64,000 bases of DNA from positions 1,615,012 to 1,679,011 of the forward strand of contig OZ250161.1 in assembly GCA_965237985.1 (NCBI GenBank), read 5' to 3'. How positions within the stretch are numbered: position 1 is the stretch's first letter; each line of letters opens with the position of its first letter. Below the pieces are notes generated by a model. That model did not search any database. It saw only the letters and a list, made by a program, of their open reading frames with translations, and had not been told where the DNA came from. A program made the translations under genes and the position numbers. Shown one piece after another: positions 1 to 64,000 of the stretch. This DNA comes from Candidatus Oxydemutatoraceae bacterium (GTDB taxonomy: Bacteria > Pseudomonadota > Gammaproteobacteria > Poriferisulfidales > Oxydemutatoraceae).

Positions 1-1
1 G

Positions 2-673
2 CGGGTATTGAGTATGGGGGATTTTTCCATAGAGTTTTGCGGCGGCACGCATGTCGCGCGTACCGGCGACATCGGAATGTTCAAAATCGTTTCCGATTCG
101 GCCATTGCCGCTGGAGTCAGGCGCATAGAAGCACTGAGCGGGGAAGTTGCCTGTCGCTATTGCAGTGAAGTTGAGCAACAGTTGAAAGCACTGTCGGCAT
201 TGTTGAAAACAGAACGCCCCCTGCTATTGGAAAAAATCAGGCAGTTGCTGGCTGAACGTCGGGATTTGACACAGAGTTTGGACAAAGAACGAGCCACGAA
301 GGCTTTGGGTTCGGGGGATTCCCTGGCGCGAGAAGCGGTGGATGTCAACGGGGTCAAGGTTTTGGCGGCACAGCTGCCGAGAATGGATCGCAAAAGCCTG
401 CGCTTGGTCCTAGACCGTCTGAAAAGTGATTTAGGTCGCGCGGTGATTGTGCTTGCGAGCGAAGAAAACGGCAAAGTGCGCTTGGTGGCAGGGGTGACGA
501 AAGATACGGTCGGGCAAATCCACGCTGGTGAACTGGCTTCCAATGTGGCAGCGAAACTGGGTGGCAAAGGAGGCGGTCGTGCCGATCTGGCGGAAGCCGG
601 CGGCAACAATCCGGATGCGATTGAAGATGTGCTTTCCCAGGTGCCAGGCTGGGTGCGCACCCGGATTTCCTGA
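2..673 (+). CDS. alaS: Alanyl-tRNA synthetase, C-terminal part (5' end lies outside the window)
   Basis: The 221-aa translation matches the AlaRS C-terminal editing/DHHA1 region ('FCGGTHVARTGDIGMFKIV...GGGRADLAEAGGNNPDAIEDVL'). The ORF is open to the window edge. The alaS-lysC order is as in Pseudomonas. Confidence 0.85.
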   Translation, partial: RVLSMGDFSIEFCGGTHVARTGDIGMFKIVSDSAIAAGVRRIEALSGEVACRYCSEVEQQLKALSALLKTERPLLLEKIRQLLAERRDLTQSLDKERATKALGSGDSLAREAVDVNGVKVLAAQLPRMDRKSLRLVLDRLKSDLGRAVIVLASEENGKVRLVAGVTKDTVGQIHAGELASNVAAKLGGKGGGRADLAEAGGNNPDAIEDVLSQVPGWVRTRIS

Positions 674-714
674 ACGCCCCGTTCGGGCTCCTTTCCTGAT
701 TTCAGAACTGCGTA

Positions 715-1932
715 GTGGAAATTGTTGTCCATAAATACGGCGGGTCTTCGCTTGCCACGCTGGAAGACATGGAATTTGTCGCCGCCAAAATTGCCAGGGC
801 CCACCATGCCGAAGAAAAAATCGTGGTGGTGGTGTCCGCGATGGGCAACGAAACCGATCGTTTGTTGGCTTTGGCGAAAGGGGCAGATCGCAATTGTGGC
901 GGCCGCGAACTGGATACCATACTGGCCTCCGGCGAACAGGTCAGTGCAGCAATTCTGGCGACGATATTGCTGAAAAACCGTGTCAACGCGGTTTCTTTCA
1001 GTGGCCGTCAGGCGGGCATCGTGACGGAAAACAGACATAATCGAGCGCGCATCAAAAGTATTGATTGCAGTGCGATAAAAGCGTGTCTGCATGCCGGGAA
1101 AGTCGTGATAGCATCCGGATTTCAGGGAACCAACGAAGCCGGAGAGATCACGACTTTGGGACGGGGTGGTTCCGATACCACGGCCGTTGCCTTGGCAGTC
1201 GTCCTCCAGGCCAGAGAGTGCCGGATTTATACGGATGTGGACGGGGTGTATACGACCGATCCACGAATCGAAGCGAAAGCCAGAAGGCTGTCCCAGATTA
1301 CGTTTGAAGAAATGCTGGAAATGGCCAGTCTGGGCGCCAAGGTTTTACAGAACCGGGCAGTGCGGTTTGCCGGGGAGTACAATGTCCCCCTGCGAGTGCT
1401 TGCCACCTTCGGCACAGGAGAAGGAACTTTGATTGTTCAAAAGGAAGAAGATTTGGAAAAAGCCAGAATAGTCGGCATTGCAGCCAACCAGGATGAAGCG
1501 CAGCTGACCGTTACCCGAGTCAAGGACCAGCCTGGCGTTGCAGCGAAGATATTGGAGGCCATTGCCGCGCAAGACATTGAAGTGGACATGATCGTGCAAA
1601 ACGTGGGGATCAGCAGCCAGCTGGCGGATTTTACATTCACAGTACATCGCCGTGACTACGCGCAGGCCATGTCTTGCTTGAAAGACATGGCCAAGGAATT
1701 GGGGGCGGGATCAGTTTTCGGCGATGACGACATTGTGAAGATTTCACTGGTCGGTGCCGGAATGCGTTCCCACGCCGGGATTGCCGCAAAAATGTTTGCC
1801 GCCATTGCCAAGACCGGCATCAATATCAAAATGATTTCCACTTCCGAAATTAAAATATCCGTGGTGGTGGAAACGCAACATATGAAGACAGTAGTGCGTA
1901 CCCTGCACGAGGCCTTCGACCTCGCAGGTTGA
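715..1932 (+). CDS. lysC: Aspartate kinase (AAK domain plus two ACT domains)
   Basis: N-terminal motif 'KYGGSSL', 'VVVVSAMGNETDRL', and C-terminal ACT repeats ('ISLVGAGM', 'ISTSEIKISVVV'). Length is 405 aa. Confidence 0.9.
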   Translation: MEIVVHKYGGSSLATLEDMEFVAAKIARAHHAEEKIVVVVSAMGNETDRLLALAKGADRNCGGRELDTILASGEQVSAAILATILLKNRVNAVSFSGRQAGIVTENRHNRARIKSIDCSAIKACLHAGKVVIASGFQGTNEAGEITTLGRGGSDTTAVALAVVLQARECRIYTDVDGVYTTDPRIEAKARRLSQITFEEMLEMASLGAKVLQNRAVRFAGEYNVPLRVLATFGTGEGTLIVQKEEDLEKARIVGIAANQDEAQLTVTRVKDQPGVAAKILEAIAAQDIEVDMIVQNVGISSQLADFTFTVHRRDYAQAMSCLKDMAKELGAGSVFGDDDIVKISLVGAGMRSHAGIAAKMFAAIAKTGINIKMISTSEIKISVVVETQHMKTVVRTLHEAFDLAG

Positions 1933-2411
1933 GGGAGATTTTCAACGGGTCTTTGTGTTACGGCATGCTGACGGTTTTGAATGCAGCGGGTTTTTGGACC
2001 TGTCGCGAAACTTGGCGGCGCAGCGCTTACAACACGATGTGGTGTTTGATTGGTTGTTCGACGGGTGACCTGGGCACCATATTGTTTTTTCAATGGTCAG
2101 GAATTCAGTGGGCGGTCCTGCTTGTCATGGGTCTGGCTATGGTCAATGGACTGGTCACCAGCGTGATGCTTGAGACGGTGATTTTGCGGTATGGCGGGAT
2201 GGATCTCAGCACGGCTTTCAAAACCGCTTTTGGAATGAGTTTTGTTTCCATGCTCGCTATGGAAGCCGTCATGAATGCAACCGATTTTTTTCTTGTCGGC
2301 GGCGCAAAAATCGTTTTCTGGGCGTTGCCGTTCATTTTTTTGGCCGGCTTTGTTGCCCCTTGGCCGTACAACTACTGGCGGTTGAGAAAATACGGCAAAG
2401 CCTGCCACTGA
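1929..2411 (+). CDS. Hypothetical integral membrane protein
   Basis: 160-aa ORF with 4-5 hydrophobic helices. It has a TTG start overlapping the lysC stop. No family was recognised. The start is uncertain; an alternative Met lies at 1965. Confidence 0.4.
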   Translation: MREIFNGSLCYGMLTVLNAAGFWTCRETWRRSAYNTMWCLIGCSTGDLGTILFFQWSGIQWAVLLVMGLAMVNGLVTSVMLETVILRYGGMDLSTAFKTAFGMSFVSMLAMEAVMNATDFFLVGGAKIVFWALPFIFLAGFVAPWPYNYWRLRKYGKACH

Positions 2412-2513
2412 ATGGTGCGACAAACGAACCGCTAATCCTGCACGGAAGTCAGGGGCGGCCGGATTGTCAGCAAGATTATTCTCGCTTGCGCGAGGCCGAT
2501 TGAATGGCAGCCG

Positions 2514-3068
2514 CTACCATCCAGACAGTAGCAGGCCGGTACGTTCACGAACAATAAAGTCTGCGATGGCGGCGCTGTCATTGAGTGGCAACACGGGGAT
2601 CGTGATGTTTTCAGGCGCGTCCCCATCGCTTGCAAAAGCAATGACGCTGGGGTCATGTGTGTACAAGGGGGGCCGTTCCAAGGCAACCCGGTGCAATTCT
2701 ATTTTTGGAAAAAGATCTTTTTTAAATCCTTCCACCAGTACCAGATCGAGCGACTGAAGATCCAGTTTTGGCAACAGTTCCTGCAACCTCGGTTCGCGTG
2801 TGTTCCTTGGCAATTCCGTAACCAGGGCATGGCGCCTGCTGGAAGAGACCAGCACTTGTGCCGCGCCTGAGTGGCGCAGTTCATAGCTGTCCTTGCCAGG
2901 CAGATCGGTATCAAAACCATGGTGGGCATGTTTGATGACCGCTGTGCGCAGTTTTCTGGCGCACAGCAACGGCAGCAGTTTTTTCAAAAGTGTGGTTTTG
3001 CCGGTGCCGCTGGTGGCGCAAAAACCGACAATAGAGAAAACTGGGGCGTGGGGTTTCCCAGGCATCAT
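2514..3068 (-). CDS. mobB: Molybdopterin-guanine dinucleotide biosynthesis adaptor protein MobB
   Basis: P-loop 'GFCATSGTGKTTLL' near the N-terminus. Size (184 aa) and position next to mobA are typical. Confidence 0.8.
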   Translation of the reverse strand: MMPGKPHAPVFSIVGFCATSGTGKTTLLKKLLPLLCARKLRTAVIKHAHHGFDTDLPGKDSYELRHSGAAQVLVSSSRRHALVTELPRNTREPRLQELLPKLDLQSLDLVLVEGFKKDLFPKIELHRVALERPPLYTHDPSVIAFASDGDAPENITIPVLPLNDSAAIADFIVRERTGLLLSGW

Positions 3069-3664
3069 GTCACCAGAAAGCGCGTGATGGTTTTCAAGGA
3101 ATCCGGGTCGTTGATGTTTGCAAAGCGCTGATCCCCACCTTCGTAAATGGCTTCAGCGACCCGGATTCCCAGAAACCATTGATCAATTTTCCGCTGTCCG
3201 CTCTGCAAAAACGCTTCCAGGGAATCGAGCAGGGTTTTGTGCATCAGACAAAACACCGGATGCAGTCTTTCTCCTTCCCGCACTGTGACCAAGTCTGCTT
3301 TTGCCCGGGACAATTCTGCACATTGGCGGGACACTAGATCAGGTGGAGGCGCTGGACAATCGCAGGGAAAAGTAGCCAACAGCGGAGTTTCGCAGTGATT
3401 GAGGGCGGTTGCCATTCCCGCAAGTGGCCCCTGGAAGTTTTCAAGAGTGTCGCTGCACACGGGGAAACCATAACTTTCGTAGCGCCGGATATTCCGGTTG
3501 GCATTGATCATCATGCGATCCACCTGGCCTGACATGACAGCCAGAACATGTTCCACAGCTGGCTTGCCAGCCAGTTCCATCAAACCTTTGTCGCACAGCC
3601 CCATGCGCCTGCCTCTGCCGCCGCACAAAACCACTCCGGTGATTTCTTTGCCATTGCAGCTCAT
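3065..3664 (-). CDS. mobA: Molybdenum cofactor guanylyltransferase MobA
   Basis: 'ITGVVLCGGRGRRMG...DKGL' is the MobA nucleotide-binding signature. I trimmed the long ORF (3065..4144) to the internal Met at 3664 (MSCNGKEITGVV). The stop overlaps the mobB start. Confidence 0.8.
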   Translation of the reverse strand: MSCNGKEITGVVLCGGRGRRMGLCDKGLMELAGKPAVEHVLAVMSGQVDRMMINANRNIRRYESYGFPVCSDTLENFQGPLAGMATALNHCETPLLATFPCDCPAPPPDLVSRQCAELSRAKADLVTVREGERLHPVFCLMHKTLLDSLEAFLQSGQRKIDQWFLGIRVAEAIYEGGDQRFANINDPDSLKTITRFLVT

Positions 3665-3813
3665 GAAAAAAAAGGTTTCAGGAGAAGGAGTGTTATCGGT
3701 GTTCGCTGCGGCTTGCTGAGGAACTGCGGGTAGAATGGCATGGGCTGCATTTTGTACCCACCCCCGGGGGCAAGTGGAAACAAGCCGTGAATTATAGATT
3801 GGGAGGATTAAGA

Positions 3814-4119
3814 ATGCCGGATGAAACCAAAGCGCAACAGCTTCTTCGCATTGAATCAGCGGTTTTTCAGCGGCTGGTCGAGCATTTGCGAGAACGTGCG
3901 GATGTTCAAAACATTGACTTGATGACGCTTGCTGACTTTTGTCGAAACTGTCTTGCAAAATGGTACGTGGCAGCGGCGAAAAACGAAGGTCTTTCTGTAG
4001 ACTATGAGCAGGCTCGCGAGCGGATTTACGGAATGCCGTATCGACAGTGGAAAGAAAAACACCAGACCCCGATGACTCCGGAACAGGAAAAAGCATTTGC
4101 CGCCCGTGAAAAACAATAA
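3814..4119 (+). CDS. Small conserved protein, DUF1244-like ('FCRNCLAKWY' motif)
   Basis: 101 aa, starting from ATG 3814. GGGAGG lies 7 nt upstream (3801-3806). The six-frame ORF begins at a GTG at 3787. It is antisense to the over-long mobA ORF. The family assignment is from memory of the FCRNCL motif. Confidence 0.55.
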   Translation: MPDETKAQQLLRIESAVFQRLVEHLRERADVQNIDLMTLADFCRNCLAKWYVAAAKNEGLSVDYEQARERIYGMPYRQWKEKHQTPMTPEQEKAFAAREKQ

Positions 4120-4904
4120 TGCCTGAAGCTGATTTCAGCAACACGCAGCTGCTGCGTTACAGCCGCCAGCTCATGCTTCCTGAAATTGGCTTGCAAGGAC
4201 AGCATACCCTGCAGGATTCCTGCGTTTTGATCATTGGCATGGGAGGACTGGGCATTCCTCTGGCGACCTACCTTGCCACCAGCGGCGTCGGCAAACTGAT
4301 TCTGGTTGACGGAGATCGGATTGAACTCGCCAATCTTCACCGCCAGCCCCTGTATCGTGAAAGTGATGTCGGGGCGGAAAAAGTCACCGTGGTTGCGGAG
4401 CGCTTGGCGGCATTGAATTCGGAAATTGAAATACAGACGTTCGGCCAGCGCGCCGATGAAGACATGGTCAGCGATCTGGCGATCGGGGCGCAAGTGGTGG
4501 CCGACAGCTCGGACAACTTTCAGACCCGTTTTGCCGTGAATCGCGCCTGCTGGAAAAGCACCAGGCCCTTGGTGAGCGCCGCAGTCATTCGTATGGAAGG
4601 GCAACTCACGGTTTTTGATTCCAGGAACCCGGAAAGCCCGTGCTACGCCTGCCTGTATCCGGAACGGGTGTCGGGACAACAGGAGGAAAGTTGCGTGGAA
4701 AGCGGCATAGTCGCGCCTTTGGCCGGAATGATGGGCTGTGCCCAGGCACTGGAAGTTACCAAACTACTGCTGGATATTGGTACCTCTTTGACTGGTCGGT
4801 TTTTGATGCTGGATGCCCGTCTGATGGAATGGCGTGAAATCCGCCTTCGGAAAAGTCCGGGCTGCACGGTGTGCGGGCCTGCGAACCAGGGTGCCCGTGA
4901 CTGA
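4119..4904 (+). CDS. moeB: Molybdopterin-synthase adenylyltransferase MoeB (ThiF/HesA family)
   Basis: 'LIIGMGGLGIPLATYLATSGVGKLILVDGDRIELANLHRQ', plus C-terminal CxxC pairs (CYAC...CTVCG). Its last ~50 nt form part of the downstream 125-bp repeat. Confidence 0.85.
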   Translation: MPEADFSNTQLLRYSRQLMLPEIGLQGQHTLQDSCVLIIGMGGLGIPLATYLATSGVGKLILVDGDRIELANLHRQPLYRESDVGAEKVTVVAERLAALNSEIEIQTFGQRADEDMVSDLAIGAQVVADSSDNFQTRFAVNRACWKSTRPLVSAAVIRMEGQLTVFDSRNPESPCYACLYPERVSGQQEESCVESGIVAPLAGMMGCAQALEVTKLLLDIGTSLTGRFLMLDARLMEWREIRLRKSPGCTVCGPANQGARD

Positions 4905-6390
4905 AACAGACACCCTGCTGACCCTGGAGATTACTGGTACCAGACTGGACATCCCGGGAACCGCACATGTTTCCAGGAAGTCCGGACTGCACGGTGTGCG
5001 GGCCTGCGAACCAGGGTGCCCGTGACTGAAACAGACACCCTGCTGACCCTGGAGATTACTGGTACCAGACTGGACATCCCGGGAACCGCACATGTTTCCA
5101 GGAAGTCCGGGCTGCACGGTGTGCACCTGCGAACCAGGGTGCCCGTGACTGAAACAGACACCCCGCTGACCCTGGAGATTACTGGTACCAGACTGGACAT
5201 CTTGGGAACCGCCTGCGAACCAGGGTGCCCGTGACTGAAACAGACACCCCGCTGACCCTGGAGATTACTGGTACCAGACTGGACATCCCGGGAACCGCAC
5301 ATGTTTCCAGGAAGTCCGGGCTGCACGGTGTGCGGGCCTGCGAACCAGGGTGAAACAGACACCCCGTGACTGAAACAGACACCCAGGAAGTCCGGGCTGC
5401 ACGGTGTGCGGACCTGCGAACCAGGGTGCCCGTGACTGAAACAGACACCCCGCTGACCCTGGAGATTACTGGTACCAGACTGGACATCCCGGGAACCGCA
5501 CATGTTTCCAGGAAGTCCGGGCTGCACGGTGTGCGGACCTGCGAACCAGGGTGCCCGTGACTGAAACAGACACCCCGCTGACCCTGGAGATTACTGGTAC
5601 CAGACTGGACATCCGGGAACCGCACATGTTTCCAGGAAGTCTGGGCTGCACGGTGTGCGGGCCTGCGAACCAGGGTGTACCCGTGACTGAAACAGACACC
5701 CTGCTGACCCTGGAGATTACTGGTACCAGACTGGACATCTTGGGAACCGCACATGTTTCCAGGAAGTCCGGGCTGCACGGTGTGCGGACCTGTGAACCAG
5801 GGTGCCCGTGACTGAAACAGACACCCCGCTGACCCTGGGATTACTGGTACCAGACTGGACATCTTGGGAACCGCACATGTTTCCAGGAAGTCCGGGCTGC
5901 ACGGTGTGCGGGCCTGCGAACCAGGGTGCCCGTGACTGAAACAGACACCCCGCTGACCCTGGAGATTACTGGTACCAGACTGGACATCTTGGGAACCGCA
6001 CATGTTTCCAGGAAGTCCGGGCTGCACGGTGTGCGGGCCTGTGAACCAGGGTGCCCGTGACTGAAACAGACACCCTGCTGACCCTGGAGATTACTGGTAC
6101 CAGACTGGACATCCCGGGAACCGCACATGTTTCCAGGAAGTCCAGGCTGCACGGTGTGCGGACCTGCGAACCAGGGTGCCCGTGACTGAAACAGATACCC
6201 TGCTGACCCTGGAGATTACTGGTACCAGACTGGACATCCCGGGAACCGCACATGTTTCCAGGAAGTCCGGGCTGCACGGTGTGCGGACCTGCGAACCAGG
6301 GTGCCCGTGACTGAAACAGACACCCCGCTGACCCTGGAGATTACTGGTACCAGACTGGACATCTTGGGAACCGCACATGTTTCCAGTATC
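4850..6390. repeat. Tandem array of ~125-bp units, about 12 copies, each copying the moeB 3' end plus the TraB-family gene 5' end
   Basis: The motif 'cccgtgactgaaacagacacc' recurs at 4893, 5018, 5141, 5225, 5430, 5553, 5680, 5807, 5930, 6052, 6180 and 6303. Each unit encodes '...PGCTVCGPANQGARD*' (moeB tail) and 'MPVTETDTxLTLEITGTRLDIxGTAHVS' (TraB head). The period is not a multiple of 3. Confidence 0.9.
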
Positions 6391-7497
6391 AGTCACCAGA
6401 CAGTCATGGAATTGGTTGGCAGCAGGACCTACGACTCAGTTGCGGTCGAGTTGTGCGCGCAGCGCGTACGCATGATTTTCGATGAAGAGAAATACTCCGA
6501 AACCGACATCTGGCAATTGATTAAAAAAAAGCAGATGGCGGCTTTTGCGACCGGCTTGCTTTTCAGTGCTTTTCAACGACGGGTTGCTGAACAAATAGGA
6601 GTGGAACCCGGCTCCGAATTGAAAGCAGCTGTGCGTTTGAGCCGGGAACAATCCATCACTCCGCTTTTGGTGGACCGAGATATTGGCATCACTTTCAAAC
6701 GCCTGCATCGGAGCTTGTCCTTCTGGACCCGACTTTCCATTCCTTCCCTGGTTTTTTTCAGCCTGTTTTCGCGTCAGAAAGTGTCAGCGGAAGAAATAGA
6801 GGCACTGAAAAAAGGCGATGTAGTTGCTTCTCTCTTTGAACAACTGGAACTGGGACACAAAGAAATTTATCAGGTTCTGATCAAGGAACGGGACTGTTAT
6901 ATGGCAACAAAACTTGTGGAATATATCCGCGCCCACAAGCCTTCCAGAATGTTGCTGGTGGTCGGTGCCGGGCATGTTCCCGGGTTGCTGCGGGAAATCC
7001 CTGTTGTCGGGACGGAACCGCAGACCACGCTACATGACCTTGAGGTCATCCCGCAGTCGGCAAGGTGGTTGAAGTATATTCCCTGGGTGATTGTGGCGGT
7101 AATCCTCGCTGGGTTTGCCGTCGGGTTCAGCAGGGATGTGGAACTCGGTTTCAGTCTGGTGCGCGACTGGGTGCTGATTAATGGTGGTCTGGCGGCTCTC
7201 GGGGCCCTGCTGGCGGGCGGGCACCCGCTTACGGTGGTTACCGCGTTCGTGGCGGCACCCCTGACTTCGATCAACCCGACGATCGGTGCCGGCATGGTGA
7301 CGGCGGCAGCCGAAATCTATTTACGCAAGCCACGTGTGAGTGACTTCAAGTCACTGAGAGAAAGTACGAACAGCCTTTTTGGCTGGCGAAAAAACCGCGT
7401 GGCACGAACGGTGTTGATTTTTTTTCTGAGCACTTTCGGTTCGATAGTGGGTACCTGGCTTGGTGGCCTGTGGATTTACGAAAGCCTGAGCGGGTGA
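6301..7497 (+). CDS. TraB/GumN family protein (pheromone-shutdown TraB-like)
   Basis: N-terminal 'ITGTRLDILGTAHVS' motif typical of TraB/GumN, and a C-terminal membrane segment. GTG start at 6301 in the last repeat unit. The length of the 5' overlap with moeB was not re-derived and may vary with repeat number. Confidence 0.7.
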   Translation: MPVTETDTPLTLEITGTRLDILGTAHVSSISHQTVMELVGSRTYDSVAVELCAQRVRMIFDEEKYSETDIWQLIKKKQMAAFATGLLFSAFQRRVAEQIGVEPGSELKAAVRLSREQSITPLLVDRDIGITFKRLHRSLSFWTRLSIPSLVFFSLFSRQKVSAEEIEALKKGDVVASLFEQLELGHKEIYQVLIKERDCYMATKLVEYIRAHKPSRMLLVVGAGHVPGLLREIPVVGTEPQTTLHDLEVIPQSARWLKYIPWVIVAVILAGFAVGFSRDVELGFSLVRDWVLINGGLAALGALLAGGHPLTVVTAFVAAPLTSINPTIGAGMVTAAAEIYLRKPRVSDFKSLRESTNSLFGWRKNRVARTVLIFFLSTFGSIVGTWLGGLWIYESLSG

Positions 7498-7672
7498 TTT
7501 TGTCGTCTTGACGGCAAGATTTTCTGGCTGCTTCCGGAGAATCAGAAGTGGCTGACCGCTGACTGAGATTGAGACGCAGGCAACAGTTCAGAAATATCTG
7601 GCTGAAAATCCAGAATCTGCTTTGCGGATGATCCTGCCCGGTCAGCTTGGGTCAAATAGGAGGCATTGAATT

Positions 7673-8016
7673 CAAGCGGCCAGTCGGTCTATAAGCCGGG
7701 TTCTGTGATCGATAGTCATCCATCTGCGGTGTACGTCACCGCACACCTCTTGCGGCCCACCCGAACCTTGGCGCGGGCTACGCGGTTCTAAATTTGGCCT
7801 TGCTCCAAGTGAGGTTTACCCCGCCGCGCATGTTGCCATCCGCGCGGTGCGCTCTTACCGCACCTTTTCACCCTTACCCGCAATAAAGCGGGCGGTATAT
7901 TTTCTGTGGCACTTTCTGTAGGCTCGCGCCCCCCAGGTGTTACCTGGCACTCTGCCCTGTGGAGCCCGGACTTTCCTCTGCTCGAAGGCAGCGACTATCC
8001 GACCGACTCGCCGATT
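7673..8016 (-). ncRNA. rnpB: RNase P RNA, bacterial type A
   Basis: Minus-strand sequence contains 'AGGAAAGTCCGGGCTCCACAGGGCAGAGTGCCAGGTAACACCTGGGGGG', 'GGTAAGGGTGAAAAGGTGCGGTAAGAGCGCACCGCGCGG', 'GGTAAACCTCACTTGGAGCAAGGCCAAAT' and 'ACAGAACCCGGCTTATAGACCGACTGGCC'. These are collinear with E. coli M1 RNA. The P1 helix pairs ggcgagtcggtc with gaccgactggcc. Confidence 0.85.
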
Positions 8017-8236
8017 GCAGTTTACTCTTTCCCGACGGCCTGAAGGGGCATCCAGGCGACGGGCTGTCCAAGCAGTCCTTGTCGCTGAATTACAGGAAGC
8101 AGAGCAGATGTCGGGAAAGGAAAGCGGAAACAGCGGCCGCAACAGACGGGAGGTTTGCTACTTTCTTTTGCCTGTCCGACAAGCGAATGTTGCTTCAGGT
8201 TCTCCCGCAGATCAGCAAATGTTCCCCGTAGACCAA

Positions 8237-11200
8237 TGGCAAGACCCGTTTCAGTCAGGCTTTGCCTGCTCACCCATGGTGGTGTCGTAACTCTGTAACC
8301 TCAGGCGATGCATGGTGTCCCGTGCCTGTTCCTGTTGATGTGTATAAGGCCCGAGCAATACTTGGAATCATGTCTGGAACCGTTTGTTGTCGTTCGCAGG
8401 GACAGCATCGGTGCGGACTTCGAAGCCCAGTTCGACTACGGTTTTTTCCAGTTTCAAAGCAAGACCCGTTTCAGTCAGGATTTGCCTGCTCACCCATGGT
8501 GGTGTCGTAACTCTGTAACCTCAGGCGATGCATGGTGTCCCGCGCCTGTTTCTGTTGATGTGTATAAGGCCCGAGCAATACTTGGAATCATGTCTGGAAC
8601 CGTTTGTTGCCGTTCGCAGGGACAGCATTGGTGCGGACTTCAAAGCCTGGTTCGACTACGGTTTTTTCCAGTTTCAAAGCAAGACCCGTTTCAGTCAGGC
8701 TTTGCCTGCTCACCCATGGTGGTGTCGTAACTCTGTAACCTCAGGCGATGCATGGTGTCCCGCGCCTGTTTCTGTTGATGTGTATAAGGCCCGAGCAATA
8801 CTTGGAATCATGTCTGGAACCGTTTGTTGCCGTTCGCAGGGACAGCATCGGTGCGGACTTCAAAGCCTGGTTCGACTACGGTTTTTTCCAGTTTCAAAGC
8901 AAGACCCGTTTCAGTCAGGATTTGCCTGCTCACCCATGGTGGTTGTCGTAACCCTGTAGTCTGAGGCGATGCATGGTGTCCCGCGCCTGTTTCTGTTGAT
9001 GTGTATAAGGCCCGAGCAATACTTGGAATCATGTCTGGAACTGTTTCTTGTCGTTCCCAAGGACAGCATTGGTGCGGGCTTCAAAGCCCAGTTCGACTAC
9101 GGTTTTTTCCAGTTTCAAAGCAAGACCCGTTTCAATCGGGATTTGCCTGCTCACCCATGGTGGTGTCGTAACCCTGTAACCTCAGGCGATGCATGGTGTC
9201 CCGCGCCTGTTTCTGTTGATGTGTATAAGGCCCGAGCAATACCTGGAATCATGTCTGGAACCGTTTGTTGCCGTTCGCAGGGACAGCATCGGTGCGGACT
9301 TCAAAGCCTGGTTCGGCTACGGTTTTTTCCCGTTTCAAAGCAAGACCCGTTTCAATCGGGATTTGCCTGCTCACCCATGGTGGTGTCGTAACCCTGTAAC
9401 CTCAGGCGATGCATGGTGTCCCGCGCCTGCATCCTGTTGATGTGTATAAGGCCCGAGCAATACTTGGAATCATGTCTGGAACTGTTTCTTGTCGTTCGCA
9501 AGGACAGCATTGGTGCGGGCTTCAAAGCCCAGTTCGACTACGGTTTTTTCCAGTTTCAAAGCAAGACCCGTTTCAGTCAGGATTTGCCTGCTCACCCATG
9601 GTGGTGTCGTAACCCTGTAGTCTGAGGCGATGCATGGTGTCCCGCGCCTGTTTCTGTTGATGTGTATAAGGCCCGAGCAATACTTGGAATCATGTCTGGA
9701 ACTGTTTCTTGTCGTTCGCAAGGACAGCATTGGTGCGGGCTTCAAAGCCCAGTTCGACTACGGTTTTTTCCAGTTTCAAAGTAAGACCCGTTTCAGTCAG
9801 GCTTTGCCTGCTCACCCATGGTGGTGTCGTAACCCTGTAACCTCAGGCGGTGCATGGTGTCCCGCGCCTGTTCCTGTTGATGTGTATAAGGCCCGAGCAA
9901 TACTTGGAACTGTTTTTTGTCGTTCGCAAGGACGGCATGGTGCGGGTTTCGAAGTCTGGTTCGGCTACGGTTTTTTCCAGTTTCAAAGCAAGACCCGTTT
10001 CAATCGGGATTTGCCTGCTCACCCATGGTGGTGTCGTAACCCTGTAGTCTGAGGCGATGCATGGTGTCCCGCGCCTGTTCCTGTTGATGTGTATAAGGCC
10101 CGAGCAATACTTGGAATCATGTCTGGAACCGTTTGTTGCCGTTCGCAGGGACAGCATCGGTGCGGACTTCAAAGCCTGGTTCGGCTACGGTTTTTTCCAG
10201 TTTCAAAGCAAGACCCGTTTCAATCGGGATTTGCCTGCTCACCCATGGTGGTGTCGTAACCCTGTAACCTCAGGCGATGCATGGTGTCCCGCGCCTGTTC
10301 CTGTTGATGTGTATAAGGCCCGAGCAATACTTGGAATCATGTCTGGAACCGTTTGTTGTCGTTCGCAAGGACAGCATGGTGCGGGCTTCAAAGCCTGGTT
10401 CGACTACGGTTTTTTCCAGTTTCAAAGCAAGACCCGTTTCAATCGGGATTTGCCTGCTCACCCATGGTGGTGTCGTAACCCTGTAACCTCAGGCGATGCA
10501 TGGTGTCCCGCGCCTGTTCCTGTTGATGTGTATAAGGCCCGAGCAATACTTGGAACTGTTGGAACCGTTTGTGTCGTTCGCAAGGACAGCATGGTGCGGG
10601 TTTCGAAGCCTGGTTCGGCTACGGTTTTTTCCAGTTTCAAAGCAAGACCCGTTTCAGTCAGGATTTGCCTGCTCACCCATGGTGGTGTCGTAACTCTGTA
10701 ACCTCAGGCGATGCATGGTGTCCCGTGCCTGTTTCTGTTGATGTGTATAAGGCCCGAGCAATACTTGGAATCATGTCTGGAACTGTTTCTTGTCGTTCGC
10801 AAGGACAGCATTGGTGCGGGCTTCAAAGCCCAGTTCGACTACGGTTTTTTCCAGTTTCAAAGCAAGACCCGTTTCAATCGGGATTTGCCTGCTCACCCAT
10901 GGTGGTGTCGTAACCCTGTAACCTCAGGCGATGCATGGTGTCCCGCGCCTGTTTCTGTTGATGTGTATAAGGCCCGTTTCAAAGCAAGACCCGTTTCAAT
11001 CGGGATTTCCCTGCTCACCCATGGTGGTGTCGTAACTCTGTAACCTCAGGCGATGCATGGTGTCCCGCGCCTGTTTCTGTTGATGTGTATAAGGCCCGAG
11101 CAATACTTGGAATCATGTCTGGAACCGTTTGTTGCCGTTCGCAGGGACAGCATGGTGCGGGTTTCGAAGTCTGGTTCGGCTACGGTTTTTTCCAGTTTCA

Positions 11201-12010
11201 AAGCAAGACCTGTTTCAATCGGGATTTGCCTGCTCACCCATGGTGGTGTCGTAACCCTGTAACCTCAGGCGACGCATGGTGTCCCGTGCCTGTTTCTGTT
11301 GATGTGTATAAGGCCCGAGCAATACTTGGAACTGTTTTTTGTCGTTCGCAAGGACGGCATGGTGCGGGTTTCGAAGTCTGGTTCGGCTACGGTTTTTTCC
11401 AGTTTCAAAGCAAGACCCGTTTCAGTCAGGATTTGCCTGCTCACCCATGGTGGTGTCGTAACCCTGTAACCTCAGGCGATGCATGGTGTCCCGCGCCTGT
11501 TTCTGTTGATGTGTATAAGGCCCGAGCAATACTTGGAATCATGTCTGGAACCGTTTGTTGTCGTTCGCAGGGACAGCATCGGTGCGGACTTCAAAGCCCA
11601 GTTCGGCTACGGTTTTTTCCAGTTTCAAAGCAAGACCCGTTTCAATCGGGATTTGCCTGCTCACCCATGGTGGTGTCGTAACTCTGTAACCTCAGGCGAT
11701 GCATGGTGTCCCGCGCCTGTTTCTGTTGATGTGTATAAGGCCCGAGCAATACTTGGAATCATGTCTGGAACCGTTTGTTGCCGTTCGCAAGGACAGCATC
11801 GGTGCGGACTTCAAAGCCTGGTTCGACTACGGTTTTTTCCAGTTTCAAAGCAAGACCCGTTTCAATCGGGATTTGCCTGCTCACCCATGGTGGTGTCGTA
11901 ACCCTGTAACCTCAGGCGATGCATGGTGTCCCGTGCCTGCTGGTTGGTATAAGGCCCGAGCAATACTTGGAACTGTTTCTTGTCGTTCGCAAGGACAGCA
12001 TTGGTGCGGG
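8237..12010. repeat. Tandem array of ~220-bp units, about 17 copies, degenerate copies of the 3' end of the SPOR-domain gene
   Basis: 'gcgatgcatggtgtcc' recurs at 8306, 8526, 8746, 8966, 9187, 9407 and onward, every 220 bp. Minus-strand translation of each unit gives 'KLEKTVVELGFEARTNAVLANDKKQFQ', matching the C-terminus of the gene at 11862..12380. Confidence 0.9.
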
Positions 12011-12380
12011 CTTCAAAGCCCAGTTCGACTACGGTTTTTTTCAGTTTCTCCGCATCGCTGTGCAGGGCAAAAACGCGCGATTGCAAGTGGTATATTTTTG
12101 CCGAACTCGGGTGGTTGTCAGAGTCCCCGGTGACCAGTTTTTGACGATCCTTGAGCAAAGTGAAATAAGTGTAGCGGGCCTGTTGCACTTCGTTGTCTGC
12201 CACTATCGGTTTTTTTGCTGATGGAACGGGTGGCGTTGCCGGATTTCTGTCTGCGTTTACCTGATAGAGGTAGATGGTCAACACCACGAAGCCGACAAGC
12301 CCGGCGAACAGCACCCACCGTGTGGGTTTTTTCTGTGCTGTTTCCAGTTCGTGGGCCCGGTGTTTGTAGTCCTTGATCAT
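11862..12380 (-). CDS. SPOR-domain protein (N-terminal TM anchor, C-terminal SPOR peptidoglycan-binding domain)
   Basis: Membrane helix 'WVLFAGLVGFVVLTIYLY'. C-terminal 'VVELGFEARTNAVLANDKKQFQVLLGPYTNQQARDTMHRLRLQGYD' fits the SPOR fold. It lies downstream of argS, as with SPOR genes in other gammaproteobacteria. Confidence 0.7.
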   Translation of the reverse strand: MIKDYKHRAHELETAQKKPTRWVLFAGLVGFVVLTIYLYQVNADRNPATPPVPSAKKPIVADNEVQQARYTYFTLLKDRQKLVTGDSDNHPSSAKIYHLQSRVFALHSDAEKLKKTVVELGFEARTNAVLANDKKQFQVLLGPYTNQQARDTMHRLRLQGYDTTMGEQANPD

Positions 12381-12498
12381 GACGTTTACGGTTTGGCAAC
12401 TGCTAAAACTGCAAGGGAATTTCTGCCCGCATCATCTGCCTATTTTCTTTGGGTTTTGTTACTTCCGGAAGTGGCACTCATAAAAAACATCACCTCCT

Positions 12499-14280
12499 TC
12501 ACATCCTGACCGGTGCTGTGATGCCACAAATGCCCAAACCATTTTCCAGTACCCGCGCCGTGGCCAAGAACAATCGCAATCTCGCTTTACGCAGGTGTGG
12601 ATCGTCGACAAGTACTTGGTGTCGGTTATAGCAACTGTGCAGTTTCGCCGCCAGATCCCGAAGATATACCAGAACATGGTGTGGTTCGTGGGCACGAAAT
12701 GCAATGTTCAAGGTATGAGAATAGAGGTGCAAATGATTGATTAAATCGACTTCTTCTTTTTCTCGCAACAAATGAAGTTGGTCGGATTTCCCTGTTGTAT
12801 CCGGGTACAGATCTTTAGCTTTGGCGGATACGCTGCGAATGCGGGCATGCGCGTACTGGATATAGAAGACCGGGTTTTTTTCGTTGCGGGATTTTGCCAA
12901 GTCGATGTCAAAGTCCAAATGCTGGCTCGGTTTTCTGAACAGGAAAAAGAAGCGCGCTGCTTCGACACCGACTTCTTCATACAAATCGCGCAGTGTCACA
13001 AAACTTCCGGCACGCGTAGACATGGGTTCCTTCTGGCCGTCACGCAGCAATGTCACGAACTGCACAAAGACGGTGTGCAATTTCTGCTTTTCATAGCCCA
13101 TGGCAGAGAGTGCGGCGCGCAAACGAGTTTCGTAGCCGTGGTGGTCAGCACCCCAGACATTGATGAATCGGTCGTAGGGGCGCCCTTCCCGGTCTCTGCG
13201 GTCAAATTTGTCTTTGTGATAGGCAATGTCTGAAGCGAAGTAAGTAAAGCGGCCGTCGCTACGTTGCACGACATGATCTTTTACATCACCAAAATGTGTG
13301 GAACGAAACCAGAGTGCCCCGTCATGGCGATAAGTATGTTCTCTTTCCCTGAGAATCTTGAGGACTTCTTCGATTTTTTTCTGTTCTATCAACTCCCGTT
13401 CCGATTGCCAGTGACGAAAGGTCACTTTGAAATCTTTTAGGTCACGTTTTATGTCTTGCTTGATTTTCGCGAGCGCAAATTTCCGGATCCGAGCGGTATC
13501 CGCTTCCCCGATCGCGAGATTTTGGAAAACGATGAGCTCGTCTATCCGTTTTTCTGCATCGTTTGTCGTCGCAGTCCACTCCGGCTGATCGCTTGGTGTG
13601 GGAACAAATTTGTCACCATACTCATCCCTCAGCTCATCTGCCCGATCCCTGATGTAACTGCCCTGGTATGCCGAGAGCGGGAATGGAATCGTTTTGCGGG
13701 CTTTTGCACCCTCAAGGTAGCGGAGCCAGACCGAAAGGCCCAGGACATCGACCTGCCTGCCGGCGTCGTTGACGTAGTATTCATGTTCTACATGGTGGCC
13801 GAAGCGCTTGTTCAAGTCAGCCAGTGCGCTTCCGTATGCCGCCCCCCGGCCATGACCAACATGCAGAGGACCGGTCGGGTTGGCAGAAACATATTCAACG
13901 AGCACCCGCTCGCGTGTAGTTTCCAGTTCTGGAAATTGACTCCCGGTTTTCAATATGCGTTCAATTATGGTTTCCGCCCCGGCAATATAAAAATTTATAA
14001 AGCCCGGGCCCATTGGCTCGATTTTTTTCAGTCCGCCGGGGCCGGGGCACTGCATTTTGGCAATGATTTCCCTGGCAACTTCCATTGCCGGTTTTTCCAC
14101 CTGACGTGATAAAACCATGGCTACATTGGTGGTGTAGTCTCCGTACACCGCCACTCGGCAAGGTTCTACTTTGGGGGCCACCCTGTCCACAAGCTCTTTG
14201 TCAAACAAAGCCAGCAGGGCGTTTTTGAGATCCTTCTGGATTTCCAGGGCTCTGTTTTCAGTTGTCAAATGGGGATCCAC
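12499..14280 (-). CDS. argS: Arginyl-tRNA synthetase
   Basis: Full-length class I aaRS with a HIGH-like 'PTGPLHVGHGRGA' motif and a DALR anticodon-binding domain. I placed the start at GTG 14280, giving 593 aa. The ORF runs on to ATG 14391, which would add a 37-aa non-homologous extension. Confidence 0.85.
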   Translation of the reverse strand: MDPHLTTENRALEIQKDLKNALLALFDKELVDRVAPKVEPCRVAVYGDYTTNVAMVLSRQVEKPAMEVAREIIAKMQCPGPGGLKKIEPMGPGFINFYIAGAETIIERILKTGSQFPELETTRERVLVEYVSANPTGPLHVGHGRGAAYGSALADLNKRFGHHVEHEYYVNDAGRQVDVLGLSVWLRYLEGAKARKTIPFPLSAYQGSYIRDRADELRDEYGDKFVPTPSDQPEWTATTNDAEKRIDELIVFQNLAIGEADTARIRKFALAKIKQDIKRDLKDFKVTFRHWQSERELIEQKKIEEVLKILREREHTYRHDGALWFRSTHFGDVKDHVVQRSDGRFTYFASDIAYHKDKFDRRDREGRPYDRFINVWGADHHGYETRLRAALSAMGYEKQKLHTVFVQFVTLLRDGQKEPMSTRAGSFVTLRDLYEEVGVEAARFFFLFRKPSQHLDFDIDLAKSRNEKNPVFYIQYAHARIRSVSAKAKDLYPDTTGKSDQLHLLREKEEVDLINHLHLYSHTLNIAFRAHEPHHVLVYLRDLAAKLHSCYNRHQVLVDDPHLRKARLRLFLATARVLENGLGICGITAPVRM

Positions 14281-15103
14281 CGTTGCCAGGAATAAAGCAT
14301 GACCGGCATCAGCCAGGCACGGGGGGCGTAAAGATCGGGTTCCTGAAGTCGTTCGGTGAACTGAACAGGTAGCCGGTGCCTGCTGCGACATTTTTCATTT
14401 CTGGTCTGCGAGTTGTATCGTGCGAGGCGTTGCCTGCATTTCTGGAACACGAGGGCGACACCAGGCAGTACCCGTTGTCGAGTCTGGCAAGCTTCGACAT
14501 TACCATGGCCAGTACTTGGACCACCATGAACAAGTATCTGATTTCCTCCTTTTTTTTCAATCCAGATTTTGACATGAATACCGTGAATCAGTACGTGCGG
14601 GCACTTGCTGCATGTTGTATGTGCCCCACCGGCAAGCGTGAAAGAATTCCCATCAATTCCCACAAGGCCGGCCCGAGGAGATGATCAAGTTTGCCGCTCA
14701 CTCAAGGCAGACCCGGCACCGGTTTGTGTCAAAGCCGAGATTCCGCACAACGGAATAGCTGGAAAAGCGTGCGTGCATTGTTGCCAGAAAGAATTCCCAC
14801 GTTTGGCAACCACCCGAAGCATCATGCTCTGGTGTCAGTCTTGTGGCGAATTCTGCGAGTCACCGTCGCTTCGAAAACCAGCCGCCAAGATGGATTTCTC
14901 AGTGCCGACATCGTGCCGGGCATCAAGAAGAGACAGTTCATTCACGAAACCGACCGCGCGGAGCCTGTGGTTCAGAGTCCCGCCCGTTTGTAGTGGTCAT
15001 TTGACGATTCGGGCTTCCTTTTCAGCGAAGTCCATTCCTCGTACAAAGTCGCCGATGTGGGCTACGAACTGACCGACCCTCTTTTTCTTTTTCTCCCACC
15101 GTC

Positions 15104-16033
15104 TCAGACCTCGTGGGGTTCTGCGCCCTCCTTTTTCACCGGTGCCATGTCTTTTTGTGTGATCCCGAACGTCAGCAGACAAGAACCGGCTATATAGATT
15201 GACGAATAGGTGCCGACAACCACGCCGACAATCATGGCAATGGTGAATCCCCGGATCACGGAGCCACCCAGCACCAACAGGGCGATCAGCACCAGAAGCG
15301 TCGTCAATGAAGTCACGAAGGTGCGCGACAGGGTCTGATTGATCGACCGGTTAATGATCCGGATGGTTTCCATGCGCCGTGAGGCAACAAGATTTTCCCG
15401 CACACGGTCATAGACCACTATGGTGTCGTTCAGAGAGTAACCAACTACCGCGAGCAAAGCTGCCAGCACGGTCAAATCACTCTCAATCCCGGTAAGGGAA
15501 AAAAAGCCGATGGTCAGCAGCACATCGTGCACCAAAGCAATCACGGCGCCAAAAGCAAAGCGGTATTCAAAGCGAAACGCAACATAAATGAGGATGCCAA
15601 GCAACGCGTAAAGCAGTGCCAGGCCGCCATCTTCACGCAGTTCCTCCCCGACTTTAGGACCGACATATTCGACTCGCCGTATTTCCAGCTCGCCGAGACC
15701 TTCCAGTGCCGCGATGATTTGCGAACTGATTTCCGCACGCGCGGTTTCGGTGCGCAAAGGAATGCGCAGAAGTAATCCTCTGGCGGTGCCGAAATACTGT
15801 ACTTTCGTGTCCGAAAATTCCGTTTCCACCAGTACGCGGCGCACGTCGTCGAGCAACACCGGTTGAGCGTACTCGACTTCAACCAGCGTGCCACCAGTAA
15901 AGTCAATGCCAAAATTCATTCCCCGGGCGGCCAGTGAAGCCAATGCAATCAAGATCAGCAAAGCAGACGCGCCGACCGCCAGCTTACGCTGTTTCATGAA
16001 ATCAAAACGGACGCTTTTGAAAAGGCTGATCAT
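15104..16033 (-). CDS. secF: Protein translocase subunit SecF
   Basis: 'MNFGIDFTGGTLVEVEY', 'GYSLNDTIVVYDRVREN'. Start at 'MISLFKSVRFDFMKQRK'. ATGA overlap with the secD stop. Confidence 0.9.
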   Translation of the reverse strand: MISLFKSVRFDFMKQRKLAVGASALLILIALASLAARGMNFGIDFTGGTLVEVEYAQPVLLDDVRRVLVETEFSDTKVQYFGTARGLLLRIPLRTETARAEISSQIIAALEGLGELEIRRVEYVGPKVGEELREDGGLALLYALLGILIYVAFRFEYRFAFGAVIALVHDVLLTIGFFSLTGIESDLTVLAALLAVVGYSLNDTIVVYDRVRENLVASRRMETIRIINRSINQTLSRTFVTSLTTLLVLIALLVLGGSVIRGFTIAMIVGVVVGTYSSIYIAGSCLLTFGITQKDMAPVKKEGAEPHEV

Positions 16034-17892
16034 ATTGCCAGGCGGGCTTCTTTTTTCCCGCCGTAAATCAGGTTGGCAATGGCGCGCGTGCCTATAATGG
16101 CTGTGAACATGGAGCACAGAATGCCAATGGACAACGTCACGGCAAAACCCTTGATAGGGCCAGTGCCAAAAGTGAAAAGCACCACTGCCGCAATCAGAGT
16201 AGTCACATTTGCGTCGGCAATCGTTGACAAAGCCTGTCGGTAGCCGGAATCGATGCTGACTTGCGTTGAGTTACCCTGTTTCAGATGTTCGCGGATGCGC
16301 TCGAAAATCAAGACATTGGCATCCACCGCCATACCCACTGTCAAAACGATTCCGACGATGCCGGGCAAAGTCAAGGTGGCTCCAGGTATCAGGGACATTA
16401 TGGCAACGATGAGCACGAGATTGGCAATCAAAGCAAGATTTGCCAGCATGCCGAAGGTTCGGTAATAAATCCCCATGAACAGCACGACCAGCAGGAAAGC
16501 CAAGAGAACAGAGCGCTTTCCCTGGTCGATGTTGTCCTGCCCCAGGCTCGGCCCTACGGTGCGCTCTTCCACGATCTGCATCGGGGCTGCCAGAGCTCCT
16601 GAGCGCAACAGCAAAGAAAGTTTGCGGGCCTCGCGAGTGTCGTCCAGCCCGGTAATCTGGAAGCGCTTGCCGAGCTGTTCCTGGATGCGGGCAACGTTGA
16701 TGACTTCTTCCACGGTACGCAAGCGCCGCTTCGTTTCTCCGGTCAGGCTTTTTACTTTTTCGCTTTTGTTTTCAATGAATACCACCGCCATCAATCGCTT
16801 GACATTTTCACCGGTTACTTTGCTGAACAGCCGTGCTCCTTTTCCGTCCAAAGTGATGTGCACCGCCGGCCGGCCGGTTTCGGAATCTATGCCGGAAGAC
16901 GCGCTCGTGATGTATTCCCCGCTTAGCATCACACGGCGTTTGAGCAATATCGGATCGCCATTGCGTTCGTAATACAGTTTGGTGCCACGCGGTATCCCGC
17001 CCGTTCTGGCCGCACGCTGTGGGTCTTCATTTTCCGCCACCAAGCGAAACTCCAATGTCGCGGTGGCGCCCAGGATGTCTTTCGCCCGCGCTGTGTCCTG
17101 CACTCCCGGCAATTGCACCACGATGCGATCGCGACCTTGCCGGGTAACGGTCGGCTCGGCGACTCCCAATTCGTTCACGCGCTTGCGCAAAGTCACGATG
17201 TTTTGCTGCACCGCGAAATCCGACAGTTCCTTGACCGCATTCTCGGTCAGTTGAAAAAACGCCTGCAATGGGTCTGGATTTTCTTCCTTGGCCACAAGCG
17301 CGTTCGGGCTTTCTTTTTTCACCAGCTCCACGGCCCGGTCTCTTTCCTCCTGATTGGCGAAAGAAAAAGCGATCGCGTCCGCGGCTATTCTGGTTTTTCG
17401 ATAGCGTATCTTTTCCTTGCGAAACAAGGCGCGAAGTTCATTGTGATACCCCAACAATGCTTTATCTCTGGCCGCATCGACATCGACTTCCAACAAAAAA
17501 TGGACGCCGCCCCGCAAGTCCAGGCCCAGGTTCATGGGTGCTGCGTTGAGCGAACGTAGCCACTCCGGAGTGGTTGCCGCCAAGTTCAATGCCACGATGT
17601 AGCCAGGAGGAGCCCAGTCTCTCAACAGCCCAGAGGCCAGCAGCTGCGAATCCGTGTTGTGGAAACGGATCAGCAGTCCCTGAGGAGTCTTGTCCATGGA
17701 CTTCCATGACACTGTCTCCTTGGCGAGCGTTTCTGTAATCTGGTCGCTGATGGTGTCGCCGATGATGCCGTCAACCACGTTGGAAATCTGTACCGCCGGA
17801 TCATCGGGATAAATGTTTGGTAATGCGTAAACGGTTGCTGCCAGCAACACGAACACAATCAGGACGTGTTTCCAGACGGGATAATGGTTCAT
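16030..17892 (-). CDS. secD: Protein translocase subunit SecD
   Basis: 620 aa with N-terminal TM helix, periplasmic domain and C-terminal 6-TM core ('GIVLTVGMAVDANVLIFERIRE'). yajC-secD-secF operon. Confidence 0.9.
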   Translation of the reverse strand: MNHYPVWKHVLIVFVLLAATVYALPNIYPDDPAVQISNVVDGIIGDTISDQITETLAKETVSWKSMDKTPQGLLIRFHNTDSQLLASGLLRDWAPPGYIVALNLAATTPEWLRSLNAAPMNLGLDLRGGVHFLLEVDVDAARDKALLGYHNELRALFRKEKIRYRKTRIAADAIAFSFANQEERDRAVELVKKESPNALVAKEENPDPLQAFFQLTENAVKELSDFAVQQNIVTLRKRVNELGVAEPTVTRQGRDRIVVQLPGVQDTARAKDILGATATLEFRLVAENEDPQRAARTGGIPRGTKLYYERNGDPILLKRRVMLSGEYITSASSGIDSETGRPAVHITLDGKGARLFSKVTGENVKRLMAVVFIENKSEKVKSLTGETKRRLRTVEEVINVARIQEQLGKRFQITGLDDTREARKLSLLLRSGALAAPMQIVEERTVGPSLGQDNIDQGKRSVLLAFLLVVLFMGIYYRTFGMLANLALIANLVLIVAIMSLIPGATLTLPGIVGIVLTVGMAVDANVLIFERIREHLKQGNSTQVSIDSGYRQALSTIADANVTTLIAAVVLFTFGTGPIKGFAVTLSIGILCSMFTAIIGTRAIANLIYGGKKEARLAI

Positions 17893-17898
17893 GGGTGT

Positions 17899-18225
17899 TT
17901 AGTCTTTCAAAGTCCCTTTCGGCATCAGTTGTGCCACTGCCTGTTTTTGGACTTTCACGATCATGTTGTTGGACACTTCAAGTTTTACGAAAGTTTCGCC
18001 AACTTCCACCACGCGACCGAGCAACCCACCGTTGGTGACTATCTCATCGTTGCGCGACAGGGAGGCGATCATTTGCTTGTGTTCCTTGTTGCGCTTGCTT
18101 TGGGGGCGGATAACCAGCAGGTAGAGAATGAGGAAAAACGCCCCAAGCAAAACCAGAGTTTCAATGCCGCCACTCGAGGAGGGGTTTGGTGTTTGCGCCA
18201 TGGCATTTTGAATAAAAATTTCCAT
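17899..18225 (-). CDS. yajC: Preprotein translocase subunit YajC
   Basis: 108 aa with single TM 'LVLLGAFFLILYLLVIRPQSKR' and 'GGLLGRVVEV'. Immediately upstream of secD. Confidence 0.9.
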   Translation of the reverse strand: MEIFIQNAMAQTPNPSSSGGIETLVLLGAFFLILYLLVIRPQSKRNKEHKQMIASLSRNDEIVTNGGLLGRVVEVGETFVKLEVSNNMIVKVQKQAVAQLMPKGTLKD

Positions 18226-18391
18226 CAGTATTTCCTACCTCTTCTGTGAAGATTCTGGGCTTTCCAAGTGTCTTTATGCCGTTCCCGGGTTTTCACCTTG
18301 GATGCGCGGCTGCGATAGAACCTAGGGCCGTAAGATTATGGCACAACTCGGCTGTCGCCAAACGCCGGCCAGTGGAGCAAAAACAAGGTTT

Positions 18392-19380
18392 ATCTGGAGG
18401 GGGTTGGTGTGTGCGCCATGGCATTTTGAATAAAAATTTCCACCAGTATTTCCTACCTCTTCTGTGAAGATTCTGGGCTTTCCAAGTGTCTTTATGCCGT
18501 TCCTTGGTTTTTCACCTTCCGCTAAAGCTGGGGTCGCGCCCAAGTTGCCGTCCGTTGCCGTTTTCGGCAAAGACTTTTTGCCTGGTCTACCAAGTTGCCG
18601 CGCCCCTTTGCCAGTCTGAGCATAACGGTTTCGTGGCTGTCTCTCTGCCTGTTGCCAGCTGCGTCCCGAGGAAAGTCGACGTGTCGACATCGGCCCGGAA
18701 TTTTCCACCATCCGGCATGAACTCCCCGTCACCAGCCGCCACTCACCATCAAGTCTCCACGTCCTGTTCATTGGAAGCTTCTTCCGCTAAAGCTGGGGTC
18801 GCGCCCAAGTTGCCGTCCGTTGCTGTTTTCGGCAAAGACTTTTTGCCCTGTATGCCCAACTCTTCCAGTTTTTTTGCCTGGTCTACCAAGTTGCCGCGCC
18901 CCTTTGCCAGTCTGAGCATAACGGTTTCGTGGCTTTCTCTCTGCCTGTTGCCAGCTGCGTCCCGAGGAAAGTCGACGTGTCGCCATCGGCCCGGAATTTT
19001 CCATCATCCGGCATGAACTCCCCGTCACCAGCCGCCACTCACCATCAAGTCGCCACGTCCTGTTCATTGGAAGCTTCTTCCGCTAAAGCTGGGGTCGCGT
19101 CCAAGTTGCCGTCCGTTGCCGTTTTCGGCAAAGACTTTTTGCCCTGTATGCCCAACTCTTCCAGTTTTTTTTGGCCTGGCCTACATAAGTTGCCGCGCCC
19201 CTTTGCCAGTCTGAGCATAACGGTTTCGTGGCTTTCTCTCTGCCTGTTGCCAGCTGCGTCCCGAGGAAAGTCGACGTGTCGCCATCGGCCCGGAATTTTC
19301 CACCATCCGGCATGAACTCCCCGTCACCAGCCGCCACTCACCATCAAGTCTCCACGTCCTGTTCATTGGAAGCTTCTTCC
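18392..19380. repeat. Composite repeat: a duplicate of the yajC 5' end and upstream region (18392-18520 copies 18175-18300), plus three extra ~299-bp tandem copies of the rmuC 3' end
   Basis: 'ttccgctaaagctggggtcgcg.ccaagttgccgtccgttgc' occurs at 18517, 18780, 19078 and 19378 (the last within rmuC). Minus-strand units encode 'GRPGKKSLPKTATDGNLGATPALAE', the rmuC C-terminus. 'ttctgtgaagattctgggctttccaagtgtctttatgccgttcc' occurs at 18243 and 18460. Confidence 0.85.
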
Positions 19381-20651
19381 GCTAAAGCTGGGGTCGCGCC
19401 CAAGTTGCCGTCCGTTGCTGTTTTCGGCAAAGACTTTTTGCCCTGTATGCCCAACTCTTCCAGTTTTTTTGCCTGGCCTACTAAGTTGCCGCGCCCCTTT
19501 GCCAGTCTGAGCATAACGGTTTCGTGGCTTTTGCAGGCCCGTTCCAGGTTTTTCCCCAAGTCTTTCGCAGACTCCAGGACGCCACTTACTTTATTGTAGA
19601 AAGACGCAGCCTGTCGCACAATTTTCTGGGTGTTCTCTTGCTGCTTGTGAGAGCGCCAGAGGTTTTCAATGATGCGTAAAGTCGGCATCAAGGTATTGAG
19701 CGTCACGAGTCCGACGCGCATTCGCAAAGACTCATCGAATAACGAGGAGTCTTCGTTCAGTGCCGCCGCCAGCGCGTTCTCCAAGGGCACAAACATGAGA
19801 ACGAAATCCAGCGAGTGGACCTGCGGCAGGTCTTGGTAGTTTTTCGCGGCCAGGTCTTTGATATGTTTGCGCATGGCTGCCAGGTGTGCTTTCAGGCATT
19901 TGCTTTTGGCCTCCTCGTTTTTTGCCTCCTGGGCGTTCAGGTAGTCGACCATATTCAGTTTTGAATCGATGATGACCTGGCGGTCAGTCGGCAATTCAAT
20001 CACTATGTCTGGGCGTAACAGGGTGCCGTCTTCGTTGCGATAGCTTTTCTGGGCGTGATAATCCACGCCTTCCTGCAGCCCTGCGGCTTCAAGGATGCGT
20101 CCCAGCTGCACTTCCCCCCAACTGCCTCGTACCTGCGGTGACCGACGCAAGGCGCTTACCAGCTCCTGCGCTTCGTGCGCCAGGGATTCATTTATTTCAC
20201 GTACGTTTTTCAAACCTTCAACCAGCGTGGTGCGCTCCCGGGTAGTTTCATGTCCTTGTCGTTCCAGTTGTTCGCGAAACTGCTGAAACGCTTCCTGAAG
20301 TGGTTTTACGGTGGCATTGAGTTCGCTTTTCCCACGTTCGGCGTAACGGCTGTCAAGCACCTTCATGCTTTTCAAAGTCGCCTGTTCGAGCCGCGCGTCG
20401 AGGGACTGTTCATGTTCTTGGTAAATTTGCGTGCGGCTTTCCAGTCGTGCGCACTCTTCACGTTGCAACTGATGCGCTGCACGTTCTTTTTCCAGTTCCG
20501 ATTGCTCGTGGCGAAGCTGCGTTTCCTGTTCCCGACACAAGGTCTCCACCTGCTTGCGTTTCTGTTGTTCCATTTTGTGTTTGTGCACGAAAAACATTGC
20601 CCCGATAGCGCCCCCCGCACCAGCGCCGAGCAATAAATAGATCACTTCCAC
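19344..20651 (-). CDS. rmuC: DNA recombination protein RmuC
   Basis: N-terminal TM, long coiled-coil region, C-terminal RmuC nuclease-like domain ('DFVLMFVPLENA'). 435 aa. Confidence 0.85.
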   Translation of the reverse strand: MEVIYLLLGAGAGGAIGAMFFVHKHKMEQQKRKQVETLCREQETQLRHEQSELEKERAAHQLQREECARLESRTQIYQEHEQSLDARLEQATLKSMKVLDSRYAERGKSELNATVKPLQEAFQQFREQLERQGHETTRERTTLVEGLKNVREINESLAHEAQELVSALRRSPQVRGSWGEVQLGRILEAAGLQEGVDYHAQKSYRNEDGTLLRPDIVIELPTDRQVIIDSKLNMVDYLNAQEAKNEEAKSKCLKAHLAAMRKHIKDLAAKNYQDLPQVHSLDFVLMFVPLENALAAALNEDSSLFDESLRMRVGLVTLNTLMPTLRIIENLWRSHKQQENTQKIVRQAASFYNKVSGVLESAKDLGKNLERACKSHETVMLRLAKGRGNLVGQAKKLEELGIQGKKSLPKTATDGNLGATPALAEEASNEQDVET

Positions 20652-20850
20652 TGTCGTCCTCCCGAAACAGAAAATATCAAGTATTCTGCATTTTATGCCG
20701 AGCTTTGCTTGTCCGCCGGGCAGGAATCCTACAGAGACACTCTCTGTTCAAAGCGGCCAGCATGGTCGCGCGCAGCTGCCGCGCCCCTCCGCCGGCAACA
20801 GTATTCAGGATGGTGCGGTTATGGTCATCCGGATACGTCACGCCAGCTCA

Positions 20851-22089
20851 CTAGGGTTCTTGCCGACTTTCCCCGGTAGGCTTCATCGGCGGCAGGGTCT
20901 GCTTCCCTCTCGTGTGCTCGCTCTGCCTGAGTAGTGCCCAGCGGACGTGCTCGCGCACCAAGGGTGAGGAGTGGTTCGTTCTACTGCGCAACGCCTGAGC
21001 CACCTTTTTGCTGCGCGGCGCGTTGCCGAGCCCCACGGCAAGATTGCGCAGCCAGCGTTCGTAACCCAGTCGGCGCAAAGTGCTGCCACGCGTCCGGGCA
21101 GCAAAGTCTTTTTCATCCCAGTCCCAGAGAGACAGCAAAGTCGCAGCGTCCAGTCCCTTGCGCACCTGGAAAGCAGTTTCTTCGCTGGTTTTCGCAAAAC
21201 GGTTCCAAGGGCAGATGGTCTGGCAATCGTCGCAGCCGAAAATACGATTGCCGATCAACGGTCTCAGTGTTTCCGGGATAGTCCCTTTGTGCTCGATAGT
21301 GAGGTAAGCGATGCAACGACTTGCGTCCAACCGGTATGGTGCGATGATGGCACGGGTCGGACACACATCCAAGCAGCGTCGGCAACTGCCACAGTGGTTT
21401 TTTGCGGGACGGGAAACGGGGAGCGGGAGGTTGGTGTAGAGCTCGCCGAGAAAAAACCACGAACCCACACGGCGATTGAGCACCAAGGTGTTTTTCCCAA
21501 TCCAGCCCAAACCCGCTTGTTCGGCAATGGCTTTTTCCATGACCGGGGCACTGTCGCAAAAAGCTCGGTAATGAAAAGTTCCGGCGGCCTGAGTAATTTT
21601 GTCAGCGAGTTTCTGCAAACGTTTGCGTATCAGTTTGTGGTAATCACCACCAAGTGCGTAGCGGGCAATCTGTGCCAGGTCGGAAGCGTCTTCGTCGAGG
21701 CCATGACCGGCAACCCCGGGCGGCAAATAATTCATCCGTACTGAAATGATGGTTAGGGTTCCGGGCATCAGTTGTGCCGGACGCGTACGCTTGGTGCCAT
21801 GTTTTTCCATGAATGCCATGTCGCCGTGCATGCCATCGCGCAACCAATTCAGCAGGCGACTTTCGTGTTCGCCGATGTCTGCGTGACTGATTCCGGTCGC
21901 CTGAAAGCCCAGCTCGCTTGCCCACCGCTTGATTCGTTGCACCAGTCTTCGCAGCTTCGTTGTAGCAAGCGAGGTGTCGCCTGACACGCTGGTTTGGTGA
22001 GTTGGCGAACCGCGGGTTTTCACGCTGGCCTGGTTGGTTAGCGGGTCGCGGGCTTTCACGCTGACCTGTGGCAAGTCATGGGCTTTCAT
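20851..22089 (-). CDS. queG: Epoxyqueuosine reductase QueG (start uncertain; N-terminus overlaps an in-frame 66-bp repeat)
   Basis: 'RIKRWASELGF', 4Fe-4S ferredoxin cysteines 'CGSCRRCLDVCP' and 'CDDCQTICPWN', HEAT-like C-terminus. The conserved part begins near 'TTKLRRLVQRIKRW'. The upstream 50 aa are repeat-encoded. Confidence 0.8.
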   Translation of the reverse strand: MKAHDLPQVSVKARDPLTNQASVKTRGSPTHQTSVSGDTSLATTKLRRLVQRIKRWASELGFQATGISHADIGEHESRLLNWLRDGMHGDMAFMEKHGTKRTRPAQLMPGTLTIISVRMNYLPPGVAGHGLDEDASDLAQIARYALGGDYHKLIRKRLQKLADKITQAAGTFHYRAFCDSAPVMEKAIAEQAGLGWIGKNTLVLNRRVGSWFFLGELYTNLPLPVSRPAKNHCGSCRRCLDVCPTRAIIAPYRLDASRCIAYLTIEHKGTIPETLRPLIGNRIFGCDDCQTICPWNRFAKTSEETAFQVRKGLDAATLLSLWDWDEKDFAARTRGSTLRRLGYERWLRNLAVGLGNAPRSKKVAQALRSRTNHSSPLVREHVRWALLRQSEHTRGKQTLPPMKPTGESRQEP

Positions 22090-22520
22090 GCTGTTTGGTT
22101 GGCGAACCGCGGGCTTTCACGCTGACCTGCGGCGAGTCATGGGCTTTCATGCTGGTTTGGTTGGTTAGCGAACCGCGGGCTTTCATGCTGGCCTGGTTTG
22201 GTTGGTTGTGGCAAGTCATGGGCTTTTGCTGGTTTGGTTGGTTAGCGAACCGCGGGCTTTCACGCTGACCTGTGGCAAGTCATGGGCTTTCATGCTGACC
22301 TGTTGGTTAGCGAACCGCGGGCTTTCATGCTGGCCTGTGGCAAGTCATGGGCTTTCATGCTGGCCTGGTTGGTTAGCGGGTCGCGGGCACTCATGCTGAC
22401 CTGTGGCAAGTCATGGGCTTTCATGCTGACTTGCGGGGAGTCATGGGCTTTCATGCTGGCCTGGTTGGTTAGCGGGGCGCGGGCTTTCACGCTGGCCTGC
22501 GGCGAGTCATGAGTTTTCAC
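21960..22520. repeat. Tandem 66-bp repeat, about 8 units, in frame with queG on the minus strand, encoding (MKAHDLPQVSVKARDPLTNQAS)n
   Basis: Alternating 'gacctgtggcaagtcatgggctttcatgctg' and 'gcctggttggttagcgggtcgcgggctttcacgct' units between 22021 and 22520. Every unit carries an in-frame ATG on the minus strand. Confidence 0.85.
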
Positions 22521-22703
22521 ACGGTGCCAAAAAATTGTCTGTCAAACCGGGAGCGGGTAACGGGGAATGATGTTTGTGGCAGTAGCTGCATTGGAGAATT
22601 TTACAGATTTCGGGGCTCCGGCGGCATCCAGAATGTTTTTTGCACAAAGCAAAAATCACAGCGTCTGGTTTGACCCTTTCCTGAGGGGCGTTATTATCAT
22701 TGC

Positions 22704-24203
22704 ATGCTTCCCCTGTACACCTCTCGGCAAAGCAAAAAGCTTGACGAGATCATTATTGGTACCGGCCTGATCAGTGGTGCCGAATTGATGAGCCGCGCCG
22801 CCCATGCGTGCTTCGATGAAATCGTGAAACGTTGGTCGGAAGCCAGAGAAATCACGATTTTCGCAGGTCCTGGCAACAACGGAGGGGACGGATATTTGCT
22901 GGGTGCCTTGTTGTTGCTTGAAGACAGGTACGACGTAAAACTGGTGGCGTGCGCAGCAGGGAGGACTTTGTCGAGGGATGCCTCTGCGGCGCGGGAACAA
23001 TTTTTGGCAGGAGGAGGTTCGGAGTTTCCAGCAGGGACTCTGCTGCGCGGAGATTTGCTGGTCGACGCCATGTTCGGTACCGGCCTGAAACGGCCTCTGG
23101 ATGCCGATACATTATCGATAGTGGGCCATATCAATGACGCGCAATGCACCGTGCTGGCCGTGGATGTGCCAAGCGGGCTGAACTCGGATACCGGAGCCAT
23201 GATGCCGCAGGCCGTGCGAGCGGATGCAACCGTTACATTCATTGTCCGCAAACAGGGACTGTACACCGCTCAAGGTCGCGATTGTTGCGGAGAAATCGTT
23301 TTTGCCTCCCTGGGGGAGTGGCAAGAAGTACTCGCCGAGGAACCGGCAGCGGCGCAGTTGCTTTCCTACCGCGATGTCTGTGGACATCTGTCGCCCTGTC
23401 GCCGTGATGTTCATAAAGGTGATCTGGGTCACGTCTTAGTCATCGGCGGCAACCATGGCACGGCCGGTGCGGCGCGGCTTTGTGCCGAGGCGGCATTGCG
23501 CAGTGGTGCCGGATTGGTGAGCGTCGCCACACGTCCTGAGCACGTGGCAACAATCGCCGCCGATTGTCCGCCCCTGATGGTGCATGCCGTGTCCGGCGCG
23601 AAAGAAGCACTGCCGCTGACAGCCCGTGCCGATATTGTGGCCGTGGGGCCGGGGCTGGGGCAAGATGACTGGGCGATGGAGATGATGTCGGTGGCTCTGG
23701 ATGCGAAACAATGGCGGGTTGTGGATGCCGACGCGCTGAATTTGCTCGCCATCGAACCGTGCCGTTCGCAACGCTGGGTGCTGACGCCGCACCCTGGCGA
23801 GGCAGGACGGATGCTGGGGATTTCCAGTGCCGAGGTGCAAAAAGACCGCTTTCTGGCGTTGGCACAGCTGCGCGAACGCTATGGTGGGGTGTGCGTCCTC
23901 AAAGGTTCCGGCACACTGCTTGCGGCACATGACATGCCTTGCCCCACCGTCGTCCTGCCCGGTAATCCCGGGATGGCGACAGCGGGTGCCGGTGATGTCT
24001 TGACCGGCGTGGTGGCGGGTTTGCTCGCCCAAGGCTTGAAGCCGGAGGTGGCCGCACAAACTGCGGTGTGTGTGCACGCGCAGGCCGGAGATGATGCCGC
24101 GCAGAGTGGTGAGCGCGGCCTGCTGGCGACGGACATTCTGGCGGCCTTGCGCAGACGAGTGAACCCTGGCATGGATGCGAATGACGAAAAGGCTGTTTGT
24201 TGA
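22704..24203 (+). CDS. nnr: Bifunctional NAD(P)H-hydrate repair enzyme Nnr (YjeF_N epimerase plus YjeF_C ADP-dependent dehydratase)
   Basis: N-terminal 'IFAGPGNNGGDGYL', C-terminal 'VIGGNHGTAGAARL...GPGLG...GNPGMATAGAGDVLTG'. nnr-tsaE-amidase order matches E. coli yjeF-yjeE-amiB. Confidence 0.85.
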   Translation: MLPLYTSRQSKKLDEIIIGTGLISGAELMSRAAHACFDEIVKRWSEAREITIFAGPGNNGGDGYLLGALLLLEDRYDVKLVACAAGRTLSRDASAAREQFLAGGGSEFPAGTLLRGDLLVDAMFGTGLKRPLDADTLSIVGHINDAQCTVLAVDVPSGLNSDTGAMMPQAVRADATVTFIVRKQGLYTAQGRDCCGEIVFASLGEWQEVLAEEPAAAQLLSYRDVCGHLSPCRRDVHKGDLGHVLVIGGNHGTAGAARLCAEAALRSGAGLVSVATRPEHVATIAADCPPLMVHAVSGAKEALPLTARADIVAVGPGLGQDDWAMEMMSVALDAKQWRVVDADALNLLAIEPCRSQRWVLTPHPGEAGRMLGISSAEVQKDRFLALAQLRERYGGVCVLKGSGTLLAAHDMPCPTVVLPGNPGMATAGAGDVLTGVVAGLLAQGLKPEVAAQTAVCVHAQAGDDAAQSGERGLLATDILAALRRRVNPGMDANDEKAVC

Positions 24204-24705
24204 AACGCGCCGAGGCGAAGAAACCGAAGCCTTGGCAGGTGCCCTCGCCGACAAGGTCGGCGAGGCCGAAAGCATATGGCTGCTCGGCGAAATCGGCAGC
24301 GGTAAAACAACATTTTGTCGCGGCTTCATTCGTGCCCTCGGTTATTCGGGAAACGTGAAAAGCCCGACCTTTACGCTCATTGAACGCTATCCGGAATGTC
24401 TGCCGCAAATCACCCATTTTGACTGTTACCGGTTGCACAACGCCCATGAATTTACAGTACTGGGTGCGGAAACGTATTTTGATGACAGTCTCTGCCTCAT
24501 AGAGTGGCCCGAACAGGTTGTCGCCGCATTGCCCCCCCCGGCACTGAAGATTTTCTTTGCGCATCTTGAAGTGGGCAGGCAATTACGACTCGAAGCGCAA
24601 AATAACCGCTGGCAGAAATGCCTCGCCAGCCTGACAGACGAAATGGCCCAACCCCGCACCGCACACCGGAACCGCCACCTGCCGACCCCAACCCGTCCGA
24701 CTTAA
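24175..24705 (+). CDS. tsaE: tRNA threonylcarbamoyladenosine biosynthesis protein TsaE
   Basis: Walker A 'GEIGSGKTTFCRG', 'SPTFTLIERY'. It overlaps the nnr 3' end. It carries a ~20-aa proline/arginine-rich C-terminal tail beyond typical TsaE length. Confidence 0.8.
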   Translation: MRMTKRLFVETRRGEETEALAGALADKVGEAESIWLLGEIGSGKTTFCRGFIRALGYSGNVKSPTFTLIERYPECLPQITHFDCYRLHNAHEFTVLGAETYFDDSLCLIEWPEQVVAALPPPALKIFFAHLEVGRQLRLEAQNNRWQKCLASLTDEMAQPRTAHRNRHLPTPTRPT

Positions 24706-26051
24706 AAACAGCTCTGACCACGTTTCCCTCCGCACATCAGGACAAAAAATGGTTCGCCCTGGTGGTGTGCCTGTTCGTGTTTTGTTGGTCAAGCCAGGTA
24801 CAGGCGCAGGCGTCTATTGAAAAGATAGAGGTGCGGGACCTGCCCGACATGACCGAAGTCACGATTGCCCTGGATGCCCCTTTCCGCTATCAGTTCTTTG
24901 CGCTGAACTCTCCGGACAGGTTGGTTGTTGACCTGTTCGACAGCGCGCCCGAAGCTCCGCGCAAGCTCGTGCCACCTTATACAAGCCAGCGGGTAAAGAA
25001 CGTGCGCCATGCTTGGCGGGGACAAAACCACTACCGCGTGGTGTTCGATCTGTCAGGACCGGCAAGTTTTCAAAAGCACACCCGCGCCGACCAGTCGATG
25101 CACTTGCTGGTCATTGCCATCAAAAGCCAGGTGGCAGCGCAGAAACGAACCAGGAAACCAGACTTGCGAGCCGTAGTCGTGGTCATTGATCCGGGCCACG
25201 GCGGAAAAGACCCGGGCGCGGTGGGGATCGCCAATGCCCAGGAAAAAAACGTGGTTCTGGGGGTCGCGAAAGCCCTGTATGCGATGTTGCTGAAAGACTT
25301 CGGGATACGACCAGTGTTGACGCGAAGCCATGATGTTTACGTGTCGCTGCGCAACCGCCTGCGGCACTCACGGAACAATCGGGCGGACGCGGTGTTCTCC
25401 CTGCACGTCGACGCAGTGCCACAGCGCTATGTGGAAGGGGTCTCGGTCTATACACTCTCTGAAAAAGGGGCGACAAACGAAGCGGCGCGCTTGCTTGAAA
25501 AACGCGAAAATCTGTACAGCCACGATGAAGATGTCAGCCTCGCTGAAATCGATAAAGACGTGTCCAGCATCATCATTGACATGTCACAAACCTCCATGAA
25601 AACTCACAGCCTCAAGTTGGCCAAAAAGCTCCTGGCAGCATTGCTCAAAGTAGCTCCGGCACGTACCAGTGAAATACAGTATGGCAACTTCGCCGTGCTG
25701 AAGGCACCGGATTCTCCTTCGGTCCTGGTGGAGCTCGGATACATATCAAACCCTACAGAGGAAGCGGCACTGAAAACCAAGTCGTACCAGCGGCAACTCG
25801 CCGGTGCTTTACGCGCCGGCCTGCTCGCCTATTTTGAACGGAATGCCAGGCGCGACACCCTGCTCGGAAACTATCGCCTGCGGGATTATGTGGTGCGCAG
25901 AGGCGACACGCTTTCCGGTATCGCCTGGCGTATGAGGTCCAGCGTCGCAATGATTACTACGGCATCAGGACTGAAGTCGCAAAGAATTTACGTCGGCCAG
26001 CGACTGATGATCCCCACCCTCAAAATCCGGACTGAGGAGGGCTCTCGGTGA
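24618..26051 (+). CDS. amiC: N-acetylmuramoyl-L-alanine amidase (AmiB/AmiC type) with C-terminal LysM domain
   Basis: AMIN-like N-terminal domain, Amidase_3 core ('VVIDPGHGGKDPGAVG', 'HVDA', 'VLVELGYISNPTEE'), and LysM ('YVVRRGDTLSGIA'). Signal-peptide-like 'KKWFALVVCLFVFCWSSQVQAQA' starts about 40 aa into the ORF. The only in-frame ATG is at 24618, inside tsaE. The true start is unresolved. Confidence 0.8.
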   Translation: MPRQPDRRNGPTPHRTPEPPPADPNPSDLKTALTTFPSAHQDKKWFALVVCLFVFCWSSQVQAQASIEKIEVRDLPDMTEVTIALDAPFRYQFFALNSPDRLVVDLFDSAPEAPRKLVPPYTSQRVKNVRHAWRGQNHYRVVFDLSGPASFQKHTRADQSMHLLVIAIKSQVAAQKRTRKPDLRAVVVVIDPGHGGKDPGAVGIANAQEKNVVLGVAKALYAMLLKDFGIRPVLTRSHDVYVSLRNRLRHSRNNRADAVFSLHVDAVPQRYVEGVSVYTLSEKGATNEAARLLEKRENLYSHDEDVSLAEIDKDVSSIIIDMSQTSMKTHSLKLAKKLLAALLKVAPARTSEIQYGNFAVLKAPDSPSVLVELGYISNPTEEAALKTKSYQRQLAGALRAGLLAYFERNARRDTLLGNYRLRDYVVRRGDTLSGIAWRMRSSVAMITTASGLKSQRIYVGQRLMIPTLKIRTEEGSR

Positions 26052-26155
26052 ACTCCCAATAGTTTTTACGAGAACAGATTTTTAGGTCCTTAAACAGGAC
26101 GGAGCGAGAGTATCCGTTATCGATCCGACAAGCGCTCTGCTAAGAACAGCATGGC

Positions 26156-26341
26156 GTGTCAGTGCAAAGTATCTTGTGCTGGAAACCTGGTTACGGTGGC
26201 GGCACGGAAAATTCGCATTTCGGGCAACCGAAAATGACGACAGCAGAAAATGCCAGGCTGAAAAATTTGTTGGCTGACATTTCACTGGAAAAAGTAGTGC
26301 TGGGGGATGTGCCGGGGGATGTGCTGGGGGAAAAGCGGTAA
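26156..26341 (+). pseudogene. Remnant of an IS3-family (IS2/IS407-group) transposase OrfA C-terminus
   Basis: 'TAENARLKNLLADISLEKVVLGDV...EKR*' matches the conserved OrfA ending (ENxRLKxLVAxLSLDKxxL). No intact orfB or inverted repeats follow. It sits at the left edge of the accessory island. Confidence 0.5.
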
Positions 26342-26639
26342 CGCTGGATGAGCGACGCCAGCCAGCGGTTCAATGTTCAAGGAGACCTCATCAACGTTGT
26401 CCGTCGCACGACCGGACCTGGATGCCTGCGGTCACTGTGCTTGTTCTAAAATAGGCTTGCTGTGCCTGTGGGATGAGCAAACCTTCGCAGTGCTTCAGAG
26501 GAGACAGTCAGCCTGTGTCAACACATTTGCTTTCCACTGAGTTTATGGAACGGAACAAGTCGGTCATTCCCGAAGAGCTGCGCCGTGTGGTGGCAGAGGG
26601 CCTGCTCCGCAAGAAGGTTGTGCCGACCAAGGATTTTGG

Positions 26640-29600
26640 ATGAAGAAACAGGAAAAGATTGGGATCCGTTCACGTTTGCAGAAACTTTCGACCCTCAATG
26701 GCGAGGATGAAATCCGTTCGGAAGTTGGTGAATTGTTCGAGCTTCTCGGGCTGCCGGACAAGAGCCTTCAACACCGGGTTGGCAGATGGTTCGCAGATCT
26801 GGTTTTTTACTCTGCTCGTTTGGTCATTGAGACCAAAGCCCGTGGCAAAGTAAATCCTGAGGATAGAGGGAGCGGACTTGACGAGACCCAGAAAGGGCAG
26901 CTGGCACGCTATCTTGAGAAACTGACTGCAAAAGAAATTTCTCCCTCTGACCAGCCATGGCGCGGCGTCTTGACCGACGGGGAAACCTGGCATGTCTACG
27001 AATGGAACACAAAGTCCCATCCGGGCCGTGAGAAGAGTGGGCCTCGTTCCTCTCGCGTTGCCGAACCTAGGCCGTCTTTGTATGGGTGGAATGATGAACG
27101 GATGCGCGAGATTCGTCCAAAATTTCAGTTTCAAGCCAAGCATAACGGGCGTGCCGAGAGCTTCATTGAATTTTTTCGCCAATACCTTGCTCCTGAAAAA
27201 CGCCGGGGAAAACCTGCTCCCCCGTCGGATTTGGGGACCTCGGTGCTCCAGCCTTTTTTTCATGATTTAGCACAACTTGCTGAGAACGCCGAAGGAGATC
27301 CGCATTTCAACACGAAGTTTCGGGTTTGGAAAAGCGTCCTGAAGGGGGCCGGGCTGTTGCCGCCGGAGGGCATGGTCTCACGTACCCGCAGGTTGTTCCG
27401 GGAACATACGGCACTGGTCGTTACAGCCAGGGGCATTCTCAATGCGATGGGAAAAACAACTCAGCGTGATGCCGGCTTGGACCGAGACTTGAACAGTGGC
27501 TTTGTGTCTTGGTTGCAGGAGGTCACTGGGGGGGCAGAACGTACCCGGCAGTTGTTTCAGGATCTCGAAAAGTACGAATGGCGCGGTACCACCAGAGATG
27601 TGATGCGCACCGCCTACGAGCAATTGATCAAGGCAGAAGATCGCAAGGAATTCGGCGAATACTACACTCCAGATTGGCTGGCTACTGCCGTCTGCGAGGA
27701 CGTTTTGGATGTGGACTGGTTGAACCACGCCTTGGCCGCTGCCCGGCAGGCGCTCACGAGCCGAAGAGCCAGAGAATCTCGGATAGAACCCCTGCTGGGG
27801 ATCGGTGTGTTGGATCCGGCTTGTGGTTCGGGAACCTTTCTGTTCCATGCGGCGCGCCGAATTGTAGACCATGCAGTTCGGGAACGTGGGTTTTCCCCTA
27901 AAGAAGCTTGCCATGCTGCAGCCATTCTGGTTCATGGCATGGATATCCACCCGGTAGCGGTGGAAATGTCACGGGCGGTTTTGCGCACTGCCCTGCCCGA
28001 CCTGGACGATCAGGATGCAGAGCACTTGTCGGTTTACGTTGGCGATTCCCTGCAGACTGACGAGTTTCAGAGTGGAACCCTTTTGGGCAAAGATACAGTC
28101 TATGTTCAGTCCACAAAAGATCATTCCATTGAAATTCCACGTGATCTGTTGAGCCGACCGGATTTTTCCGTGCTCATTGAATGCCTGGTCGGTGCCGCGT
28201 TAGAAAAAGAACCGCTGAACTTGTGCGAATTTGAGATGGACAAGAGTCTGGAAAAGAAATTGCAGATTGCCTATCGGGCGCTCAAGAAAATTTGTCGGGA
28301 CGAGGGCAATCATGTTTGGGCTTGGAAAATTCGGAATACAGCGAAACCGCTGCAATTGACTGGATCAGGAGTTGACCGTCTGATTGGGAATCCTCCCTGG
28401 ATTGTGTCGAACGATACCCCGGAAGGAGTACGCAAGCAGGCGTTCAAGGAAATGACAAAGGGCTATGGACTTCGAGACCCGAAGCTGCACAGAAGTTCCG
28501 CGAAAGGCGATCTGGCAGCTTTATTTGCGGTGCGTGCCATTGATTTGTATTTGGCGTCGGGTGACGGTCGCAAGGGCGGAGGCGGGGTAGCGAAGCGTTT
28601 TGCCTTTGTTTTGCCTGGTTCTGCCCTGATCAACCAAGTATGGAGACCTTTTCGCACTGGGAACTGGCAAGGAAAGCAACACAGAGTGGAAGCGACTCTG
28701 GAAACTCCGTGGGATTTGGGAGGGGTCAAAGAAGCACCTTTTCCACATGCGCCGAACCAGGCGTGCGTGGTTCGGGGGTACTTGGGGGCAGCGCAACAAC
28801 TTCCCAAGGCGATTTTCTGGAAGGCAAGCGACGTGGAACTTGAGCAAGACTGGGAGACTGCGCGCAGACTTATCCGACAAAGTTCCGGATCTGAAGCCTT
28901 CCCTGAGCCGAAGGCAAGCCTGTATGTGCGCGAATTTCATCTCGGTGTGATGTTGAGGCCACTGTGCCTGGGACTGACGACCGATTGGGAAAGCCGTGGA
29001 GATCTGATCCGATTCACCACTTACCGTTCCACGAAGGGACCTTGGAAAGGGAAACAGTACAGAGGCGAAATGGAAGCAGAAGCGACACATTCACTGTTGC
29101 GTTCCCAAACGCTTCGCGCTTTTCGTGCTCTCCCGGACGCATTGCTGCTCGCTCCGTTGCGCGACGAGTCCATCGCGGATTTGGAAACCTGGCCCAAGGC
29201 TTGGTTGCCCAAGGCCCGCAAGTGGTTTCGGGAACATGAAAAAGTCTTCCAGAAATATCGTAGTTCGAAGTCTGCTCCTTCGCTACTGGGGAATATTAAT
29301 TGGAAGAACACCTTCACACGGCAGTATCTACGAGCTTTGAAATCGCCCAAGGCACTGCGCAAAGTTGTTTATAACGCGTCAGGGAGCTCGCTTCGTGCCG
29401 CGCGTGTTGTACTTGGTTTGGCGGTCAATGCGAAGTGTTACTACGCAATACTGACAAGCGAGAAAGCAGCAGCTTACCTTGTGGCCACATTGAACGCACC
29501 GTGTCTATTGCCGGCTTGGAACCATTACAAGACAAGCAGGCTGGATTACGATTTGAACCCTTTGCGAAGCGTGCCGGTTCCTGTTTTTGACAAAACTGAC

Positions 29601-29747
29601 GAACTGCACCTGGATTTGGTGGGAGCCTGCCTGGCAGCCGAACAGGCGGTGGCCCAAAGCAACTCGGCCAAAGATGAGATCCCTCATGAGATACTTGAGC
29701 GGATTGACCGTTGTGTGCGTAGCTTGCTCAAGGAATATGTTCAGTGA
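26640..29747 (+). CDS. Type IIL/IIG restriction-modification enzyme, MmeI family (endonuclease plus gamma-class N6-adenine methyltransferase plus target-recognition domain, one polypeptide)
   Basis: N-terminal 'FADLVFYSARLVIETKARGK' matches the MmeI nuclease motif (D-x10-E-x-K, compare MmeI 'FVDLFWPGILLIEMKSRGK'). MTase motif X 'FGEYYTPDWLA', motif I 'VLDPACGSGTFLFHAARRI', motif IV 'LIGNPPWIV'. Followed by about 450 aa of TRD. 1035 aa. Confidence 0.8.
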   Translation: MKKQEKIGIRSRLQKLSTLNGEDEIRSEVGELFELLGLPDKSLQHRVGRWFADLVFYSARLVIETKARGKVNPEDRGSGLDETQKGQLARYLEKLTAKEISPSDQPWRGVLTDGETWHVYEWNTKSHPGREKSGPRSSRVAEPRPSLYGWNDERMREIRPKFQFQAKHNGRAESFIEFFRQYLAPEKRRGKPAPPSDLGTSVLQPFFHDLAQLAENAEGDPHFNTKFRVWKSVLKGAGLLPPEGMVSRTRRLFREHTALVVTARGILNAMGKTTQRDAGLDRDLNSGFVSWLQEVTGGAERTRQLFQDLEKYEWRGTTRDVMRTAYEQLIKAEDRKEFGEYYTPDWLATAVCEDVLDVDWLNHALAAARQALTSRRARESRIEPLLGIGVLDPACGSGTFLFHAARRIVDHAVRERGFSPKEACHAAAILVHGMDIHPVAVEMSRAVLRTALPDLDDQDAEHLSVYVGDSLQTDEFQSGTLLGKDTVYVQSTKDHSIEIPRDLLSRPDFSVLIECLVGAALEKEPLNLCEFEMDKSLEKKLQIAYRALKKICRDEGNHVWAWKIRNTAKPLQLTGSGVDRLIGNPPWIVSNDTPEGVRKQAFKEMTKGYGLRDPKLHRSSAKGDLAALFAVRAIDLYLASGDGRKGGGGVAKRFAFVLPGSALINQVWRPFRTGNWQGKQHRVEATLETPWDLGGVKEAPFPHAPNQACVVRGYLGAAQQLPKAIFWKASDVELEQDWETARRLIRQSSGSEAFPEPKASLYVREFHLGVMLRPLCLGLTTDWESRGDLIRFTTYRSTKGPWKGKQYRGEMEAEATHSLLRSQTLRAFRALPDALLLAPLRDESIADLETWPKAWLPKARKWFREHEKVFQKYRSSKSAPSLLGNINWKNTFTRQYLRALKSPKALRKVVYNASGSSLRAARVVLGLAVNAKCYYAILTSEKAAAYLVATLNAPCLLPAWNHYKTSRLDYDLNPLRSVPVPVFDKTDELHLDLVGACLAAEQAVAQSNSAKDEIPHEILERIDRCVRSLLKEYVQ

Positions 29748-30099
29748 ATATCGTCGGTGACACAGTCTCCCCATGACATGTTTTCGTATTGTTTAGAGCG
29801 AGGAAAGCAATCTCCACAAGAACCAGAAATGGTTCCCCACCGTGCTTCGGAACAAGATCTTTTTTTATGACATGGTTTTCAAAAAGTATCCCTCAAATAA
29901 GATACATTTGAGGGTATCCGCAGGGGAGTGAGGCATTTTTTGTTTTTGGACATCCCTGCGGCTGCTTGAAGAGTTTTGCAGTTCCGGTATCGCTCAGGTC
30001 AAGTCTCAGGGCAATGCACTTCAATGTCGCCTCGCCCATCTCCCAGCTCGAAGCTCCTAAGCCGCCACGCTGAAAAATTTCTTGCGACCGCCAGTCATC

Positions 30100-30205
30100 G
30101 GTCTCGCCTGTTCAGGGGCCACGAAATTGGGTGGCTTGTTCCCCAATGTCTACGTGCCTGCCTGTTCAGGGGCCACGAAATTGGGTGGCTTGTTCCCCAA
30201 TGCTC
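30100..30205. repeat. Direct repeat, two copies, 54-bp period ('cctgttcaggggccacgaaattgggtggcttgttccccaatg')
   Basis: Exact 42-nt copies at 30107-30148 and 30161-30202, in the 850-bp spacer between the RM gene and the ImmA-like gene. Confidence 0.8.
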
Positions 30206-30605
30206 AAGATATTCAGACCCCAGTCATTTGTGGTACTTTCGGTTGCCCAACTCCGAAAACTGCGCGCTTCCGTCAACCCCCTCGGTTTCCTGGTGTGTTT
30301 TGACTAGACGGCTTGTTATTTGAAGCGAATGTTCCCGCAAACCAGTGCAGAACATGTACGTCTGGCTCAGGGTTTCTCAGTTTTGTTGCATCAGTATGCT
30401 ACAGTTCGTGCGTCCAATTTACCTTCCAGTTTGCCTATGCTTTTATATAGGTTTGTTAGTTTTCCCATCTCTAGTTTTGTGCTCTTTTATCCCTTCCGCG
30501 CCAGCGTCCACTTTCGTGTCAAGACTTCCCAGATAGAACACCCCCCCTCCCAGAACCACCAAAATTCCAAGTGCCTTTTATGTGTAATTCCCATTGTTTT
30601 AGAGC

Positions 30606-31844
30606 GTGACAATGCCTCGGATTCTTGAAAAAATTTCGCCGTGCACCATGAAATGGGCGAGAGTAGATGCAGGCTATCGGACTATCGAGAGAGCCGCCAA
30701 AAAATTATGCCAAGCTGCGGAAAGAATCAGAGGATGGGAAGAGGGGAAGAAGCTTCCTACGGCAGCTCAGCTCAGAGAAGTCGCCAAGACGTACCACCGG
30801 CCGATTTGCTTCTTTTATCTAAAAGAAGTTCCTGAACAGTTCAAGATTCAAAGGCCCGTGGACTTTCGACACCTGTCTTCGGATGTTCACGAACGCTGGA
30901 CTCCCAACCTGATGTTGATGATCAGACAGGCACATGACCGGCAGGACTGGGCGCGCGAACTGTTGGGTGATGAAGCGGGAAGCCAGAATTGGGTCGCCTC
31001 CGTCGACGAAGGAAGCGATCCTAAAGCACTCGCTAAAAAAATACGAAATTGGCTGGGGATCTCTGAACAGAAACAGCGAGGGTTTTCCAATCCGGGGGGT
31101 TTTCTCAATGAACTGGTCCGCCTTGCCGAAAACAGGGGAGTCTTTGTTTCTCGTCATCGGCCCGACCAGAACAGATACCGGTCTATTGAGCCCGAAATAT
31201 TCAGAGGAATCGCGCTCAAAGATGCTGTCGCTCCTTTGGTGGTGATTAATCCAAAAGATGCAATCAGAGGGCAAATTTTCACTCTGCTTCATGAGCTGGC
31301 GCATTTGTGGATGGATGCACCCGGGCTGTCAAATCGAGAACCAGATAAACGAGAAGATACTAGAAACAGAAGAATTGAAGTTGCCTGCAACCGCATTGCC
31401 GCGCAGGTCTTGATGCCAAAGAACTGGTTTCTGGCCGAGTGGAAAAAGTGTTCCGGCCTCTCGGATGATGCTATGAGAATAAAGGAGGTTGCTGGAGTTT
31501 TTTCAGTCAGCAGAGAAAGTGTTGCACGGCGGCGGCTTGACGAGGGTGAAATTACTTGGAATCAGTACATTGAATTTCGTAAAAGGTACCAGGAGGATTG
31601 GCGAGCAGAAAAAGCGAGAAAAAAAGAGCAGGCTTCTCAGAAGTCAAGATTTGGAGGTATGGCGAGCGGGTTGCGCATCTGTTTGGAAAACGGGAAAAAG
31701 CTGGCCCGTCTGGCTTTGGAGAACTATCAAGATCAGGAAATAAGCGCCATCGAGGTTTCTCGAGCACTGAACATGAAAGTCGCACATCTTGGGAAGCTTG
31801 CAAAAGCGGTTGACATTGATCTGCCTGACTGGCGGGATGTATGA
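30606..31844 (+). CDS. HTH_XRE-family regulator fused to an ImmA/IrrE (DUF955, COG2856) zinc metallopeptidase domain
   Basis: N-terminal HTH ('AAKKLCQAAERIRGWEEGKKLPTAAQLREVAKTYHRPICFFYL'). HExxH motif 'LLHELAHLWMD' about 220 aa in. 4-nt ATGA overlap with the next gene. Confidence 0.8.
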   Translation: MTMPRILEKISPCTMKWARVDAGYRTIERAAKKLCQAAERIRGWEEGKKLPTAAQLREVAKTYHRPICFFYLKEVPEQFKIQRPVDFRHLSSDVHERWTPNLMLMIRQAHDRQDWARELLGDEAGSQNWVASVDEGSDPKALAKKIRNWLGISEQKQRGFSNPGGFLNELVRLAENRGVFVSRHRPDQNRYRSIEPEIFRGIALKDAVAPLVVINPKDAIRGQIFTLLHELAHLWMDAPGLSNREPDKREDTRNRRIEVACNRIAAQVLMPKNWFLAEWKKCSGLSDDAMRIKEVAGVFSVSRESVARRRLDEGEITWNQYIEFRKRYQEDWRAEKARKKEQASQKSRFGGMASGLRICLENGKKLARLALENYQDQEISAIEVSRALNMKVAHLGKLAKAVDIDLPDWRDV

Positions 31845-32365
31845 CTGAAGAAGGCTTAGAAACAGAGGAGCCAGTTTATTGCATTGATTCATCAAGCCTG
31901 ATAGCTATGTGGAAAGAGAGATATCCGAAAGAGGTTTTTCCTTCCTTGTGGGAGAACAAGCTAAGAGGGCTCGTGAAATGCAGGCTTGGGGTGTGCAAAC
32001 AAGTGTGGCAGGAAATTGACCACCCGGACTTAAAAGAGTCTCTTTCCAAGATGGGGTTGGACGAAGGACATCTCTTGCCTGAATGCCAAGACCTAAAAAA
32101 CAGGGTCGCGGAAATTATAAACAAGCATCCCGCATGGGCCAAGGGAGATGGGGGAAGAGAAGTGGCTGACCCGTATATCATTGCCTTTGCAAAAGAGCAG
32201 GGTATGGTGGTTGTAACAGAAGAGTTGCCCTTTGATAAAACAAAGCCAGGGGCGGAGAGGAAAAGAAGAAGTTCTGGCCCCAAGATTCCTGATGTCTGCA
32301 AAGAAATGGGTGTTGAGTATATGACCCTGCTGAGTTTGTTCAGAAACGAGAGGTGGAAATTTTAG
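31841..32365 (+). CDS. DUF4411-family protein (predicted PIN-like nuclease fold), second gene of a two-gene module with the ImmA/IrrE gene
   Basis: 174 aa. Acidic residues placed like PIN catalytic positions ('YCIDSSSLI', 'VWQEIDH', 'VADPYIIAFA', 'VVTEE'). Translationally coupled to the upstream gene. The family name is from memory. Confidence 0.65.
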   Translation: MTEEGLETEEPVYCIDSSSLIAMWKERYPKEVFPSLWENKLRGLVKCRLGVCKQVWQEIDHPDLKESLSKMGLDEGHLLPECQDLKNRVAEIINKHPAWAKGDGGREVADPYIIAFAKEQGMVVVTEELPFDKTKPGAERKRRSSGPKIPDVCKEMGVEYMTLLSLFRNERWKF

Positions 32366-33149
32366 CCGGGCAGGAAGTGAGGTGTCCTTGGTTTTTGCTA
32401 CAGAACGTTATCCGAAAGGGTATTTCGAGTGCTTGTTAACGCCGCCTGATTCCTCCTGTTCAGTTCTTTATCCGACGGCTCGACAGCTTGGCCGGTCAGG
32501 TGGATTTTCTCAGGTCTCCAAGTAGCAAGTGATTGGCGGATGCTTTTGCTGTGAGTTTCACAGATGGATTCCAAACTGGCGAGAAAAGGTGGCTGAATGG
32601 CGTTTGATGACCTGCCAATGCCAGAGTACACGGAACAACTAGATGGCATAAATTCACTGGGCGAGATAGCGACATCAGCATTCACCGGGAAGCGAAAATG
32701 TCGCCAGGCTTTCGCACATTGAAGCAGGACTTGATTCAAAAAGCAGTTCAGTGTGGTGACCGGGTGCCGGGTTGTAGGCTTGTTGTTTGCTCCTGCTTGT
32801 TCATGGGTGGCGCCCCTGTTCGGTTGATGTTTGTTCCTGTCGTTATCAATGTCGGCTTCAGTGTGTCAGTAATGGGGGTTGAAGTTATGTTCACACAGAT
32901 TTTGACAGTTGCGTTTTCTCGCGTCATCTGTGTTATAGTCGGGAACCCGTTTTGGCGGCGAAGTGGTGAGGGTTGCGTCCGGGGGTTGGTTGGGTCTTTC
33001 GGTGTGGGGTCTCCCATGCTATGGGGGCTCGCTTTCAGGTTCACCGGTGGTGAGCCAAGGCGCACTCGAGGAACGGGTTTGCCGCAGTATGGACAGTGAA
33101 CGCTGGTCGGGGATGCGTTCGCTTACAGTTTATTCAACAGCGAGGTCTC

Positions 33150-33668
33150 GATATGTATGCAGTAGATCAATTGCTCAAGGAATTCGGAGAAGAGGTCGGG
33201 ATTCCAGAGCTGGTTTTTGATGAGGAAGGCTACTGTACGCTTTCCTTTGACGACACGATTGTCACGCTTTCTAAAAGGGAAAATCAGGAAAGGCTGGTTT
33301 TCTACGCCGACGTGGGGCTTTTGCCTACGCCTCCTCCCAAGGACATTCTGCTGGGATTGCTGGAAGCGAATGCATTGCACAGAGCTGTTGGTGATGGTGC
33401 CATCGGGATTCATACTGATGAAAGCCATAACATGACCATCGTGGTTTATTCCTTGTTATTGCGGGTCGCCAACATCGATAAGGCTGTTTTTGAATCCGCC
33501 CTGAAAGAGTTCATTGAAATTTCTGAAGTTTGGACAAAACACTTGGCGGATGCCGACAAGAAATATATTTCAAAAGATGAGGAAGACAAGAAATCCGGTG
33601 GTGGGAAGGGAGATGCCGTCGAAAGTACCGGTGGTGCTGCCCCAGGTGGCGGCGGAATGAGAGTTTGA
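33150..33668 (+). CDS. Type III secretion chaperone-like / YbjN-family protein with a Gly-rich acidic C-terminal tail
   Basis: 'MYAVDQLLKEFGEEVGIPELVFDEEGYCTLSFDDTIVTLSKRENQERLVFYADVGLLP' has the class I T3SS chaperone/YbjN pattern. Start at the internal Met 33150 rather than 33096. Confidence 0.55.
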   Translation, partial: DMYAVDQLLKEFGEEVGIPELVFDEEGYCTLSFDDTIVTLSKRENQERLVFYADVGLLPTPPPKDILLGLLEANALHRAVGDGAIGIHTDESHNMTIVVYSLLLRVANIDKAVFESALKEFIEISEVWTKHLADADKKYISKDEEDKKSGGGKGDAVESTGGAAPGGGGMRV

Positions 33669-33769
33669 GGTTTTGTTTGCCTAGGGCTTTTGGGTTTTTA
33701 GCTGAGGAGCCGATAGCACTTTAGATTGTTTCCCTCAGGTGGGTTCGATGGTGTTTTCGTTCCCTACGT

Positions 33770-34165
33770 TGGGGCTGGGGCAGGGATGGTTACTGCCTGA
33801 GAAAGGCATGGTCTGGTCCTTGGTGCGAAGGGGCGCGTTAGGACCCGCGCTGCTCTGCTGATTTATCGGCATTCCTTTGTCCCCCGTAAATCCTGTTTCG
33901 TGCCGGCAACCTTTATGGCCCTGCGGTCTGGTGAGTTCCCTCGACTTTGACAATGAACGTTTTGTTCACTGGCTGGGGCAGGGATGGTTACTGCCTGAGA
34001 AAGGCATGGTCTGGTCCCCGGTGCGAAGGGGCGCGTTAGGACCCGCGTTGCTCTGCTGATTTGTCGGCATTCCTTTGTCCTCCGTAAATCCTGTTTTTGT
34101 GCCGGCAACCTTTGCGGCCCTGCGGCCTGGCGGGTTCCCTCGACTTTGCCAGTGAATGTTTTGTT
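33770..34165. repeat. Two tandem ~197-bp units resembling the 3' end and downstream region of the minus-strand AmmeMemo gene
   Basis: 33770-33965 closely matches 33965-34165. Both resemble 34238-34330 (compare 'ccagtgaatgttttgttcactg...tttgtcctccgtaaatcctgtttt' with 'ccagtgaattgaactgaagcg...tttgtccgtaaagctggcacg'). Confidence 0.7.
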
Positions 34166-34237
34166 CACTGACTGACGCAACTCGCCACCTCAGCCACCTG
34201 GCTTCAGGTACAGGGATATTTTGTGGCCCCAGTTCCC

Positions 34238-35644
34238 CTAGGCCAGTTCTTCATCGCTCCAGTGAATTGAACTGAAGCGCCTGACCGTTTGTTTTTGTCC
34301 GTAAAGCTGGCACGTGATGCCGGCTTTGATTTTCAAGTGTGCGAGAAAGTCTTCCGGTTCAGGCAGTGTCTCCCAGACTTCCGGAAGGAAAGTGCCGCTT
34401 TGTGGGGGGGCTCCCAGGACTAGGCCATCAATGCCTGGTCTGATTTTTTTCAAAAGCTCCGCTTCATCACGGTAAGGAACTTTTTCAAGGTCTGAAAGAA
34501 CGGATATGGAAATAGACAGTTGGTCAAGCTCCTCCCTGACCAAGGGCGTGAATCGACTATCCCGGAAGGCTGCGCTTACAGCATTACCTGCTATTGATGA
34601 CACCAGTGGGCGAGTGGCGTTGATGGTGCCCACACAGCCGCGGAGTTGGCCTTGGTTTTTCAAAGTCACGAAACAGGCGGCTTTTTTGCGCAGTGCTTCG
34701 GAATGGCTGGCAACGTCAACGGCAATTTCAGAGCCGTACTCAAGTTGGTGGTCAATGGCGTTGCGAGCCAGTGTGCACAGCAACTTTTTTTCAGCCTGCG
34801 AGAAAGGTTGTGTCTCGTACATGGTGAAAGCCGCGTAGCCCACAACTCTGCTTTTGTCACCGCTGACATCGCCAGAATTGATCTGCGCAATTTTTTCCAC
34901 TTCCATGCTCTTTTGGCGAGCGACTTGGAGCAGCCCGCCCAGCAGAATCTGTCCGCAAGCCTGTGTTTCACTGATTTCTTCGGGTTGCAGCCTTAAAACA
35001 GAATCTACCGCCGAGTTGTCAAGGGTGTAGGCGGTATCGTAGTCATGGTAGTGACTGAGGTCGGTGCTGATGATCACGAGCGTTTCATCGCCACCCCAGA
35101 AATGATTGATCAACAGGGCCGCCTGTTCGTAACTTGCTCCACTGGTTACGAAGGGTAAAAGAACAAACTCTTCCAGAACCTGCTGCAAAAAAGGCAACTG
35201 TACTTCAATGCTGTGCTCTCGCACGTGCGCAGGGTCGTTGTATTCCACAAAAGGCAAGGTGGCAACCGCATCTGCAATGCCTGCCTGGTCGATGGAAACG
35301 TCCCCCAAGGGTGTGCGATATGCCGTGGCCGTGGGAGCACACAGTTTGGCGGTTGGAACGTAATGTGCGGGCCCGAGCAGGACTACTTTTTTAATGTTGT
35401 GCGACACATCGGCAAGCATTGCGTAGGCATGGGCGGCAATCTTTCCCGAGTACATATATCCGGCATGGGGGGCAACCAGTGCTTTCGGTGATTTTCTATT
35501 CTCTTTTGGTAAAGAGGTTTGTGCGACCTCTGCGAGCAAGTGCTCCACTTCGGTCTTCAGAGCGCCCGATTCGTCGGGATAAAAAAGACCTGCAACTGCT
35601 GCCTGCCTGACACGATTTTCAAGTGGCTTTGTAATGTCTACCAT
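34238..35644 (-). CDS. AmmeMemoRadiSam system fusion: protein B (MEMO1-like, N-terminal) plus protein A (AMMECR1 domain, C-terminal)
   Basis: N-terminal 'AGLFYP...LVAPHAGYMYSG...LGPAHY' (Memo-like). C-terminal 'ACFVTLKNQGQLRGCVGT' (AMMECR1 signature). 468 aa. No radical-SAM partner gene is adjacent. Confidence 0.8.
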   Translation of the reverse strand: MVDITKPLENRVRQAAVAGLFYPDESGALKTEVEHLLAEVAQTSLPKENRKSPKALVAPHAGYMYSGKIAAHAYAMLADVSHNIKKVVLLGPAHYVPTAKLCAPTATAYRTPLGDVSIDQAGIADAVATLPFVEYNDPAHVREHSIEVQLPFLQQVLEEFVLLPFVTSGASYEQAALLINHFWGGDETLVIISTDLSHYHDYDTAYTLDNSAVDSVLRLQPEEISETQACGQILLGGLLQVARQKSMEVEKIAQINSGDVSGDKSRVVGYAAFTMYETQPFSQAEKKLLCTLARNAIDHQLEYGSEIAVDVASHSEALRKKAACFVTLKNQGQLRGCVGTINATRPLVSSIAGNAVSAAFRDSRFTPLVREELDQLSISISVLSDLEKVPYRDEAELLKKIRPGIDGLVLGAPPQSGTFLPEVWETLPEPEDFLAHLKIKAGITCQLYGQKQTVRRFSSIHWSDEELA

Positions 35645-35876
35645 GCCGAGTCTTCTTAGTTTGGTACCTTCGTCGGCCGATTCTGCATGAAACCGTGTTC
35701 ATTGTCACCTCTTTGCCTCCCGTGACGCGATTGCCTCCAGATTTCAGGGGGAGGATTAGAGCGGGCACTTTTTCGGCGAAAGCGTTGCCGCCGTTGCCTG
35801 CCAGAACTGCCGAGCAGTGGCCAAGGTGGGGCCGGTGGCAGGCAGGATGCAAAAACGGCTGGTTTGGTAAAAAGAC

Positions 35877-36983
35877 TCACAGTATTCGTGTGTTTTGTTG
35901 GTGTTCGAATTCGAAAATGCAGTCAGTCAAGGTCTGGCTTTTGATGGCGTTGCGGACGGTTTTCAGCAGATTTTGGTAATAGTGCAGATTGTGAAAAGTA
36001 TTCAGTATGGGGCCGAGCATTTCGTTGCTGTGGTCGAGGTGGTTCAAATAGGCGCGGCTGAAATGCTTGCAGGTATAGCAGGCGCAGTCAAGGTCAACGG
36101 GGCGCAGGTCTTTCCGGTATGCGGCATTGCCGATTTTCAATATGCCGCGACTGGTGTACAGGAACCCGGTTCGGGCGTTTCGAGTTGGAATGACGCAATC
36201 AAACAGATCCACACCATGACGTATTGCGGTTAGCAGGTCTTCGGGCCGGCCGATGCCCATCAGGTAGCGCGGCTGGTTTTCTGGCAGCAAAGGCAAGGTG
36301 TCGGCGAGCACCTGCACTCGTGTTTCGGCGTCTTCGCCGACTGAAAGGCCGCCGATCGCATATCCGTCAAAAGCCATATCGCACAGCATTGCCGCTGAAG
36401 TAGCGCGCAGGTCGGTGTACATGCCGCCCTGCACAATGCCAAAGATTGCCGAATCGACGCCGGCATGTGCTGCTTTGGATCGGGCTGCCCAGCGCATGGA
36501 ACGCTGCATGGAAGCTTCCGCGACTGCTTTGCTGACGGGATGCGCAGTACACTCGTCGAATGCCATGGTGACATCGCTGCCAAGTGCTATCTGTACGGCG
36601 ACGGAACGTTCCGCATCCAGCAGAAATTCCTGGCCATTCAACGGCGAGCGGAAACAGGCACCACGCTCAGTAACCCGGCAATGTTTCCCGAGACTGAAAA
36701 CCTGATAGCCGCCCGAATCAGTCAGAATCGGCCCGTCCCAGCCCATGAATGCATGCAGGCCACCGGCATCACGGATAATGTTTTCGCCCGGGCGCAACAT
36801 GAGGTGGTAGGCGTTTGCCAGGATCATGCGCGCTCCGCTTTCGACCATCATTCTGGGAGTCAGCCCCTTGACGGTAGCCTGTGTTCCCACCGGCATGAAA
36901 GCAGGCGTCGGGACGGTGCCGCGCGGGAAACGCAATTCCCCGGCGCGCGCCTGACCGCAGTGACTGTCAACGTGAAACTGCAT
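35877..36983 (-). CDS. tgt: Queuine tRNA-ribosyltransferase (tRNA-guanine transglycosylase)
   Basis: 'RGTVPTPAFMPVGTQATVKG', 'LTDSGGYQVFSL', zinc site 'CACYTCKHFSRAYLNHL'. Start at 'MQFHV', Met 5 of the ORF. Confidence 0.9.
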   Translation of the reverse strand: MQFHVDSHCGQARAGELRFPRGTVPTPAFMPVGTQATVKGLTPRMMVESGARMILANAYHLMLRPGENIIRDAGGLHAFMGWDGPILTDSGGYQVFSLGKHCRVTERGACFRSPLNGQEFLLDAERSVAVQIALGSDVTMAFDECTAHPVSKAVAEASMQRSMRWAARSKAAHAGVDSAIFGIVQGGMYTDLRATSAAMLCDMAFDGYAIGGLSVGEDAETRVQVLADTLPLLPENQPRYLMGIGRPEDLLTAIRHGVDLFDCVIPTRNARTGFLYTSRGILKIGNAAYRKDLRPVDLDCACYTCKHFSRAYLNHLDHSNEMLGPILNTFHNLHYYQNLLKTVRNAIKSQTLTDCIFEFEHQQNTRIL

Positions 36984-37255
36984 GGTTTTTCTCAATTACA
37001 CGTGGTGTCTTTGAAATGGTAAAAGCAGCGTTCAAGCCTAAAGGTTTGTTGCGGTGTGTGCAGCGCAGGTGTTTGCCAGGATCATGCGCGCTCCGCTTTC
37101 GACCATCATTCTGGGCGTTAGCCCCTTGACGGTAGCCTGTGTTCCCACCGGTATGAAAGCAGGCGTCGGGACGGTGCCGCGCGGGAAACGCAATTCCCCG
37201 GCGCGCGCTTGGCCGCAGTGGCTGTCAACGTGAAACTGCATGGTTTTTCTCAATC
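36790..37255. repeat. Tandem duplication, two ~230-bp units, of the queA 3' end-tgt 5' end junction
   Basis: 36813-37020 is nearly identical to 37067-37275. The second copy yields the ORF 37038..37346, a tgt N-terminal fragment ('MQFHVDSHCGQARAGELRFPRGTVPTPAFIPVGTQATVKG...'). Confidence 0.85.
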
Positions 37256-38271
37256 CACATGGCGTCCCCGAAACTGTAAAAGCGATATAGGTTCGTAATG
37301 GCGTGTTCATAAGCCGCACGCATTTTTTGAAGGCCAGCAAACGCACAAACCAGCACGAAAAGCGTGCTGCGGGGCAAATGAAAATTGGTGATCAGTGCAT
37401 CCACAACTTTGAAAGCATAACCGGGGCGTATGAAGAGGTTGGTTTCACCGCTTTGTGGCAGCAGCTCTCCGGTGGTGTCGCAGGCAGCTTCCAATGTGCG
37501 CAAGGCAGTGCTCCCAACCGCGATGACTTTTCCTCCTCGAGCCCGACACGCGGCTATTTCCGCGCTGGTTTTGGCGTTCAGTATAAAGCGCTCACTGTGC
37601 AAGTGGAGCTGCGTCAGACTCTCGGACCGCAAAGGCTGAAAAGTTCCTGCACCGATGTGTAAAGTGATATTTGCCATGCGGATCTCGCGGTCGGCGAGTT
37701 TGCGGAGCAGCGCTTCGTCAAAGTGCAAACCGGCGGTCGGGGCTGCGACTGAACCGGGGTTCCGCGCATAAACAGTCTGATATCTTTCCCGATCCATACT
37801 GTCCGTGGCGCGTTTGATGTAGGGGGGCAACGGGACTTTTCCAGATTGGTTCAGAAGTGATTCCATGGTTTCATCAGCGGCGGTTTCGATCACGTAGAAT
37901 TGGCTTTTGCTCAGGGACACAACACGCAAATGGGCACCATTATTGAGTGTAAGGATGGTGTTTTCCCGTACCCGATTGCTGGCGGAAAGAGAACAGTTTG
38001 CCTGGCGGTCGTCGAGGATGCGTTCAATGAGAATTTCCACTTTCCCGCCGCTGCTTTTGTGTCCATGTAAACGTGCGGGGATGACTTTGCTGTCATTGAA
38101 CACCAGCAAATCGCCAGACGACAGGAGTTGTGTGACCTGATGGAAGCGAAGGTCGTGGAAAGTGTTGTTGCCTTCGGGAACGTGCAACAGACGGGCAGCG
38201 GTGCGCTGTTCGGCAGGATAGTATGCAATTCGCTTCTCTGGAAGCGTGTAATCGAAATCGCTGGTTTTCAT
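37225..38271 (-). CDS. queA: S-adenosylmethionine:tRNA ribosyltransferase-isomerase
   Basis: 'MKTSDFDYTLPEKRIA' N-terminus and 'GDAMW' C-terminus. I trimmed the ORF to Met 13. Confidence 0.9.
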   Translation of the reverse strand: MKTSDFDYTLPEKRIAYYPAEQRTAARLLHVPEGNNTFHDLRFHQVTQLLSSGDLLVFNDSKVIPARLHGHKSSGGKVEILIERILDDRQANCSLSASNRVRENTILTLNNGAHLRVVSLSKSQFYVIETAADETMESLLNQSGKVPLPPYIKRATDSMDRERYQTVYARNPGSVAAPTAGLHFDEALLRKLADREIRMANITLHIGAGTFQPLRSESLTQLHLHSERFILNAKTSAEIAACRARGGKVIAVGSTALRTLEAACDTTGELLPQSGETNLFIRPGYAFKVVDALITNFHLPRSTLFVLVCAFAGLQKMRAAYEHAITNLYRFYSFGDAMWIEKNHAVSR

Positions 38272-38309
38272 CCCGCGCTGGCAATGCTTCGGCTTAGCAC
38301 AAGACAAAA

Positions 38310-41300
38310 GAATTCATGGTGGAACGCAGCGGTGTCTGAGCGACCGGAAAGTATCGTTTCCCGTGGTCACGGCACAATGGGCTTGCGGTCATGCATATTC
38401 CGGAAGTCAGACCATCCGGTACCGAGTGGTTGCGCAAATCCGGCATCATACTTTTGACTGTCATCAGTTTCTTTTGGACATTGGCATTCATGGTGGAACG
38501 CAGCGGTGTCTGAGCGACCGGGAAATATCGTTTCCTGCGGTCACGGCATAATGGGTTTGCGGTCATGCGTATTCCGGAAGTCAGACCATCCGGTACCGAG
38601 AGGTTGCGCAAATCCGGCATCATACTTTCGGCAGCCATCAGTGTCTTTTGGACATTGGCATTCATGGTGGAACGCAGCGGTGTCTGAGCGTTCGGAAAGT
38701 ATCGTTTCCCGTGGTCACGGCATAATGGGTTTGCGGTCATGCATATTCCGGAAGTCAGGCCATCCAGTACCGAGAGGTTGCGCAAATCCAGCACTACATT
38801 TTCGGTAGTCATCAGTGTCTTTTGGACATTGGCATTCATGGTGGAACGCAGCGGTGTCTGAGCGACCGGAAAATATCGTTTCCCGTGGTCACGGCATAAT
38901 GGGCTTGCGGTCATGCATATTCCGGAAGTCAGACCATCCGGTACCGAGGGGTTGCGCAAATCCAGCACTACTTTTCGACTAGTCATCAGTTTCTTTTGGA
39001 CATTGGCATTCATGGTGGAACGCAGCGGTGTCTGTGAGCGACCGGAAAGTATCGTTTCCCGTGGTCACGGCATAATGGGTTTGCGGTCATGCATATTCCG
39101 GAAGTCAGACCATCCGGTACCGAGAGGTTGCGCAAATCCGGCATCATACTTTTCGACAGTCATCAGTTTCTTTTGGACATTGGCATTCATGGTGGAACGC
39201 AGCGGTGTCTGAGCGTTCGGAAAATATCGTTTCCTGCGGTCACGGCATAATGGGTTTGCGGTCATGCGTATTCCGGAAGTCAGACCATCCGGTACCGAGA
39301 GGGTTGCGCAAATCCAGCACTGCATTTTCGGCAGTCATTAGTGTCTTTTGGACATTGGCATTCATGGTGGAACGCAGCAGTGCCTGAGTGAGCGACCGGA
39401 AAATATCGTTTCCCGTGGTCACGGCATAATGGGCTTGCGGTCATGCGTATTCCGGAAGTCAGACCATCCGGTACCGAGGGGGTTGCGCAAATCCGGCACA
39501 TATTTTCGGCAGTCATCAGTGTCTTTTGGACATTGGCATTCATGGTGGAACGCAGCGGTGCCTGAGCGTTCGGAAAATATCGTTTCCGTGGTCACGGCAT
39601 AATGGGGTCGTGGTCATGCGTATTCCGGAAGTCAGACCATCCGGTACCGAGAGGTTGCGCAAATCCGGCATCATACTTTTGACTGTCATTAGTTTCTTTT
39701 GGACATTGGCATTCATGGTGGAACGCAGCGGTGTCTGAGCGACCGGAAAATATCGTTTCCTGCGGTCACGGCATAATGGGTTTGCGGTCATGCGTATTCC
39801 GGAAGTCAGACCATCCGGTCACCGAGAGGGTTGCGCAAATCCAGCATCATTTTCGGCAGTCATCAGTGTCTTTTGGACATTGGCATTCATGGTGGAACGC
39901 AGCGGTGTCTGAGCGTTCGGAAAATATCGTTTCCTGCGGTCACGGCATAATGGGTTTGCGGTCATGCATATTCCGGAAGTCAGACCATCCGGTACCGAGG
40001 GGGTTGCGCAAATCCGGCACTGCATTTTCGGCAGTCATCAGTGTCTTTTGGACATTGGCATTCATGGTGGAACGCAGCGGTGTCTGAGCGACCGGAAAGT
40101 ATCGTTTCCCGTGGTCACGGCATAATGGGTTGCGGTCATGCGTATTCCGGAAGTCAGACCATCCGGTACCGAGGGGTTGCGCAAATCCGGCACTGTATTT
40201 TCGGCAGTCATCAGTGTCTTTTGGACATTGGCATTCATGGTGGAACGCAGCGGTGTCTGAGCGACCGGAAAGTATCGTTTCCTGTGGTCACGGCATAATG
40301 GGTTTGCGGTCATGCGTATTCCGGAAGTCAGACCATCCGGCACCGAGAGGTTGCGCAAATCCAGCATCATACTTTCGACTGTCATCAGTTTCTTTTGGAC
40401 ATTGGCATTCATGGTGGAACGCAGCGGTGTCTGAGCGACCGGAAAGTATCGTTTCCTGCGGTCACGGCATAATGGGTTTGCGGTCATGCGTATTCCGGAA
40501 GTCAGGTCACCCTTCACAGAGGGGTTGCGCAAATCCGGCACTGTATTTTCGGCAGTCATCAGTGTCTTTTGGACATTGGCATTCATGGTGGAACGCAGCG
40601 GTGCCTGAGTGAGCGACCGGGAAATATCGTTTCCTGCGGTCACGGCATAATGGGCTTGCGGTCATGCTATTCCGGAAGTCAGGCCATCCGGTACCGAGGG
40701 GGTTGCGCAAATCCGGCATCATACTTTCGGCAGTCATCAGTGTCTTTTGGACATTGGCATTCATGGTGGAACGCTTGAGCGACCGGGAAATATCGTTTCC
40801 TTGGCACAATGGGTTTGCGGTCATGCGTATCACAGAGGGGTTGCGCAAATGGCACTATATTTTCAGCAGTGTCTTTTGGACATTGGCATTCATGGTGGAA
40901 CGCAGCGGTGTCTGTGCGACCGGAAAGTATCGTTTCCCGTGGTCACGGCATAATGGGCTTGCGGTCATGCGTATTCCGGAAGTCAGACCATCCGGTCCGA
41001 GAGGTTGCGCAAATCCGGGATTTTCAGGAGGCCAGGGGGTTGCGCAAATCCGGCATCATACTTTTGACTGTCATCAGTTTCTTTTGGACATTGGCATTCA
41101 TGGTGGAACGCAGCGGTGTCTGCGACCGGAAAGTATCGTTTCCTGCGGTCACGGCATAATGGGTTTGCGGTCATGCGTTTCCGGAAGTCAGGCCATCCGG
41201 TACCGAGAGGTTGCGCAAATCCAGCATCATACTTTTGACTGTAAGTTTCTTTTGGGCATTGGCATTCATGGTGGAACGCAGCGGTGCTGATGAGCGTCCG

Positions 41301-42950
41301 GAAAATAGGTCACGGCATAATGGGTTTGCGGTCATGCGTATTCCGGAACCGAGAGGGGGTTGCGCAAATCCAGCACTGTATTTTCGGCACTGTTGAACAT
41401 TGGCATTCATGATGGAACGCAGCGGTGTCTGAGTGATCGGAAAGTATCGTTTCCTGTGGTCACGGCATAATGGGTTTGCGGTCATGCGTATTCCGGGTCA
41501 GACCATTACCGATGATTGCGATACGCAGCATTAGTTTCTTTTGAACATTGGCATTCATGGTGGAACGCAGCGGTGTCTGTGCGACCGGAAAATATCGTTT
41601 CCCGCGGTCACGGCATAATGGGTTTGCGGTCATGCATATTCCGGAAGTCAGGCCATCCGGTACCGAGAGGTTGCGCAAATCCGGCACTATATTTTCGGCA
41701 GCCATTAGTTTCTTTTGGACATTGGCATTCATGGTGGAACGCAGCGGTGTCTGAGCGACCGGAAAGTATCGTTTCCTGCGGTCACGGCATAATGGGTTTG
41801 CGGTCATGCGTATTCCGGAAGTCAGGCCATCCGGTACCGAGAGGTTGCGCAAATCCGGCACTATATTTTCGGCAGCCATCAGTGTCTTTTGAACATTGGC
41901 ATTCATGGTGGAACGCAGCGGTGTCTGTGCGACCGGAAAGTATCGTTTCCTGCGGTCACGGCATAATGGGTTTGCGGTCATGCGTATTCCGGAAGTCAGG
42001 CCATCCCTTCACCGAGGGGTTGCGCAAATCCGGCACATATTTTCGGCAGCCATCAGTGTCTTTTGGACATTGGCATTCATGGTGGAACGCAGCAGTGCCT
42101 GAGTGAGCGTCCGGGAAATATCGTTTCCTGCGGTCACGGCATAATGGGCTTGCGGTCATGCGTATTCCGGAAGTCAGGTCATCCAGTACCGAGAGGTTGC
42201 GCAAATCCGGCATCATACTTTCGGCAGTCATCAGTGTCTTTTGGACATTGGCATTCATGGTGGAACGCAGCGGTGTCTGTGCGACCGGAAAGTATCGTTT
42301 CCTGCGGTCACGGCATAATGGGTTTGCGGTTATGCATATTCCGGAAGTCAGGCCATCCAGTACCGAGAGGTTGCGCAAATCCAGCACTACATTTTCGGTA
42401 GCCATCAGTGTCTTTTGGGCATTGGCATTTATGGTGGAACGCAGCGGTGTCTGAGCGACCGGAAAGTATCGTTTCCCGTGGTCACGGCATAATGGGTTTG
42501 CGGTAATGCGTATTCCGGAAGTCAGGTCACCCAGTACCGAGAGGTTGCGCAAATCCAGCACTACATTTTCGGTAGCCATCAGTTTCTTTTGGACATTGGC
42601 ATTCATGGTGGAACGCAGCGGTGCCTGAGCGACCGGAAAGTATCGTTTCCCGTGGTCACGGCATAATGGGTTTGCGGTCATGCATATTCCGGAAGTCAGG
42701 TCATCCGGTACCGAGGGGTTGCGCAAATCCGGCACTATATTTTCGGCAGTCATCAGTTTCTTTTGAACATTGGCATTCATGGTGGAACGCAGCGGTGTCT
42801 GAGCGTTCGGAAAATATCGTTTCCTGCGGTCACGGCATAATGGGTTTGCGGTAATGCGTATTCCGGAAGTCAGGTCACCCTTCACAGAGGGATTGCGCAA
42901 ATCTGGCACTACATTTTCGGTAGCCATCAGTTTCTTTTGGACATTTTGTT
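38310..42950. repeat. Tandem array of ~176-bp units, about 26 copies, each copying the murJ 5' end (about 90 nt) plus about 85 nt of upstream sequence
   Basis: 'ttttggacattggcattcatggtggaacgcagcggtg' recurs about every 176 bp from 38474 to 42945. The last unit diverges from genuine murJ immediately after 'ttttggacatt'. Plus-strand frames give '...RKSGTTFSVAISVFWTLAFMVERSGV*'. Confidence 0.9.
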
Positions 42951-44467
42951 CCCGAATACTTGGTTATCTGCGTGATATTGCAATTTTTCTGACTTTTGGA
43001 GCAACCGGGCTCACGGATATTTTCCTGGTGGCTTTTCGCCTGCCGAATTTTTTTCGTCGCCTGTTCGCCGAGGGGGCTTTCACTCAAGCTTTCGTTCCTG
43101 TGCTGACCACCATGTTGCACAAGTCTCCAGCTGGAGAAGTCCGAAATTTCATCAGTCGGACTTTTGGCTCCCTCGCGGTCGTGTTGTTTGTGGTAACCGC
43201 GATTGGGATGTTGCTGGCCCCCGTGCTGATTTTTCTGTTTGCTCCAGGTTTGTCCGAGCATGCCGGGCAACTGGAGTTGGCTTCGGAAATGCTCCGCATC
43301 ACCTTCCCCTATCTTATTTTCATTTCTCTGGCGGCTATGGCTACGGGGGTTCTCAACTGTTTCGGGGCTTTCGGCGTACCGGCTTTTACCCCGGTACTGC
43401 TCAATCTGTCGCTGATCGGTGCCGCCTTGTGGCTGGCGCCGCGTATGGAGGAACCGATTACCGCTTTGGCGTGGGGTGTTTTGGCAGGCGGGGCAGCCCA
43501 GCTTCTGGTACAACTGCCGTTTCTTGCCGGTCGACGGATGCTGAGCTGGCCACGCATCGGTTTTTCCAATCCGCAGGTGCGCAAGGTCTTGCAGTTGATG
43601 TCGCCAGCGATACTGGGTTCTTCTGTGGTACAGATCAATTTGCTGATCGATACCTTCATTGCTTCGTGGCTGATCAGCGGCAGCATCAGCTGGCTTTATT
43701 TGTCGGATCGTTTTGTCGAGTTTCCGGTCGGCTTGTTCGGCGTGACTTTGTCCATGATTCTTTTGCCGCGCATGGCCCTCAGCTTTGCCGAGCGGTCGCC
43801 GGCAAGATACAACGCGCTGCTGAACTGGGGAGGGGCGGTGGTTCTTTTGACTGCCCTGCCGAGTCTGGCGGGACTCGTGCTTTTATCCGCCCCGATTTTA
43901 AGCACCCTGGTTCAATACGGGGAGTTCACCGCACACGATGTTCGCATGACCGAATTGAGCCTCATGGCTTACGCCGTCGGGATTCCGGCTTTCATATCGG
44001 TGAAGGTGCTCAATGCTGCGTTTTTCGCGCGCCATGAAATGCGCCTGCCGGTCAAAATCGCAGTGGGGTGCGTGTTGGCAAATCTGGTTTTCAATGTCAG
44101 CTTCGTGCTCCTTTGGCAATACTTCAATGTCGCCGGAGTACACGCCGGTCTGGCGCTGGCAACGAGCCTGTCTTCCTGGTTGAATACAGCCCTGCTGTTC
44201 GGTGCTTTGTCGCGGCGCGACTTGCTGCACATTGATCCGCTGATTAAAAAGCTGTCGTTGCGTGTGGTCATCGCTTCCCTGACAATGATTGCGCTGCTTG
44301 TGGTTTTTTTGCCGGATGCGTCGGCATGGGGACCTTGGTCCGCTGGACAGAGAATGTTGGTTTTGGCCGAACTGGTGCTGGGTGGGGCAAGTGCCTATGT
44401 CGTGGTTTTGTATGTTTCCGGATTTCGCTGGCGAGACGTGAAAGTGTTGGAAAAAGGCAGGCCCTGA
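42854..44467 (+). CDS. murJ: Lipid II flippase MurJ (MviN)
   Basis: 'FGATGLTDIFLVAFRLPNFFRRLFAEGAFTQAFVPVL', about 14 TM helices, 537 aa. The start is ambiguous between ATG 42854 and TTG 42893 because the N-terminus is embedded in the repeat. Confidence 0.85.
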   Translation: MRIPEVRSPFTEGLRKSGTTFSVAISFFWTFCSRILGYLRDIAIFLTFGATGLTDIFLVAFRLPNFFRRLFAEGAFTQAFVPVLTTMLHKSPAGEVRNFISRTFGSLAVVLFVVTAIGMLLAPVLIFLFAPGLSEHAGQLELASEMLRITFPYLIFISLAAMATGVLNCFGAFGVPAFTPVLLNLSLIGAALWLAPRMEEPITALAWGVLAGGAAQLLVQLPFLAGRRMLSWPRIGFSNPQVRKVLQLMSPAILGSSVVQINLLIDTFIASWLISGSISWLYLSDRFVEFPVGLFGVTLSMILLPRMALSFAERSPARYNALLNWGGAVVLLTALPSLAGLVLLSAPILSTLVQYGEFTAHDVRMTELSLMAYAVGIPAFISVKVLNAAFFARHEMRLPVKIAVGCVLANLVFNVSFVLLWQYFNVAGVHAGLALATSLSSWLNTALLFGALSRRDLLHIDPLIKKLSLRVVIASLTMIALLVVFLPDASAWGPWSAGQRMLVLAELVLGGASAYVVVLYVSGFRWRDVKVLEKGRP

Positions 44468-44479
44468 GCAGCGACCAGT

Positions 44480-44701
44480 ATGAGCGTTCACGATGAACAA
44501 AAGCCTGATGTACCGCCTTCGCGGGGAGAATCGCTGGTTTTGCTGGGTACTGGCACGATGTTGGCAGCCATGGTCATCGTTGGCTTCTATCTCGGTTTTC
44601 TTCTTGACAACTGGCTTGATACAAAGCCGTTTTTCATGCTAGGATTCGCGGCACTGGGCTTGGTTGGCAGCCTCATCAAGCTTCATAAGTTGCTGGTTTG
44701 A
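44480..44701 (+). CDS. atpZ: AtpZ/AtpI-family small membrane protein preceding the atp operon
   Basis: 73 aa with two TM helices ('LVLLGTGTMLAAMVIVGFYLGFLLDNWL...FFMLGFAALGLVGSLI'), in the conserved position. Confidence 0.6.
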   Translation: MSVHDEQKPDVPPSRGESLVLLGTGTMLAAMVIVGFYLGFLLDNWLDTKPFFMLGFAALGLVGSLIKLHKLLV

Positions 44702-45087
44702 TTGGGCTCCCCAGGCAGGAAGCGGCGCTTTGGCGCCAGGTTTTTCTGCGTCAGGCGGCGTTTTTCGTCTTGGCGCTTGTCGGTGCCTACGTTGTGGTCG
44801 GTCCGGCCGGTGCAATCGCTGCGGCCTACGGTGGTGGTGCGGCGCTTTTACTGGCGTTGGTGCTGGCATGGCAGGTTCTGCGACTGAACAGCAGGTTGGT
44901 GGCTTCCGCCCCTCTTCCTGCCTGCGTGGCGTTGCTGATAGCGGGCTTTGCGGTGCGGCTGGTGCTGGTGGTTTCGCTCCTTGGCTTTGGTTTGGGTCAC
45001 TTGGAGCTTCAACCCTTGCCCCTGCTTGTTGCTTTTGCCTTGGTGTACCTGGGGTATTTTTTCAAACCCTCCAAACAGTCAGGATAG
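44698..45087 (+). CDS. atpI: ATP synthase protein I
   Basis: 129-aa hydrophobic protein immediately upstream of atpB. ATGA overlap with atpZ. Confidence 0.65.
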   Translation: MIGLPRQEAALWRQVFLRQAAFFVLALVGAYVVVGPAGAIAAAYGGGAALLLALVLAWQVLRLNSRLVASAPLPACVALLIAGFAVRLVLVVSLLGFGLGHLELQPLPLLVAFALVYLGYFFKPSKQSG

Positions 45088-45921
<834 letters not shown>

Positions 45922-45954
45922 TTTCGAAATCTAACTTTATATGGAGTACAAAAA

Positions 45955-46236
45955 ATGACCCCGGATATGGTTGCAAATCTTTATGGTTACACCGCAATTG
46001 GAGTGGGCGTGATCCTGGCCGCTGCCGGCATGGGTTCGGCAATAGGGTGGGGGTTGATATGTGCGAAAGCTCTGGAAGGAATCGCTCGCCAACCTGAATT
46101 ACGTCCGCAGTTGATGACCAACATGTTTATTTTTGCCGGATTGATGGAATCATTCCCTTTTATCATCCTGGCTTTTGCAATGTGGTTCCTGTTTGCCAAC
46201 CCATTCGTCGGGGCGTTGCAGGCGGCACTTTCCTGA
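45955..46236 (+). CDS. atpE: ATP synthase F0 subunit c
   Basis: Two TM hairpins with 'GIARQPEL' loop and conserved carboxylate helix ('FAGLMESFPFIILAFAMWFLFA'). Confidence 0.85.
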   Translation: MTPDMVANLYGYTAIGVGVILAAAGMGSAIGWGLICAKALEGIARQPELRPQLMTNMFIFAGLMESFPFIILAFAMWFLFANPFVGALQAALS

Positions 46237-46266
46237 CGGGTTTCCCTGACCGGGAGATAAGCGGCA

Positions 46267-46737
46267 ATGAACATTACAGCGACGCTGCTTGCACAAATCA
46301 CGGCTTTCCTGATTCTCATCTGGATGGTGAACAAGCTTTTGTCCAAGCCTTTGGGAGATGCCCTGGAAAAACGTCGGAGCCAGATCAGCGATGGCCTGGC
46401 CGCCGGGAAGAAAGGGAAGCAGATGCTGGCCGAAGCTGAGTCGCAAAGCCAGAATGTCGCCCGTGAAGCACACGCGAAAAGCGAACAGATTATCGCCGGT
46501 GCCCACGAACGGGCATCAGTGATTGTTGATGAAGCACGCACAGCCGCCGGTGAAGAAGCCGCGCGCATCAAAGCGGCCGCACGGGAAGAAATGGACCGAC
46601 AGCAGGCAACGGTACGCGAAGAGTTGCGCCTGCAGGTAGTGGAACTGGCGGTGGCTGGAACGGAACAGATACTGCGTCGGGAAGTGCACAAGAAAGACCA
46701 CAAAGACGCGCTGCAAGCGCTGCAGGAGCAAATTTAA
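46267..46737 (+). CDS. atpF: ATP synthase F0 subunit b
   Basis: N-terminal TM 'ITAFLILIWMVNKLL' then long charged coiled coil. 156 aa. Confidence 0.85.
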   Translation: MNITATLLAQITAFLILIWMVNKLLSKPLGDALEKRRSQISDGLAAGKKGKQMLAEAESQSQNVAREAHAKSEQIIAGAHERASVIVDEARTAAGEEAARIKAAAREEMDRQQATVREELRLQVVELAVAGTEQILRREVHKKDHKDALQALQEQI

Positions 46738-47277
46738 TTGGCGATTGAGCCGGGTACCACGGCGCGGCCCTACGCCAAAGCGGCTTACGAATACGCCGCC
46801 GGGCAGAAGGCCGAAGTGGAATGGTCGCGCAACCTGGCGGCGCTCAATGACTTGCTCGCGGAGCCACAGGTGGCGCGTTTGTGCCGGGATGTTCGTTGTC
46901 CGACCTCGGGACTTGCCGAGTTTGTGATTGCTGCTTTGGGCTTGTCGCTGAACGACGCTTTCGCCAACTTTGTACGGGTGTTGGCGGATAACCGGCGCCT
47001 GCAACTGGTGCGACTCATCGTGACTTTGTTTGAAGCACGCTGGGCGCGTGCCACGGGAAAAGTCAGAGTGCAGGTGATCGGTGCTGTCGAATTCAATCAG
47101 AACCAGCGCAGGTCTTTCACCGAGGCGCTGAAAAAGCGAGTCGGGCTGGGGGTGGTCCTGGATTGCACAGTGGATGAAACCTTGTTGGGTGGTGGCGTCG
47201 TGAGAATCGGCGATACCGTCATTGATGGTTCCCTGAAAGCACGCTTGGTCAACCTGCGCTCGGCAATGATTTCCTGA
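46738..47277 (+). CDS. atpH: ATP synthase F1 subunit delta (probable TTG start)
   Basis: 'TARPYAKAAYEYA' N-terminus and 'GGVVRIGDTVIDGSLKARL' C-terminus, matching E. coli delta. Confidence 0.85.
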   Translation: MAIEPGTTARPYAKAAYEYAAGQKAEVEWSRNLAALNDLLAEPQVARLCRDVRCPTSGLAEFVIAALGLSLNDAFANFVRVLADNRRLQLVRLIVTLFEARWARATGKVRVQVIGAVEFNQNQRRSFTEALKKRVGLGVVLDCTVDETLLGGGVVRIGDTVIDGSLKARLVNLRSAMIS

Positions 47278-47337
47278 TGTCTTTAGTCTGGCTGCATCTG
47301 GGTTGGAGCTTTCTTACACACAGGGTGAAAACATAAT

Positions 47338-48879
47338 ATGCAACTGAACGCGACTGAAATCAGCGAGCTGATCAAAGAGAAAATCCAGGATTTTGATGCG
47401 ACCCCGCAGGCGCGTACTGAAGGGGAAATCATCGCGTTGACCGACGGCATTGTGCGTATCCACGGCTTGCAGGACGTGATGTACGGGGAAATGATTGAGT
47501 TCAAAGGCGGCCTGTTTGGCATGGCGCTGAATCTGGAAAGAGACTCGGTTGGAGGAGTCGTGCTCGGTGATTACACCTCTCTTACCGAAGGTGACAAATG
47601 TTTTTGTACCGGGAACATTCTCCGGGTTCCAGTCGGCCCGGAACTGGAAGGGCGAGTCATCAATGCCCTGGGAGTTCCCATAGACGGGAAAGGCAACTTG
47701 GATGCCAAAGAAACCGCGCCGCTGGAAAAAGTCGCCCCCGGCGTCATCACCCGCCGCTCAGTCAACGAGCCGGTACAGACCGGTTTGAAATGTGTGGATT
47801 CCATGGTGCCCATTGGCAGAGGACAAAGAGAATTGATCATTGGTGATCGCCAGGTCGGGAAGACCTCATTGGCGATTGATACGATCATCAACCAGAAAGG
47901 CGGCAACTTGAAATGTATCTATGTGGCGGTGGGGCAAAAACAGTCGTCCGTCGCGACCGTGGTCAGAAAACTGGAAGACCATGGGGCCATGGAGCACACC
48001 ATCGTCGTGGCGGCGAGCGCTTCGGAACCGGCCCCCATGCAGTTCATTGCTCCTTTCGCCGGGTGTACGATGGGCGAGTACTACCGTGACAACGGTCAGG
48101 ATGCCCTGATTATTTACGATGACCTGACCAAGCAGGCGTGGGCCTACCGCCAGATTTCACTGCTTTTGCGTCGCCCGCCGGGTCGGGAAGCATACCCCGG
48201 CGACGTGTTTTATCTGCATTCCCGCCTCTTGGAACGCGCGGCCCGGGTCAACGAGAAATACGTGGAAAAATATACCAAAGGTCGCGTCAAGGGACGGACC
48301 GGTTCTCTGACCGCATTGCCGATTATTGAAACGCAGGCCGGCGACGTTTCGGCCTTTGTTCCCACCAACGTCATTTCCATCACCGACGGACAAATCTTCC
48401 TCGAAACCAATCTGTTCAATTCAGGATTGCGGCCGGCGCTTGACGCCGGACTGTCGGTGTCGCGGGTAGGAGGAGCGGCGCAAAGGGAAATCATTAAAAA
48501 GCTGGGCGGCGGCGTTCGTCTGGCGCTTGCTCAGTATCGCGAACTGGCTGCTTTTTCACAGTTCGCTTCGGATCTCGATGAACAGACCCGCAAGCACCTG
48601 GAGCGCGGGGAACGCATCATGGAATTGATGAAACAGAAACAGTACGCGCCGCTCAGCGTTGCGGAAATTGCGATTTCCCTGTTTGCGGTGGATGCCGGTT
48701 ACCTCGATGATCTGGCCGTAGAGAAAGTGACATCCTTTGAGTCCGAGTTGCACGCCTTCATGAAAAAGGGCTACGCGGAACTGCTGGCAGATATTAACGA
48801 GCGCGGTGAATACGACGATGAGATCAAATTGCAGTTCAGCAAGGCTCTTGACCAGTTCAAGTCACAAAGGTCTTGGTGA
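47338..48879 (+). CDS. atpA: ATP synthase F1 subunit alpha
   Basis: Walker A '[15 protein letters not shown]', 513 aa. Confidence 0.95.
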
Positions 48880-48914
48880 ATGAGGCTGGCCGCAAGCAAT
48901 AGGGAAAGCCGCTG

Positions 48915-49784
48915 ATGGCGAACGAAAAAGAAATCCGTTTGAAAATCGCCAGTGTTCAGAACACGCGCAAAATCACCAAAGCCATGGAGATGGTGGCGGC
49001 GAGTAAAATGCGCCGCGCACAAGACCTGATGTACGCCGGCCGCCCTTATGTAGAAAAATTAAGCGAAGTGGCGCAGCACCTGGCGACTTCTTCGCTGAAG
49101 CATCGGCATCCCTGGTTGATCGAGAGGGACAGGACCCAAAACGTGGGTCTCATCATTGTTTCCACTGACCGCGGCTTGTGCGGAGGACTGAATACCAATG
49201 TGTTCAAGCTCGCCGGCAAAGAAATTGCCAAGTGGTCCAGACAGAAGGTCGATGTCAGGCTTTGTGTGTTTGGCAAAAAGGGCGCCGGTTTTTTCAGACG
49301 ACTTTTTACGCTGGCGGCGACTGCCCGGCATTTGGGTGACCGGCCCGCCATGGAAGACATGATCGGTGCCATTCAGGTCATGCTCGACGCCTTCAACGGC
49401 AACGAAATAGACCGCCTGTTCATTGTCGAGAACCGCTTCGTGAATACCATGACGCAGATCCCCAGAGTCAGACCGTTGTTGCCGATTCCACAGCCACTGA
49501 ACGAGCAGGCAGCGGAATCCGGCAGAAGCTGGGATTACATTTACGAGCCAGACAATATGGGGTTGCCCGACACCGTTTTGAGGCGTTATGTGGAAGCCCT
49601 GATCTACCAGGCTGTTGTCGAGAACGTGGCATGTGAAATGGCAGCCAGGATGGTCGCCATGAAAAGCGCTTCGGACAACGCCAGCGACATGGTGGATGAA
49701 TTGCGCCTTGCGTATAACAAAGCGCGTCAGACATCCATCACTCAAGAAATTTCGGAGATCGTTGGCGGTGCCGCGGCGGTTTGA
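48915..49784 (+). CDS. atpG: ATP synthase F1 subunit gamma
   Basis: '[36 protein letters not shown]' N-terminus and '[14 protein letters not shown]' C-terminus. Confidence 0.95.
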
Positions 49785-49814
49785 ACGCAGCGGGCAACCG
49801 CGAAGCCACTTTAG

Positions 49815-51218
<1,404 letters not shown>

Positions 51219-51233
51219 ACACGAGACAAGACC

Positions 51234-51653
51234 ATGCAGACCATAGCAGTGCGCATAGTCAGCCAGAAGGGCGAGGTTTACAACGGTAAGGCAAACATAG
51301 TCAGCGCCGATGCCCACGACGGCGGAGTCGGGATATACCCTGGGCACGCCCCGTTCCTGACCTTGCTCCGACCAGGAGAAGTCAAAGTGCAGGTCGAAGG
51401 AAAAGAAGACCTGCGCTTTTTCGTGGCCGGTGGCATGCTCGAGGTTCAGCCCGACTTGGTGACAGTTCTGGCAGACACCATTGAGCGTAGCGAAGACCTG
51501 GACGAAGACCGCGCCGAAGCGGCAAAGAAACAGGCAGAAGCGCTGGCGCACAAAGGCGATCTAAGCCCTGAGGACAGAGCCAGAGCCATCGAACAACTCA
51601 CCGAAGCGGTTGCCCGCCTGCACATGATCGAAGAACTCCAGAAACGGCACTAA
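51234..51653 (+). CDS. atpC: ATP synthase F1 subunit epsilon
   Basis: N-terminal beta-sandwich ('VVSAD...GILPGHAP') plus C-terminal helical hairpin. 139 aa. Confidence 0.9.
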   Translation: MQTIAVRIVSQKGEVYNGKANIVSADAHDGGVGIYPGHAPFLTLLRPGEVKVQVEGKEDLRFFVAGGMLEVQPDLVTVLADTIERSEDLDEDRAEAAKKQAEALAHKGDLSPEDRARAIEQLTEAVARLHMIEELQKRH

Positions 51654-51659
51654 CACTAA

Positions 51660-52140
51660 CCCCACCCAAGACCCGCCATGCTCGAGGTTCAGCCCGACTT
51701 GGTGACGGTTCTGGCAGACACCGTTGAGCGTAGCGAAGACCTGGACAAAGACCGCGCCGAAGCGGCAAAGAAACAGGCAGAAGCGCTGGCGCACAAAGGC
51801 GATCTAAGCCCTGAGGCCAGAGCCAGAGCCATCGAACAACTCACCGAAGCCGTTGCCCGCCTGCACATAGATCGAAGAACTCCAGAAACGGCACTGACCC
51901 CACCCAAGACCCGCCATGCTCGAAGTTCAGCCCGACTTGGTGACGGTTCTGGCAGACACCGTTGAGCGTAGCGAAGACCTGGACAAAGATCGTGCCGAAG
52001 CGGCAAAGAAGCAGGCAGAAGCGCTGGCGCACAAAGGCGATCTAAGCCCTGAGGACAGAGCCAGAGCCATCGAACAACTCACCGAAGCCGTTGCCCGCCT
52101 GCACATAGATCGAAGAACTCCAGAAACGGCACTAACACTA
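51660..52140. repeat. Two additional ~238-bp tandem copies of the atpC 3' end, immediately downstream of atpC
   Basis: 'ccatgctcga.gttcagcccgacttggtgac.gttctggcagacacc' occurs at 51425 (in the gene), 51677 and 51915. The copies yield the pseudo-ORFs 51678..51965 and 51916..52266 ('MLEVQPDLVTVLADTVERSEDLD...'). Confidence 0.9.
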
Positions 52141-52604
52141 ACCCCACCCAAGACCTGTAAAGCACCAACAGCCCGCTGTCCGCACAACCCCTTCCCCGCG
52201 CGGCTCACTTTTACAGACAACACTCCCAACCTACAACGCGCCACCAGAAAATTCCCCAAAATCTAAAGCAAAGTGAGCGTATCCCCCGCCAAAGCCAGTC
52301 CGGGCCGTGGCAGGGGCTAATAAATCTGTCAGATGAGGAGGATGCCAGAGGCTGCCGATGCTGAGGAGGATGCCAGAGGCTGCCGATGCTAGAGACCGCT
52401 CCTGACAAAAATCGCCTTTCGGATTCTTTCAAATGTCACCTGATAGAGCTGCGGATTTTCCAGGTGCGTTGGTGTTGAGAAGCACGGACTGTGGTGTAGA
52501 GATGAGAGGTGATAAAAAAGGATTTCGTGTTGATAAATTGCAGATACAAAACACCTCAGCGGCATGTTTTTGGAAACCATTTTGGAATTCTTCCGATCAA
52601 CGTG

Positions 52605-52642
52605 AAAAAACCCTGTTCAAGAGGGAGAACAGGGTCTTTTCG
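52605..52642 (+). terminator. Rho-independent terminator-like hairpin (A-tract on the 5' side, so possibly bidirectional)
   Basis: 'aaaaaaCCCTGTTCaagagggaGAACAGGGtcttttcg': 8-bp GC-rich stem, 8-nt loop, T-run. It lies between the atp operon repeats and the type I RM cassette. Confidence 0.6.
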
Positions 52643-52852
52643 TGGGTAATGTCCGAGGGATATCCGAGCGACCTGGAATACACTTCGATACCGGCAGCGG
52701 TACTTATCCGATGTGTCAGACGAACATGAACTTTCGATCTGTATCGTTGGTGTTTTCACGGTGGGTGCAAAATCCGCAGATTAGTGACTAACAACCAAAA
52801 TCCTCGTATACTCCGGAACACATCATCGGGGGTTGCATATTTTGGCAAGAAA

Positions 52853-54574
52853 ATGGCGGAAAAACTAACTCTCCAACAACTCGAGTCCTTTCTCTGGGAA
52901 ACCGCAGACATTCTCCGTGGCAACATGGATGCGTCTGAGTTCAAGGACTACATCTTCGGCATGATGTTCCTGAAACGTCTCTCGGACTCGTTTGAGGAAG
53001 AGCAAGAAAAAGTCATTCAGTACTACGTCTCGTCAGGAAAGTCACGGAAGCAAGCAGAGCAACTCGCATCTGACGAGGATGAGTACGACAAAACGTTCTT
53101 TGTTCCCGAACCTGCGCGATGGCACCAACTCAAGGATCTCAAGCACGACATTGGTGCAGAACTGAACAAGGCGACAGAGACGATCGAGGAACACAACTCA
53201 AGTCTCGAAGGGGTGTTGGTTTCCGTCGACTTCAACATCAAGAACAAACTCTCAGACAAGAAACTTCAGGATCTCCTGTCTCATTTTTCTCGTCATCGAC
53301 TGAGGAATGAGGATTTCGAGAACCCCGACCTGATGGGAGGGGCATACGAATACCTCATCAAGCAGTTTGCAGACTCGGCGGGAAAGAAGGGTGGAGAGTT
53401 CTATACCCCGAGTGAAGTGGTGAAACTTCTGGTATCCCTCCTCAAACCTCGTGCGGGTATGAAGATATATGATCCAACGGTTGGTTCCGGTGGAATGTTA
53501 GTGACCACCAGGCACTACCTCATCGATCACGGAGAGGATAAGTCCAACCTGTCCCTGTATGGTCAGGAGATGAACCTGAACACGTGGGCGATCTGCAAGA
53601 TGAACATGTTCCTACATGGCGTGTTCAACGCAGATATACGCAAAGGTGACACTCTGAGAGATCCTCAGCACATCTCAGGTGGTGAGTTGCAGGTATTTGA
53701 TCGGGTGATCGCAAATCCACCGTTCTCTCTGAAGAAATGGGGGAAAGATGAAGCAGATAACGATGCGTATGGACGGTTTCCCTACGGAACACCTCCCAAG
53801 GGTGCAGGAGATCTTGCATTCATTCAGCATATGATTGCATCTCTGAACGCAGAGGGAGTGATGGGGGTGGTGGTTCCTCACGGCGTTCTGTTCCGTGGAG
53901 CGAGTGAGAAGGAAATTCGCAAGGGTATTCTTGAGGATGATCTACTCGAGGGAGTGGTTGGACTACCCTCGGGACTGTTCTACGGCACAGGAATTCCTGC
54001 TGCACTCCTGATCATTAACAAAAACAAACCCTCAGATCGAAAAGGGAAGGTATTCTTCATTAACGGTGAACTGGAGTTTGAAGAAGGTAAAAACCAGAAC
54101 AAACTCCGTGAGGAGGATATTCAGAGAATTCTCGCGACCTTCGATGGTTACGAGGACGAGAAGCGATACGCGAAGATCGTTTCCATCGAGGAGATCCGTA
54201 AGAACGACTACAACCTGAACATTCGCAGGTATGCAGACACTTCACCCCCACCAGAACAATTTGATGTCCGTGCGATCCTTCACGGTGGAATTCCCATCAG
54301 TGAGGTGGGGGACGAATATGTTCAGGAAACCCTGCAGGGAATGGATGTCGGTAGTGTGTTCGTTCGCAGGGACAACGAATACTACGAGTTCAAACCTGAG
54401 ATTGAGTCCAAGGAACAGATACGTGAGTTCCTGAACACGGATGAGCAGTCAACCATCAACCAATTCGAGAGGTGGTGGGACAAGTATCGTGTCTCCCTGC
54501 ACGAACTGGATGCAGAGGTGAAACAGTCGGAAGAAGTGATGTGGGGTTATCTGAAGGAAATTGGATATGAGTGA
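52853..54574 (+). CDS. hsdM: Type I restriction-modification system, methyltransferase subunit
   Basis: HsdM_N ('[32 protein letters not shown]'), motif I '[12 protein letters not shown]', motif IV 'IANPPF'. I took the start at 'MAEKL', Met 24 of the ORF. Confidence 0.9.
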
Positions 54575-55967
54575 TATCAGAACGGAAAAATCTTTTGAAA
54601 AGAGAAAACTTAAAGATATTTCTTCCATCAAACCCGGCATAAATGTTCCCGCGGAGATGAAAGGAACGATGAACGAGTTGTTGACCAAAGGGATCGGTCA
54701 CACAGAGTTCAAGGACAGTGAGTTGGGGAGAGTTCCTGAGGGTTGGGAGGAAATTACTCTAGAAACTTTAGTTTCAGTCGATAGCGATTCCTTGAAAGGA
54801 AATACAGACGCCAATTATAGGTTCAAATATATTGATATTTCGTGTGTCTCGACTGGAAAAGTGATGCCACCCGCCGAGAAAATTTTGTTTAAGGACGCAC
54901 CAAGCAGGGCAAAACGAGTTGTAAAGCGCGGCGATGTTTTAGTTGCCACAGTTCGCCCAAATTTAAAGGCATTCGCCCACTTTGATGAAGAGGGTGATGG
55001 TTGGGTGGCATCAACTGGTTTCGCAGTCCTTCGGCATAAGGAAAACTCTGATAGTCGGTTTATTTACAATATTATGCTGTCGGATGATGTCAGCAGGCAA
55101 ATAGATAGACTTGTTGCAGGGTCAAATTACCCAGCAATAAGTTCGTCTGATGTTAAAGAGTTAACTTTATTGTCCCCACCCCTCTCAGAACAAAAGAAAA
55201 TCGCATCCATTCTCACCTCCGTTGATGAGGTGATTGAGGAAACCCAATCGCAAATCGACAAACTCCAAGATCTGAAAAGAGGAACGATGAACGAGTTGCT
55301 GACCAAAGGGATTGGTCACACAGAGTTCAAAGACAGTGAGTTGGGGAGAATTCCGAAGAGTTGGGAAATTACCTCAATTTCCGAAATCACGAGTGATAAT
55401 TCCCTATTCTCTGACGGTGATTGGGTTGAAAGCAAAGATCAAGACCCGGGGGGGGCAAATAGACTTATCCAACTCGCAGATATTGGTGACGGAAGTTTTA
55501 TCGACAAATCCGTAAGGTTTATGAACGATGAGCAGTTCCGCCGCTTGAATTGCACCGCTCTTATGAAGGACGACATATTGGTTGCAAGAATGCCTGAACC
55601 GCTCGGGCGTGCATGTCTTTTCCAGAATACAAAACAAGACTGTGCAACTGTTGTCGATGTGGCGATCATCCGAACGCCGAACACGAATCCATATTGGTTA
55701 ATGTCAGTTATTAACTCTGCAAATTTCAGACGGAAAATTGAAATTAATGCGCGCGGTACAACTAGGACACGGATTAGTCGTTCTGCATTGTCAGATATAA
55801 AAATAAATCTCCCCTCCCTCTCAGAACAAAAGAAAATCGCATCCATTCTCACCTCCGTTGATGAGGTGATTGAGAAAATCCAATCGCAAATCGACAAACT
55901 CAAATCCCTCAAAAAATCCCTCATGCAGGATCTCCTGACGGGTAAAGTCAGAGTGTCGGTGAACTGA
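54561..55967 (+). CDS. hsdS: Type I restriction-modification system, specificity subunit with two TRDs
   Basis: Duplicated conserved spacer '[23 protein letters not shown]' (twice), '[19 protein letters not shown]' (twice), and C-terminal '[16 protein letters not shown]'. Confidence 0.9.
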
Positions 55968-55968
55968 C

Positions 55969-58950
55969 ATGTCCTCCGATGAATTCGACAAGGTAGAACT
56001 CCCTGCACTGGAACAACTCCAGTCACTGGGATGGTCATACCTTGAGGGTTCCCAACTTTCTCCCGATGAGTCGGATGCACGCACCTCCTACAAGGACGTG
56101 GTTCTCGAAAACCGTCTTGAGAAAGCGATCCAACGTATCAATCCGTGGATCAGCGATGACAACCTGCGCAGGGTGATCAGTGAATTCACCAGAGCGCAGT
56201 TTCCGAACCTGATCGAGGCGAACCAGTCTGTCTGGAACACCCTCACGCAATACACCTCGGTCATGCAGGATGTGGGTAAGGGTAACCGAGGACAGACGGT
56301 CAAGGTCATCGACTTCGACACCCCTGAGAACAACGAGTTCCTCTGCACCAACCAATTCAAAGTCTCAGGGGTGAACCAGACAATCATTCCTGACATCATC
56401 CTGTTCGTGAATGGACTTCCTCTCGCAGTGATGGAGTGCAAATCCCCCTACATCACCAATCCCATGGAATCTGGGATTGGTCAGTTGATGCGGTACGCAA
56501 ACCGCAGAAACCTGCAAGACGATGAAGGTGCAGAGAAACTCTTTCACTACAACCAACTGATGGTTTCGACCCATCTGGACAAGGCGAGAGTGGGAACTAT
56601 CACTGCAAGAATGGAACACTTTCTGGAGTGGAAGGATCCCTATCCCCTGTCGGTTGCAGACATCGGGGCAAACCCCCAATCACAGGATATTCTGATCTCG
56701 GGAATGTTCAGCAAGACGAACTTCCTTGATCTCATTCAGAATTTCACGGTGTTTGAACCTGCCGATGGACGCACCGTGAAGAAGATCGCACGATATCAGC
56801 AATTCCGTGCAGTCCACAAATCCATTGAACGCATCCAATCGGGAACCGATCGCAAGAGCAAAAGCGGAGTTATTTGGCACACGCAGGGATCTGGCAAGTC
56901 CCTGACGATGGTTTACTTGGTACTCAAAATCCGACGAGACGAAGCACTGAGGGGCTACAAACTCGTTTTCATTACCGATCGTACGCAACTGGACAACCAA
57001 CTCACCGCAACCTTTCAGAATACGCAGAACGAAACGGTGCACCGTGCGGACTCCATCCGTGATCTGAAGGGTCTTCTACAGAAGGATTCATCCGATATCG
57101 TGATGGCAATGGTGCAGAAGTTTCAGGTGAGTGCGAAAGAACTGGAGTTTCCTGTTTTGAATAAGTCCAAGAAGATCATTGTTCTCGCAGACGAGGCACA
57201 CAGAACCCAATATGGAACTCTGGGTGCAGCACTCAACGTGGGACTCCCGCAGGCACCCAAGATTGCGTTCACTGGAACCCCTCTCATCAAATCTGAAAAA
57301 ACCACCAACGAATTTGGTTCCTATATCGACACCTACACCATCGAGCAGTCGGTTGAGGACGGAGCGACTATCCCAATTCTCTATGAGGGACGCGAAGCAA
57401 GGGTGAACGTCACAGGAGACTCTCTCGATGGTCTGTTCGATGAGTATTTTGCAGATAAGACGGAGGAAGAAAAATCTGCAATTAGACGCAAATACGGCAC
57501 CACGAAAGCAGTTCTCGAGGCACCCCAGCGTATTCGCAGGGTTTGCATCGATATTCTCAAGCACTACCGCGAATTCATTCAGCCCAATGGGTTCAAGGCG
57601 ATGATTGTCACCTCATCGCGGAGTGCGGCAATCACCTACAAGGAAATGATGGATGAACTGGAGGCACCAGGGTCCGCAGTCATCATCTCAGGTAATCACA
57701 ATGACGAGGAACGATTTCGGCAATACACGGACGGCACCAAACAGAAGAACCAGATATTGGATTTCAAGAAACCTCTGGGTTCCGATGAGGGACAGTCCAA
57801 TCTCTCGTTCCTGATCGTCAGGGACATGTTGTTGACGGGTTTCGACGCACCCATCGCGCAGGTGATGTATCTCGACAATAAACTTACCGATCACAACCTT
57901 TTGCAGGCGATTGCGCGTGTCAATCGAACCAATAGAAACAAGTTTCGTGGGTATATCGTCGACTATTATGGATTGAGCGATTACCTGACGGAAGCATTGG
58001 AGATGTTCTCGACGGAGGATGTGGAAGGTGCGTTGCGAGATCTCAAAGACGAGATACCAAGACTGCAGAACGCACACACGCGAGTGATGCAGTGCTTCAT
58101 GGGCATGGATCTGGACGATCTCGATGAATGCATTTTCTCTCTCGAGGATGAAGTCCGACGACAGCAGTTTCAGTTAGATTTTCGAAAATTCTCCCAGCAG
58201 ATGGACGTGGTTTTACCTGCTCCAGCAGCAAGCCCGTTTGTGTCGGATTTGAGAAGACTGGGGAAAATATCTCATGGAGCACGGAACCGCTTCAGAGATG
58301 AGCAACTCTTTATCGCAGGAGCAGGCGAGAAGGTTCGCAAACTGATAGAGGATCACATCTATTCGACAGGGGTGGATCCTAAAATCGACCCCGTTTATCT
58401 CCTGGCAGCGGATTTCAAAGAAAAATTGAACCAGCACAAATCCAGCAGGGCGAAAGCATCCGAGATCGAGAATGCGATCAAGCATCACATAAAGATCAAA
58501 CTCGAGGATGATCCCGAATTCTACAAATCTCTCTCCGAGAAATTAGAGTCCATCATTCGGAAGCACGAAGAGAAGTGGGGTGAGTTGGTTCAATCACTCA
58601 TGGATTTTCGTGGCACCATCGAGGAAGGACCAGAAGCAAGGGCAAAAGAACTCGGCCTGACGGAAACGGAGTTCGCGTTTCACAACATCCTGAAGGCAGA
58701 AGTCACCAAGGCCGAAGGTGTGGAGACAATCGACGAGGGCATGCATCAGAAGGTGAAGGATGTCTCCCGGAAACTCGTCGCAATGATGGACGAAGCAACG
58801 AAGATCGTTGATTTCTTCGAGAAATGGGACGAGCGAAGGAGAGTGCGTCGGGATATCAAACGCGCAATCATCGCAGAGTTTGATGATGTCAGTTTGGTGA
58901 AACCGATCACTGACAGGTTCATGGAACTGGCAGAGCGAAAGTTCCGATGA
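55969..58950 (+). CDS. hsdR: Type I restriction-modification system, restriction subunit (helicase/endonuclease)
   Basis: 993 aa. N-terminal HsdR_N, SF2 helicase motifs ('HTQGSGKSLTM' Walker A, 'VLADEAHRTQ' DEAH box). Confidence 0.9.
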   Translation: MSSDEFDKVELPALEQLQSLGWSYLEGSQLSPDESDARTSYKDVVLENRLEKAIQRINPWISDDNLRRVISEFTRAQFPNLIEANQSVWNTLTQYTSVMQDVGKGNRGQTVKVIDFDTPENNEFLCTNQFKVSGVNQTIIPDIILFVNGLPLAVMECKSPYITNPMESGIGQLMRYANRRNLQDDEGAEKLFHYNQLMVSTHLDKARVGTITARMEHFLEWKDPYPLSVADIGANPQSQDILISGMFSKTNFLDLIQNFTVFEPADGRTVKKIARYQQFRAVHKSIERIQSGTDRKSKSGVIWHTQGSGKSLTMVYLVLKIRRDEALRGYKLVFITDRTQLDNQLTATFQNTQNETVHRADSIRDLKGLLQKDSSDIVMAMVQKFQVSAKELEFPVLNKSKKIIVLADEAHRTQYGTLGAALNVGLPQAPKIAFTGTPLIKSEKTTNEFGSYIDTYTIEQSVEDGATIPILYEGREARVNVTGDSLDGLFDEYFADKTEEEKSAIRRKYGTTKAVLEAPQRIRRVCIDILKHYREFIQPNGFKAMIVTSSRSAAITYKEMMDELEAPGSAVIISGNHNDEERFRQYTDGTKQKNQILDFKKPLGSDEGQSNLSFLIVRDMLLTGFDAPIAQVMYLDNKLTDHNLLQAIARVNRTNRNKFRGYIVDYYGLSDYLTEALEMFSTEDVEGALRDLKDEIPRLQNAHTRVMQCFMGMDLDDLDECIFSLEDEVRRQQFQLDFRKFSQQMDVVLPAPAASPFVSDLRRLGKISHGARNRFRDEQLFIAGAGEKVRKLIEDHIYSTGVDPKIDPVYLLAADFKEKLNQHKSSRAKASEIENAIKHHIKIKLEDDPEFYKSLSEKLESIIRKHEEKWGELVQSLMDFRGTIEEGPEARAKELGLTETEFAFHNILKAEVTKAEGVETIDEGMHQKVKDVSRKLVAMMDEATKIVDFFEKWDERRRVRRDIKRAIIAEFDDVSLVKPITDRFMELAERKFR

Positions 58951-59642
58951 ACCCAGAATTCGATAAGGATTTATCGATCGAGGTGGTTCGCACGAATAGG
59001 AAGAAGACTGCGTCCATCAAGATAGTCGATGGATCCGTTCAGGTGATCGTTCCCCGAAAACTCTCGAATGCGAGGGTTGCGGAACTCATTGAGAAACGAA
59101 CTCCGTGGATACGGCAGAAACTCCGTCAGCAGTCGGAAACGGTGGTCCTAAAACCCAAGGAATACGTGAGTGGAGAGAGTTTCACCCATCTGGGGCGGAA
59201 CTATCGTCTCAAACTTGTATCCGGTGGTTTGCGTGAGGTCAGACTCAAAGGTGGATACCTCGAACTTGGCGTCTCCAAGGGAACCAAGGATGGGGATATC
59301 CGAAATGCGTTGGTTCGTTGGTATGAGGAACACGCAATTGAGCGACTGACTGAGAAAACTGTGCGATATGCAAAGATTATGGATGTCGCACCTAACTCGA
59401 TCGTTGCGAGAGACTACAAATCACGATGGGGATCATGTTCCCCGCAGGGTGATATTTCCTACAACTGGAGGATCATCATCGCACCGCATCACATCGTGGA
59501 CTACGTGGTGGTTCATGAACTCTGTCATATGCAGCATCCAAACCACTCACCCGCATACTGGAATTCTGTAAAGCGAGTGATGCTCGACTACAAAGAGTCA
59601 CGGCAGTGGTTGAAGGATCATAGTGCGAGTTTGATTATTTGA
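58947..59642 (+). CDS. DUF45/YgjP-like M48-family metal-dependent hydrolase, commonly linked to type I RM operons
   Basis: C-terminal 'VVVHELCHMQHPNHSPAYW' HExxH motif. 231 aa. ATGA overlap with hsdR. Confidence 0.8.
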   Translation: MNPEFDKDLSIEVVRTNRKKTASIKIVDGSVQVIVPRKLSNARVAELIEKRTPWIRQKLRQQSETVVLKPKEYVSGESFTHLGRNYRLKLVSGGLREVRLKGGYLELGVSKGTKDGDIRNALVRWYEEHAIERLTEKTVRYAKIMDVAPNSIVARDYKSRWGSCSPQGDISYNWRIIIAPHHIVDYVVVHELCHMQHPNHSPAYWNSVKRVMLDYKESRQWLKDHSASLII

Positions 59643-59643
59643 T

Positions 59644-60006
59644 TTACTTCTGATTCTTCAGAATGATGTCCCGCACGTTTTTTGAGTAACCCTGAACATA
59701 GTTGTCGAAGTTCATAAAGACGTTGGTGGGGTCACTCTTAATCCGGGATAGGTCGAACTTTGATGTATTGAAGAAGGAAAGACCAACCTGTCTCAGGATC
59801 ACTGGAGAAGGATCAGAGAGTTGATCTTTGAATTTGTCGTAAAGTTCATACACCTCATCCTTCTGGGGTGCCAGGACACAATCCAGACGCCTCATGACCA
59901 CGAACGGAAGAATGACTCGACCGTATTCACTGGGTTTGAAGAGACCACGAAGGACGTCATCTGCTGACGACCAGATCAAGGATGACAGGCTGCTTGTACT
60001 GTTCAA
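59644..60006 (-). pseudogene. Truncated N-terminal fragment (120 aa) of a second HsdM/PglX-type N6-adenine methyltransferase, an HsdM_N domain only
   Basis: 'IWSSADDVLRGLFKPSEYGRVILPFVVMRRLDCVL...YNTSKFDL...FMNFDNYVQGYSKNVRDI' matches the HsdM N-terminal domain. The frame ends 2 nt from the end of the DUF45 gene, with no catalytic domain. Confidence 0.6.
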
Positions 60007-60093
60007 AAGATTGATTTCCCGACAAAAAGATTGAAAAGAACCGGATATTCCTGAATTATCAACGACGGCTAGGGGGTGTCCATGAAACGAAAA

Positions 60094-62490
60094 TCATTCC
60101 ACAGTGACGGATTTCGCCAGGTTACGGGGTTTGTCGACGTCGGTGCCTTTCAGCATGGCAGGGTAGGCGTTCACGAGTTCTTGTAGGCAAGCGCGAGTGG
60201 ACTGAACGGTCCCTTCTATGTTGTGTTCGGAAAACTCCTCTGTATTACCTAAGGCAAATTTCGGCAGGTCGTCAAACAGAAATCTGTATGGATCAGATGC
60301 GGATGAAACAATCCCACGAAGTTTTTGTGCGTCCCGACTTATGGTGGTGGTTCTCTGGGTCCAGACTGGCAGGCTGGTAACGACAGAAACCAAAATTCTG
60401 GCGACTTCAAGAGGAGTACCTTTCTCGTTGGCTTCAGCACCATAATATTCAGCCATAAAGTCTTGTATGCCCGCCAAAACCAGGGACCGAACTCTGTCAA
60501 GATTCATCCGGCGTATTTGGACCGCTTCAGGTTCTTGATGCATCCGATCAACAAACCATTCATCCAAGTATGGTCGGAATGTTCCATCCAGGTAGAGTGC
60601 CAATCGCTCCGTGCGAGACAACAGGTATGCAAGAGCCAGTACTGGTAACAATCCGGCACGAACACCATATGGTGCATCCGACCAAACGTCGAAAATATTG
60701 GCCAAAGATATTGGTTCAATTTTCGCGTCCTTTAGTAGCCTGTCGGCTGCTAGCCATAAATTTTTAAGGTTACACGGATCTTTGTCAGCTGGTTCTTGGA
60801 ATGCAAATCGGTTTCTTTCTTTATCGGTTGTTCGATACAAATTTGTCGCTTCCAGCACGCTTGTGAATAAGCCGGCCTCGGCAGGGAACCCGGTGAATCC
60901 TAATCGTTCTCTACCGTGTTCTTTGACCATTGCGCGCATCAGCAGACGGCGAGCCGCCACAGCAGTGCTTGACGGTTTGGCGCGGTTCAGCAACTCATTA
61001 CATATTCGTGGGGCGTATGGGTAGGTTTTTTCAGCAAGATCAGAAACGTAACGATGGATTGCCGCCAAGCCATTCAGTTTGATTTTGTGCCCTTCGCTGT
61101 ACCAAGAGGACACGGACAGGAAGGCATCATTCAGTGCGAATTCCAGTTTATGTCTGGTGGCATCAAGGCGTGTTTCGACTTCAAGTCGTGCTATGGCATC
61201 GCCACTCAATTCCGGACGCTTGCTACGAATTTGCTCCAGCACGGCAAGCTCTTGCATTAAATCAAGGAGCATGTTGCCGTTCGGAGCAAGCCCCGCCGTC
61301 ATATTCTTGTTTTTGTACTTTGAAACTTTGCAGAGTAACGCTATCGCTTCACGCTCCGACACATCCTTGGATGGAAGTGCGACGACGAAGATGCCGAATG
61401 ATCCCGTGTTTGGCTGGAACGTCTTCGCACGTGTATCAACTTTGTCTATCGTGAGGACATCGACATCAACCCAGCGCATTGCGCCTGTTTTATGGTAATG
61501 GCGTTTCGCCATGATTGGCCGTAGTGCTGCCAGTTTCTGAATAGTCGCAGAATCCAGGGCTATGGTTTGGTTGAGCTCTCTATCAATAGCCGCATCAATT
61601 TCAAAGTCGCTACCGGCATGTATAGCGAAGGCTGACAAGTGCCGCCGGTAGACAACGATGGACCACCGCATCAAATCCTTGAGCACCTTGTTGCGTGTGG
61701 TTCGTGCAATGGTAGGGGTGGCGATGTCCAATACTTCCCGTGAGGCATAAAACCCCGTGCGTTCTCGAAACAAGTCGATGAGGGCAATGGTTTTGGCTAT
61801 CACCAAATGGTCAGTCCTGCCACCGCGAGACTCGCAACGTTCGAAGGCTTCAAGTGCGGTTGACCAACGATGGCAGTCAGGGGATGCCAAAATAGATGGC
61901 TCGAAATTATCGTGCAAATAATCCCACAGCATTGCTGGTAAATAGGTATTTTCTTTAGTAGCTTGTCTTAGGAAATGCTGAAACGCATGAGGTTCCGAGG
62001 AATTCAAGAAACTAAAAATGCTACGCTGGTTCTGCCCAAATCGGCGACGAAAACATGGGCCAAGCAAGCAGGCAGTGACCGGATTAAGGGGCCAGCATCC
62101 TGCTAAATATACGCTCAGGTTCTTGTCGGTCGTGCCCTTGTTGTTATTGATGAGATTCGCGAGAGCACACGCTGCCGCCGGCGCTGTTTTCGGAGGCTTC
62201 TGTGTTTCAATGGAGCGGGCTAACAGGGCTAACTGCTCATTGGCGGTACTCGCCAGTGGCATATCTAGAAATCGGCCTTGCACCTTCATCCACTTGTCCT
62301 GGGTTTGGCGCGCCATGCGATTGGTATATTCGGCAAAGGCTTGGTGCAGGATCCCGACGACAATCAAGCGCCGATCACTACGTGAGGCAATTTCTGCGAG
62401 TTCCTGCAGAAAGTGAAGATCACCATTACCTTGTCCTGTTTCCTCAAGAATCTTGCCCATTTCATCAATAAAGATAATGGGTCCTGACAA
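60094..62490 (-). CDS. Large P-loop NTPase-like protein whose N-terminus is replaced by an IS1595 insertion; possible BrxC/PglY-like or other defence ATPase
   Basis: About 800 aa continuing in frame from the IS transposase remnant. Walker B-like 'IIFIDEMGK' immediately after the junction, then a long helical region. No Walker A remains. The family assignment is speculative. Confidence 0.45.
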   Translation of the reverse strand: MSGPIIFIDEMGKILEETGQGNGDLHFLQELAEIASRSDRRLIVVGILHQAFAEYTNRMARQTQDKWMKVQGRFLDMPLASTANEQLALLARSIETQKPPKTAPAAACALANLINNNKGTTDKNLSVYLAGCWPLNPVTACLLGPCFRRRFGQNQRSIFSFLNSSEPHAFQHFLRQATKENTYLPAMLWDYLHDNFEPSILASPDCHRWSTALEAFERCESRGGRTDHLVIAKTIALIDLFRERTGFYASREVLDIATPTIARTTRNKVLKDLMRWSIVVYRRHLSAFAIHAGSDFEIDAAIDRELNQTIALDSATIQKLAALRPIMAKRHYHKTGAMRWVDVDVLTIDKVDTRAKTFQPNTGSFGIFVVALPSKDVSEREAIALLCKVSKYKNKNMTAGLAPNGNMLLDLMQELAVLEQIRSKRPELSGDAIARLEVETRLDATRHKLEFALNDAFLSVSSWYSEGHKIKLNGLAAIHRYVSDLAEKTYPYAPRICNELLNRAKPSSTAVAARRLLMRAMVKEHGRERLGFTGFPAEAGLFTSVLEATNLYRTTDKERNRFAFQEPADKDPCNLKNLWLAADRLLKDAKIEPISLANIFDVWSDAPYGVRAGLLPVLALAYLLSRTERLALYLDGTFRPYLDEWFVDRMHQEPEAVQIRRMNLDRVRSLVLAGIQDFMAEYYGAEANEKGTPLEVARILVSVVTSLPVWTQRTTTISRDAQKLRGIVSSASDPYRFLFDDLPKFALGNTEEFSEHNIEGTVQSTRACLQELVNAYPAMLKGTDVDKPRNLAKSVTVE

Positions 62491-63260
62491 GTTAAGCGGC
62501 TCTTTTCTGAATATTCCAAGCAAAATCTTGTAAAGATTTTGCTTGCGATTGTTGAATCTAAATTCACATTCTTTAAGATGTAAATTGAATGTACTTTTGT
62601 CCATCCCTTTAAACTTTACCAACCTAGTTTTTGCATAACCCCAAAATGACTCTATGCCATTAATATGAGAATTTCCTCTGGCGAATTCATTCTCACCATG
62701 ATGAACTCTAAAGTGCTTCTTATAACCAAAATCTACTAAACCATTATACCCACGCCAGCCATCAGAATGAATAACACTATCTATACTTGTTTTACCTCTA
62801 ATTATCTTGGTTAAAGTCGCTGCAGTGCAATCTGGAACAATCTCAGTATAAACTTTATCACCGCGTTTTAATAAACCAAATACTTTGGTTTTACCTTTGG
62901 CGCCAAGACCACGCACACCTTTGACTCTTTTTGCCCCAAAGTAAGATTCATCAACTTCAATCTGTCCCACTAATAGGGCAGATTGGTTGGTTGAATCTCT
63001 GGCAATCTGCTTGCAAATTGCCTTTAAATATTGATTAATAGTTTGTCTACTTAACTTTGTTAATTATTGGATTTGAACGGTGTTCAAATCCAAAGAAAAA
63101 TAGCGAATAATTTCTCTAAATTTATGCTCAGAAATTCTTGAACGAATTACATATTTATTTTTCATTGTCATAACAATACTTTATCATGTTTTTAAACATG
63201 CTTAACTTGTCATAACCCTTATTTAATATCGCCCTCGAAATTAACCATCATGAGAGAGAT
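62480..63260 (-). mobile_element. IS1595-family (ISXO2-like) insertion sequence with a frameshifted transposase
   Basis: Minus-strand 'MTMKNKYVIRSRISEHKFREIIRYFSLDLNTVQIQ*' (63171 to about 63065), then after a frameshift 'LTKLSRQTINQYLK...GQIEVDESYFGAKRVKG...NGIESFWGYAKTRL...ECEFRFNNRKQNLYKILLGIFRKEPL'. The boundaries are approximate and the IRs were not identified. Confidence 0.7.
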
Positions 63261-63431
63261 GAACTGCTGAACGAACTAATCCATGACTATATTATGAACA
63301 CACTCACCAGTGACTCTAGCAATCTGTATCCGTGTGCTGATGCTATTGATAGAGTGAGTGACGTGTTTGATTCATAAAGCATTAGCACCACACATTATTT
63401 ACTACCGTGTCCGAGTGTTATAAATTCAATA

Positions 63432-63998
63432 TTATTTTGTAACTGTAACTATGATGGTTCTTCCAGTTAAACATTCAATAGAATTCATTTTATCTACATA
63501 TTGCTCATTATGCTTATCAATTGTTTTGAACTTCCTTTTTTCTTTCTTTGTAGTAAATACTGAAGTTAATTTAATAACTGGATATAAAAAAATTAACCAA
63601 ATCAATGAGGTTTTTTGCATTTTATCAATAGTTAATTCTATTTGAGAAAAACCAGCATCTAATAATGAATGAACCAAATAAAAATATGAAATAGGATTTA
63701 TATGACTCCCAGTTGAATGTATCTCACTTTCATTAACATGCAATGGTCCAAATAAATTATAAAACCCATACGTTAAAAACCTTACCCTTGATTTTAAATT
63801 TAAAATATTTGGAGTAGACATCACTAATACTCCACCTGACTTTATGACCCTATTAATCTCTTTAAGAATACCCCGATGATTTTCTAAATGCTCTATAACT
63901 TCTGTAAAAATAACTGCATCAAAAAAATTATCCTCATAAGGTAACTTACAATGATTCAAATCTACAACATCCACCTTCTGATTAGGCAAACCCATTAA
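63432..63998 (-). CDS. Class I SAM-dependent methyltransferase (Methyltransf_11-like), 5' end beyond the window; AT-rich
   Basis: 'DAVIFTEVIEHLENHRGILKEINRVIKSGGVLVMSTPN' is MTase post-motif II/III. GC content is markedly lower than in the core genome. Confidence 0.6.
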   Translation of the reverse strand, partial: LMGLPNQKVDVVDLNHCKLPYEDNFFDAVIFTEVIEHLENHRGILKEINRVIKSGGVLVMSTPNILNLKSRVRFLTYGFYNLFGPLHVNESEIHSTGSHINPISYFYLVHSLLDAGFSQIELTIDKMQKTSLIWLIFLYPVIKLTSVFTTKKEKRKFKTIDKHNEQYVDKMNSIECLTGRTIIVTVTK

Positions 63999-64000
63999 AG

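Follow-up and report, generated by a model that had tools for sequence, protein, structure and literature searches.

Most of the longest intergenic gaps in a 64,000-nt stretch of a sponge-associated gammaproteobacterium, analyzed here in full and called the window, hold tandem arrays whose units carry the end of a neighboring gene. We favor, at a probability of roughly 70%, an origin in microhomology-mediated tandem duplications that were amplified by unequal recombination and/or slippage and tolerated in a host-associated lineage, with no designed element involved. The gene-end pattern itself is a residue of purifying selection in a compact genome, and the arrays look like tolerated duplication 'junk' that is still growing and shrinking.

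Nine unrelated repeat loci occupy a fifth of the window

TRF, repeat finding and self-BLASTN revealed nine direct-repeat loci in the window, with units of 66-299 nt in 1.6 to 27 copies per locus. Together they cover 13,761 nt or 21.5% of the window (TRF, self-BLASTN), in keeping with the ~13 kb and ~20% estimated in a first-pass annotation; the intervals summed are those listed below, with the yajC and rmuC loci entering as 18178-18299 with 18396-19531 and queA/tgt as 36809-37026 with 37067-37283. Self-BLASTN of the whole window detected neither inverted repeats nor sequence shared between loci, which agrees with the earlier view that the arrays are mutually unrelated and unlike REP/ERIC or CRISPR, and also sets them apart from a dispersed family. 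The neighboring genes also kept their initial identities (ThiF/MoeB, TraB, SPOR, YajC, RmuC, QueG, QueA, TGT, MurJ, AtpC and Memo-AMMECR1). The loci, together with the only Rfam match in the window, are as follows.

4853..6386, plus strand: Array 1 (moeB/traB), 125-nt unit, ~12.3 copies
7676-8010: RNase P RNA (rnpB), the non-repeat part of the SPOR-side gap (Rfam)
8239..12048, minus strand: Array 2 (SPOR 3'), 220-nt unit, ~17.3 copies
18178..18517, minus strand: yajC 5' duplication, 218-nt spacing, 1.56 copies
18513..19531, minus strand: Array 3 (rmuC 3'), 296-299-nt unit, ~3.4 copies
21985..22519, minus strand: Array 4 (queG 5'), compound 30/36/66/96-nt units, ~8 copies of the 66-nt unit
33773..34174, no strand assigned: AmmeMemo repeat, 198-nt unit, 2.03 copies
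36809..37283, minus strand: queA/tgt junction duplication, 258-nt spacing, ~1.85 copies, 96% identical
38312..42945, plus strand: Array 5 (murJ 5'), 174-nt unit, 27 units
51434..52155, plus strand: Array 6 (atpC 3'), 238-243-nt unit, 3.0 copies

At seven of the nine loci, the unit includes a gene 3' end, a gene 5' end or an entire gene-gene junction (moeB/traB, SPOR 3', rmuC 3', yajC 5', queA/tgt, murJ 5' and atpC 3'). The eighth, at queG, adjoins a start codon, and the ninth, 3' of AmmeMemo, has no detectable gene end; the original proposal that the arrays copy gene termini thus holds for seven loci, extends to queG only by adjacency and fails at AmmeMemo. The gene at the array edge is always intact, and the orphan copies inside are frameshifted or truncated. 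Of the gaps that reach 200 nt, 8 of 14 contain arrays, and of those that reach 700 nt, 6 of 7 do, so that 'almost every long gap' was an overstatement except for the longest class. When the arrays are collapsed, the window shrinks to 52.2 kb and its coding density rises from 72% to 88%: the long intergenic gaps exist because the arrays create them.

Periods that are mostly not multiples of 3, another early impression, turned out to be a weak feature. Periods of 66, 174, 198 and 258 are multiples of 3, and divisible periods occur in 7 of 18 boundary or intergenic arrays in the window and its relatives, which is the chance expectation. Repeats inside genes are all divisible by 3 (30/36/66 at queG, 54, and 9/27 in relative L018). 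Higher-order periods are also present, for example 446 = 2 x 219 and 348 = 2 x 174.

Anatomy of the individual loci

Each Array 1 unit joins the last 52 nt of moeB/ThiF (4119-4904) to the first ~77 nt of traB (6307-7497); units are 93-100% identical, and the array is bounded on the left by intact moeB and on the right by intact traB. In relatives L018 and L032, moeB and traB overlap by 4 nt and the array is absent; Array 1 is the amplified junction of two formerly overlapping genes. The queA/tgt duplication combines the start of tgt (~175 nt; gene at 35877-36983) with the final 59 nt of queA (37225-38271), two genes that originally overlapped by 17 nt. It had been recognized as a two-copy junction duplication, but with a 230-bp unit rather than the 258-nt spacing found here.

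Among the 3'-end arrays, the Array 2 unit contains the last ~186 nt of a SPOR-domain gene (11862-12380, supported by a Pfam match) plus ~34 nt downstream, and its orphan SPOR copies carry frameshifts. The gene end had been correctly placed in the unit; the gene, however, lies on the minus strand, and the array sits between its 3' end and rnpB, within the same gap. The Array 3 unit takes in the final 188 nt of rmuC (a minus-strand gene at 19344-20651) along with ~110 nt of downstream DNA, and the distal copy has a 31-nt deletion flanked by TTTTTGCC direct repeats. The rmuC gene itself is intact in the window. Nearby, the yajC duplication includes the first 48 nt of yajC (17899-18225) and DNA upstream, with the second copy truncated where it meets the rmuC array. 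Both rmuC and yajC are single-copy in L032, and L018, L033 and L034 carry an independent 250-nt array at the rmuC 3' end. Array 6 repeats the final ~220 nt of atpC (51234-51653) together with ~20 nt of downstream sequence, with a 4-nt microhomology at its junction; the orphan atpC copies have a 1-nt insertion and are frameshifted. L001 and L002 have single copies at both the queA/tgt and atpC loci.

Two loci depart from this anatomy. Array 4 adjoins the probable GTG start of queG (about 21985-21987) or is an in-frame N-terminal repeat: read from an ATG at 22089, its final 1.5 units share the queG frame, and every period is divisible by 3. The 66-nt unit at the queG start was thus seen correctly, but no long coding piece is copied. 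The AmmeMemo repeat is purely intergenic, lying 3' of the Memo-AMMECR1 gene (34238-35644, minus strand) and stopping 64 nt before the stop codon. Its similarity to the gene 3' end is not significant (score 19 versus 17.2 +/- 2.2 for shuffles), and the three 197-bp copies of the gene end once described there are in fact 2.03 copies of a 198-nt unit.

Array 5 units contain ~79-85 nt upstream of murJ and the first ~90 nt of murJ (42854-44467). The array was initially placed correctly at the 5' end, with a period of 176 bp and ~26 copies instead of 174 nt and 27 units. Variants are mosaic across units, and units 15-19 have internal deletions. The array traces back to a single old duplication, because its internal junction, GGACATT-GGC-ATTCATG, can be aligned in the window (27 copies), L001 (7) and L002 (2); the duplication has been retained since before these three lineages split, in contrast to the other arrays, which are lineage-specific.

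Arrays are dense in one lineage and turn over between strains

The closest genomes are HiFi-assembled MAGs labelled Ca. Porisulfidus and Ca. Oxydemutatoraceae, of sponge-metagenome origin and about 1.9-3.0 Mb in size. These relatives carry recA and recX, and show the same repeat architecture in 4-14% of the DNA sampled. By one TRF criterion, long-period tandem repeats make up 19% of the window and 13.5%, 8.6%, 4.6% and 3.6% of the loci sampled in the relatives, versus 0.22% of 27 loci (349 kb) from other proteobacteria. These data support dense arrays as a property of the lineage and bear out the early suggestion of an organism-specific phenomenon, dense in the window and the two closest genomes and nearly absent from controls.

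Co-occurring Porisulfidus strains whose flanking genes are 98.5-99.3% identical differ in copy number (1/1/2/2/5 at traB 3', 3.0-5.0 at mobB 3' and 2/2/2/3 at secF 3'). Together with the murJ counts across species, this supports array expansion and contraction both between species and between co-occurring strains, the behavior for which the first-pass annotation had proposed a copy-number comparison. Slippage-type events at short direct repeats, also raised there, are visible in the deletion in the rmuC array and at traB 3', where the single-copy allele of L019 has the 8-nt direct repeat CGGCCTGT at both ends of a 227-nt segment that is duplicated in L018. Other young junctions have microhomologies of 4, 6 and 10 nt.

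A model for array origin

We propose that arrays arise in four steps. Initially, a 100-500-nt segment between direct repeats of 1-10 nt would be duplicated head to tail by replication slippage, template switching or illegitimate recombination. Young cases show this step directly, and for old cases we infer it. Microhomology is no longer recoverable where arrays are old and homogenised. Three extra bases at the junctions of murJ (GGC) and atpC (CGC) are unexpected under a pure slippage model. With two long copies in place, whole units could be gained or lost, with partial homogenisation, through unequal sister-strand recombination and/or slippage, yielding 2-27 copies; mosaic variants, higher-order periods and copy-number differences point to this step. 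Selection would then purge duplications with both breakpoints in one gene and, with spacers that are short or negative, most survivors would reach across a gene end or across the junction between two genes, leaving one intact gene copy at the array edge and decaying orphan fragments within. Simulation, described below, demonstrates this filter. Finally, we suggest that arrays accumulate and inflate intergenic DNA because this lineage, compared with most bacteria, either generates duplications at a higher rate or is less efficient at purging them; a lost repair function and weak selection are candidate causes.

Alternative explanations

The recurrence of gene ends could instead reflect a mutational process aimed at them, in which replication or repair stalls, nicks or re-initiates at gene termini, triggered for example by terminator hairpins, transcription-replication conflicts or a site-specific nuclease, and duplications form there preferentially. 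Contact with a gene end is seen in eight of the nine window arrays (counting queG, which adjoins one) and in nearly every array of the relatives, and the rmuC 3', SPOR 3' and AmmeMemo 3' regions were each struck independently in two lineages, which fits a small number of permissive boundaries, although hot spots are also possible. When random duplications of the observed sizes were placed on the collapsed window, however, and those interrupting no gene were scored as tolerated, 28.5% were tolerated and 82% of these included a gene end. The filter alone therefore accounts for the observed 8/9, and no gene-end-targeted process is needed. Moreover, units take in anywhere from about 3 to 250 nt of coding sequence, and the duplications affect 5' ends, 3' ends and junctions alike; no k-mer is enriched beyond chance at 32 breakpoints; the units fold with ordinary energies whichever strand is considered (z from -1.55 to +1.99), with no unusual secondary structure; and the sampled murJ units yielded no terminator-like site. 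Gene-end targeting is thus quite unlikely, and the slipping or re-initiation at gene ends and the site-specific nicking first offered as explanations find no support here.

Selection for function is an unlikely explanation as well, with somewhat more in its favor. Candidate roles include supplying multiple promoters or 5' leaders before murJ, queG and yajC or multiple terminators or insulators past the ends of SPOR, rmuC and atpC, uncoupling genes that overlap, tuning expression by copy number and encoding small peptides or RNAs. The old murJ duplication has been kept in three genomes, 40-codon ORFs complete with a start codon survive in most murJ units, and the queG repeats stay in frame. Within the murJ unit, variable sites are significantly scarcer in the non-coding half than in the coding-derived half (19/79 versus 50/95 sites, p = 1.7e-4), which could indicate some constraint. 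Against this, the orphan murJ fragments show no third-position excess (16/14/17 variable sites by codon position) and hence no detectable coding constraint, and roughly one unit in three is frameshifted, truncated or start-less; we do not favor selection for variable spacing or expression, an early suggestion, because of this lack of coding constraint. Sites resembling promoters or terminators show no enrichment in the murJ units sampled, the SPOR and atpC orphans are frameshifted, the units give no structure signal, rnpB is the sole Rfam match, copy number varies freely among near-identical strains, and no single function explains why unrelated sequences behave alike whether at a 5' end, a 3' end or a junction. 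Less probable still is an assembly artefact, in which arrays or copy numbers would stem from mis-assembled metagenomic long reads. Arrays of up to 4.6 kb are the type of region prone to assembler error, and copy numbers in the window are as assembled. Nevertheless, the arrays are ordered mosaics of unit-specific substitutions, indels and internal deletions, whereas an artefact would more likely give identical copies, and assemblies made independently from other samples contain arrays of this type, in one case with a homologous junction. Reads from 8-10-kb HiFi fragments would span all but perhaps the largest arrays; a Sanger sponge genome note with a Porisulfidus MAG, not necessarily the relatives' sample, used PacBio HiFi sequencing of such fragments and metaMDBG (PMC12988363).

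Comparison with known repeat systems

Tolerated duplication, the origin that we prefer, can be set against several known systems. MIRU, REP and ERIC elements are dispersed intergenic families with the same sequence at many loci, and MIRUs also occur in tandem within operons, overlapping stop and start codons. The arrays described here are likewise intergenic, and tandem as in MIRUs, but no two loci share sequence by self-BLASTN.

Borg repeats are closer in that each array is unique, of independent origin and variable within populations, with in-ORF units divisible by 3 and only 14-38% of intergenic units so (PMC9879509), the same filter signature as here. Borg units, however, are perfect, ~20-50 nt and A-rich, and often yield disordered protein regions (PMC9879509), whereas ours are diverged (77-97% identity), 66-500 nt long, of ordinary composition and made of gene ends. 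In Portiera aleyrodidarum BT, a symbiont that also has unusually long, repeat-rich intergenic DNA, 69% of the genome is coding, with no deletion bias and with within-host structural polymorphism, and missing genes, among them dnaQ, mutL and ruvC, have been linked to the pattern (PMC3673631); its repeats are mainly 7-bp microsatellites (PMC3673631), in contrast to the long gene-end units here. The Wolbachia VNTR-141 and VNTR-105 arrays resemble ours in being intergenic, with strain-variable copy number and internally deleted units: periods are 105-141 bp, close strains have 0.8 to 7.3 copies, some units have internal deletions, and slippage plus concerted evolution has been proposed (PMC3287509). 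Those VNTRs are few in number, occupy 1-1.6% of the genome and have unit hairpins proposed as the slippage trigger (PMC3287509), a signal absent here, and their units have not been reported to copy the ends of flanking genes.

For the initial event, the nearest precedent is the MTDs of Dan et al. (2021 PNAS), which are head-to-tail duplications of tens to hundreds of nt with 5-8-bp identical ends, frequent, reversible and linked to replication slippage (PMC8639346). The 8-nt pair in the single-copy traB 3' allele and the 4-10-nt microhomologies at other junctions are alike. By contrast, MTDs are described as transient, subclonal two-copy events, rarer in E. coli (PMC8639346), whereas the duplications here are fixed, persist across speciation and are amplified up to 27 copies.

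At the genome scale, Ehrlichia ruminantium shares long-period arrays in non-coding DNA and a small host-associated genome, although it is an alphaproteobacterial obligate intracellular pathogen rather than a sponge-associated gammaproteobacterium. Collins et al. reportedly found that most of its pseudogenes are truncated gene fragments associated with repeats. TRF arrays in E. ruminantium have a mean period of 139 bp and a mean of 4.8 copies, with a maximum of 65 (PMC3287509, Table 4), and long intergenic regions give a very low coding ratio, with unit expansion and contraction between strains (PMC10710844, which cites a 2005 PNAS paper and Frutos et al. 2006 J Bacteriol). For this comparison, repeats account for 19-21% of the window here, and for 4-14% of the relatives' sampled loci. 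We derived the gene-junction anatomy and its explanation by a selection filter from this window and claim no priority over the Ehrlichia work. In our judgment, the lineage is best read as having an E. ruminantium-type repeat-rich genome, with a pattern known from that species and unusually dense here.

Density and extent of the arrays

Nine direct-repeat loci, with unit lengths of 66–299 nt, account for 13,761 nt, or 21.5%, of the 64 kb of assembled sequence. The first-pass annotation had described almost every long intergenic gap as a tandem array; Tandem Repeats Finder (TRF), a repeat finder and self-BLASTN are concordant on the arrays in this assembly, and Pfam scans support the gene names assigned earlier. 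Units match one another at 77–97% and are about 52–60% G+C.

Direct-repeat loci in the window
4853–6386, moeB/traB array
8239–12048, array at the 3′ end of the SPOR-domain gene (SPOR)
18178–18299 with 18396–18517, repeat of the yajC 5′ region
18513–19531, rmuC 3′ array
21985–22519, minus strand, queG 5′ array
33773–34174, repeat downstream of the Memo-AMMECR1 gene (AmmeMemo)
36809–37026 with 37067–37283, queA/tgt repeat
38312–42945, murJ 5′ array
51434–52155, atpC 3′ array

When a single criterion (TRF period of at least 40 nt) is applied throughout, density is 19% in the window versus 0.22% in 27 control loci (349 kb from other gamma- and betaproteobacteria), placing the array pattern far beyond chance. 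A MurJ scan of metagenomes yielded no relative above 50% identity, and the matched loci were used as extra controls only. Self-BLASTN of the window detected no inverted repeats, and permissive TRF searches of its remaining long gaps uncovered no more degenerate long-period arrays. Two long gaps that are free of arrays, 14278–15103 (826 nt) and 26052–26639 (588 nt), contain no Pfam-recognisable gene, and an ORF at 14605–15072 has no family match. The internal 618/636-nt repeats of hsdS were excluded as ordinary two-domain protein structure unrelated to the arrays. By swelling intergenic DNA, the arrays depress the coding ratio of the window: coding density is 72% in this window as found and 88% once each array is reduced to one copy, which leaves 52.2 kb in which many genes overlap or abut.

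Anatomy of the arrays

Fragments of moeB, traB, SPOR, rmuC, yajC, tgt, queA, murJ and atpC lie orphaned inside the arrays. The 125-nt moeB/traB unit, for example, consists of the last 52 nt of moeB and the first ~77 nt of traB, whose GTG start at 6307 overlaps the moeB-type stop; these units are mutually 93–100% identical and are bounded by intact moeB on the left and intact traB on the right. The SPOR gene occupies the minus strand at 11862–12380, and its 220-nt unit joins its last ~186 nt to ~34 nt of downstream sequence, with the ~17 orphan copies split into 40–41-codon ORFs. RNase P RNA (7676–8010, minus strand; Rfam bacterial class A, 303.8 bits) explains the repeat-free stretch that separates traB from the SPOR array, and this rnpB gene, which lies outside the arrays, is the sole match in an Rfam scan of the window.

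The rmuC unit (296–299 nt) comprises the last 188 nt of the gene and ~110 nt downstream. Its distal copy (18516–18591) adjoins the second yajC 5′ copy, which is truncated, and lacks 31 nt that are flanked in the other copies by two 8-nt direct repeats, TTTTTGCC, a clean case of slippage deletion within an array. At atpC, three copies of a unit containing the last ~220 nt of the gene and ~20 nt downstream are present, and the orphans are frameshifted. The spacer between this array and hsdM also carries a perfect 28-nt × 2 repeat (52334–52394), scored at 16-nt and 9-nt periods as well. The queA and tgt genes, which originally overlapped by 17 nt, are now split by a 258-nt-spaced duplication. The repeat downstream of AmmeMemo, previously listed as a copied gene end, is not confirmed as one. 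It consists of two 198-nt copies, stops 64 nt before the gene's stop codon and does not resemble the gene end significantly. A third, gene-overlapping copy was also rejected.

The queG array is compounded of 30- and 36-nt sub-units, and its periods (30, 36, 66 and 96) are consequently all divisible by 3. It stops at a probable GTG start, and the upstream repeats translate to the peptide repeat MKAHDLPQVS / VKARGSLTNQTS. Read from an ATG at 22089, the last 1.5 units share the frame of queG, so that QueG may bear a repeat-derived N-terminal extension. Transfer RNA genes, considered as possible array anchors, were ruled out, as none are present.

The region at 26640–33668 is a probable defence or mobile island. 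It encodes a 1035-aa MmeI-like methylase/restriction protein, a CesT-like chaperone, and an HTH plus ImmA/IrrE-type peptidase accompanied by a DUF4411 partner. At the DNA level, the MmeI-like gene is unmatched in the 21.6-kb loci of two relatives (L001 from Porisulfidus and L002 from another Oxydemutatoraceae bacterium), and the ImmA/IrrE-type peptidase gene occurs twice in L001 (26–1001 and 1683–2838). Directly after the atpC array, 52784–64000 looks like acquired DNA: it contains a type I restriction-modification operon (hsdM, hsdS, hsdR) and a YgjP-like peptidase, with the operon followed by an opposite-strand HsdM N-terminal fragment and then a 958-aa ORF that includes a transposase domain of IS1595 type, and G+C falls to 29.5% in the last kilobase.

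Array history in relatives and turnover among strains

The closest genomes by MurJ are two complete MAG chromosomes.

Closest relatives
OZ244118.1, 'uncultured Ca. Porisulfidus sp.', 3.0 Mb, MurJ 85% amino-acid identity
OZ243039.1, 'Ca. Oxydemutatoraceae bacterium', 1.9 Mb, MurJ 83% amino-acid identity

A Sanger genome note based on PacBio HiFi reads and metaMDBG assembly lists Porisulfidus with the known symbionts of sponges (PMC12988363). Both relatives have the array architecture of the window, with units of 81–494 nt. TRF densities are 8.6% and 13.5% in Porisulfidus and 4.6% and 3.6% in the Oxydemutatoraceae relative, as sampled over about 43 kb per relative at loci picked by homology to the window.

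Arrays in the relatives (unit length in nt × copies)
Porisulfidus, mobB 3′: 494 × 3
Porisulfidus, traB 3′: 227 × 2
Porisulfidus, secF 3′: 202 × 2
Porisulfidus, rmuC 3′: 250 × at least 2
Porisulfidus, AmmeMemo 3′: 180 × 2
Porisulfidus, murJ 5′: 185 × about 7
Oxydemutatoraceae relative, nnr/tsaE junction: 115 × at least 8.6

The Oxydemutatoraceae relative also has two diverged murJ copies and two small arrays. Porisulfidus has a pair of 379-nt SPOR 3′ copies that are 90% identical, spaced 2,070 nt apart and separated by a DUF4268 gene (11877–12255 and 13947–14322 in contig L018, with the same layout in the Porisulfidus-like contigs L033, L034 and L035); this pair represents either a large duplication unit or a gene inserted into a two-copy array.

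In the relatives, no array intervenes between moeB and traB, which overlap by 4 nt, and single-copy states of queA/tgt, atpC, rmuC and yajC are found, making the window arrays at these five loci lineage-specific. The rmuC, SPOR and AmmeMemo arrays of Porisulfidus are bounded differently from those of the window and thus record independent events.

The murJ array has a longer history. Its 27 units of 174 nt each combine ~79–85 nt of upstream DNA with the first ~90 nt of murJ, and an internal junction, ..TTTTGGACATT-GGC-ATTCATG.., can be aligned in the window and both relatives, so the founding duplication is older than the split of these three genomes. Copy number now stands at 27 in the window, 7 in Porisulfidus and 2 in the Oxydemutatoraceae relative. 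Internal deletions occur in 5/27 window units, and a few variable blocks reappear in mosaic combinations, as at CCGGCA..TCATCAGT, where three haplotypes are shuffled among units. Across the 27 units, 19/79 sites vary in the non-coding half versus 50/95 in the murJ-derived half (Fisher p = 1.7e-4), and the lower variation of the non-coding half could reflect constraint, a mutation hot spot or gene conversion. We rejected coding constraint on the 40-codon ORFs derived from murJ, as third-position excess is absent and many ORFs are broken. When the first murJ units were scanned for promoters and terminators, nothing scored above shuffles. Given the lower non-coding variability and the age of the duplication, we leave room for some function at this array.

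Turnover is also seen among five Porisulfidus-like contigs from one sample, whose flanking genes are 98.5–99.3% identical.

Copy number across Porisulfidus-like contigs
traB 3′: 1, 1, 2, 2, 5
mobB 3′: 3.0, 4.6, 4.9, 5.0
secF 3′: 2, 2, 2, 3

This strain comparison, proposed with the first-pass annotation and run here in the sister species, reveals differences at all three loci and shows continuing expansion and contraction of arrays in Porisulfidus, with individual differences representing gain or loss, in either direction. In L033 and L034, gene calling picked up MobB fragments as genes. The Porisulfidus argS–secF gap contains small ORFs as well as arrays, and one small ORF there includes a 9-nt microsatellite (GCGACATGG and variants; periods 18 and 27 too) whose copies vary among co-occurring strains (L018 16752–16850; L033 16744–16834; L034 16525–16618; L035 17406–17507).

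Probable origin, amplification and filtering of duplications

The arrays were probably founded by microhomology-mediated duplication: young junctions bear its marks, and those of deletion by the same route. In contig L019, whose traB 3′ allele is single-copy, CGGCCTGT borders each side of the 227-nt stretch that occurs twice in L018. Junction overlaps are 4 nt at atpC, 6 nt at traB 3′ and 10 nt at secF 3′, and the 31-nt rmuC deletion lies between 8-nt repeats. Two further junctions overlap by just 1 nt, the murJ and atpC junctions each carry 3 extra bases, and old junctions are uninformative. Subsequent amplification would proceed by unequal recombination or slippage between units, as suggested by the mosaics, by higher-order periods (348 = 2 × 174; 446 = 2 × 219) and by the whole-unit differences between strains.

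Why, then, do the arrays coincide with gene ends? The first-pass annotation had invoked a process acting specifically at gene termini, and 8/9 loci do include a gene end. When random duplications of the observed sizes were simulated, however, 28.5% did not have both breakpoints inside one gene, and 82% of these tolerated duplications included a gene end. The observed proportion thus fits a filter of tolerance, and a gene-end-targeted activity is not needed. The breakpoints share no k-mer, which argues further against such targeting and led us to reject a common breakpoint motif or a site-specific enzyme. Hairpin-driven slippage or a structured RNA was likewise rejected, as the units fold no better than shuffles (z −1.55 to +1.99). 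The periods of intragenic repeats are divisible by 3, whereas just 7/18 of those of boundary arrays are, which is the chance rate; this contrast matches a selection filter.

More speculatively, replication or recombination may be heritably altered in this clade, for instance if a helicase, nuclease or polymerase function that normally holds back tandem duplications or collapses them has been lost or modified. Such a change could have produced the most tandem-repeat-rich bacterial lineage known (10–20% of the genome), in which some old arrays, for example the 27 murJ leader copies with their conserved non-coding half, were co-opted to tune expression of flanking genes. We regard this combined scenario as unlikely.

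Comparison with known systems

The compactness of bacterial genomes is usually maintained by deletion bias, and it is rare for recently made tandem arrays to take up a tenth to a fifth of a lineage's DNA. The present clade, whose nearest relatives are sponge-metagenome MAGs, supplies complete long-read genomes together with co-occurring strain variants, and thereby a natural experiment on how tandem duplications originate, amplify and are filtered by selection. There are practical implications as well: arrays of this kind break short-read assemblies and cause annotation to call spurious small ORFs and 'partial gene' features, and they could act as high-resolution strain markers.

Our literature search found no description of such arrays in sponge symbionts. 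As the first-pass annotation had held, the arrays are neither REP/ERIC-like nor CRISPR: unlike dispersed families (REP, ERIC, MIRU, MITE), window loci more than 6 kb apart share no sequence by self-BLASTN, and whole units run head to tail, with unique spacers absent. Wolbachia VNTRs, the 7-bp microsatellites of Portiera BT, which accompany lost repair genes (PMC3673631), and Borg repeats offer partial parallels only. The same divisibility-by-3 signature has been reported for Borg repeats (PMC9879509), but these are perfect, short and A-rich, whereas the window units are imperfect (77–97%), 66–299 nt long and about 52–60% G+C. The identical short ends, CGGCCTGT, of the single-copy L019 allele resemble those of microhomology-mediated tandem duplication (PMC8639346).

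The closest likeness is to Ehrlichia ruminantium, in which intergenic regions are long, coding density is about 64% and tandem units expand and contract (PMC10710844); its TRF content of 6.3%, with a mean period of 139 bp, was called the highest reported for bacteria, compared with 0.38% in E. coli (PMC3287509). As in that species, the window has many independent long-period arrays (about 100–500 nt class) outside intact genes, and these arrays inflate intergenic DNA and carry truncated gene fragments. Copy-number variation is seen among strains of the Porisulfidus sister species and between species at murJ. If the density of the window holds genome-wide, these genomes would add to E. ruminantium (6.3%) a second case, independent of it and denser. 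We file the arrays as a new, dense member of this known kind of genome instability.

Follow-up and report, generated by a model that had tools for sequence, protein, structure and literature searches.

A tandem array of moeB-traB gene-junction copies in a sponge-associated gammaproteobacterium

Between moeB and a traB-family gene, in the 64-kb stretch of DNA analysed here (hereafter the window), the stop of one gene and the start of the next are repeated in tandem about a dozen times. The question raised by this locus is whether the copies offer the two genes alternative ends and starts, as the original prediction proposed, or are gene fragments left by a local duplication that neither gene uses.

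The array and its flanking genes

Tandem Repeats Finder (TRF) gave the array a period of 125, a score of 1580 and 12.0 copies; a single assembly underlies both the exact number of copies and the contiguity of the repeat. About 12 tandem copies of the moeB-stop/traB-start junction had been predicted, and both this result and the counts of motifs and joints, against 0 expected, bear that out. Each unit consists of the last ~50 nt of moeB, then GTGACTGA, then the first ~79 nt of traB, and the units are arranged head-to-tail. GTGACTGA is present 13 times in the array, and the stop/start motif GTGACTGAAACAGACACCC was also counted 13 times, with none outside the array and 0 expected from 100 shuffles; there are 13 such motifs in 12 units because unit 3 contains two. 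The novel joint leading from traB back to moeB was found 10 times at no more than 1 mismatch (0 expected), and the joints of the head-to-tail units are therefore one and the same. The features of the locus are as follows.

3787-4119, + strand: DUF1244 gene, first of the co-directional DUF1244-moeB-traB cluster (Pfam PF06844, E 2e-35)
4119-4904, + strand: moeB, molybdopterin-synthase adenylyltransferase, intact, 261 aa (NCBIfam NF004281, 284.9 bits against a cut-off of 266)
4853-6386, + strand: tandem array (TRF, unit dissection, motif counts against shuffles)
4853-4977, + strand: unit 1, the sole unit with its moeB part attached to the remainder of moeB
4978-6262, + strand: units 2-11, interior gene-fragment copies, drifting (unit dissection)
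5126-5298, + strand: secondary duplication, 86 bp x2, inside unit 3 (5103-5311) (TRF period 86, 97% matches; alignment)
5312-5387, + strand: unit 4, truncated and rearranged, 76 bp (alignment)
6263-6386, + strand: unit 12, the sole unit with its traB part running on into the gene
6307-7497, + strand: traB (TraB family), intact (TIGR00261, 269.8 bits against a cut-off of 178.35)

Both moeB and traB are whole: unit 1 completes moeB and unit 12 begins traB. The last 52 nt of moeB fall in unit 1, including the second CxxC motif and the stop (4902-4904). The GTG of traB at 6307 matches the ATG of the orthologues in the alignment, with GTG 6301, two codons upstream, as an alternative start, and unit 12 carries an ortholog-like Pro9 and Leu22. 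Upstream, the DUF1244 stop overlaps the moeB ATG, and the gene order DUF1244-moeB-traB is also found in the two closest genomes (L001 and L002). An RNase P RNA at 7676-8010 was the only match in an Rfam scan, which gave none within the array.

Cut at the unit start, units 1 to 12 measure 125, 125, 209, 76, 125, 124, 127, 124, 125, 125, 125 and 124 bp. The variant units that had been predicted near 5141-5400 are real, although the length of 84 bp given for them was wrong; they correspond to the 86-bp secondary duplication and the 76-bp truncated unit. The duplication appears as a motif spacing from 5145 to 5231 with a GC microhomology at its joint, and unit 4 bears what, from its alignment, look like the scars of microhomology-mediated deletion and template switching. 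A higher-order repeat was suspected from TRF periods of 250 and 375, but the variant table is a mosaic with no regular 2- or 3-unit super-repeat.

Translation across the array

As predicted, the array is unable to lengthen the moeB or traB product in frame, since its period of 125 is 2 mod 3. Stops number 12-15 in every + frame within the array, and an in-frame coding tandem-repeat protein is absent, the period being no multiple of 3 and no frame being open throughout. The further proposal, that the array presents about a dozen alternative traB starts and alternative moeB 3' ends, is not supported. A ribosome translating moeB halts at the first TGA (4902-4904), the last GTG (6307) alone joins the traB body, and the other GTGs open ORFs of 29-84 codons that end at or beside the following junction. 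In addition, the traB N-terminal fragment has, in 7 of its 13 copies, Pro at a position where 157 of 158 TraB homologues have Leu and none (0/158) has Pro; the terminal, functional copy has Leu. Indels are found in four interior units (u3 -2 nt, u6 -1 nt, u7 +TA and u8 -1 nt). With these indels, the 86-bp duplication, the truncated unit and the Leu to Pro change, the interior units are unusable as alternative starts or ends, and they are non-functional gene fragments.

The array nevertheless contains a relay of short ORFs leading from the stop of moeB to the start of traB.

4897-6310, + strand: relay of nine short ORFs, 29-84 codons (ORF list), at 4897-5025, 5022-5234, 5231-5353, 5366-5560, 5557-5811, 5808-5939, 5932-6060, 6057-6185 and 6182-6310

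The stop of each ORF lies +1, +5 or -15 nt from the GTG of the junction that follows. The final stop (6308-6310) overlaps the traB GTG as GTGA, and this overlap, a spacing of -4 nt, is found at 7 of the 9 relay steps, including the last one onto traB; the orthologous single-copy junctions have the same -4 (NTGA) stop/start overlap, as ATGA. GTGACTGA has a start codon in the traB frame and TGA in both other frames. The array is presumably tolerated because this motif stops both non-traB frames and so resets translation in every unit, and because each unit brings its own stop and start, copy number is unable to alter the frame of either gene. While the layout of the relay can be read from the sequence, actual re-initiation by ribosomes at the successive junctions is what that layout suggests. 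The unbroken relay may also be read as selection keeping traB expressed.

A scan of the + strand inside the array for promoters and terminators gave no promoter- or terminator-like site, and on the - strand a weak terminator-like match at 5397-5381 was not above background. The fold of two units (z = -3.3) is not taken for a functional RNA, being mostly the pairing of short palindromes of adjacent repeats.

Local origin, turnover and rival explanations

The original prediction called for a comparison of orthologous moeB-traB junctions, and this gave a single-copy junction without an array in both L001 and L002, which are collinear with window positions 1-22000 at ~80% nt identity. The array unit aligned collinearly with the single-copy junction of each. 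Copies of the unit outside the array were not found within the 64-kb window, units of different arrays have no k-mers in common except between homologous loci, and no motif common to them was found that might signal a site-specific process. The single-copy junction in the closest genomes and a unit found nowhere else therefore argue for a local origin, with no mobile element. This is the reverse of an array common to relatives with units derived from elsewhere, the outcome that had been named as contrary to the prediction.

Exact searches for the novel joint in metagenome contigs returned 0 matches, a TraB search of metagenome contigs returned relatives at no more than 49% identity, and moeB, the DUF1244 protein, AtpD and MurJ (P0001) gave no record when looked up by exact protein; a conspecific strain was not found by these means. 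The exact moeB product was absent from the gene-call collection, and the genome's MurJ protein was present in the protein collection. For the moeB-traB array the comparison of copy number is consequently 12 units versus 1, and only against genomes ~20% diverged. Sister arrays could be compared in three ~98%-identical strains of one sample, and their copy numbers were x4/x2/x2, x2/x1/x2, x7.4/x6/x3 and -/x2/x4.

Among the units there are 9 substitution columns, all of them transitions. The predicted P/L substitutions are confirmed by the unit alignment, and the predicted "A/T" substitution is a GGGCC/GGACC site, so named when read in the short-ORF frame. Exchange between units is indicated by all four gametes at 6/6 pairs of informative sites and a mean pairwise divergence of 2.6%. 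The turnover that had been proposed is upheld by the secondary duplication, the deletion, the indels, the mosaic variants, the absence of the array from the two nearest genomes and the differences in sister-array copy number at ~98% identity.

We consider it probable that the array is a locally generated minisatellite without a selected function of its own. It would have been founded by one illegitimate, essentially homology-free duplication of a 125-bp segment, from moeB codon ~246 to traB codon ~27, which made a single new traB to moeB joint (...TTTCCAG|GAAGTCC...). The resulting direct repeat would have grown to 12 units via replication slippage or unequal sister-strand recombination, and would later have been reshuffled by ongoing exchange between units and microhomology-mediated template switching. 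Because the duplicated segment spans the gene junction, the first unit would still complete moeB and the last still begin traB, the ten units between them being orphan gene fragments that drift. The chain of short ORFs would hand ribosomes on from the end of moeB to the beginning of traB, mimicking the orthologous -4 overlap. A single founding event is supported by the 10 joints alike within 1 mismatch, while slippage or recombination would be the mechanism and the array is presumably near-neutral. The founding joint needs an extra change, G for the A of moeB, and its breakpoint is thus only partly explained. Convincing microhomology was not found at the breakpoints of the founding duplication; both sides have TTC-N4-AAGTCC, but this joint did not arise by a TTC crossover.

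The Lovett laboratory reportedly described RecA-independent slippage and sister-strand exchange at long direct repeats, using E. coli reporter constructs, and by analogy this is the likely mechanism for the expansion, contraction and microhomology-mediated rearrangement of ~100-bp repeats. We know of no wild-type E. coli locus with comparable arrays; the TRF content of E. coli is 0.38%.

The relay and the variants could instead belong to a selected rheostat or contingency device, in which copy number (as the number of coupling steps, none of which is 100% efficient) or the Leu/Pro variant before GTAHVS, placed beside the traB body by unequal crossing-over, tunes or switches TraB output relative to MoeB. 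Consistent with this are the relay, which links the end of moeB to the beginning of traB without a break and makes its final step through a GTGA overlap, the presence of both Pro and Leu at a near-invariant TraB position in recombining units, and the copy-number differences of sister arrays between close strains. However, the relay needs no selection, because GTGACTGA has TGA in both non-traB frames and the relay follows automatically from the junction sequence; the frame of moeB and traB is unaffected by copy number; like arrays are found at gene 3' ends and in divergent spacers, where such logic fails; the interior units contain indels and rearrangements; and neither of the two nearest genomes has the array. 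We regard such a device as unlikely. In contingency loci, such as those of Neisseria and Haemophilus, units of 1-10 bp alter the reading frame or promoter spacing with their copy number, which changes by slippage. These are repeat arrays, as is the moeB-traB array, but the moeB-traB units bring their own stop and start and leave the frame unchanged, so that at any unit number the moeB stop stays in unit 1 and the traB start in the last unit (here unit 12), which is not the behaviour of a phase-variable locus. Still less probable is an assembly or library artefact, in which, for example, a minimizer-graph assembler mis-resolved the repeat or the PCR amplification of a low-input HiFi library led to template switching, the real genome having one or a few units. 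In favour of this reading, metaMDBG assemblies of PacBio HiFi data underlie the related MAGs, PCR amplification of ultra-low-input libraries was used in at least one project of this kind (PMC12988363), and exact copy number is hard to assemble in such arrays. Against this, the units differ by the 9 mosaic substitution columns, the four indels, the nested 86-bp duplication and the truncated unit, which is not expected from artefactual expansion; the same class of array is present at other loci in at least five other independent clade contigs; and a 1.5-kb array is far below the ~10-kb HiFi read length.

Mycobacterial interspersed repetitive units (MIRU-VNTRs) are tandem units in operons, each with a short ORF whose coupling at -4 nt to the following cistron is believed to keep any change in that gene's expression to a minimum (PMC12548453). 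The moeB-traB relay shares the GTGA overlap of MIRUs at 7/9 steps, and an ORF within the unit, coupled at -4 nt as in MIRUs (PMC12548453), could point to a dispersed element with its own short ORF that entered the locus at the traB start codon and was then amplified. MIRUs, however, are a dispersed, apparently mobile family with a common consensus, whereas the moeB-traB unit is unique to its locus and derived from the junction. It is the orthologous moeB-3'/traB-5' sequence, collinear with the L001 and L002 junctions, it is absent elsewhere in the window, and it has nothing in common with the sequence of the other arrays; no family of related units at many loci was seen in the 64-kb window. 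For the window, a MIRU-like origin is effectively refuted and has hardly any probability left. Just as improbable is that the array encodes functional products, either repeated peptides of 42-44 aa (+ strand) or repeat ORFs of 198-282 aa (- strand; 4931-5527 and 5179-6027). There are open reading frames on both strands, but the long - strand ORFs read one unit in all three frames, because the period is no multiple of 3. Moreover, frameshifts make the peptide sequences differ, the substitutions are roughly 3 synonymous and 6 non-synonymous in the parental frames, and the sequence comes from two known genes in an array that is missing in relatives.

A repeat-rich lineage

The moeB-traB array, which we take to be a local minisatellite, is one of six gene-boundary arrays that together make up 19% of the window; all of the window's 6 large arrays extend over the end of a gene. 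Counting arrays with a period of at least 50 bp, tandem-repeat coverage was 19.0% in the window and, among relatives, 13.5% in L001, 3.6% in L002, 14.3% in L161, 8.6% in L162, 4.6% in L163 and 10.6% in L164, versus 0.07% in 78 other traB loci (1.25 Mb total), a contrast that is inflated because many of these 78 were taken from short-read MAGs, in which repeats are collapsed or cause breaks. The nearest records are labelled Ca. Porisulfidus and Ca. Oxydemutatoraceae, and the clade is sponge-associated and gammaproteobacterial. In the sampled DNA, the excess of tandem arrays is clade-wide. The clade gathers arrays of 80-500-bp period at gene boundaries, which are presumably the sole places where selection lets such duplications persist. 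It is also possible, though we are doubtful, that the clade is in a state of hyper-duplication beyond relaxed selection, in which gene-boundary minisatellites take up well over 6% of the chromosome, through loss or alteration of a function in replication or repair or through some unknown process at gene ends, and in which arrays such as moeB-traB survive by relay-ORF coupling and may be heritable, fast-changing modifiers of operon stoichiometry. If this were true, a minisatellite share above 6% would surpass Ehrlichia ruminantium, the reported bacterial record.

The tandem repeats of E. ruminantium are the closest analogue of the moeB-traB array. The original reports (Collins et al. 2005 PNAS; Frutos et al. 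2006 J Bacteriol), as cited in PMC10710844 and PMC3287509, give a mean period of 138.7 bp and a mean of 4.8 copies, a tandem-repeat content of 6.3% by TRF, described as the highest reported for bacteria, and active expansion and contraction of arrays between strains, attributed to slipped-strand mispairing. E. ruminantium resembles the present case in having many arrays, with periods of ~100-500 bp, in non-coding or gene-boundary DNA, and three features of this type of minisatellite are present at moeB-traB: a single repeated joint, a unit from its own locus and intact flanking genes. However, E. ruminantium is an obligate intracellular alphaproteobacterium whereas the host here is a sponge-associated gammaproteobacterium of about 2-3 Mb, and the local density is higher here (19% in the window and 3.6-14% in relatives), these being figures for sampled DNA and not for a whole genome. 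A further probable difference is that the moeB-traB unit spans two overlapping and presumably translationally coupled genes.

VNTR-141 and VNTR-105 of Wolbachia are intergenic, with periods of 105-141 bp, units 98-99% alike and internal deletions in some, and they likewise differ in copy number between closely related strains (PMC3287509). Unlike the moeB-traB units, those of Wolbachia form hairpins and are not derived from flanking gene ends, and the repeat content of Wolbachia is far lower, at about 1-1.6% of the genome (PMC3287509).

The moeB-traB array thus illustrates clearly, in a natural setting, how tandem duplications can last at gene junctions: the end copies keep both genes whole, and the three-frame-resetting stop/start motif renders any copy number harmless to translation. 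It belongs to a symbiont lineage that has been little studied and in which minisatellites make up 4-19% of the sampled DNA, copy number differing among ~98%-identical strains of one sample. If this extends genome-wide, the lineage would be a second independent system, beside E. ruminantium, for the study of proneness to long-unit tandem amplification, and its arrays would be high-resolution strain markers for sponge symbiont populations. In regions of this kind, gene callers will predict series of spurious short ORFs and misplace the starts of genes.

Anatomy and origin of the moeB-traB array

The genes on either side of the array had been named moeB and traB in the original prediction, and both identities were borne out, the two ORFs scoring above the NCBIfam MoeB and TIGR00261 TraB cut-offs, respectively. 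The features of this region are as follows.

4119-4904: moeB ORF
4853-6386: tandem repeat of period 125 (Tandem Repeats Finder score 1580, 12.0 copies)
within unit 3, part of the 5141-5400 region: secondary 86-bp duplication
unit 4, in the 5141-5400 region: 76 bp, truncated and rearranged
6301/6307-7497: traB ORF (start at 6301 or 6307)
7676-8010, minus strand: RNase P RNA, bacterial class A (303.8 bits), directly downstream of traB and between two arrays

Cut at the recurring unit start, the units (u1 to u12) measure 125, 125, 209, 76, 125, 124, 127, 124, 125, 125, 125 and 124 bp in order. All 13 occurrences of the stop/start motif GTGACTGAAACAGACACCC lie within the array (0 expected from shuffles), and the new joint between a traB fragment and a moeB fragment, GGAACCGCACATGTTTCCAG followed directly by GAAGTCCGGGCTGCACGG, was found 10 times with at most one mismatch. 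The predicted tandem array of junction copies is thus confirmed, and the variant units predicted near 5141-5400 are real, corresponding to the duplication in unit 3 and to unit 4.

Relatives were sought by a TraB search with one genome per species, and two close ones were returned.

L001: OZ244118.1, 'uncultured Ca. Porisulfidus sp.', TraB identity 85%
L002: OZ243039.1, 'Ca. Oxydemutatoraceae bacterium', TraB identity 83%

Both are collinear with positions 1-22000 of the window at about 80% nucleotide identity, and each has a single moeB/traB junction, at which the stop of moeB and the start of traB overlap in ATGA. In alignment, the 125-bp unit matches this junction base for base. No copies of the unit lie outside the array within the 64-kb window, and it has no 10-mers of note in common with any other array's units; an inserted element was ruled out on these grounds, the unit being the locus's own junction sequence. 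The collinear single-copy junction in the relatives, taken with the lack of copies elsewhere in the window, shows it to be a local duplication younger than the split from L001 and L002. Because the joint is identical in all units, this would have been one founding duplication, followed by amplification.

Relay of short ORFs and decay of the interior units

Unit 1 completes moeB, whose stop (4902-4904) lies within it, and unit 12 begins traB, with GTG 6307 aligned to the ATG of the orthologues. A 1-nt length difference just 5' of the traB start has changed the moeB C-terminal tail, which reads PANQGARD* in the window (4885-4904) as against AVKPFVR*/TAKPLAI* in L001/L002 (9990-10008). Through the same difference, the moeB stop of the window no longer lies in the ATGA overlap but 5 nt beyond the start codon. 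The ancestral -4 overlap is now used not by moeB but by nine short ORFs, a relay that connects the stop of moeB with the start of traB without a break. Of the three frames of GTGACTGA, one supplies the traB start and each of the other two a TGA. ORFs read from the junction GTGs are 29-84 codons long and end at +1 nt (GTGA overlap, 7 steps), +5 nt or -15 nt relative to the next GTG that continues the chain; the stop of the final ORF (6308-6310) overlaps traB GTG 6307. Coupling by overlap, as at the ancestral junction, thus recurs along the relay. Its layout is evident in the sequence; from known translational coupling, we infer that ribosomes may re-initiate along it. Given this stop/start motif and layout, the frames of moeB and traB are unaffected by copy number or internal indels, and the array is probably harmless because the stop/start reset is built in. 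A scan of the array found no promoter-like sites and no plus-strand terminator-like sites, which makes read-through transcription plausible.

The original interpretation is supported in part: the array and its variants stand, but the proposal that the units offer alternative traB starts and moeB ends is not supported. The units between u1 and u12 have no gene body attached. These interior units drift. One nucleotide is missing from each of u6 and u8 and two from u3, which holds the nested duplication; TA is inserted in u7, and u4 is a deletion/template-switch product with microhomologies of 2-4 nt. Among the ten near-full-length units, mean pairwise substitution divergence is 2.6%, and all four allele combinations are present at 6 of 6 pairs of informative sites, so sequence has been exchanged between units. 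In the loci fetched, 157 of the 158 TraB homologues have Leu as the residue before G[TS]AH[VIL]S, and none has Pro. At this position the terminal unit keeps Leu and seven fragment copies have Pro, so selection acts on the terminal traB copy only.

Unit-to-unit differences are strongly biased towards transitions, with 64 transition versus 15 transversion columns in four pooled arrays (4853-6386, 8239-12048, 18575-19531 and 38312-42945) and 9 versus 0 in the 125-bp array alone, in which every rare variant is G:C->A:T. Ordinary mutation bias may account for this pattern, which could alternatively hint that the repair of mismatches or of uracil is weak.

Tandem arrays across the window and its relatives

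Besides moeB-traB, the window contains five further large arrays, each overlapping a gene end.

8239-12048: 220 bp x ~17, SPOR-domain gene 3' end
18575-19531: 296 bp x 3.2, rmuC 3' end
22047-22519: complex, periods 30/66/96 bp, queG 5' end
38312-42945: 174/348 bp, ~26 units, murJ 5' end and queA-murJ spacer
51434-52155: 238 bp x 3, atpC 3' half

The 220-bp array separates the RNase P RNA from the SPOR-domain gene (11862-12380, minus strand), and its unit contains about 190 nt of the 3' end of that gene; L001 has this locus in single copy, and the L002 spacer contains an unrelated 303-bp x1.9 array (L002 11869-12455). The 3' end of rmuC (19344-20651, minus strand) falls within the 296-bp array. 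At the homologous site in L001 (20686-21185), where that locus ends, there is a 250-bp x2 repeat with k-mers in common with the window array, which may be either shared or recurrent, and L002 is single copy. The complex array overlaps the first ~43 nt of queG (20851-22089, minus strand) and the spacer before an nnr/yjeF gene (22704-24203). The 174/348-bp array fills the divergent queA-murJ spacer and extends into murJ; its 174-bp period is divisible by 3, and it is crossed by long ORFs on both strands. The 238-bp duplication comprises the 3' half of atpC (51234-51653) and the DNA downstream, and is absent from four further loci of the relatives (L161-L164). The epsilon subunit encoded by copy 1 is intact (139 aa); in copies 2 and 3 the C-terminus is frameshifted.

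The share of sequence in arrays with a period of at least 50 bp is 19.0% in the window, 13.5% in L001 and 3.6% in L002; the same measure gave 0.07% in 78 other traB loci (1.25 Mb in total), many of them short-read MAGs, which under-represent repeats. Array positions differ from genome to genome.

L001: 494 bp x3, mobB region
L001, 11160-11619: 227 bp x2, across the traB stop codon
L001: 250 bp x2, rmuC 3' end
L002: 303 bp x1.9, rnpB-SPOR spacer

The 227-bp repeat means that the same gene has been struck at its opposite end in another genome.

The genome of the window is a 2,000,500-bp contig, and a MurJ search found no close strain of it in the collection. L161-L164 were taken from the MurJ cluster of relatives. 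Three of them, L161, L162 (from the same genome as L001) and L164, derive from a single sample, ERZ25071281. These three are about 98% identical over unique sequence and differ in copy number at four arrays.

Copy number in three loci from one sample
180-bp unit: L161 x4, L162 x2, L164 x2
311-bp unit: L161 x2, L162 x1, L164 x2
185-bp unit (queA-murJ): L161 x7.4 (5967-7326), L162 x6 (8977-10093), L164 x3 (9493-10053)
186-bp unit: L161 none, L162 x2, L164 x4

The length of the queA-murJ spacer varies between 319 bp (L163) and 4547 bp (window). Given these differences, arrays of this kind are actively variable; at moeB-traB, the comparison is of presence in the window with absence in relatives. 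In L162 (1-3447) and L164 (1-3314), a Peptidase_M78/HTH_3 + DUF4411 gene pair is present twice, side by side, a case of tandem duplication at the scale of genes in genomes that also carry short-unit arrays.

Alternative explanations and other DNA in the window

An assembly or library artefact has to be considered, given that the related MAGs are PacBio HiFi/metaMDBG assemblies and that at least one such project used PCR-amplified low-input libraries (PMC12988363); the exact copy number of the array is therefore approximate. An artefact is made unlikely by the units themselves, which are diverged, mosaic and partly rearranged, and by the recurrence of such arrays in six independent contigs. A selected regulatory role, whether as a rheostat acting via the coupling steps or as a switch between Leu and Pro brought about by unequal crossing-over, is possible but not needed: the relay follows automatically from a duplicated junction, and like arrays occur at 3' ends and in divergent spacers, where the logic of coupling or switching fails. 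A phase-variable contingency locus was excluded because copy number cannot alter the reading frame at moeB-traB. The array is a minisatellite of a duplicated gene junction, born locally and still evolving, and one manifestation of a symbiont lineage that is unusually prone to repeats; the interest lies mainly in this lineage-wide pattern and less in the moeB-traB locus.

The nearest known system to the arrays of the window is that of Ehrlichia ruminantium. The tandem-repeat content of E. coli is 0.38% (PMC3287509). Wolbachia VNTR-141 and VNTR-105 are similar, as single loci. MIRU resembles the moeB-traB array in its coupled-ORF architecture but is a dispersed family, which the moeB-traB unit is not within the 64-kb window.

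Elsewhere in the window, 52784-59642 contains hsdM (N6_Mtase and HsdM_N, Pfam-confirmed) followed by three ORFs, taken to be the putative remainder of a type I restriction-modification cluster. GC content is 36% in 62000-64000 versus about 53% elsewhere, and this may be acquired DNA.

Follow-up and report, generated by a model that had tools for sequence, protein, structure and literature searches.

Between a SPOR-domain gene and the RNase P RNA gene (rnpB) of a gammaproteobacterium lie some 3.6 kb of partial copies of the former gene, and the question raised by the locus is whether these copies serve as a store of protein modules upon which the expressed gene might draw, as had been suggested in a sequence-only reading of the DNA, or are of no consequence to that gene. 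Analysis of the whole 64-kb stretch in which the locus resides (hereafter the window) and of comparable loci in related genomes indicated that the array is probably a bacterial minisatellite, arising from neutral duplication in tandem of a segment that spans a gene boundary, with subsequent amplification and homogenisation by unequal recombination. Taken singly, the array is unremarkable, and what deserves notice is the lineage-wide repeat load to which it belongs.

The source gene is intact and lies downstream of argS, a position which it also occupies in relatives. Its product consists of a short N-terminus, one hydrophobic stretch, a linker and a C-terminal SPOR domain (Pfam PF05036, residues 95–162, E 3.2e-6), and shares 60% identity with the orthologues from the relatives L001 and L002, with which it is co-linear through the final residue. 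The protein was given no FtsN assignment, since its TIGR02223 score of 21 bits fell below the cut-off of 107.65. U0, the copy of the repeated segment borne by the gene itself (Table 1), lacks the 12-bp and 6-bp insertions described below, as do both orthologues.

The periodicity of the array is far beyond chance: Tandem Repeats Finder (TRF) returned a 220-bp period over 8239–12048 with 90–93% matches (scores 4702 and 1601), and the anchor CCATGGGTGAGCAGG occurred 18 times on the minus strand, every occurrence in the window falling within 8265–11876. Units U1–U16 follow head to tail just downstream of the gene and, together with the truncated U4b, constitute 17 downstream copies, sixteen near-full (207–221 bp) and one of 122 bp, so that the earlier description of 17 × 220 bp holds for these copies. 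A 441-bp dimer signal from TRF corresponded to a higher-order variant within the array. Alignment and the resultant identity matrix gave values of 91–100% between units and 91–98% between units and U0 over 202 bp, in agreement with the claim that the units are decayed 3' ends of the SPOR gene. The array had also been said to fill the interval between rnpB and the SPOR gene and to abut the former; 94% of the interval is indeed filled, but a unique spacer, which presumably holds the rnpB promoter, separates the two. The conserved motif in this spacer (Table 1) is also present upstream of rnpB in L002, as GCTGTTTCCATTTTCCTTTCCC, and in L001, as GCTGTTTCCACTTTCCTTTCGC, in the latter case as three copies, one per repeat unit. 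BLAST searches of the window located no copies of the unit outside 8239–12048 and no sequence common to this and the other arrays; with the unit so confined and the arrays mutually dissimilar, a dispersed repeat or mobile element (REP, MITE or IS) was rejected. A CRISPR array was likewise ruled out by the head-to-tail repetition of the whole 220-bp unit with no unique spacers. The 10-mer TGACTGAAAC, common to the thiF and SPOR gene stop codons, was ascribed to chance (BLAST E 0.5–0.9).

Table 1. Coordinates of the SPOR locus and of the other repeat arrays within the window.
Feature	Coordinates	Strand	Basis
thiF/traB array, ~12 × 125 bp, with 250- and 375-bp higher-order periods	4853–6386	+	TRF, Pfam
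rnpB, RNase P RNA class A	7676–8010	-	Rfam RF00010, 303.8 bits, full length
Unique 228-bp spacer, array to rnpB 5' end (8010)	8011–8238	-	Sequence
Conserved motif GCTGTTTCCGCTTTCCTTTCCC upstream of rnpB	8113–8134	-	Motif also found in L001 and L002
17 downstream units (U1–U16 and U4b), decayed copies of U0	8239–11846	-	TRF, unit alignment, translations
U4b, 122-bp 5'-truncated unit, internal deletion of first ~98 bp	10859–10980	-	Anchor spacing, TRF period-122 row, alignment
U0, gene-borne copy of repeated segment	11847–12048	-	202 bp: codons 112–172, TGA stop, 15 nt downstream
SPOR-domain gene, intact, source of repeat	11862–12380	-	172 aa
rmuC 3' end plus downstream sequence, 296 bp × 3.2; yajC 5'/upstream duplication, 218-bp offset	18178–19531	-	TRF, self-BLAST
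queG/yjeF intergenic array (divergent genes), 30-, 66- and 96-bp periods	21985–22519		TRF, Pfam, self-BLAST
Duplication, 198 bp × 2, just downstream of minus-strand ORF 34238–35644	33773–34174		Self-BLAST
queA 3' end/next ORF 5' end duplication, 258 bp × 1.8	36809–37283	-	Self-BLAST, ORF coordinates, Pfam for queA
murJ array, ~26 × 174 bp	38312–42945	+	TRF; BLAST of murJ 5' end against array
atpC 3' half array, 3 × ~240 bp	51434–52155	+	TRF; ORF translations repeat MLEVQPDLVTVLADT...AVARLH

Translation of the downstream units revealed a premature stop and/or frameshift in every one. All 17 carry a 6-bp insertion and 14 a micro-duplication of 12 bp or 9 bp, neither of which is found in the orthologues; an in-frame TGA lies inside the 12-bp micro-duplication in 13 of the 17, and a 1-bp deletion affects five. 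The gene's own stop is retained throughout and the period of 220 bp is equal to 3n + 1, from which it follows that these copies are dead and that any ORFs called there are artefacts. Those at 8308–8730, 10057–10701 and 11085–11681, already suspected as such, lie wholly within the array on the strand opposite the source gene. Other elements of the sequence-only reading required amendment: the 220-bp period does break the frame, but is not the sole cause of its loss given the internal TGA and the 1-bp deletion; the proposed unit peptide KLEKTVVELGFEARTNAVLANDKKQFQ is exact in three units, the remainder having variants; and the unit, described as the SPOR-domain core, falls short of a whole module, taking in roughly three quarters of the Pfam match on its C-terminal side.

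Variant sites are distributed among the units in many combinations, and the resultant mosaic haplotypes make visible an exchange between units which is that of routine concerted evolution rather than of cassettes. Identity exhibits no gradient with distance from the gene, the unit closest to U0 (U11, 98%) being located deep in the array. The 5' halves of U5, U10, U11 and U13 are nearly identical to the gene copy, and exchange from gene into array has probably taken place; the 3' half of U0, by comparison, carries fixed differences from all downstream units. Overall pN/pS among the units was ~0.47, with no hypervariable blocks, and in the C-terminal half most variant sites were synonymous. At some sites the units keep states shared with the orthologues while the present gene is derived (CAT/CAA versus AAC/CAG), further ancestral states in the units being CTC..CTA versus CTG..TTA and GAC versus GAT. 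Inheritance of gene alleles by the array would explain why variant clusters towards the C-terminus are wholly synonymous, and the bias seen there may accordingly be attributed to this source rather than to past translation.

A stepwise origin can be proposed on this basis. The anatomy suggests that a 202-bp segment, extending from codon 112 to 15 nt past the stop, would first have been duplicated in tandem, and because such a segment crosses the gene end, the first copy leaves the gene whole, stop codon included, and the event would have been cost-free. The founding junction (CTTGC-TTT-GAAAC) exhibited no clean microhomology, only TGC being common to both sides, and three of its bases are unexplained (TTT versus GGA). 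The second copy, free of selection, then acquired the 6-bp insertion and the TGA-bearing 12-bp micro-duplication, a step supported by the absence of both from U0 and the orthologues, which places their origin within the array. Unequal homologous recombination and/or replication slippage would thereafter have raised the decayed copy to 17 units, and the same processes could both hold the units at their observed level of identity and shuffle variants into mosaics. The ancestral states suggest that the gene copy, at the edge of the array, may occasionally join the exchange, as a result of which the array holds older alleles of the gene 3' end; recombinants placing stop-bearing array sequence in the gene would presumably be purged by selection. 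The process may well be genome-wide in this lineage, with duplications persisting only across gene boundaries or between genes, and survival confined to such sites would account for arrays made up of gene heads or tails beside an intact gene.

The other repeats in the window are of the same kind. Some ten arrays at the boundaries of unrelated genes account for 19.1% of its length (TRF union coverage), and it is the position of the SPOR array as one among these ten, covering about a fifth of the window, which makes its interpretation as a by-product of runaway tandem duplication, rather than a spare protein-module store, the most likely. The murJ unit comprises ~75 bp of upstream sequence and ~92 bp from the start of the coding sequence, with an intact murJ after the last unit, and the first copy in the atpC array is the intact gene end. 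The thiF/traB unit spans the junction between the 3' end of the thiF-family gene and the 5' end of the traB-family gene, which in L001 overlap by 4 bp with no array present. The queG/yjeF array runs into the queG ORF at its 5' end, and the ORF downstream of queA is predicted to be tgt by synteny with the relative L162. Relatives exhibit further examples, L002 and L164 having rmuC 3' arrays of 250 bp × 4.1 and 5.1, respectively, and L162, for comparison with the window duplication at 33773–34174, an array of 180 bp × 4 at the 3' end of its Memo/AMMECR1 gene. With arrays of the same kind at unrelated housekeeping genes, in relatives as well as in the window, no SPOR-specific function is needed.

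TRF union coverage at the related loci was 14.1% for L162, 21.6% for L002 and 25.7% for L164; among 84 unrelated argS loci, coverage averaged 0.58% (median 0%) and never exceeded 8%. L002 and L164 are 'Candidatus Porisulfidus' MAGs, independently assembled from different samples of one related species, and although ~98% identical they differ in copy number at three of six shared arrays. The MurJ protein of L162 is 84% identical to that of the window, and its gene is accompanied by ~7 copies of a 185-bp unit, compared with 26 copies in the window, with identical unit boundaries. The window, L001 and L002 all have duplications either at the 3' end of the SPOR gene or on the upstream side of rnpB, with differing unit boundaries. 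Persistence of the murJ array through speciation, together with the recurrence of arrays on the SPOR/rnpB side, could point to hotspots or to a benefit of some sort, as opposed to strict neutrality. Searches for a conspecific genome recovered none: a homologue search with the SPOR protein returned nothing beyond the window's own protein and a single relative at 60%, the closest ArgRS homologue was 67% identical, GTDB species representatives yielded one relative (64%), no JGI metagenome contig exceeded 47% identity in an ArgRS scan, and exact look-up of the SPOR protein, its database twin P0001 and one window-edge protein revealed no further contig.

A selected role for the array as DNA or RNA, whether by keeping the SPOR transcript at a distance or insulated from the promoter of rnpB, by multiplying promoters or terminators, or as a structured RNA, is unlikely but has some points in its favour. 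The array separates a protein gene from rnpB, which lies on the same strand; at murJ it is a promoter-proximal region that has been multiplied, in an array retained since the divergence from L162; and duplications between the SPOR 3' end and rnpB recur as described. Weak hairpin-plus-T sites are present in most units (24 versus 7.5 expected, nearly all antisense to the gene), but this excess merely reflects one weak hairpin repeated with each unit. Folding of the unit was no better than that of shuffled sequences on either strand (z-scores of -0.19 and +1.13), Rfam returned no match at E ≤ 1 over 8011–9000, and a promoter scan found sites no more numerous than in shuffles. Moreover, no motif is common to the arrays, copy number drifts between the ~98%-identical genomes, and unit content is whatever happens to sit at the gene boundary.

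Less probable still, and decidedly improbable, is the silent-cassette reservoir, in which units would donate sequence to the expressed gene by gene conversion as in Borrelia vlsE/vls and Neisseria pilE/pilS. The likeness is a real one in so far as a single expressed gene adjoins partial copies with mosaic haplotypes, and the near identity of four 5' halves to the gene copy makes exchange involving the gene plausible. However, vls and pilS cassettes are open, in frame, furnished with defined variable regions and directed at surface antigens, whereas each SPOR unit has a stop and/or frameshift between its halves, such that conversion tracts covering those sites would truncate the SPOR protein. 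The units are also nearly uniform, differing by only 0–9% with no hypervariable segments, and the fixed 3'-half differences in the gene copy indicate no recent entry of array sequence there. SPOR domains are peptidoglycan binders in the periplasm, not exposed antigens, and the same architecture recurs at atpC, murJ, rmuC and thiF/traB, where diversification would be senseless. The module reservoir suggested at the outset is therefore not sustained.

An assembly artefact, in either the existence or the length of the array, is very improbable: long tandem arrays are hard to assemble and the copy number given here is the assembled one, but an assembler would not create unit-specific substitutions and indels in mosaic combinations, L002 and L164 have arrays at the same sites, and four separate assemblies display the same syndrome. 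The remaining suggestion, that of a multi-SPOR gene remnant or an array still translated via stop read-through and frameshifting, can appeal to the existence of proteins with several SPOR domains and to nine units which maintain one continuous frame end to end except for the internal TGA, but is effectively refuted by an anatomy in which each unit takes in the gene stop and the 15 non-coding nt beyond it in a 3n + 1 period, begins inside the domain (residue 112 versus a domain start at 95) and presents two stops and one frameshift requiring bypass 17 times, all three orthologues having a single SPOR domain with the same end residue.

The closest precedent for the minisatellite interpretation is provided by the tandem repeats of Ehrlichia ruminantium, the pseudogenes of which were reportedly described in an abstract by Collins as being mostly truncated gene fragments associated with repeats. 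These repeats (2005 PNAS; Frutos et al. 2006 J Bacteriol; cited in PMC10710844 and PMC3287509) are head-to-tail units of ~100–500 bp, located genome-wide in non-coding DNA, where they lengthen intergenic regions, and expanding and contracting in copy number between close strains; slipped-strand mispairing has been put forward as the mechanism, and the content considered the highest reported for bacteria (PMC3287509). The present arrays likewise consist of head-to-tail units in non-coding DNA, derived from and adjoining a piece of a neighbouring gene, and are locally numerous (~ten in the window; 14–26% of relatives). In contrast to that obligate intracellular alphaproteobacterium, the organism here is a gammaproteobacterium related to the sponge-associated 'Ca. 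Porisulfidus' MAGs, and its arrays reach 17–26 copies and 3.6–4.6 kb. With the same TRF settings, the load was 19% (union) or 32% (summed) for the window versus 6.3% (summed) for E. ruminantium (PMC3287509, Table 4), a comparison of a window with a whole genome. Wolbachia wMel VNTR-141 and VNTR-105 (intergenic, periods of 105–141 bp) are similar in having near-identical units, some with internal deletions, and copy numbers which differ between close strains, but occupy few loci (1–2% of the genome) and have hairpin-containing units not described as gene-end fragments (PMC3287509). Eukaryotic minisatellites and satellite DNA offer parallels in unit length, in mosaic and higher-order variants, and in homogenisation within and divergence between genomes (as in the murJ arrays of the window and L162), but do not reside in a bacterial chromosome, where deletion bias normally removes such DNA. 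Searches of the literature on tandem arrays in sponge symbionts found nothing relevant.

In a genome of ~2 Mb, gene-boundary minisatellites account for 14–26% of every region sampled in two sub-lineages, a load that runs counter to the usual picture of compact, deletion-biased bacterial genomes and exceeds the published E. ruminantium value, albeit as local regions set against a whole genome. It is conceivable, as a tentative proposal, that the lineage comprising the window organism, L162 and L002/L164 bears the heaviest long-period tandem-repeat load of any known bacterium, at about one fifth of its DNA, in arrays of gene heads and tails of which some outlive speciation in concert while copy number shifts between near-identical genomes. 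If so, the fidelity of replication or recombination may have changed specifically in this lineage, or the arrays may confer some benefit, and these genomes would constitute a natural system for bacterial minisatellite dynamics. Older alleles of neighbouring genes persist in the arrays. As strain markers the arrays could offer very fine resolution among uncultured symbionts, and in this group they will also complicate gene calling, the counting of pseudogenes and assembly from short reads. At the present locus, the 3.6-kb array is non-coding and the ORFs within it should not be annotated as genes, the SPOR gene itself being intact.

Tandem Repeats Finder (TRF) resolved a 220-bp period over 8239-12048, in two tracts (8239-10976, score 4702, 93% matches; 10976-12048, score 1601, 90% matches) with a 441-bp dimer period scoring marginally higher, and a 15-nt anchor recurred every ~220 bp on the minus strand, with 18 occurrences here and none in the rest of the window. 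Units were delimited on that strand, which is that of the SPOR gene, U0 being the gene's own copy of the repeated segment and U1-U16, together with a truncated unit lacking its first ~98 bp, the copies downstream. Identity ranged from 91 to 100% between units, and from 91 to 98% between units and U0. These data confirmed the sequence-only reading of a 220-bp array of 17 copies of the SPOR gene 3' end. The description of that array as abutting rnpB, the RNase P RNA gene, was wrong, 228 bp of unique spacer intervening.

The SPOR protein was co-linear with two orthologues up to its final residue, and U0 spanned residues 112-172, ending 15 nt past the TGA stop. Relative to U0, all 17 downstream units carried a 6-bp insertion (an extra Lys/Glu-Gln), and 13 of them a 12-bp micro-duplication of adjoining sequence creating an in-frame TGA (..KRFQT*FQVLL..); at the latter site one unit had a 9-bp version, two had none, and the truncated unit gave no coverage. 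Since neither insertion was present in either orthologue, both originated within the array. A 1-bp deletion was recorded in five downstream units and a 1-bp insertion in two, the SPOR gene's own stop was present in every unit, and the period is not a multiple of three (220 = 3 x 73 + 1), and the units therefore cannot yield SPOR modules on translation. Most of the open reading frames (ORFs) called here run on the other strand, and these calls are repeat artefacts, as had been proposed.

Variant sites (CTG/CCA, GCC/GTC/ACC, AAT/GAT, CTGAGGTTA/CTCAGACTA, CCCGAT/CCTGAC and the 12-bp insertion, which some units lack) were combined in many ways across the units, and identity to U0 followed no distance gradient, the nearest unit (U11, 98%) lying deep inside the array; together these features indicate, from sequence comparison, repeated unequal exchange or conversion between units. 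The N-terminal half varied mostly by amino-acid changes and the C-terminal half mostly synonymously, with two all-synonymous clusters, a pattern explained by aligning the units with the orthologous 3' ends from two relatives, L001 (a 1.92-Mb circular ENA contig) and L002 (OZ244118.1, a metagenome-assembled genome (MAG) titled 'uncultured candidatus Porisulfidus sp.'). All aligned units retained the orthologue state CAT-CAA where the present gene has the derived AAC-CAG, 8 of the 17 kept GAC (gene GAT), and a minority (U8, U10, U13) kept CTC..CTA (gene CTG..TTA). Because units share orthologue states at sites where the gene is derived, the array preserves older alleles of the functional SPOR gene; other units carried the derived states, which implies that the gene copy has gone on seeding the array or exchanging with it.

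The same boundary was repeated in other lineages. L001 had three ~280-bp units, each joining the final ~45 bp of the SPOR gene to the intergenic region that follows it, and both L002 and L164 (~98% identical, from different samples) had a ~380-bp direct repeat that began in the SPOR 3' end and reached just into rnpB, so that a truncated copy of the rnpB 5' end precedes the real gene. The two repeats flank a 1.7-kb insert carrying a gene for a 369-aa DUF4268 protein, which looks to have entered, or landed beside, the duplicated segment. The SPOR 3' boundary has thus been duplicated independently in three lineages (the window, L001 and L002/L164), each time with other end points. A motif, GCTGTTTCC(A/G)(C/T)TTTCCTTTC(C/G)C, was conserved ~100-130 nt upstream of rnpB in three lineages, the intergenic sequence around it having diverged between them; it had no Rfam match, and may be a regulatory site or a piece of a small transcript.

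Arrays of this sort are not peculiar to the SPOR gene. Across the whole window, TRF and self-BLAST detected some ten long-period arrays, the largest of which runs into intact murJ, and at each of these sister arrays the copy nearest the gene forms part of it and leaves it intact. By way of comparison, thiF and traB overlap by 4 bp in L001, with no array between them. No sequence was common to any two arrays when compared within the window, and each is thus home-grown.

Arrays, repeated segments and associated features (window positions unless a relative's locus is named)
Feature	Position	Strand	Size or period	Description
SPOR gene	11862-12380	minus	172 aa	Pfam SPOR match, residues 95-162
U0	12048-11847	minus	202 bp	within SPOR gene
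U1-U16 and truncated unit	11846-8239	minus	16 units of 207-221 bp, one of 122 bp	downstream units
rnpB	7676-8010	minus		same strand as array
rnpB-upstream motif	8113-8134	minus
rnpB-upstream motif, L001	~10624, ~10886, ~11187
rnpB-upstream motif, L002	12640-12661, 14708-14728
Direct repeat, L002 (likewise in L164)	12430-12806 and 14497-14875		~380 bp	last ~95 bp of SPOR gene, intergenic region, first ~60 nt of rnpB
thiF/traB array	4853-6386		125 bp x ~12	thiF 3' end / traB 5' end junction
rmuC and yajC arrays	18178-19531		296 bp x 3.2; 218-bp offset	rmuC 3' end; yajC 5' end
queG array	21985-22519		30, 66, 96 bp	5' region of queG
Duplication	33773-34174		198 bp x 2	directly downstream of ORF 34238-35644
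queA/tgt duplication	36809-37283		258 bp x 1.8	queA 3' end and 5' end of next gene (tgt)
murJ array	38312-42945		174 bp x ~26	region upstream of murJ, its start codon and first ~92 coding bases (~30 codons)
atpC array	51434-52155		~240 bp x 3	3' half of atpC

Coverage was calculated by TRF with the settings of PMC3287509, and the window's union coverage by arrays came to 19.1% (32% when summed). Database relatives of the ArgRS and SPOR proteins were few (ArgRS identities 64-67%); a MurJ search supplied a closer one, L162 (84% MurJ identity). Union coverage was 25.7% in L164, 21.6% in L002 and 14.1% in L162, 2.6, 2.4 and 2.3% in L167, L165 and L001 respectively, and 0.2% in L163, the corresponding values for 84 unrelated argS loci being a median of 0%, a mean of 0.58% and a maximum of 8%. 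'Porisulfidus' MAGs are reported from a HiFi assembly of a carnivorous sponge metagenome (PMC12988363), and OZ244118.1 may be one of them. L002 and L164 had six arrays in common but differed in copy number at three of them (139-bp array, 3.0 vs 1.9 copies; 250-bp, 4.1 vs 5.1; 494-bp, 3.0 vs at least 3.9), which shows that the arrays are real and turning over. The murJ array of L162 (185 bp x ~7) had unit boundaries identical to those in the window, and its units were closer to one another than to the window's, and the array therefore predates the split between the two and evolves in concert.

An RNA or regulatory role for the SPOR array found no support: it had no Rfam match, its units folded no better than shuffled sequence, and no motif was common to the arrays within the window. 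The suggestion that it supplies a reservoir of SPOR modules for recombination fails on the defining features of a cassette system, namely open cassettes and variable regions, and is rendered unnecessary by the similar arrays flanking housekeeping genes. The simplest account would combine a high local rate of tandem duplication with a selective filter: a duplication wholly within a gene would break it, and one across a gene end would leave the gene whole and beside it a free fragment, which would then decay, with homologous unequal exchange or slippage amplifying and homogenising the copies. RecA is encoded in L001. As the founding junction had no clear microhomology, the founding duplication is a step that we infer.

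Among known systems Ehrlichia ruminantium comes nearest. Its tandem repeats make up 6.3% by TRF (mean period 139 bp), which PMC3287509 describes as the highest bacterial value on record, against 0.38% in E. coli. Similar behaviour, on a limited scale, is known from Wolbachia VNTR-141 and VNTR-105. As a genetic element, the SPOR array is ordinary and of the E. ruminantium kind, in an unrelated lineage, and the part deserving attention is the lineage-wide repeat load, some arrays persisting across speciation; if that load holds genome-wide, it would be roughly triple the value for E. ruminantium, a local window being set here against a whole genome.

Fragments of the mobB 3' end form an array of 494-bp period (L002 18729-20208; L164 18715-20987), which public gene calls count as three or four 'MobB' genes, an example of arrays inflating gene counts. 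The queG ORF (20851-22089, minus) is longer (412 aa) than its counterparts in relatives (356-386 aa), and since its 5' extension enters the short-period array, the true start is probably further downstream than the annotated one. The longest ArgRS ORF (12499-14391, minus) has 630 aa, its counterparts in relatives 590-598 aa; alignments begin near residue 10-50, and its true start probably lies downstream of the first ATG. The sole array seen inside a gene was a 618-bp (206-codon, in-frame) direct duplication of 92-96% identity (54662-55901) within ORF 54561-55967, presumably hsdS, which lies 3' of an HsdM methylase gene; it may be a recent doubling of a target-recognition half. In the more distant, array-poor L165 (MurJ 58%), the atpG 3' end was duplicated (16666-17173, 246 bp x 2) and called as a 61-aa ATP-synt fragment, and the tendency is present at a low level beyond the array-rich clade.

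Follow-up and report, generated by a model that had tools for sequence, protein, structure and literature searches.

In the window, a 64,000-nucleotide stretch of a Candidatus Oxydemutatoraceae genome, a tandem array abuts and partly overlaps the longest reading frame of queG, raising the question of whether its repeats form part of the QueG protein, serve as a regulatory leader, or are a by-product of local duplication. The first-pass annotation took the array for a 66-bp repeat in the queG frame, with a methionine codon in every unit, that would give QueG a 22-residue repeat extension of variable length. Here, we combine repeat decomposition, alignment to related genomes and analysis of candidate translation and transcription signals to ask how much of the array can be joined to queG, where the protein now starts, and how the array arose.

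An intact queG gene lies behind the array

The longest queG reading frame encodes 412 residues on the minus strand (20851..22089), with the conserved enzyme occupying residues 46-412. The profile TIGR00276 (QueG, tRNA epoxyqueuosine(34) reductase) matches with 480.9 bits against a cut-off of 200, aligning residues 53-388 to profile positions 1-336 of 337, in agreement with where the first-pass annotation had placed the start of the QueG core. Both [4Fe-4S] cysteine motifs of the ferredoxin-like domain are present (CGSCRRCLDVCP from residue 233 and CDDCQTICP from residue 286), and the Pfam records for QueG are Fer4_16 and QueG_DUF1730. The protein is 85% identical to P0003, and dN/dS against relatives is 0.11. 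Judged from its sequence, the enzyme is intact and under purifying selection; tgt and queA are likewise intact in the window. A species-representative collection does not contain this clade, its closest QueG being only 63% identical.

The queG-leader array is a decaying minisatellite

Unit-by-unit decomposition and TRF delimit an array of 16 sub-units spanning 533 bp of the minus strand (21988..22520). TRF assigns it a period of 66, with 5.7 copies, 80% matches and 8% indels (22047-22428), overlapped by rows of period 30, 36, 65 and 96 that extend to 22519; scores of 117 to 362 place its head-to-tail copies far beyond chance, as in a VNTR or minisatellite. The anchor RTGAAAGCCCRYG occurs 13 times, always on the minus strand and always within 22011-22490, against an average of 0.85 in shuffles. 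The reported 66-bp repeat is thus real and on the minus strand, but it resolves into two sub-unit types, A (30 nt, RTGAAAGCCCATGACTTGCCACAGGTCAGC) and B (36 nt, RTGAAAGCCCGCGGTTCGCTAACCAACCARRCCAGC), which follow one another in the irregular order A B A A B A B A B chimera B A B A B B. Three sub-units of defective length (35, 41 and 31 nt, the 41-nt one an A/B chimera) introduce frameshifts, and the frame reading MKAHD wanders through all three frames along the array. Mean pairwise identity is 90% among A units and 84% among B units, with the edge units most divergent; overall, units are 80-100% identical and differ by indels and many distinct substitutions. The array is a decaying minisatellite, unlike a homogeneous slippage tract.

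This decay determines how much of the array can belong to QueG. The supposed methionine in every unit does not hold, as nine of the 16 sub-units open with ATG, six with GTG, and one has lost its start codon. Seven stops interrupt the queG frame between 22293 and 22089, and the first of these upstream of ATG 22089, a TGA on the minus strand (22117..22119), lies between the gene and the remaining units. The part that is in frame, stop-free and continuous with queG (21988..22089, minus strand) comprises just three sub-units, the last of the array: A (22089-22060), B (22059-22024) and B′ (22023-21988). The 13 upstream are cut off by frameshifts and stops. The idea of a repeat in the queG frame survives for these three alone, as does that of starts at unit boundaries, which applies to ATG 22089, GTG 22059 and GTG 22023 and not to the other, disconnected boundaries. 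The 22-residue repeat extension itself is absent, and the finding named in advance as contradicting it, a stop between the repeats and the queG core, is present for 13 sub-units and absent for the last three.

At the RNA level, the leader is C-rich and weakly structured (C/G ratio 1.57). Its predicted structure is no better than that of shuffles (z-score -1.4), a search of the queG leader for inverted repeats found none, and no RNA family matches positions 20500-23500 at an E-value up to 1; the sole RNA-family match in the whole window is RNase P RNA, at 7676-8010. The sequence GGTTCG in B units resembles a tRNA T-arm, which we judge coincidental.

The canonical queG start has been lost

In seven related genomes without the array, queG opens with GAGG followed by an ATG, reading M-H/R-S-L-A-R-R-I-K-R-W. 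Alignment places a CTG codon (L46; 21952..21954, minus strand) at the exact position of this ATG in the window, and the GAGG Shine-Dalgarno sequence has become GCTA, with a predicted pairing energy of +0.7 kcal/mol versus -5.6 kcal/mol in the relatives L001 and L002. By this comparison, both ancestral elements are gone. Between the CTG codon and the last repeat lies a remnant of the ancestral single-copy leader (21955..21987, minus strand), which opens with an in-frame GTG at 21987 and aligns to GCACCAGCCGACACCCTGCCTGAGGCAACAAAA of the relatives. That leader was ancestrally non-coding, since no in-frame ATG or GTG lies upstream of the gene in L002, whose single in-frame TTG (at 5920) falls within a TTGACA box and whose leader differs from that of L001 by a 2-nt indel.

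Loss of the canonical start, combined with the conservation of L49 (at least 90% in 28 homologues), makes a start further upstream, in repeat- or leader-derived sequence, most likely. QueG probably starts at ATG 22089, GTG 22059, GTG 22023 or GTG 21987; it may alternatively use the non-canonical CTG 21954, or GTG 21942, a start disfavoured by the near-invariance of L49. The first-pass annotation had proposed looking for a Shine-Dalgarno sequence before the ATG of each unit, and pairing proves weak at every candidate, at -3.7 kcal/mol or weaker (-2.9 for ATG 22089, -3.7 for GTG 22059 and -2.5 for GTG 22023). Given how often Shine-Dalgarno sequences in this genome are weak, pairing does not discriminate among the candidates, and neither does local accessibility.

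Such starts would add an N-terminal extension of 11-45 residues, probably disordered. In the predicted structure, residues 1-37 have pLDDT below 50, indicating disorder, and the first helix comprises residues 39-59. QueG enzymes with N-terminal His tags have been purified and crystallised (PMC5175355, PMC4646009). Predicted disorder together with these tagged crystals suggests that an extension should be harmless, in line with the earlier proposal that an altered N-terminus would not break the enzyme. For annotation, the 412-residue QueG model is a longest-ORF call, with repeat- or UTR-derived sequence making up residues 1-45; the queG models of 443-444 residues in relatives, and probably those of 386, are over-long for the same reason.

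Conserved elements upstream of the array

A perfect TTGACA hexamer, a candidate -35 box, lies 20 nt upstream of the first unit (22540..22545, minus strand) and keeps its position in each of the eight genomes compared. No convincing -10 box follows it, a promoter scan found no sigma-70 promoter for queG on the minus strand at threshold, and a sigma-32-like reading of the box was rejected because the spacing fails. Further upstream, the 21-mer GAAATCTGTAAAATTCTCCAA, which contains a -10-like hexamer (22591..22611, minus strand), is identical in the window, L001 and L002, and carries TAAGAT in place of TAAAAT in five sister strains; a scan with it also hit two unrelated coding sequences, both chance matches. 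The array lies downstream of these candidate promoter elements, and the positions of the conserved elements suggest that it is transcribed. On the plus strand, outside the array and conserved in relatives, a promoter-like TTGACC-16-TATTAT (22670..22697) precedes the divergent nnr gene (ATG 22704).

Probable origin of the array by duplication in place

We think it fairly probable that the array within the queG 5′ leader is a minisatellite particular to this locus and partly decayed, and that the queG start has been displaced into repeat- or leader-derived sequence. We propose that an untranslated segment of about 27 nt in the ancestral leader (in relatives, GTRAAACCCCACGGCACCCAAAGCAGC), situated between the conserved TTGACA box and the GAGG-ATG start, was repeatedly duplicated in tandem, and that the copies then diverged into 30-nt and 36-nt variants that were re-amplified as multi-unit blocks. 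QueG translation would now begin at one of the four in-frame starts named above (ATG 22089, GTG 22059, GTG 22023 or GTG 21987), the resulting disordered tail of 11-45 residues would be tolerated by the enzyme, and the upstream 13 sub-units would be transcribed leader rather than QueG sequence. Seven related genomes do not have this array, and its first and last units align to the relatives' single-copy leader, which argues for amplification in place rather than insertion of a pre-existing mobile element. Elsewhere in the 64-kb window the unit motif does not occur, nor does it occur in 89 fetched loci or, in exact-pattern scans, in genome and metagenome collections; the collections searched yielded no second genome of this species. 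In evolutionary terms, tandem duplication of a leader can supply new starts, letting the original ribosome-binding site and ATG decay.

The wider clade offers a parallel. Co-occurring sister strains carry one, two or three copies of a different, 139-bp unit in the queG leader, at a queG dS of only 0.045; such copy-number differences between close strains suggest that the leader is a duplication hot spot. The locus is therefore length-variable, as the first-pass annotation had supposed, though at the level of the clade and in a unit that is not the window's. In the strain L085, the copy nearest queG reads ATA for ATG and GAGA for GAGG, so that the canonical start is lost, and a 19-codon uORF ends 1 nt before an in-frame ATG; L085 thus provides a second, independent example of start decay after leader duplication. 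A possible link between arrays and loss of GAGG, which is intact in 3/3 single-copy versus 1/5 multi-copy genomes, comes from a small and phylogenetically related set.

Nor is queG the only affected gene. Tandem arrays make up 19% of the window, are found at gene ends, 5′ or 3′, and differ between co-occurring strains; on independent contigs of related strains, arrays occupy the same loci. One of them (38312-42945, TRF period 174) overturns the earlier statement that only the queG array has a period divisible by three. Long-period arrays at gene boundaries seem far more numerous in this clade than would be usual for a bacterial genome, and this abundance is probably a more interesting lead than the queG array, which would be one product of the clade's strong tendency toward tandem duplication at such boundaries. 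A broader reading, which we offer tentatively and regard as unlikely in its entirety, is that unusually active tandem duplication keeps rebuilding gene boundaries in this uncultured gammaproteobacterial clade: two independent duplications of the queG leader (30/36 nt and 139 bp) would have created upstream starts and small ORFs coupled stop to start, after which the canonical Shine-Dalgarno sequence and ATG decayed in two lineages. Leader duplication would then be a general way in which start codons and 5′ UTRs are replaced, and RTGA-bearing units would let translation pass through arrays, making them a functional analogue of the MIRUs that was born locally.

The chain of small ORFs and alternative explanations for the array

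Could the array have been maintained for a function in translation? Every unit carries RTGA, and A units have a second ATGA, so whichever frame a ribosome reads, the stop at which it would terminate overlaps a start codon. Four small ORFs result on the minus strand: ORF1 (22290..22520; GTG start, 76 residues), whose TGA overlaps the ATG of ORF2 (22216..22293; 25 residues) as ATGA; ORF2 in turn overlaps ORF3 (22076..22219; 47 residues) as ATGA, ORF3 overlaps the ATG of ORF4 (22056..22079; seven residues, MTCHRSA), and ORF4 overlaps GTG 22059, in the queG frame, as GTGA. This unbroken chain of four -4 overlaps (22520 > 22293 > 22219 > 22079 > 22059, via ATGA, ATGA, ATGA and GTGA) may, as read from the sequence, pass ribosomes down the long, C-rich, weakly structured leader. 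An adaptive version of this idea, in which the linked ORFs are maintained as a home-made MIRU analogue that brings ribosomes to GTG 22059, shields the leader from Rho and sets QueG output, is improbable in our view. The leader's most accessible ATGs, 22219 and 22150 (opening energies 3.2 and 3.7 kcal/mol), do belong to ORF3, and sister strains have a uORF whose stop falls 1 nt short of an in-frame ATG. However, the chain follows automatically from the unit sequence, requiring one or two chance events, and so is not evidence of selection; four successive re-initiations lacking a good Shine-Dalgarno sequence would be inefficient; and the uORF peptides of the sister strains vary freely. A queuosine-sensing leader peptide acting through NAY codons was also considered and rejected: such codons account for about 14-18% in the unit frame, near a rough expectation of about 15%, and 6/19 in the sister uORF is unconvincing.

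The proposal with which we began, that the array forms an in-frame, length-variable QueG N-terminus acting as a contingency locus in which unit changes spare the enzyme, is quite improbable. It would account for sub-units of 30 and 36 nt, both multiples of three, that open with ATG or GTG, for three unit boundaries that are in-frame starts, for the loss of the canonical start, and for leader copy number that differs among sister strains. The 13 of 16 sub-units that are out of frame or behind stops speak against it, as do units diverged with indels, unlike active slippage tracts, and a sister-strain unit of 139 bp that is not a multiple of three and differs from that of the window. Moreover, queG is a housekeeping tRNA-modification gene, and gain or loss of 30 or 36 nt would have no on/off effect. 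Nothing supports an adaptive contingency switch at queG.

It is very improbable that queG is being silenced, that is, poorly or not expressed at an early pseudogene stage through loss of the Shine-Dalgarno sequence and ATG and acquisition of a 530-nt leader. While the canonical start is lost, no alternative start has a strong ribosome-binding site, and the genome is small (about 2 Mb), the reading frame runs unbroken through 367 conserved codons, keeps every cofactor motif and has the low dN/dS given above, neither tgt nor queA is damaged, and Shine-Dalgarno sequences in this genome are commonly weak. That the array or its frame-shifting indels are long-read assembly errors is barely credible: contig names suggest long-read metagenome assemblies and two frame-breaking defects are only 1-2 nt, but one defect is a 5-nt loss and another an A/B chimeric unit, neither of them a homopolymer slip, the units carry many distinct substitutions, and arrays recur at the same loci on independent contigs of related strains.

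Comparison with known systems

A minisatellite origin for the queG-leader array invites comparison with several known systems. Contingency loci typically use simple-sequence units of about 1-8 nt, whose number sets the reading frame or the promoter spacing and so turns expression on or off, in surface or restriction-modification genes. The array resembles them in placing repeats at a gene's 5′ end, where they could alter initiation; its units, in contrast, are 30 and 36 nt long and imperfect, with no homogeneous short-unit tract, a change in their number keeps the frame and switches nothing on or off, the array lies downstream of the candidate promoter elements, and the gene is a housekeeping one. 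Bacterial intergenic minisatellites, or VNTRs, share with the array head-to-tail units tens of nucleotides long in non-coding DNA beside a gene start, and the clade shows a VNTR-like copy-number difference between close strains, albeit for the 139-bp unit (1-3 copies) and not the 30/36-nt array. The window's array departs from them in being degenerate, in having two unit types, and in displacing the gene's own start codon.

In its small ORFs, the array also recalls translational coupling by uORFs. ATGA and GTGA overlaps, like a stop placed 1 nt ahead of an AUG, are classic geometries for termination-reinitiation (PMC12548453, PMC6728339); the window has the overlaps, and L085 has its stop 1 nt before an ATG. 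The putatively coupled ORFs here differ in being by-products of tandem duplication, recognised from DNA sequence. MIRUs likewise are tandem units at a gene start in which -4 overlaps link the small ORFs with one another and with the gene that follows, and they form one apparently mobile family found in many mycobacteria (PMC12548453). The window's ORFs overlap each other and a candidate queG start by the same 4 nt (RTGA), but their units derive from the local leader and recur nowhere else in the 64-kb window, the 89 loci or the genome and metagenome collections; they also differ from MIRUs in size, and the host is a gammaproteobacterium. If the RTGA relay does work, a MIRU-like coupling architecture can arise in place, independently of any mobile element.

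A composite tandem array between nnr and queG

A tandem array lies on the minus strand between the divergent neighbors nnr (22704-24203, plus strand) and queG (20851-22089, minus strand, taken as the longest open reading frame of 412 aa). By TRF, 22047-22428 repeats with a period of 66 nt (5.7 copies, 80% matches, 8% indels); overlapping rows of period 30, 36, 65 and 96 extend to 22519. The anchor RTGAAAGCCCRYG occurs 13 times within 22011-22490, always on the minus strand (shuffle mean 0.85), and cutting the array at this anchor defines two types of sub-unit rather than one 66-nt unit: type A, of 30 nt (RTGAAAGCCCATGACTTGCCACAGGTCAGC), and type B, of 36 nt (RTGAAAGCCCGCGGTTCGCTAACCAACCARRCCAGC). 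From 22520 to 21988 these follow the order A, B, A, A, B, A, B (35 nt), A, B, a 41-nt A/B chimera, B, A, B (31 nt), A, B, B'. Identity is 80-100% among A units (mean 90%) and 67-97% among B units (mean 84%), with divergence highest in the units at either edge. Identical A units lie far apart, at 22424, 22293 and 22089, a sign that blocks of several units were amplified together. No known RNA family matches the array. A promoter scan located no promoter for queG; since conserved elements lie upstream of the array and no promoter-like sites within it, the array is probably transcribed.

The first-pass annotation had read this array as an in-frame 66-bp repeat that gives QueG a variable N-terminus, an interpretation that our analysis supports in part. 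The tandem array is real, but an extension of repeated 22-aa units is not: the frame changes at the units of 35, 41 and 31 nt, so the 'MKAHD...' reading passes through all three frames, and the queG frame holds seven stops within 22293-22089, the last being TGA 22119-22117. These stops cut off the upstream units from queG, while the last three sub-units, A (22089-22060), B (22059-22024) and B' (22023-21988), are stop-free and run on into the gene, forming the start of the 412-aa frame, which begins MKAHDLPQVSVKARDPLTNQASVKTRGSPTHQTSVSGDTSLATTKLRRLVQRIKRW. The first codon is ATG in nine sub-units and GTG in six, and is lost in one. The array's period is not the window's sole one divisible by three, a property shared by the 174-nt array at 38312-42945, through which long open reading frames run.

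Local origin and a displaced start codon

In L001 and L002, two related nnr-queG loci, the spacer is ~240 bp long and lacks the array. The array's upstream flank is conserved in relatives, including a perfect TTGACA (22545-22540, minus strand) and the 21-mer GAAATCTGTAAAATTCTCCAA (22611-22591, minus strand), which is the same in the window, L001 and L002 and one base off in the sister strains (TAAGAT); this 21-mer is conspicuous in an otherwise diverged spacer. The first window unit aligns to the relatives' single-copy CTGAAACCCCACGGCACCCAAAGCAGC and the last to the same segment plus a 9-nt insertion, indicating that the array was born in place from ~27 nt of leader. The array unit was not found in the rest of the window, the 89 fetched loci, the genome collection or the metagenome collection. 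The leader itself was non-coding ancestrally: in L002 no ATG or GTG stands in frame upstream of the start, the one in-frame TTG (5920) falls within the TTGACA box, and a 2-nt indel separates this leader from that of L001. On the other strand, TTGACC-16-TATTAT (22670-22697), a promoter-like site conserved in relatives, ends 7 nt before the nnr ATG (22704), and nnr appears to be leaderless.

The TIGR00276 profile matches QueG residues 53-388. Its nearest homologues, at 85% and 81% identity, are P0003 (356 aa) and the P0002 cluster; P0003 begins MHSLARRIKRW and the homologue P0121 MRSLARRIKRW, and the longer P0002-cluster models hold this motif internally. DNA alignment places the ATG of seven relatives opposite CTG 21954 in the window and their GAGG Shine-Dalgarno sequence (-5.6 kcal/mol) opposite GCTA (+0.7), so the ancestral queG start signal is gone. 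GTG 21942 (V50) is an unlikely substitute, as it would drop L49, conserved in at least 90% of 28 homologues, as well as half of the first helix, which AlphaFold places at residues 39-59. The canonical candidates left, GTG 21987, GTG 22023, GTG 22059 and ATG 22089, are all leader- or repeat-derived. Shine-Dalgarno pairing ahead of unit starts, which the earlier annotation had proposed to check, is -3.7 kcal/mol or weaker at these four and singles out none, and local accessibility likewise favors none; weak Shine-Dalgarno sequences are usual across this genome.

The extra 11-45 N-terminal residues are predicted to be disordered, with pLDDT <50 at residues 1-37, and N-terminally His-tagged QueG enzymes have been purified and crystallized (PMC5175355, PMC4646009); together, these points suggest that an N-terminal extension should be tolerated. 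The enzyme itself is intact, with a full TIGR00276 score, both Fe-S cysteine motifs and a dN/dS of 0.11 against relatives (dS 0.76). The window holds three queuosine-pathway genes, tgt and queA (35877-38307), both intact, and queG (20851-22089). Arrays lie directly upstream of both queA and queG, probably by coincidence given the density of arrays in the window.

Leader duplications in sister strains

N-terminal length varies within the P0002 cluster, whose contigs all come from one sample (L002 comes from another). Across these genomes and L002, a 139-bp leader unit has undergone tandem duplication: it is present once in L001, L088 and L002, twice in L086 and L087, and three times in L085 and L089. 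The unit extends from a 12-nt micro-repeat via the TTGACA box and the KPHGTQS segment to GAGG and ATGC. L001 and L085 differ by one versus three copies at a queG dS of only 0.045; in these strains the queG leader is a hot spot for duplication. A 19-codon uORF (MLYKYQCKYHGKNH.LLPL) begins in each internal copy and stops at the TGA of TGACATG, 1 nt before an ATG, which in the gene-proximal unit is in the queG frame. The gene-proximal copy of L085 has ATA for ATG and GAGA for GAGG, making L085 a second array-bearing genome in which the canonical start was lost, independently of the window. GAGG survives in all three single-copy genomes and in one of five multi-copy genomes, which in so few, related genomes is only suggestive that its loss goes with a multi-copy leader.

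Public queG calls are over-extended in L001 (6001-7332, 443 aa) and L088 (3001-4335, 444 aa), and probably in L085-L087 (3001-4161, 386 aa), because the leader happens to stay open in frame; several overlap the nnr promoter region. Just 3' of queG, arrays of 163-187 nt occur in L085 (4275-5143), L087, L088, L089 and L001 (7352-7857), along with 12-nt and 39-nt micro-repeats, and their lengths differ between strains.

Arrays at other gene boundaries

Long-period tandem arrays, that at queG included, occupy 12,190 of the window's 64,000 nt (19%). The five others, of up to ~26 copies, all lie at gene boundaries: 4853-6386 (period 125 nt), 8239-12048 (220 nt), 18575-19531 (296 nt, duplicating the 3' end of rmuC), 38312-42945 (174 nt, 4.6 kb and ~26 copies upstream of queA, between it and murJ) and 51434-52155 (238 nt, three copies, starting inside the 3' end of atpC). 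In relatives, the boundaries that bear arrays are partly the same; there the periods differ or the array is missing altogether. The array at queG is best regarded as one outcome of this clade-wide process.

At the rmuC 3' end, sister strains have a 250-nt array of 3-5 copies (L001 9004-10266, L085 6421-7158, L086 5734-6746) that is absent in L002; as at queG, different units occupy one boundary. L002 has a 115-nt array of 11 copies across the nnr/tsaE junction (3036-4332), where the window genes overlap without an array. One intact atpC (ATP synthase epsilon, 51234-51653) remains at its array's edge, and the true queA start is likely ATG 38270, ~40 nt from the 174-nt array. The 220-nt array starts ~230 nt away from a class A RNase P RNA (7676-8010, minus strand, 303.8 bits). 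At 60094-62970 (minus strand), a 958-aa open reading frame has an IS1595-type DDE transposase domain at residues 2-140 only; the other ~800 residues have no Pfam match.

Discussion

Every unit of the queG array opens with RTGA, a -4 stop/start overlap, and in A units another ATGA occupies positions 11-14, so a ribosome in a wrong frame meets a TGA overlapping a start that, for either wrong frame, lies one frame nearer the unit frame. The result is a minus-strand chain of ORF1 (22520-22290, 76 aa), ORF2 (22293-22216, 25 aa), ORF3 (22219-22076, 47 aa) and ORF4 (22079-22056, 7 aa), the first three each joined to the next by ATGA, and ORF4 by GTGA to GTG 22059, from which queG would encode 402 aa. 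The leader's most accessible ATGs open ORF3. With a C/G ratio of 1.57 and a folding z-score of -1.4, the leader is rich in C and weakly folded, and RNA of this kind invites Rho-dependent termination when untranslated. As a rival or adjunct reading, these ORFs could form a functional translational relay into queG, but the unit sequence by itself is enough to produce the chain, and we consider such a role improbable.

We assign the array to minisatellite/VNTR-type elements. An assembly artifact is unlikely: among the array's defects are a chimeric unit and the loss of 5 nt, and contigs of relatives have arrays at the same loci. The contingency-type locus envisaged earlier is argued against, in its classical sense, by long, imperfect units whose changes in number preserve frame. 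A recent review (PMC12548453) describes the coupling geometry of mycobacterial interspersed repetitive units (MIRUs). The array's units, not dispersed in the window, the fetched loci or the two collections, and not inserted, do not belong to the MIRU family, but the geometry of their coupled ORFs agrees with that described. What is unusual for a minisatellite is the displacement of a start codon together with MIRU-like coupled ORFs of local origin.
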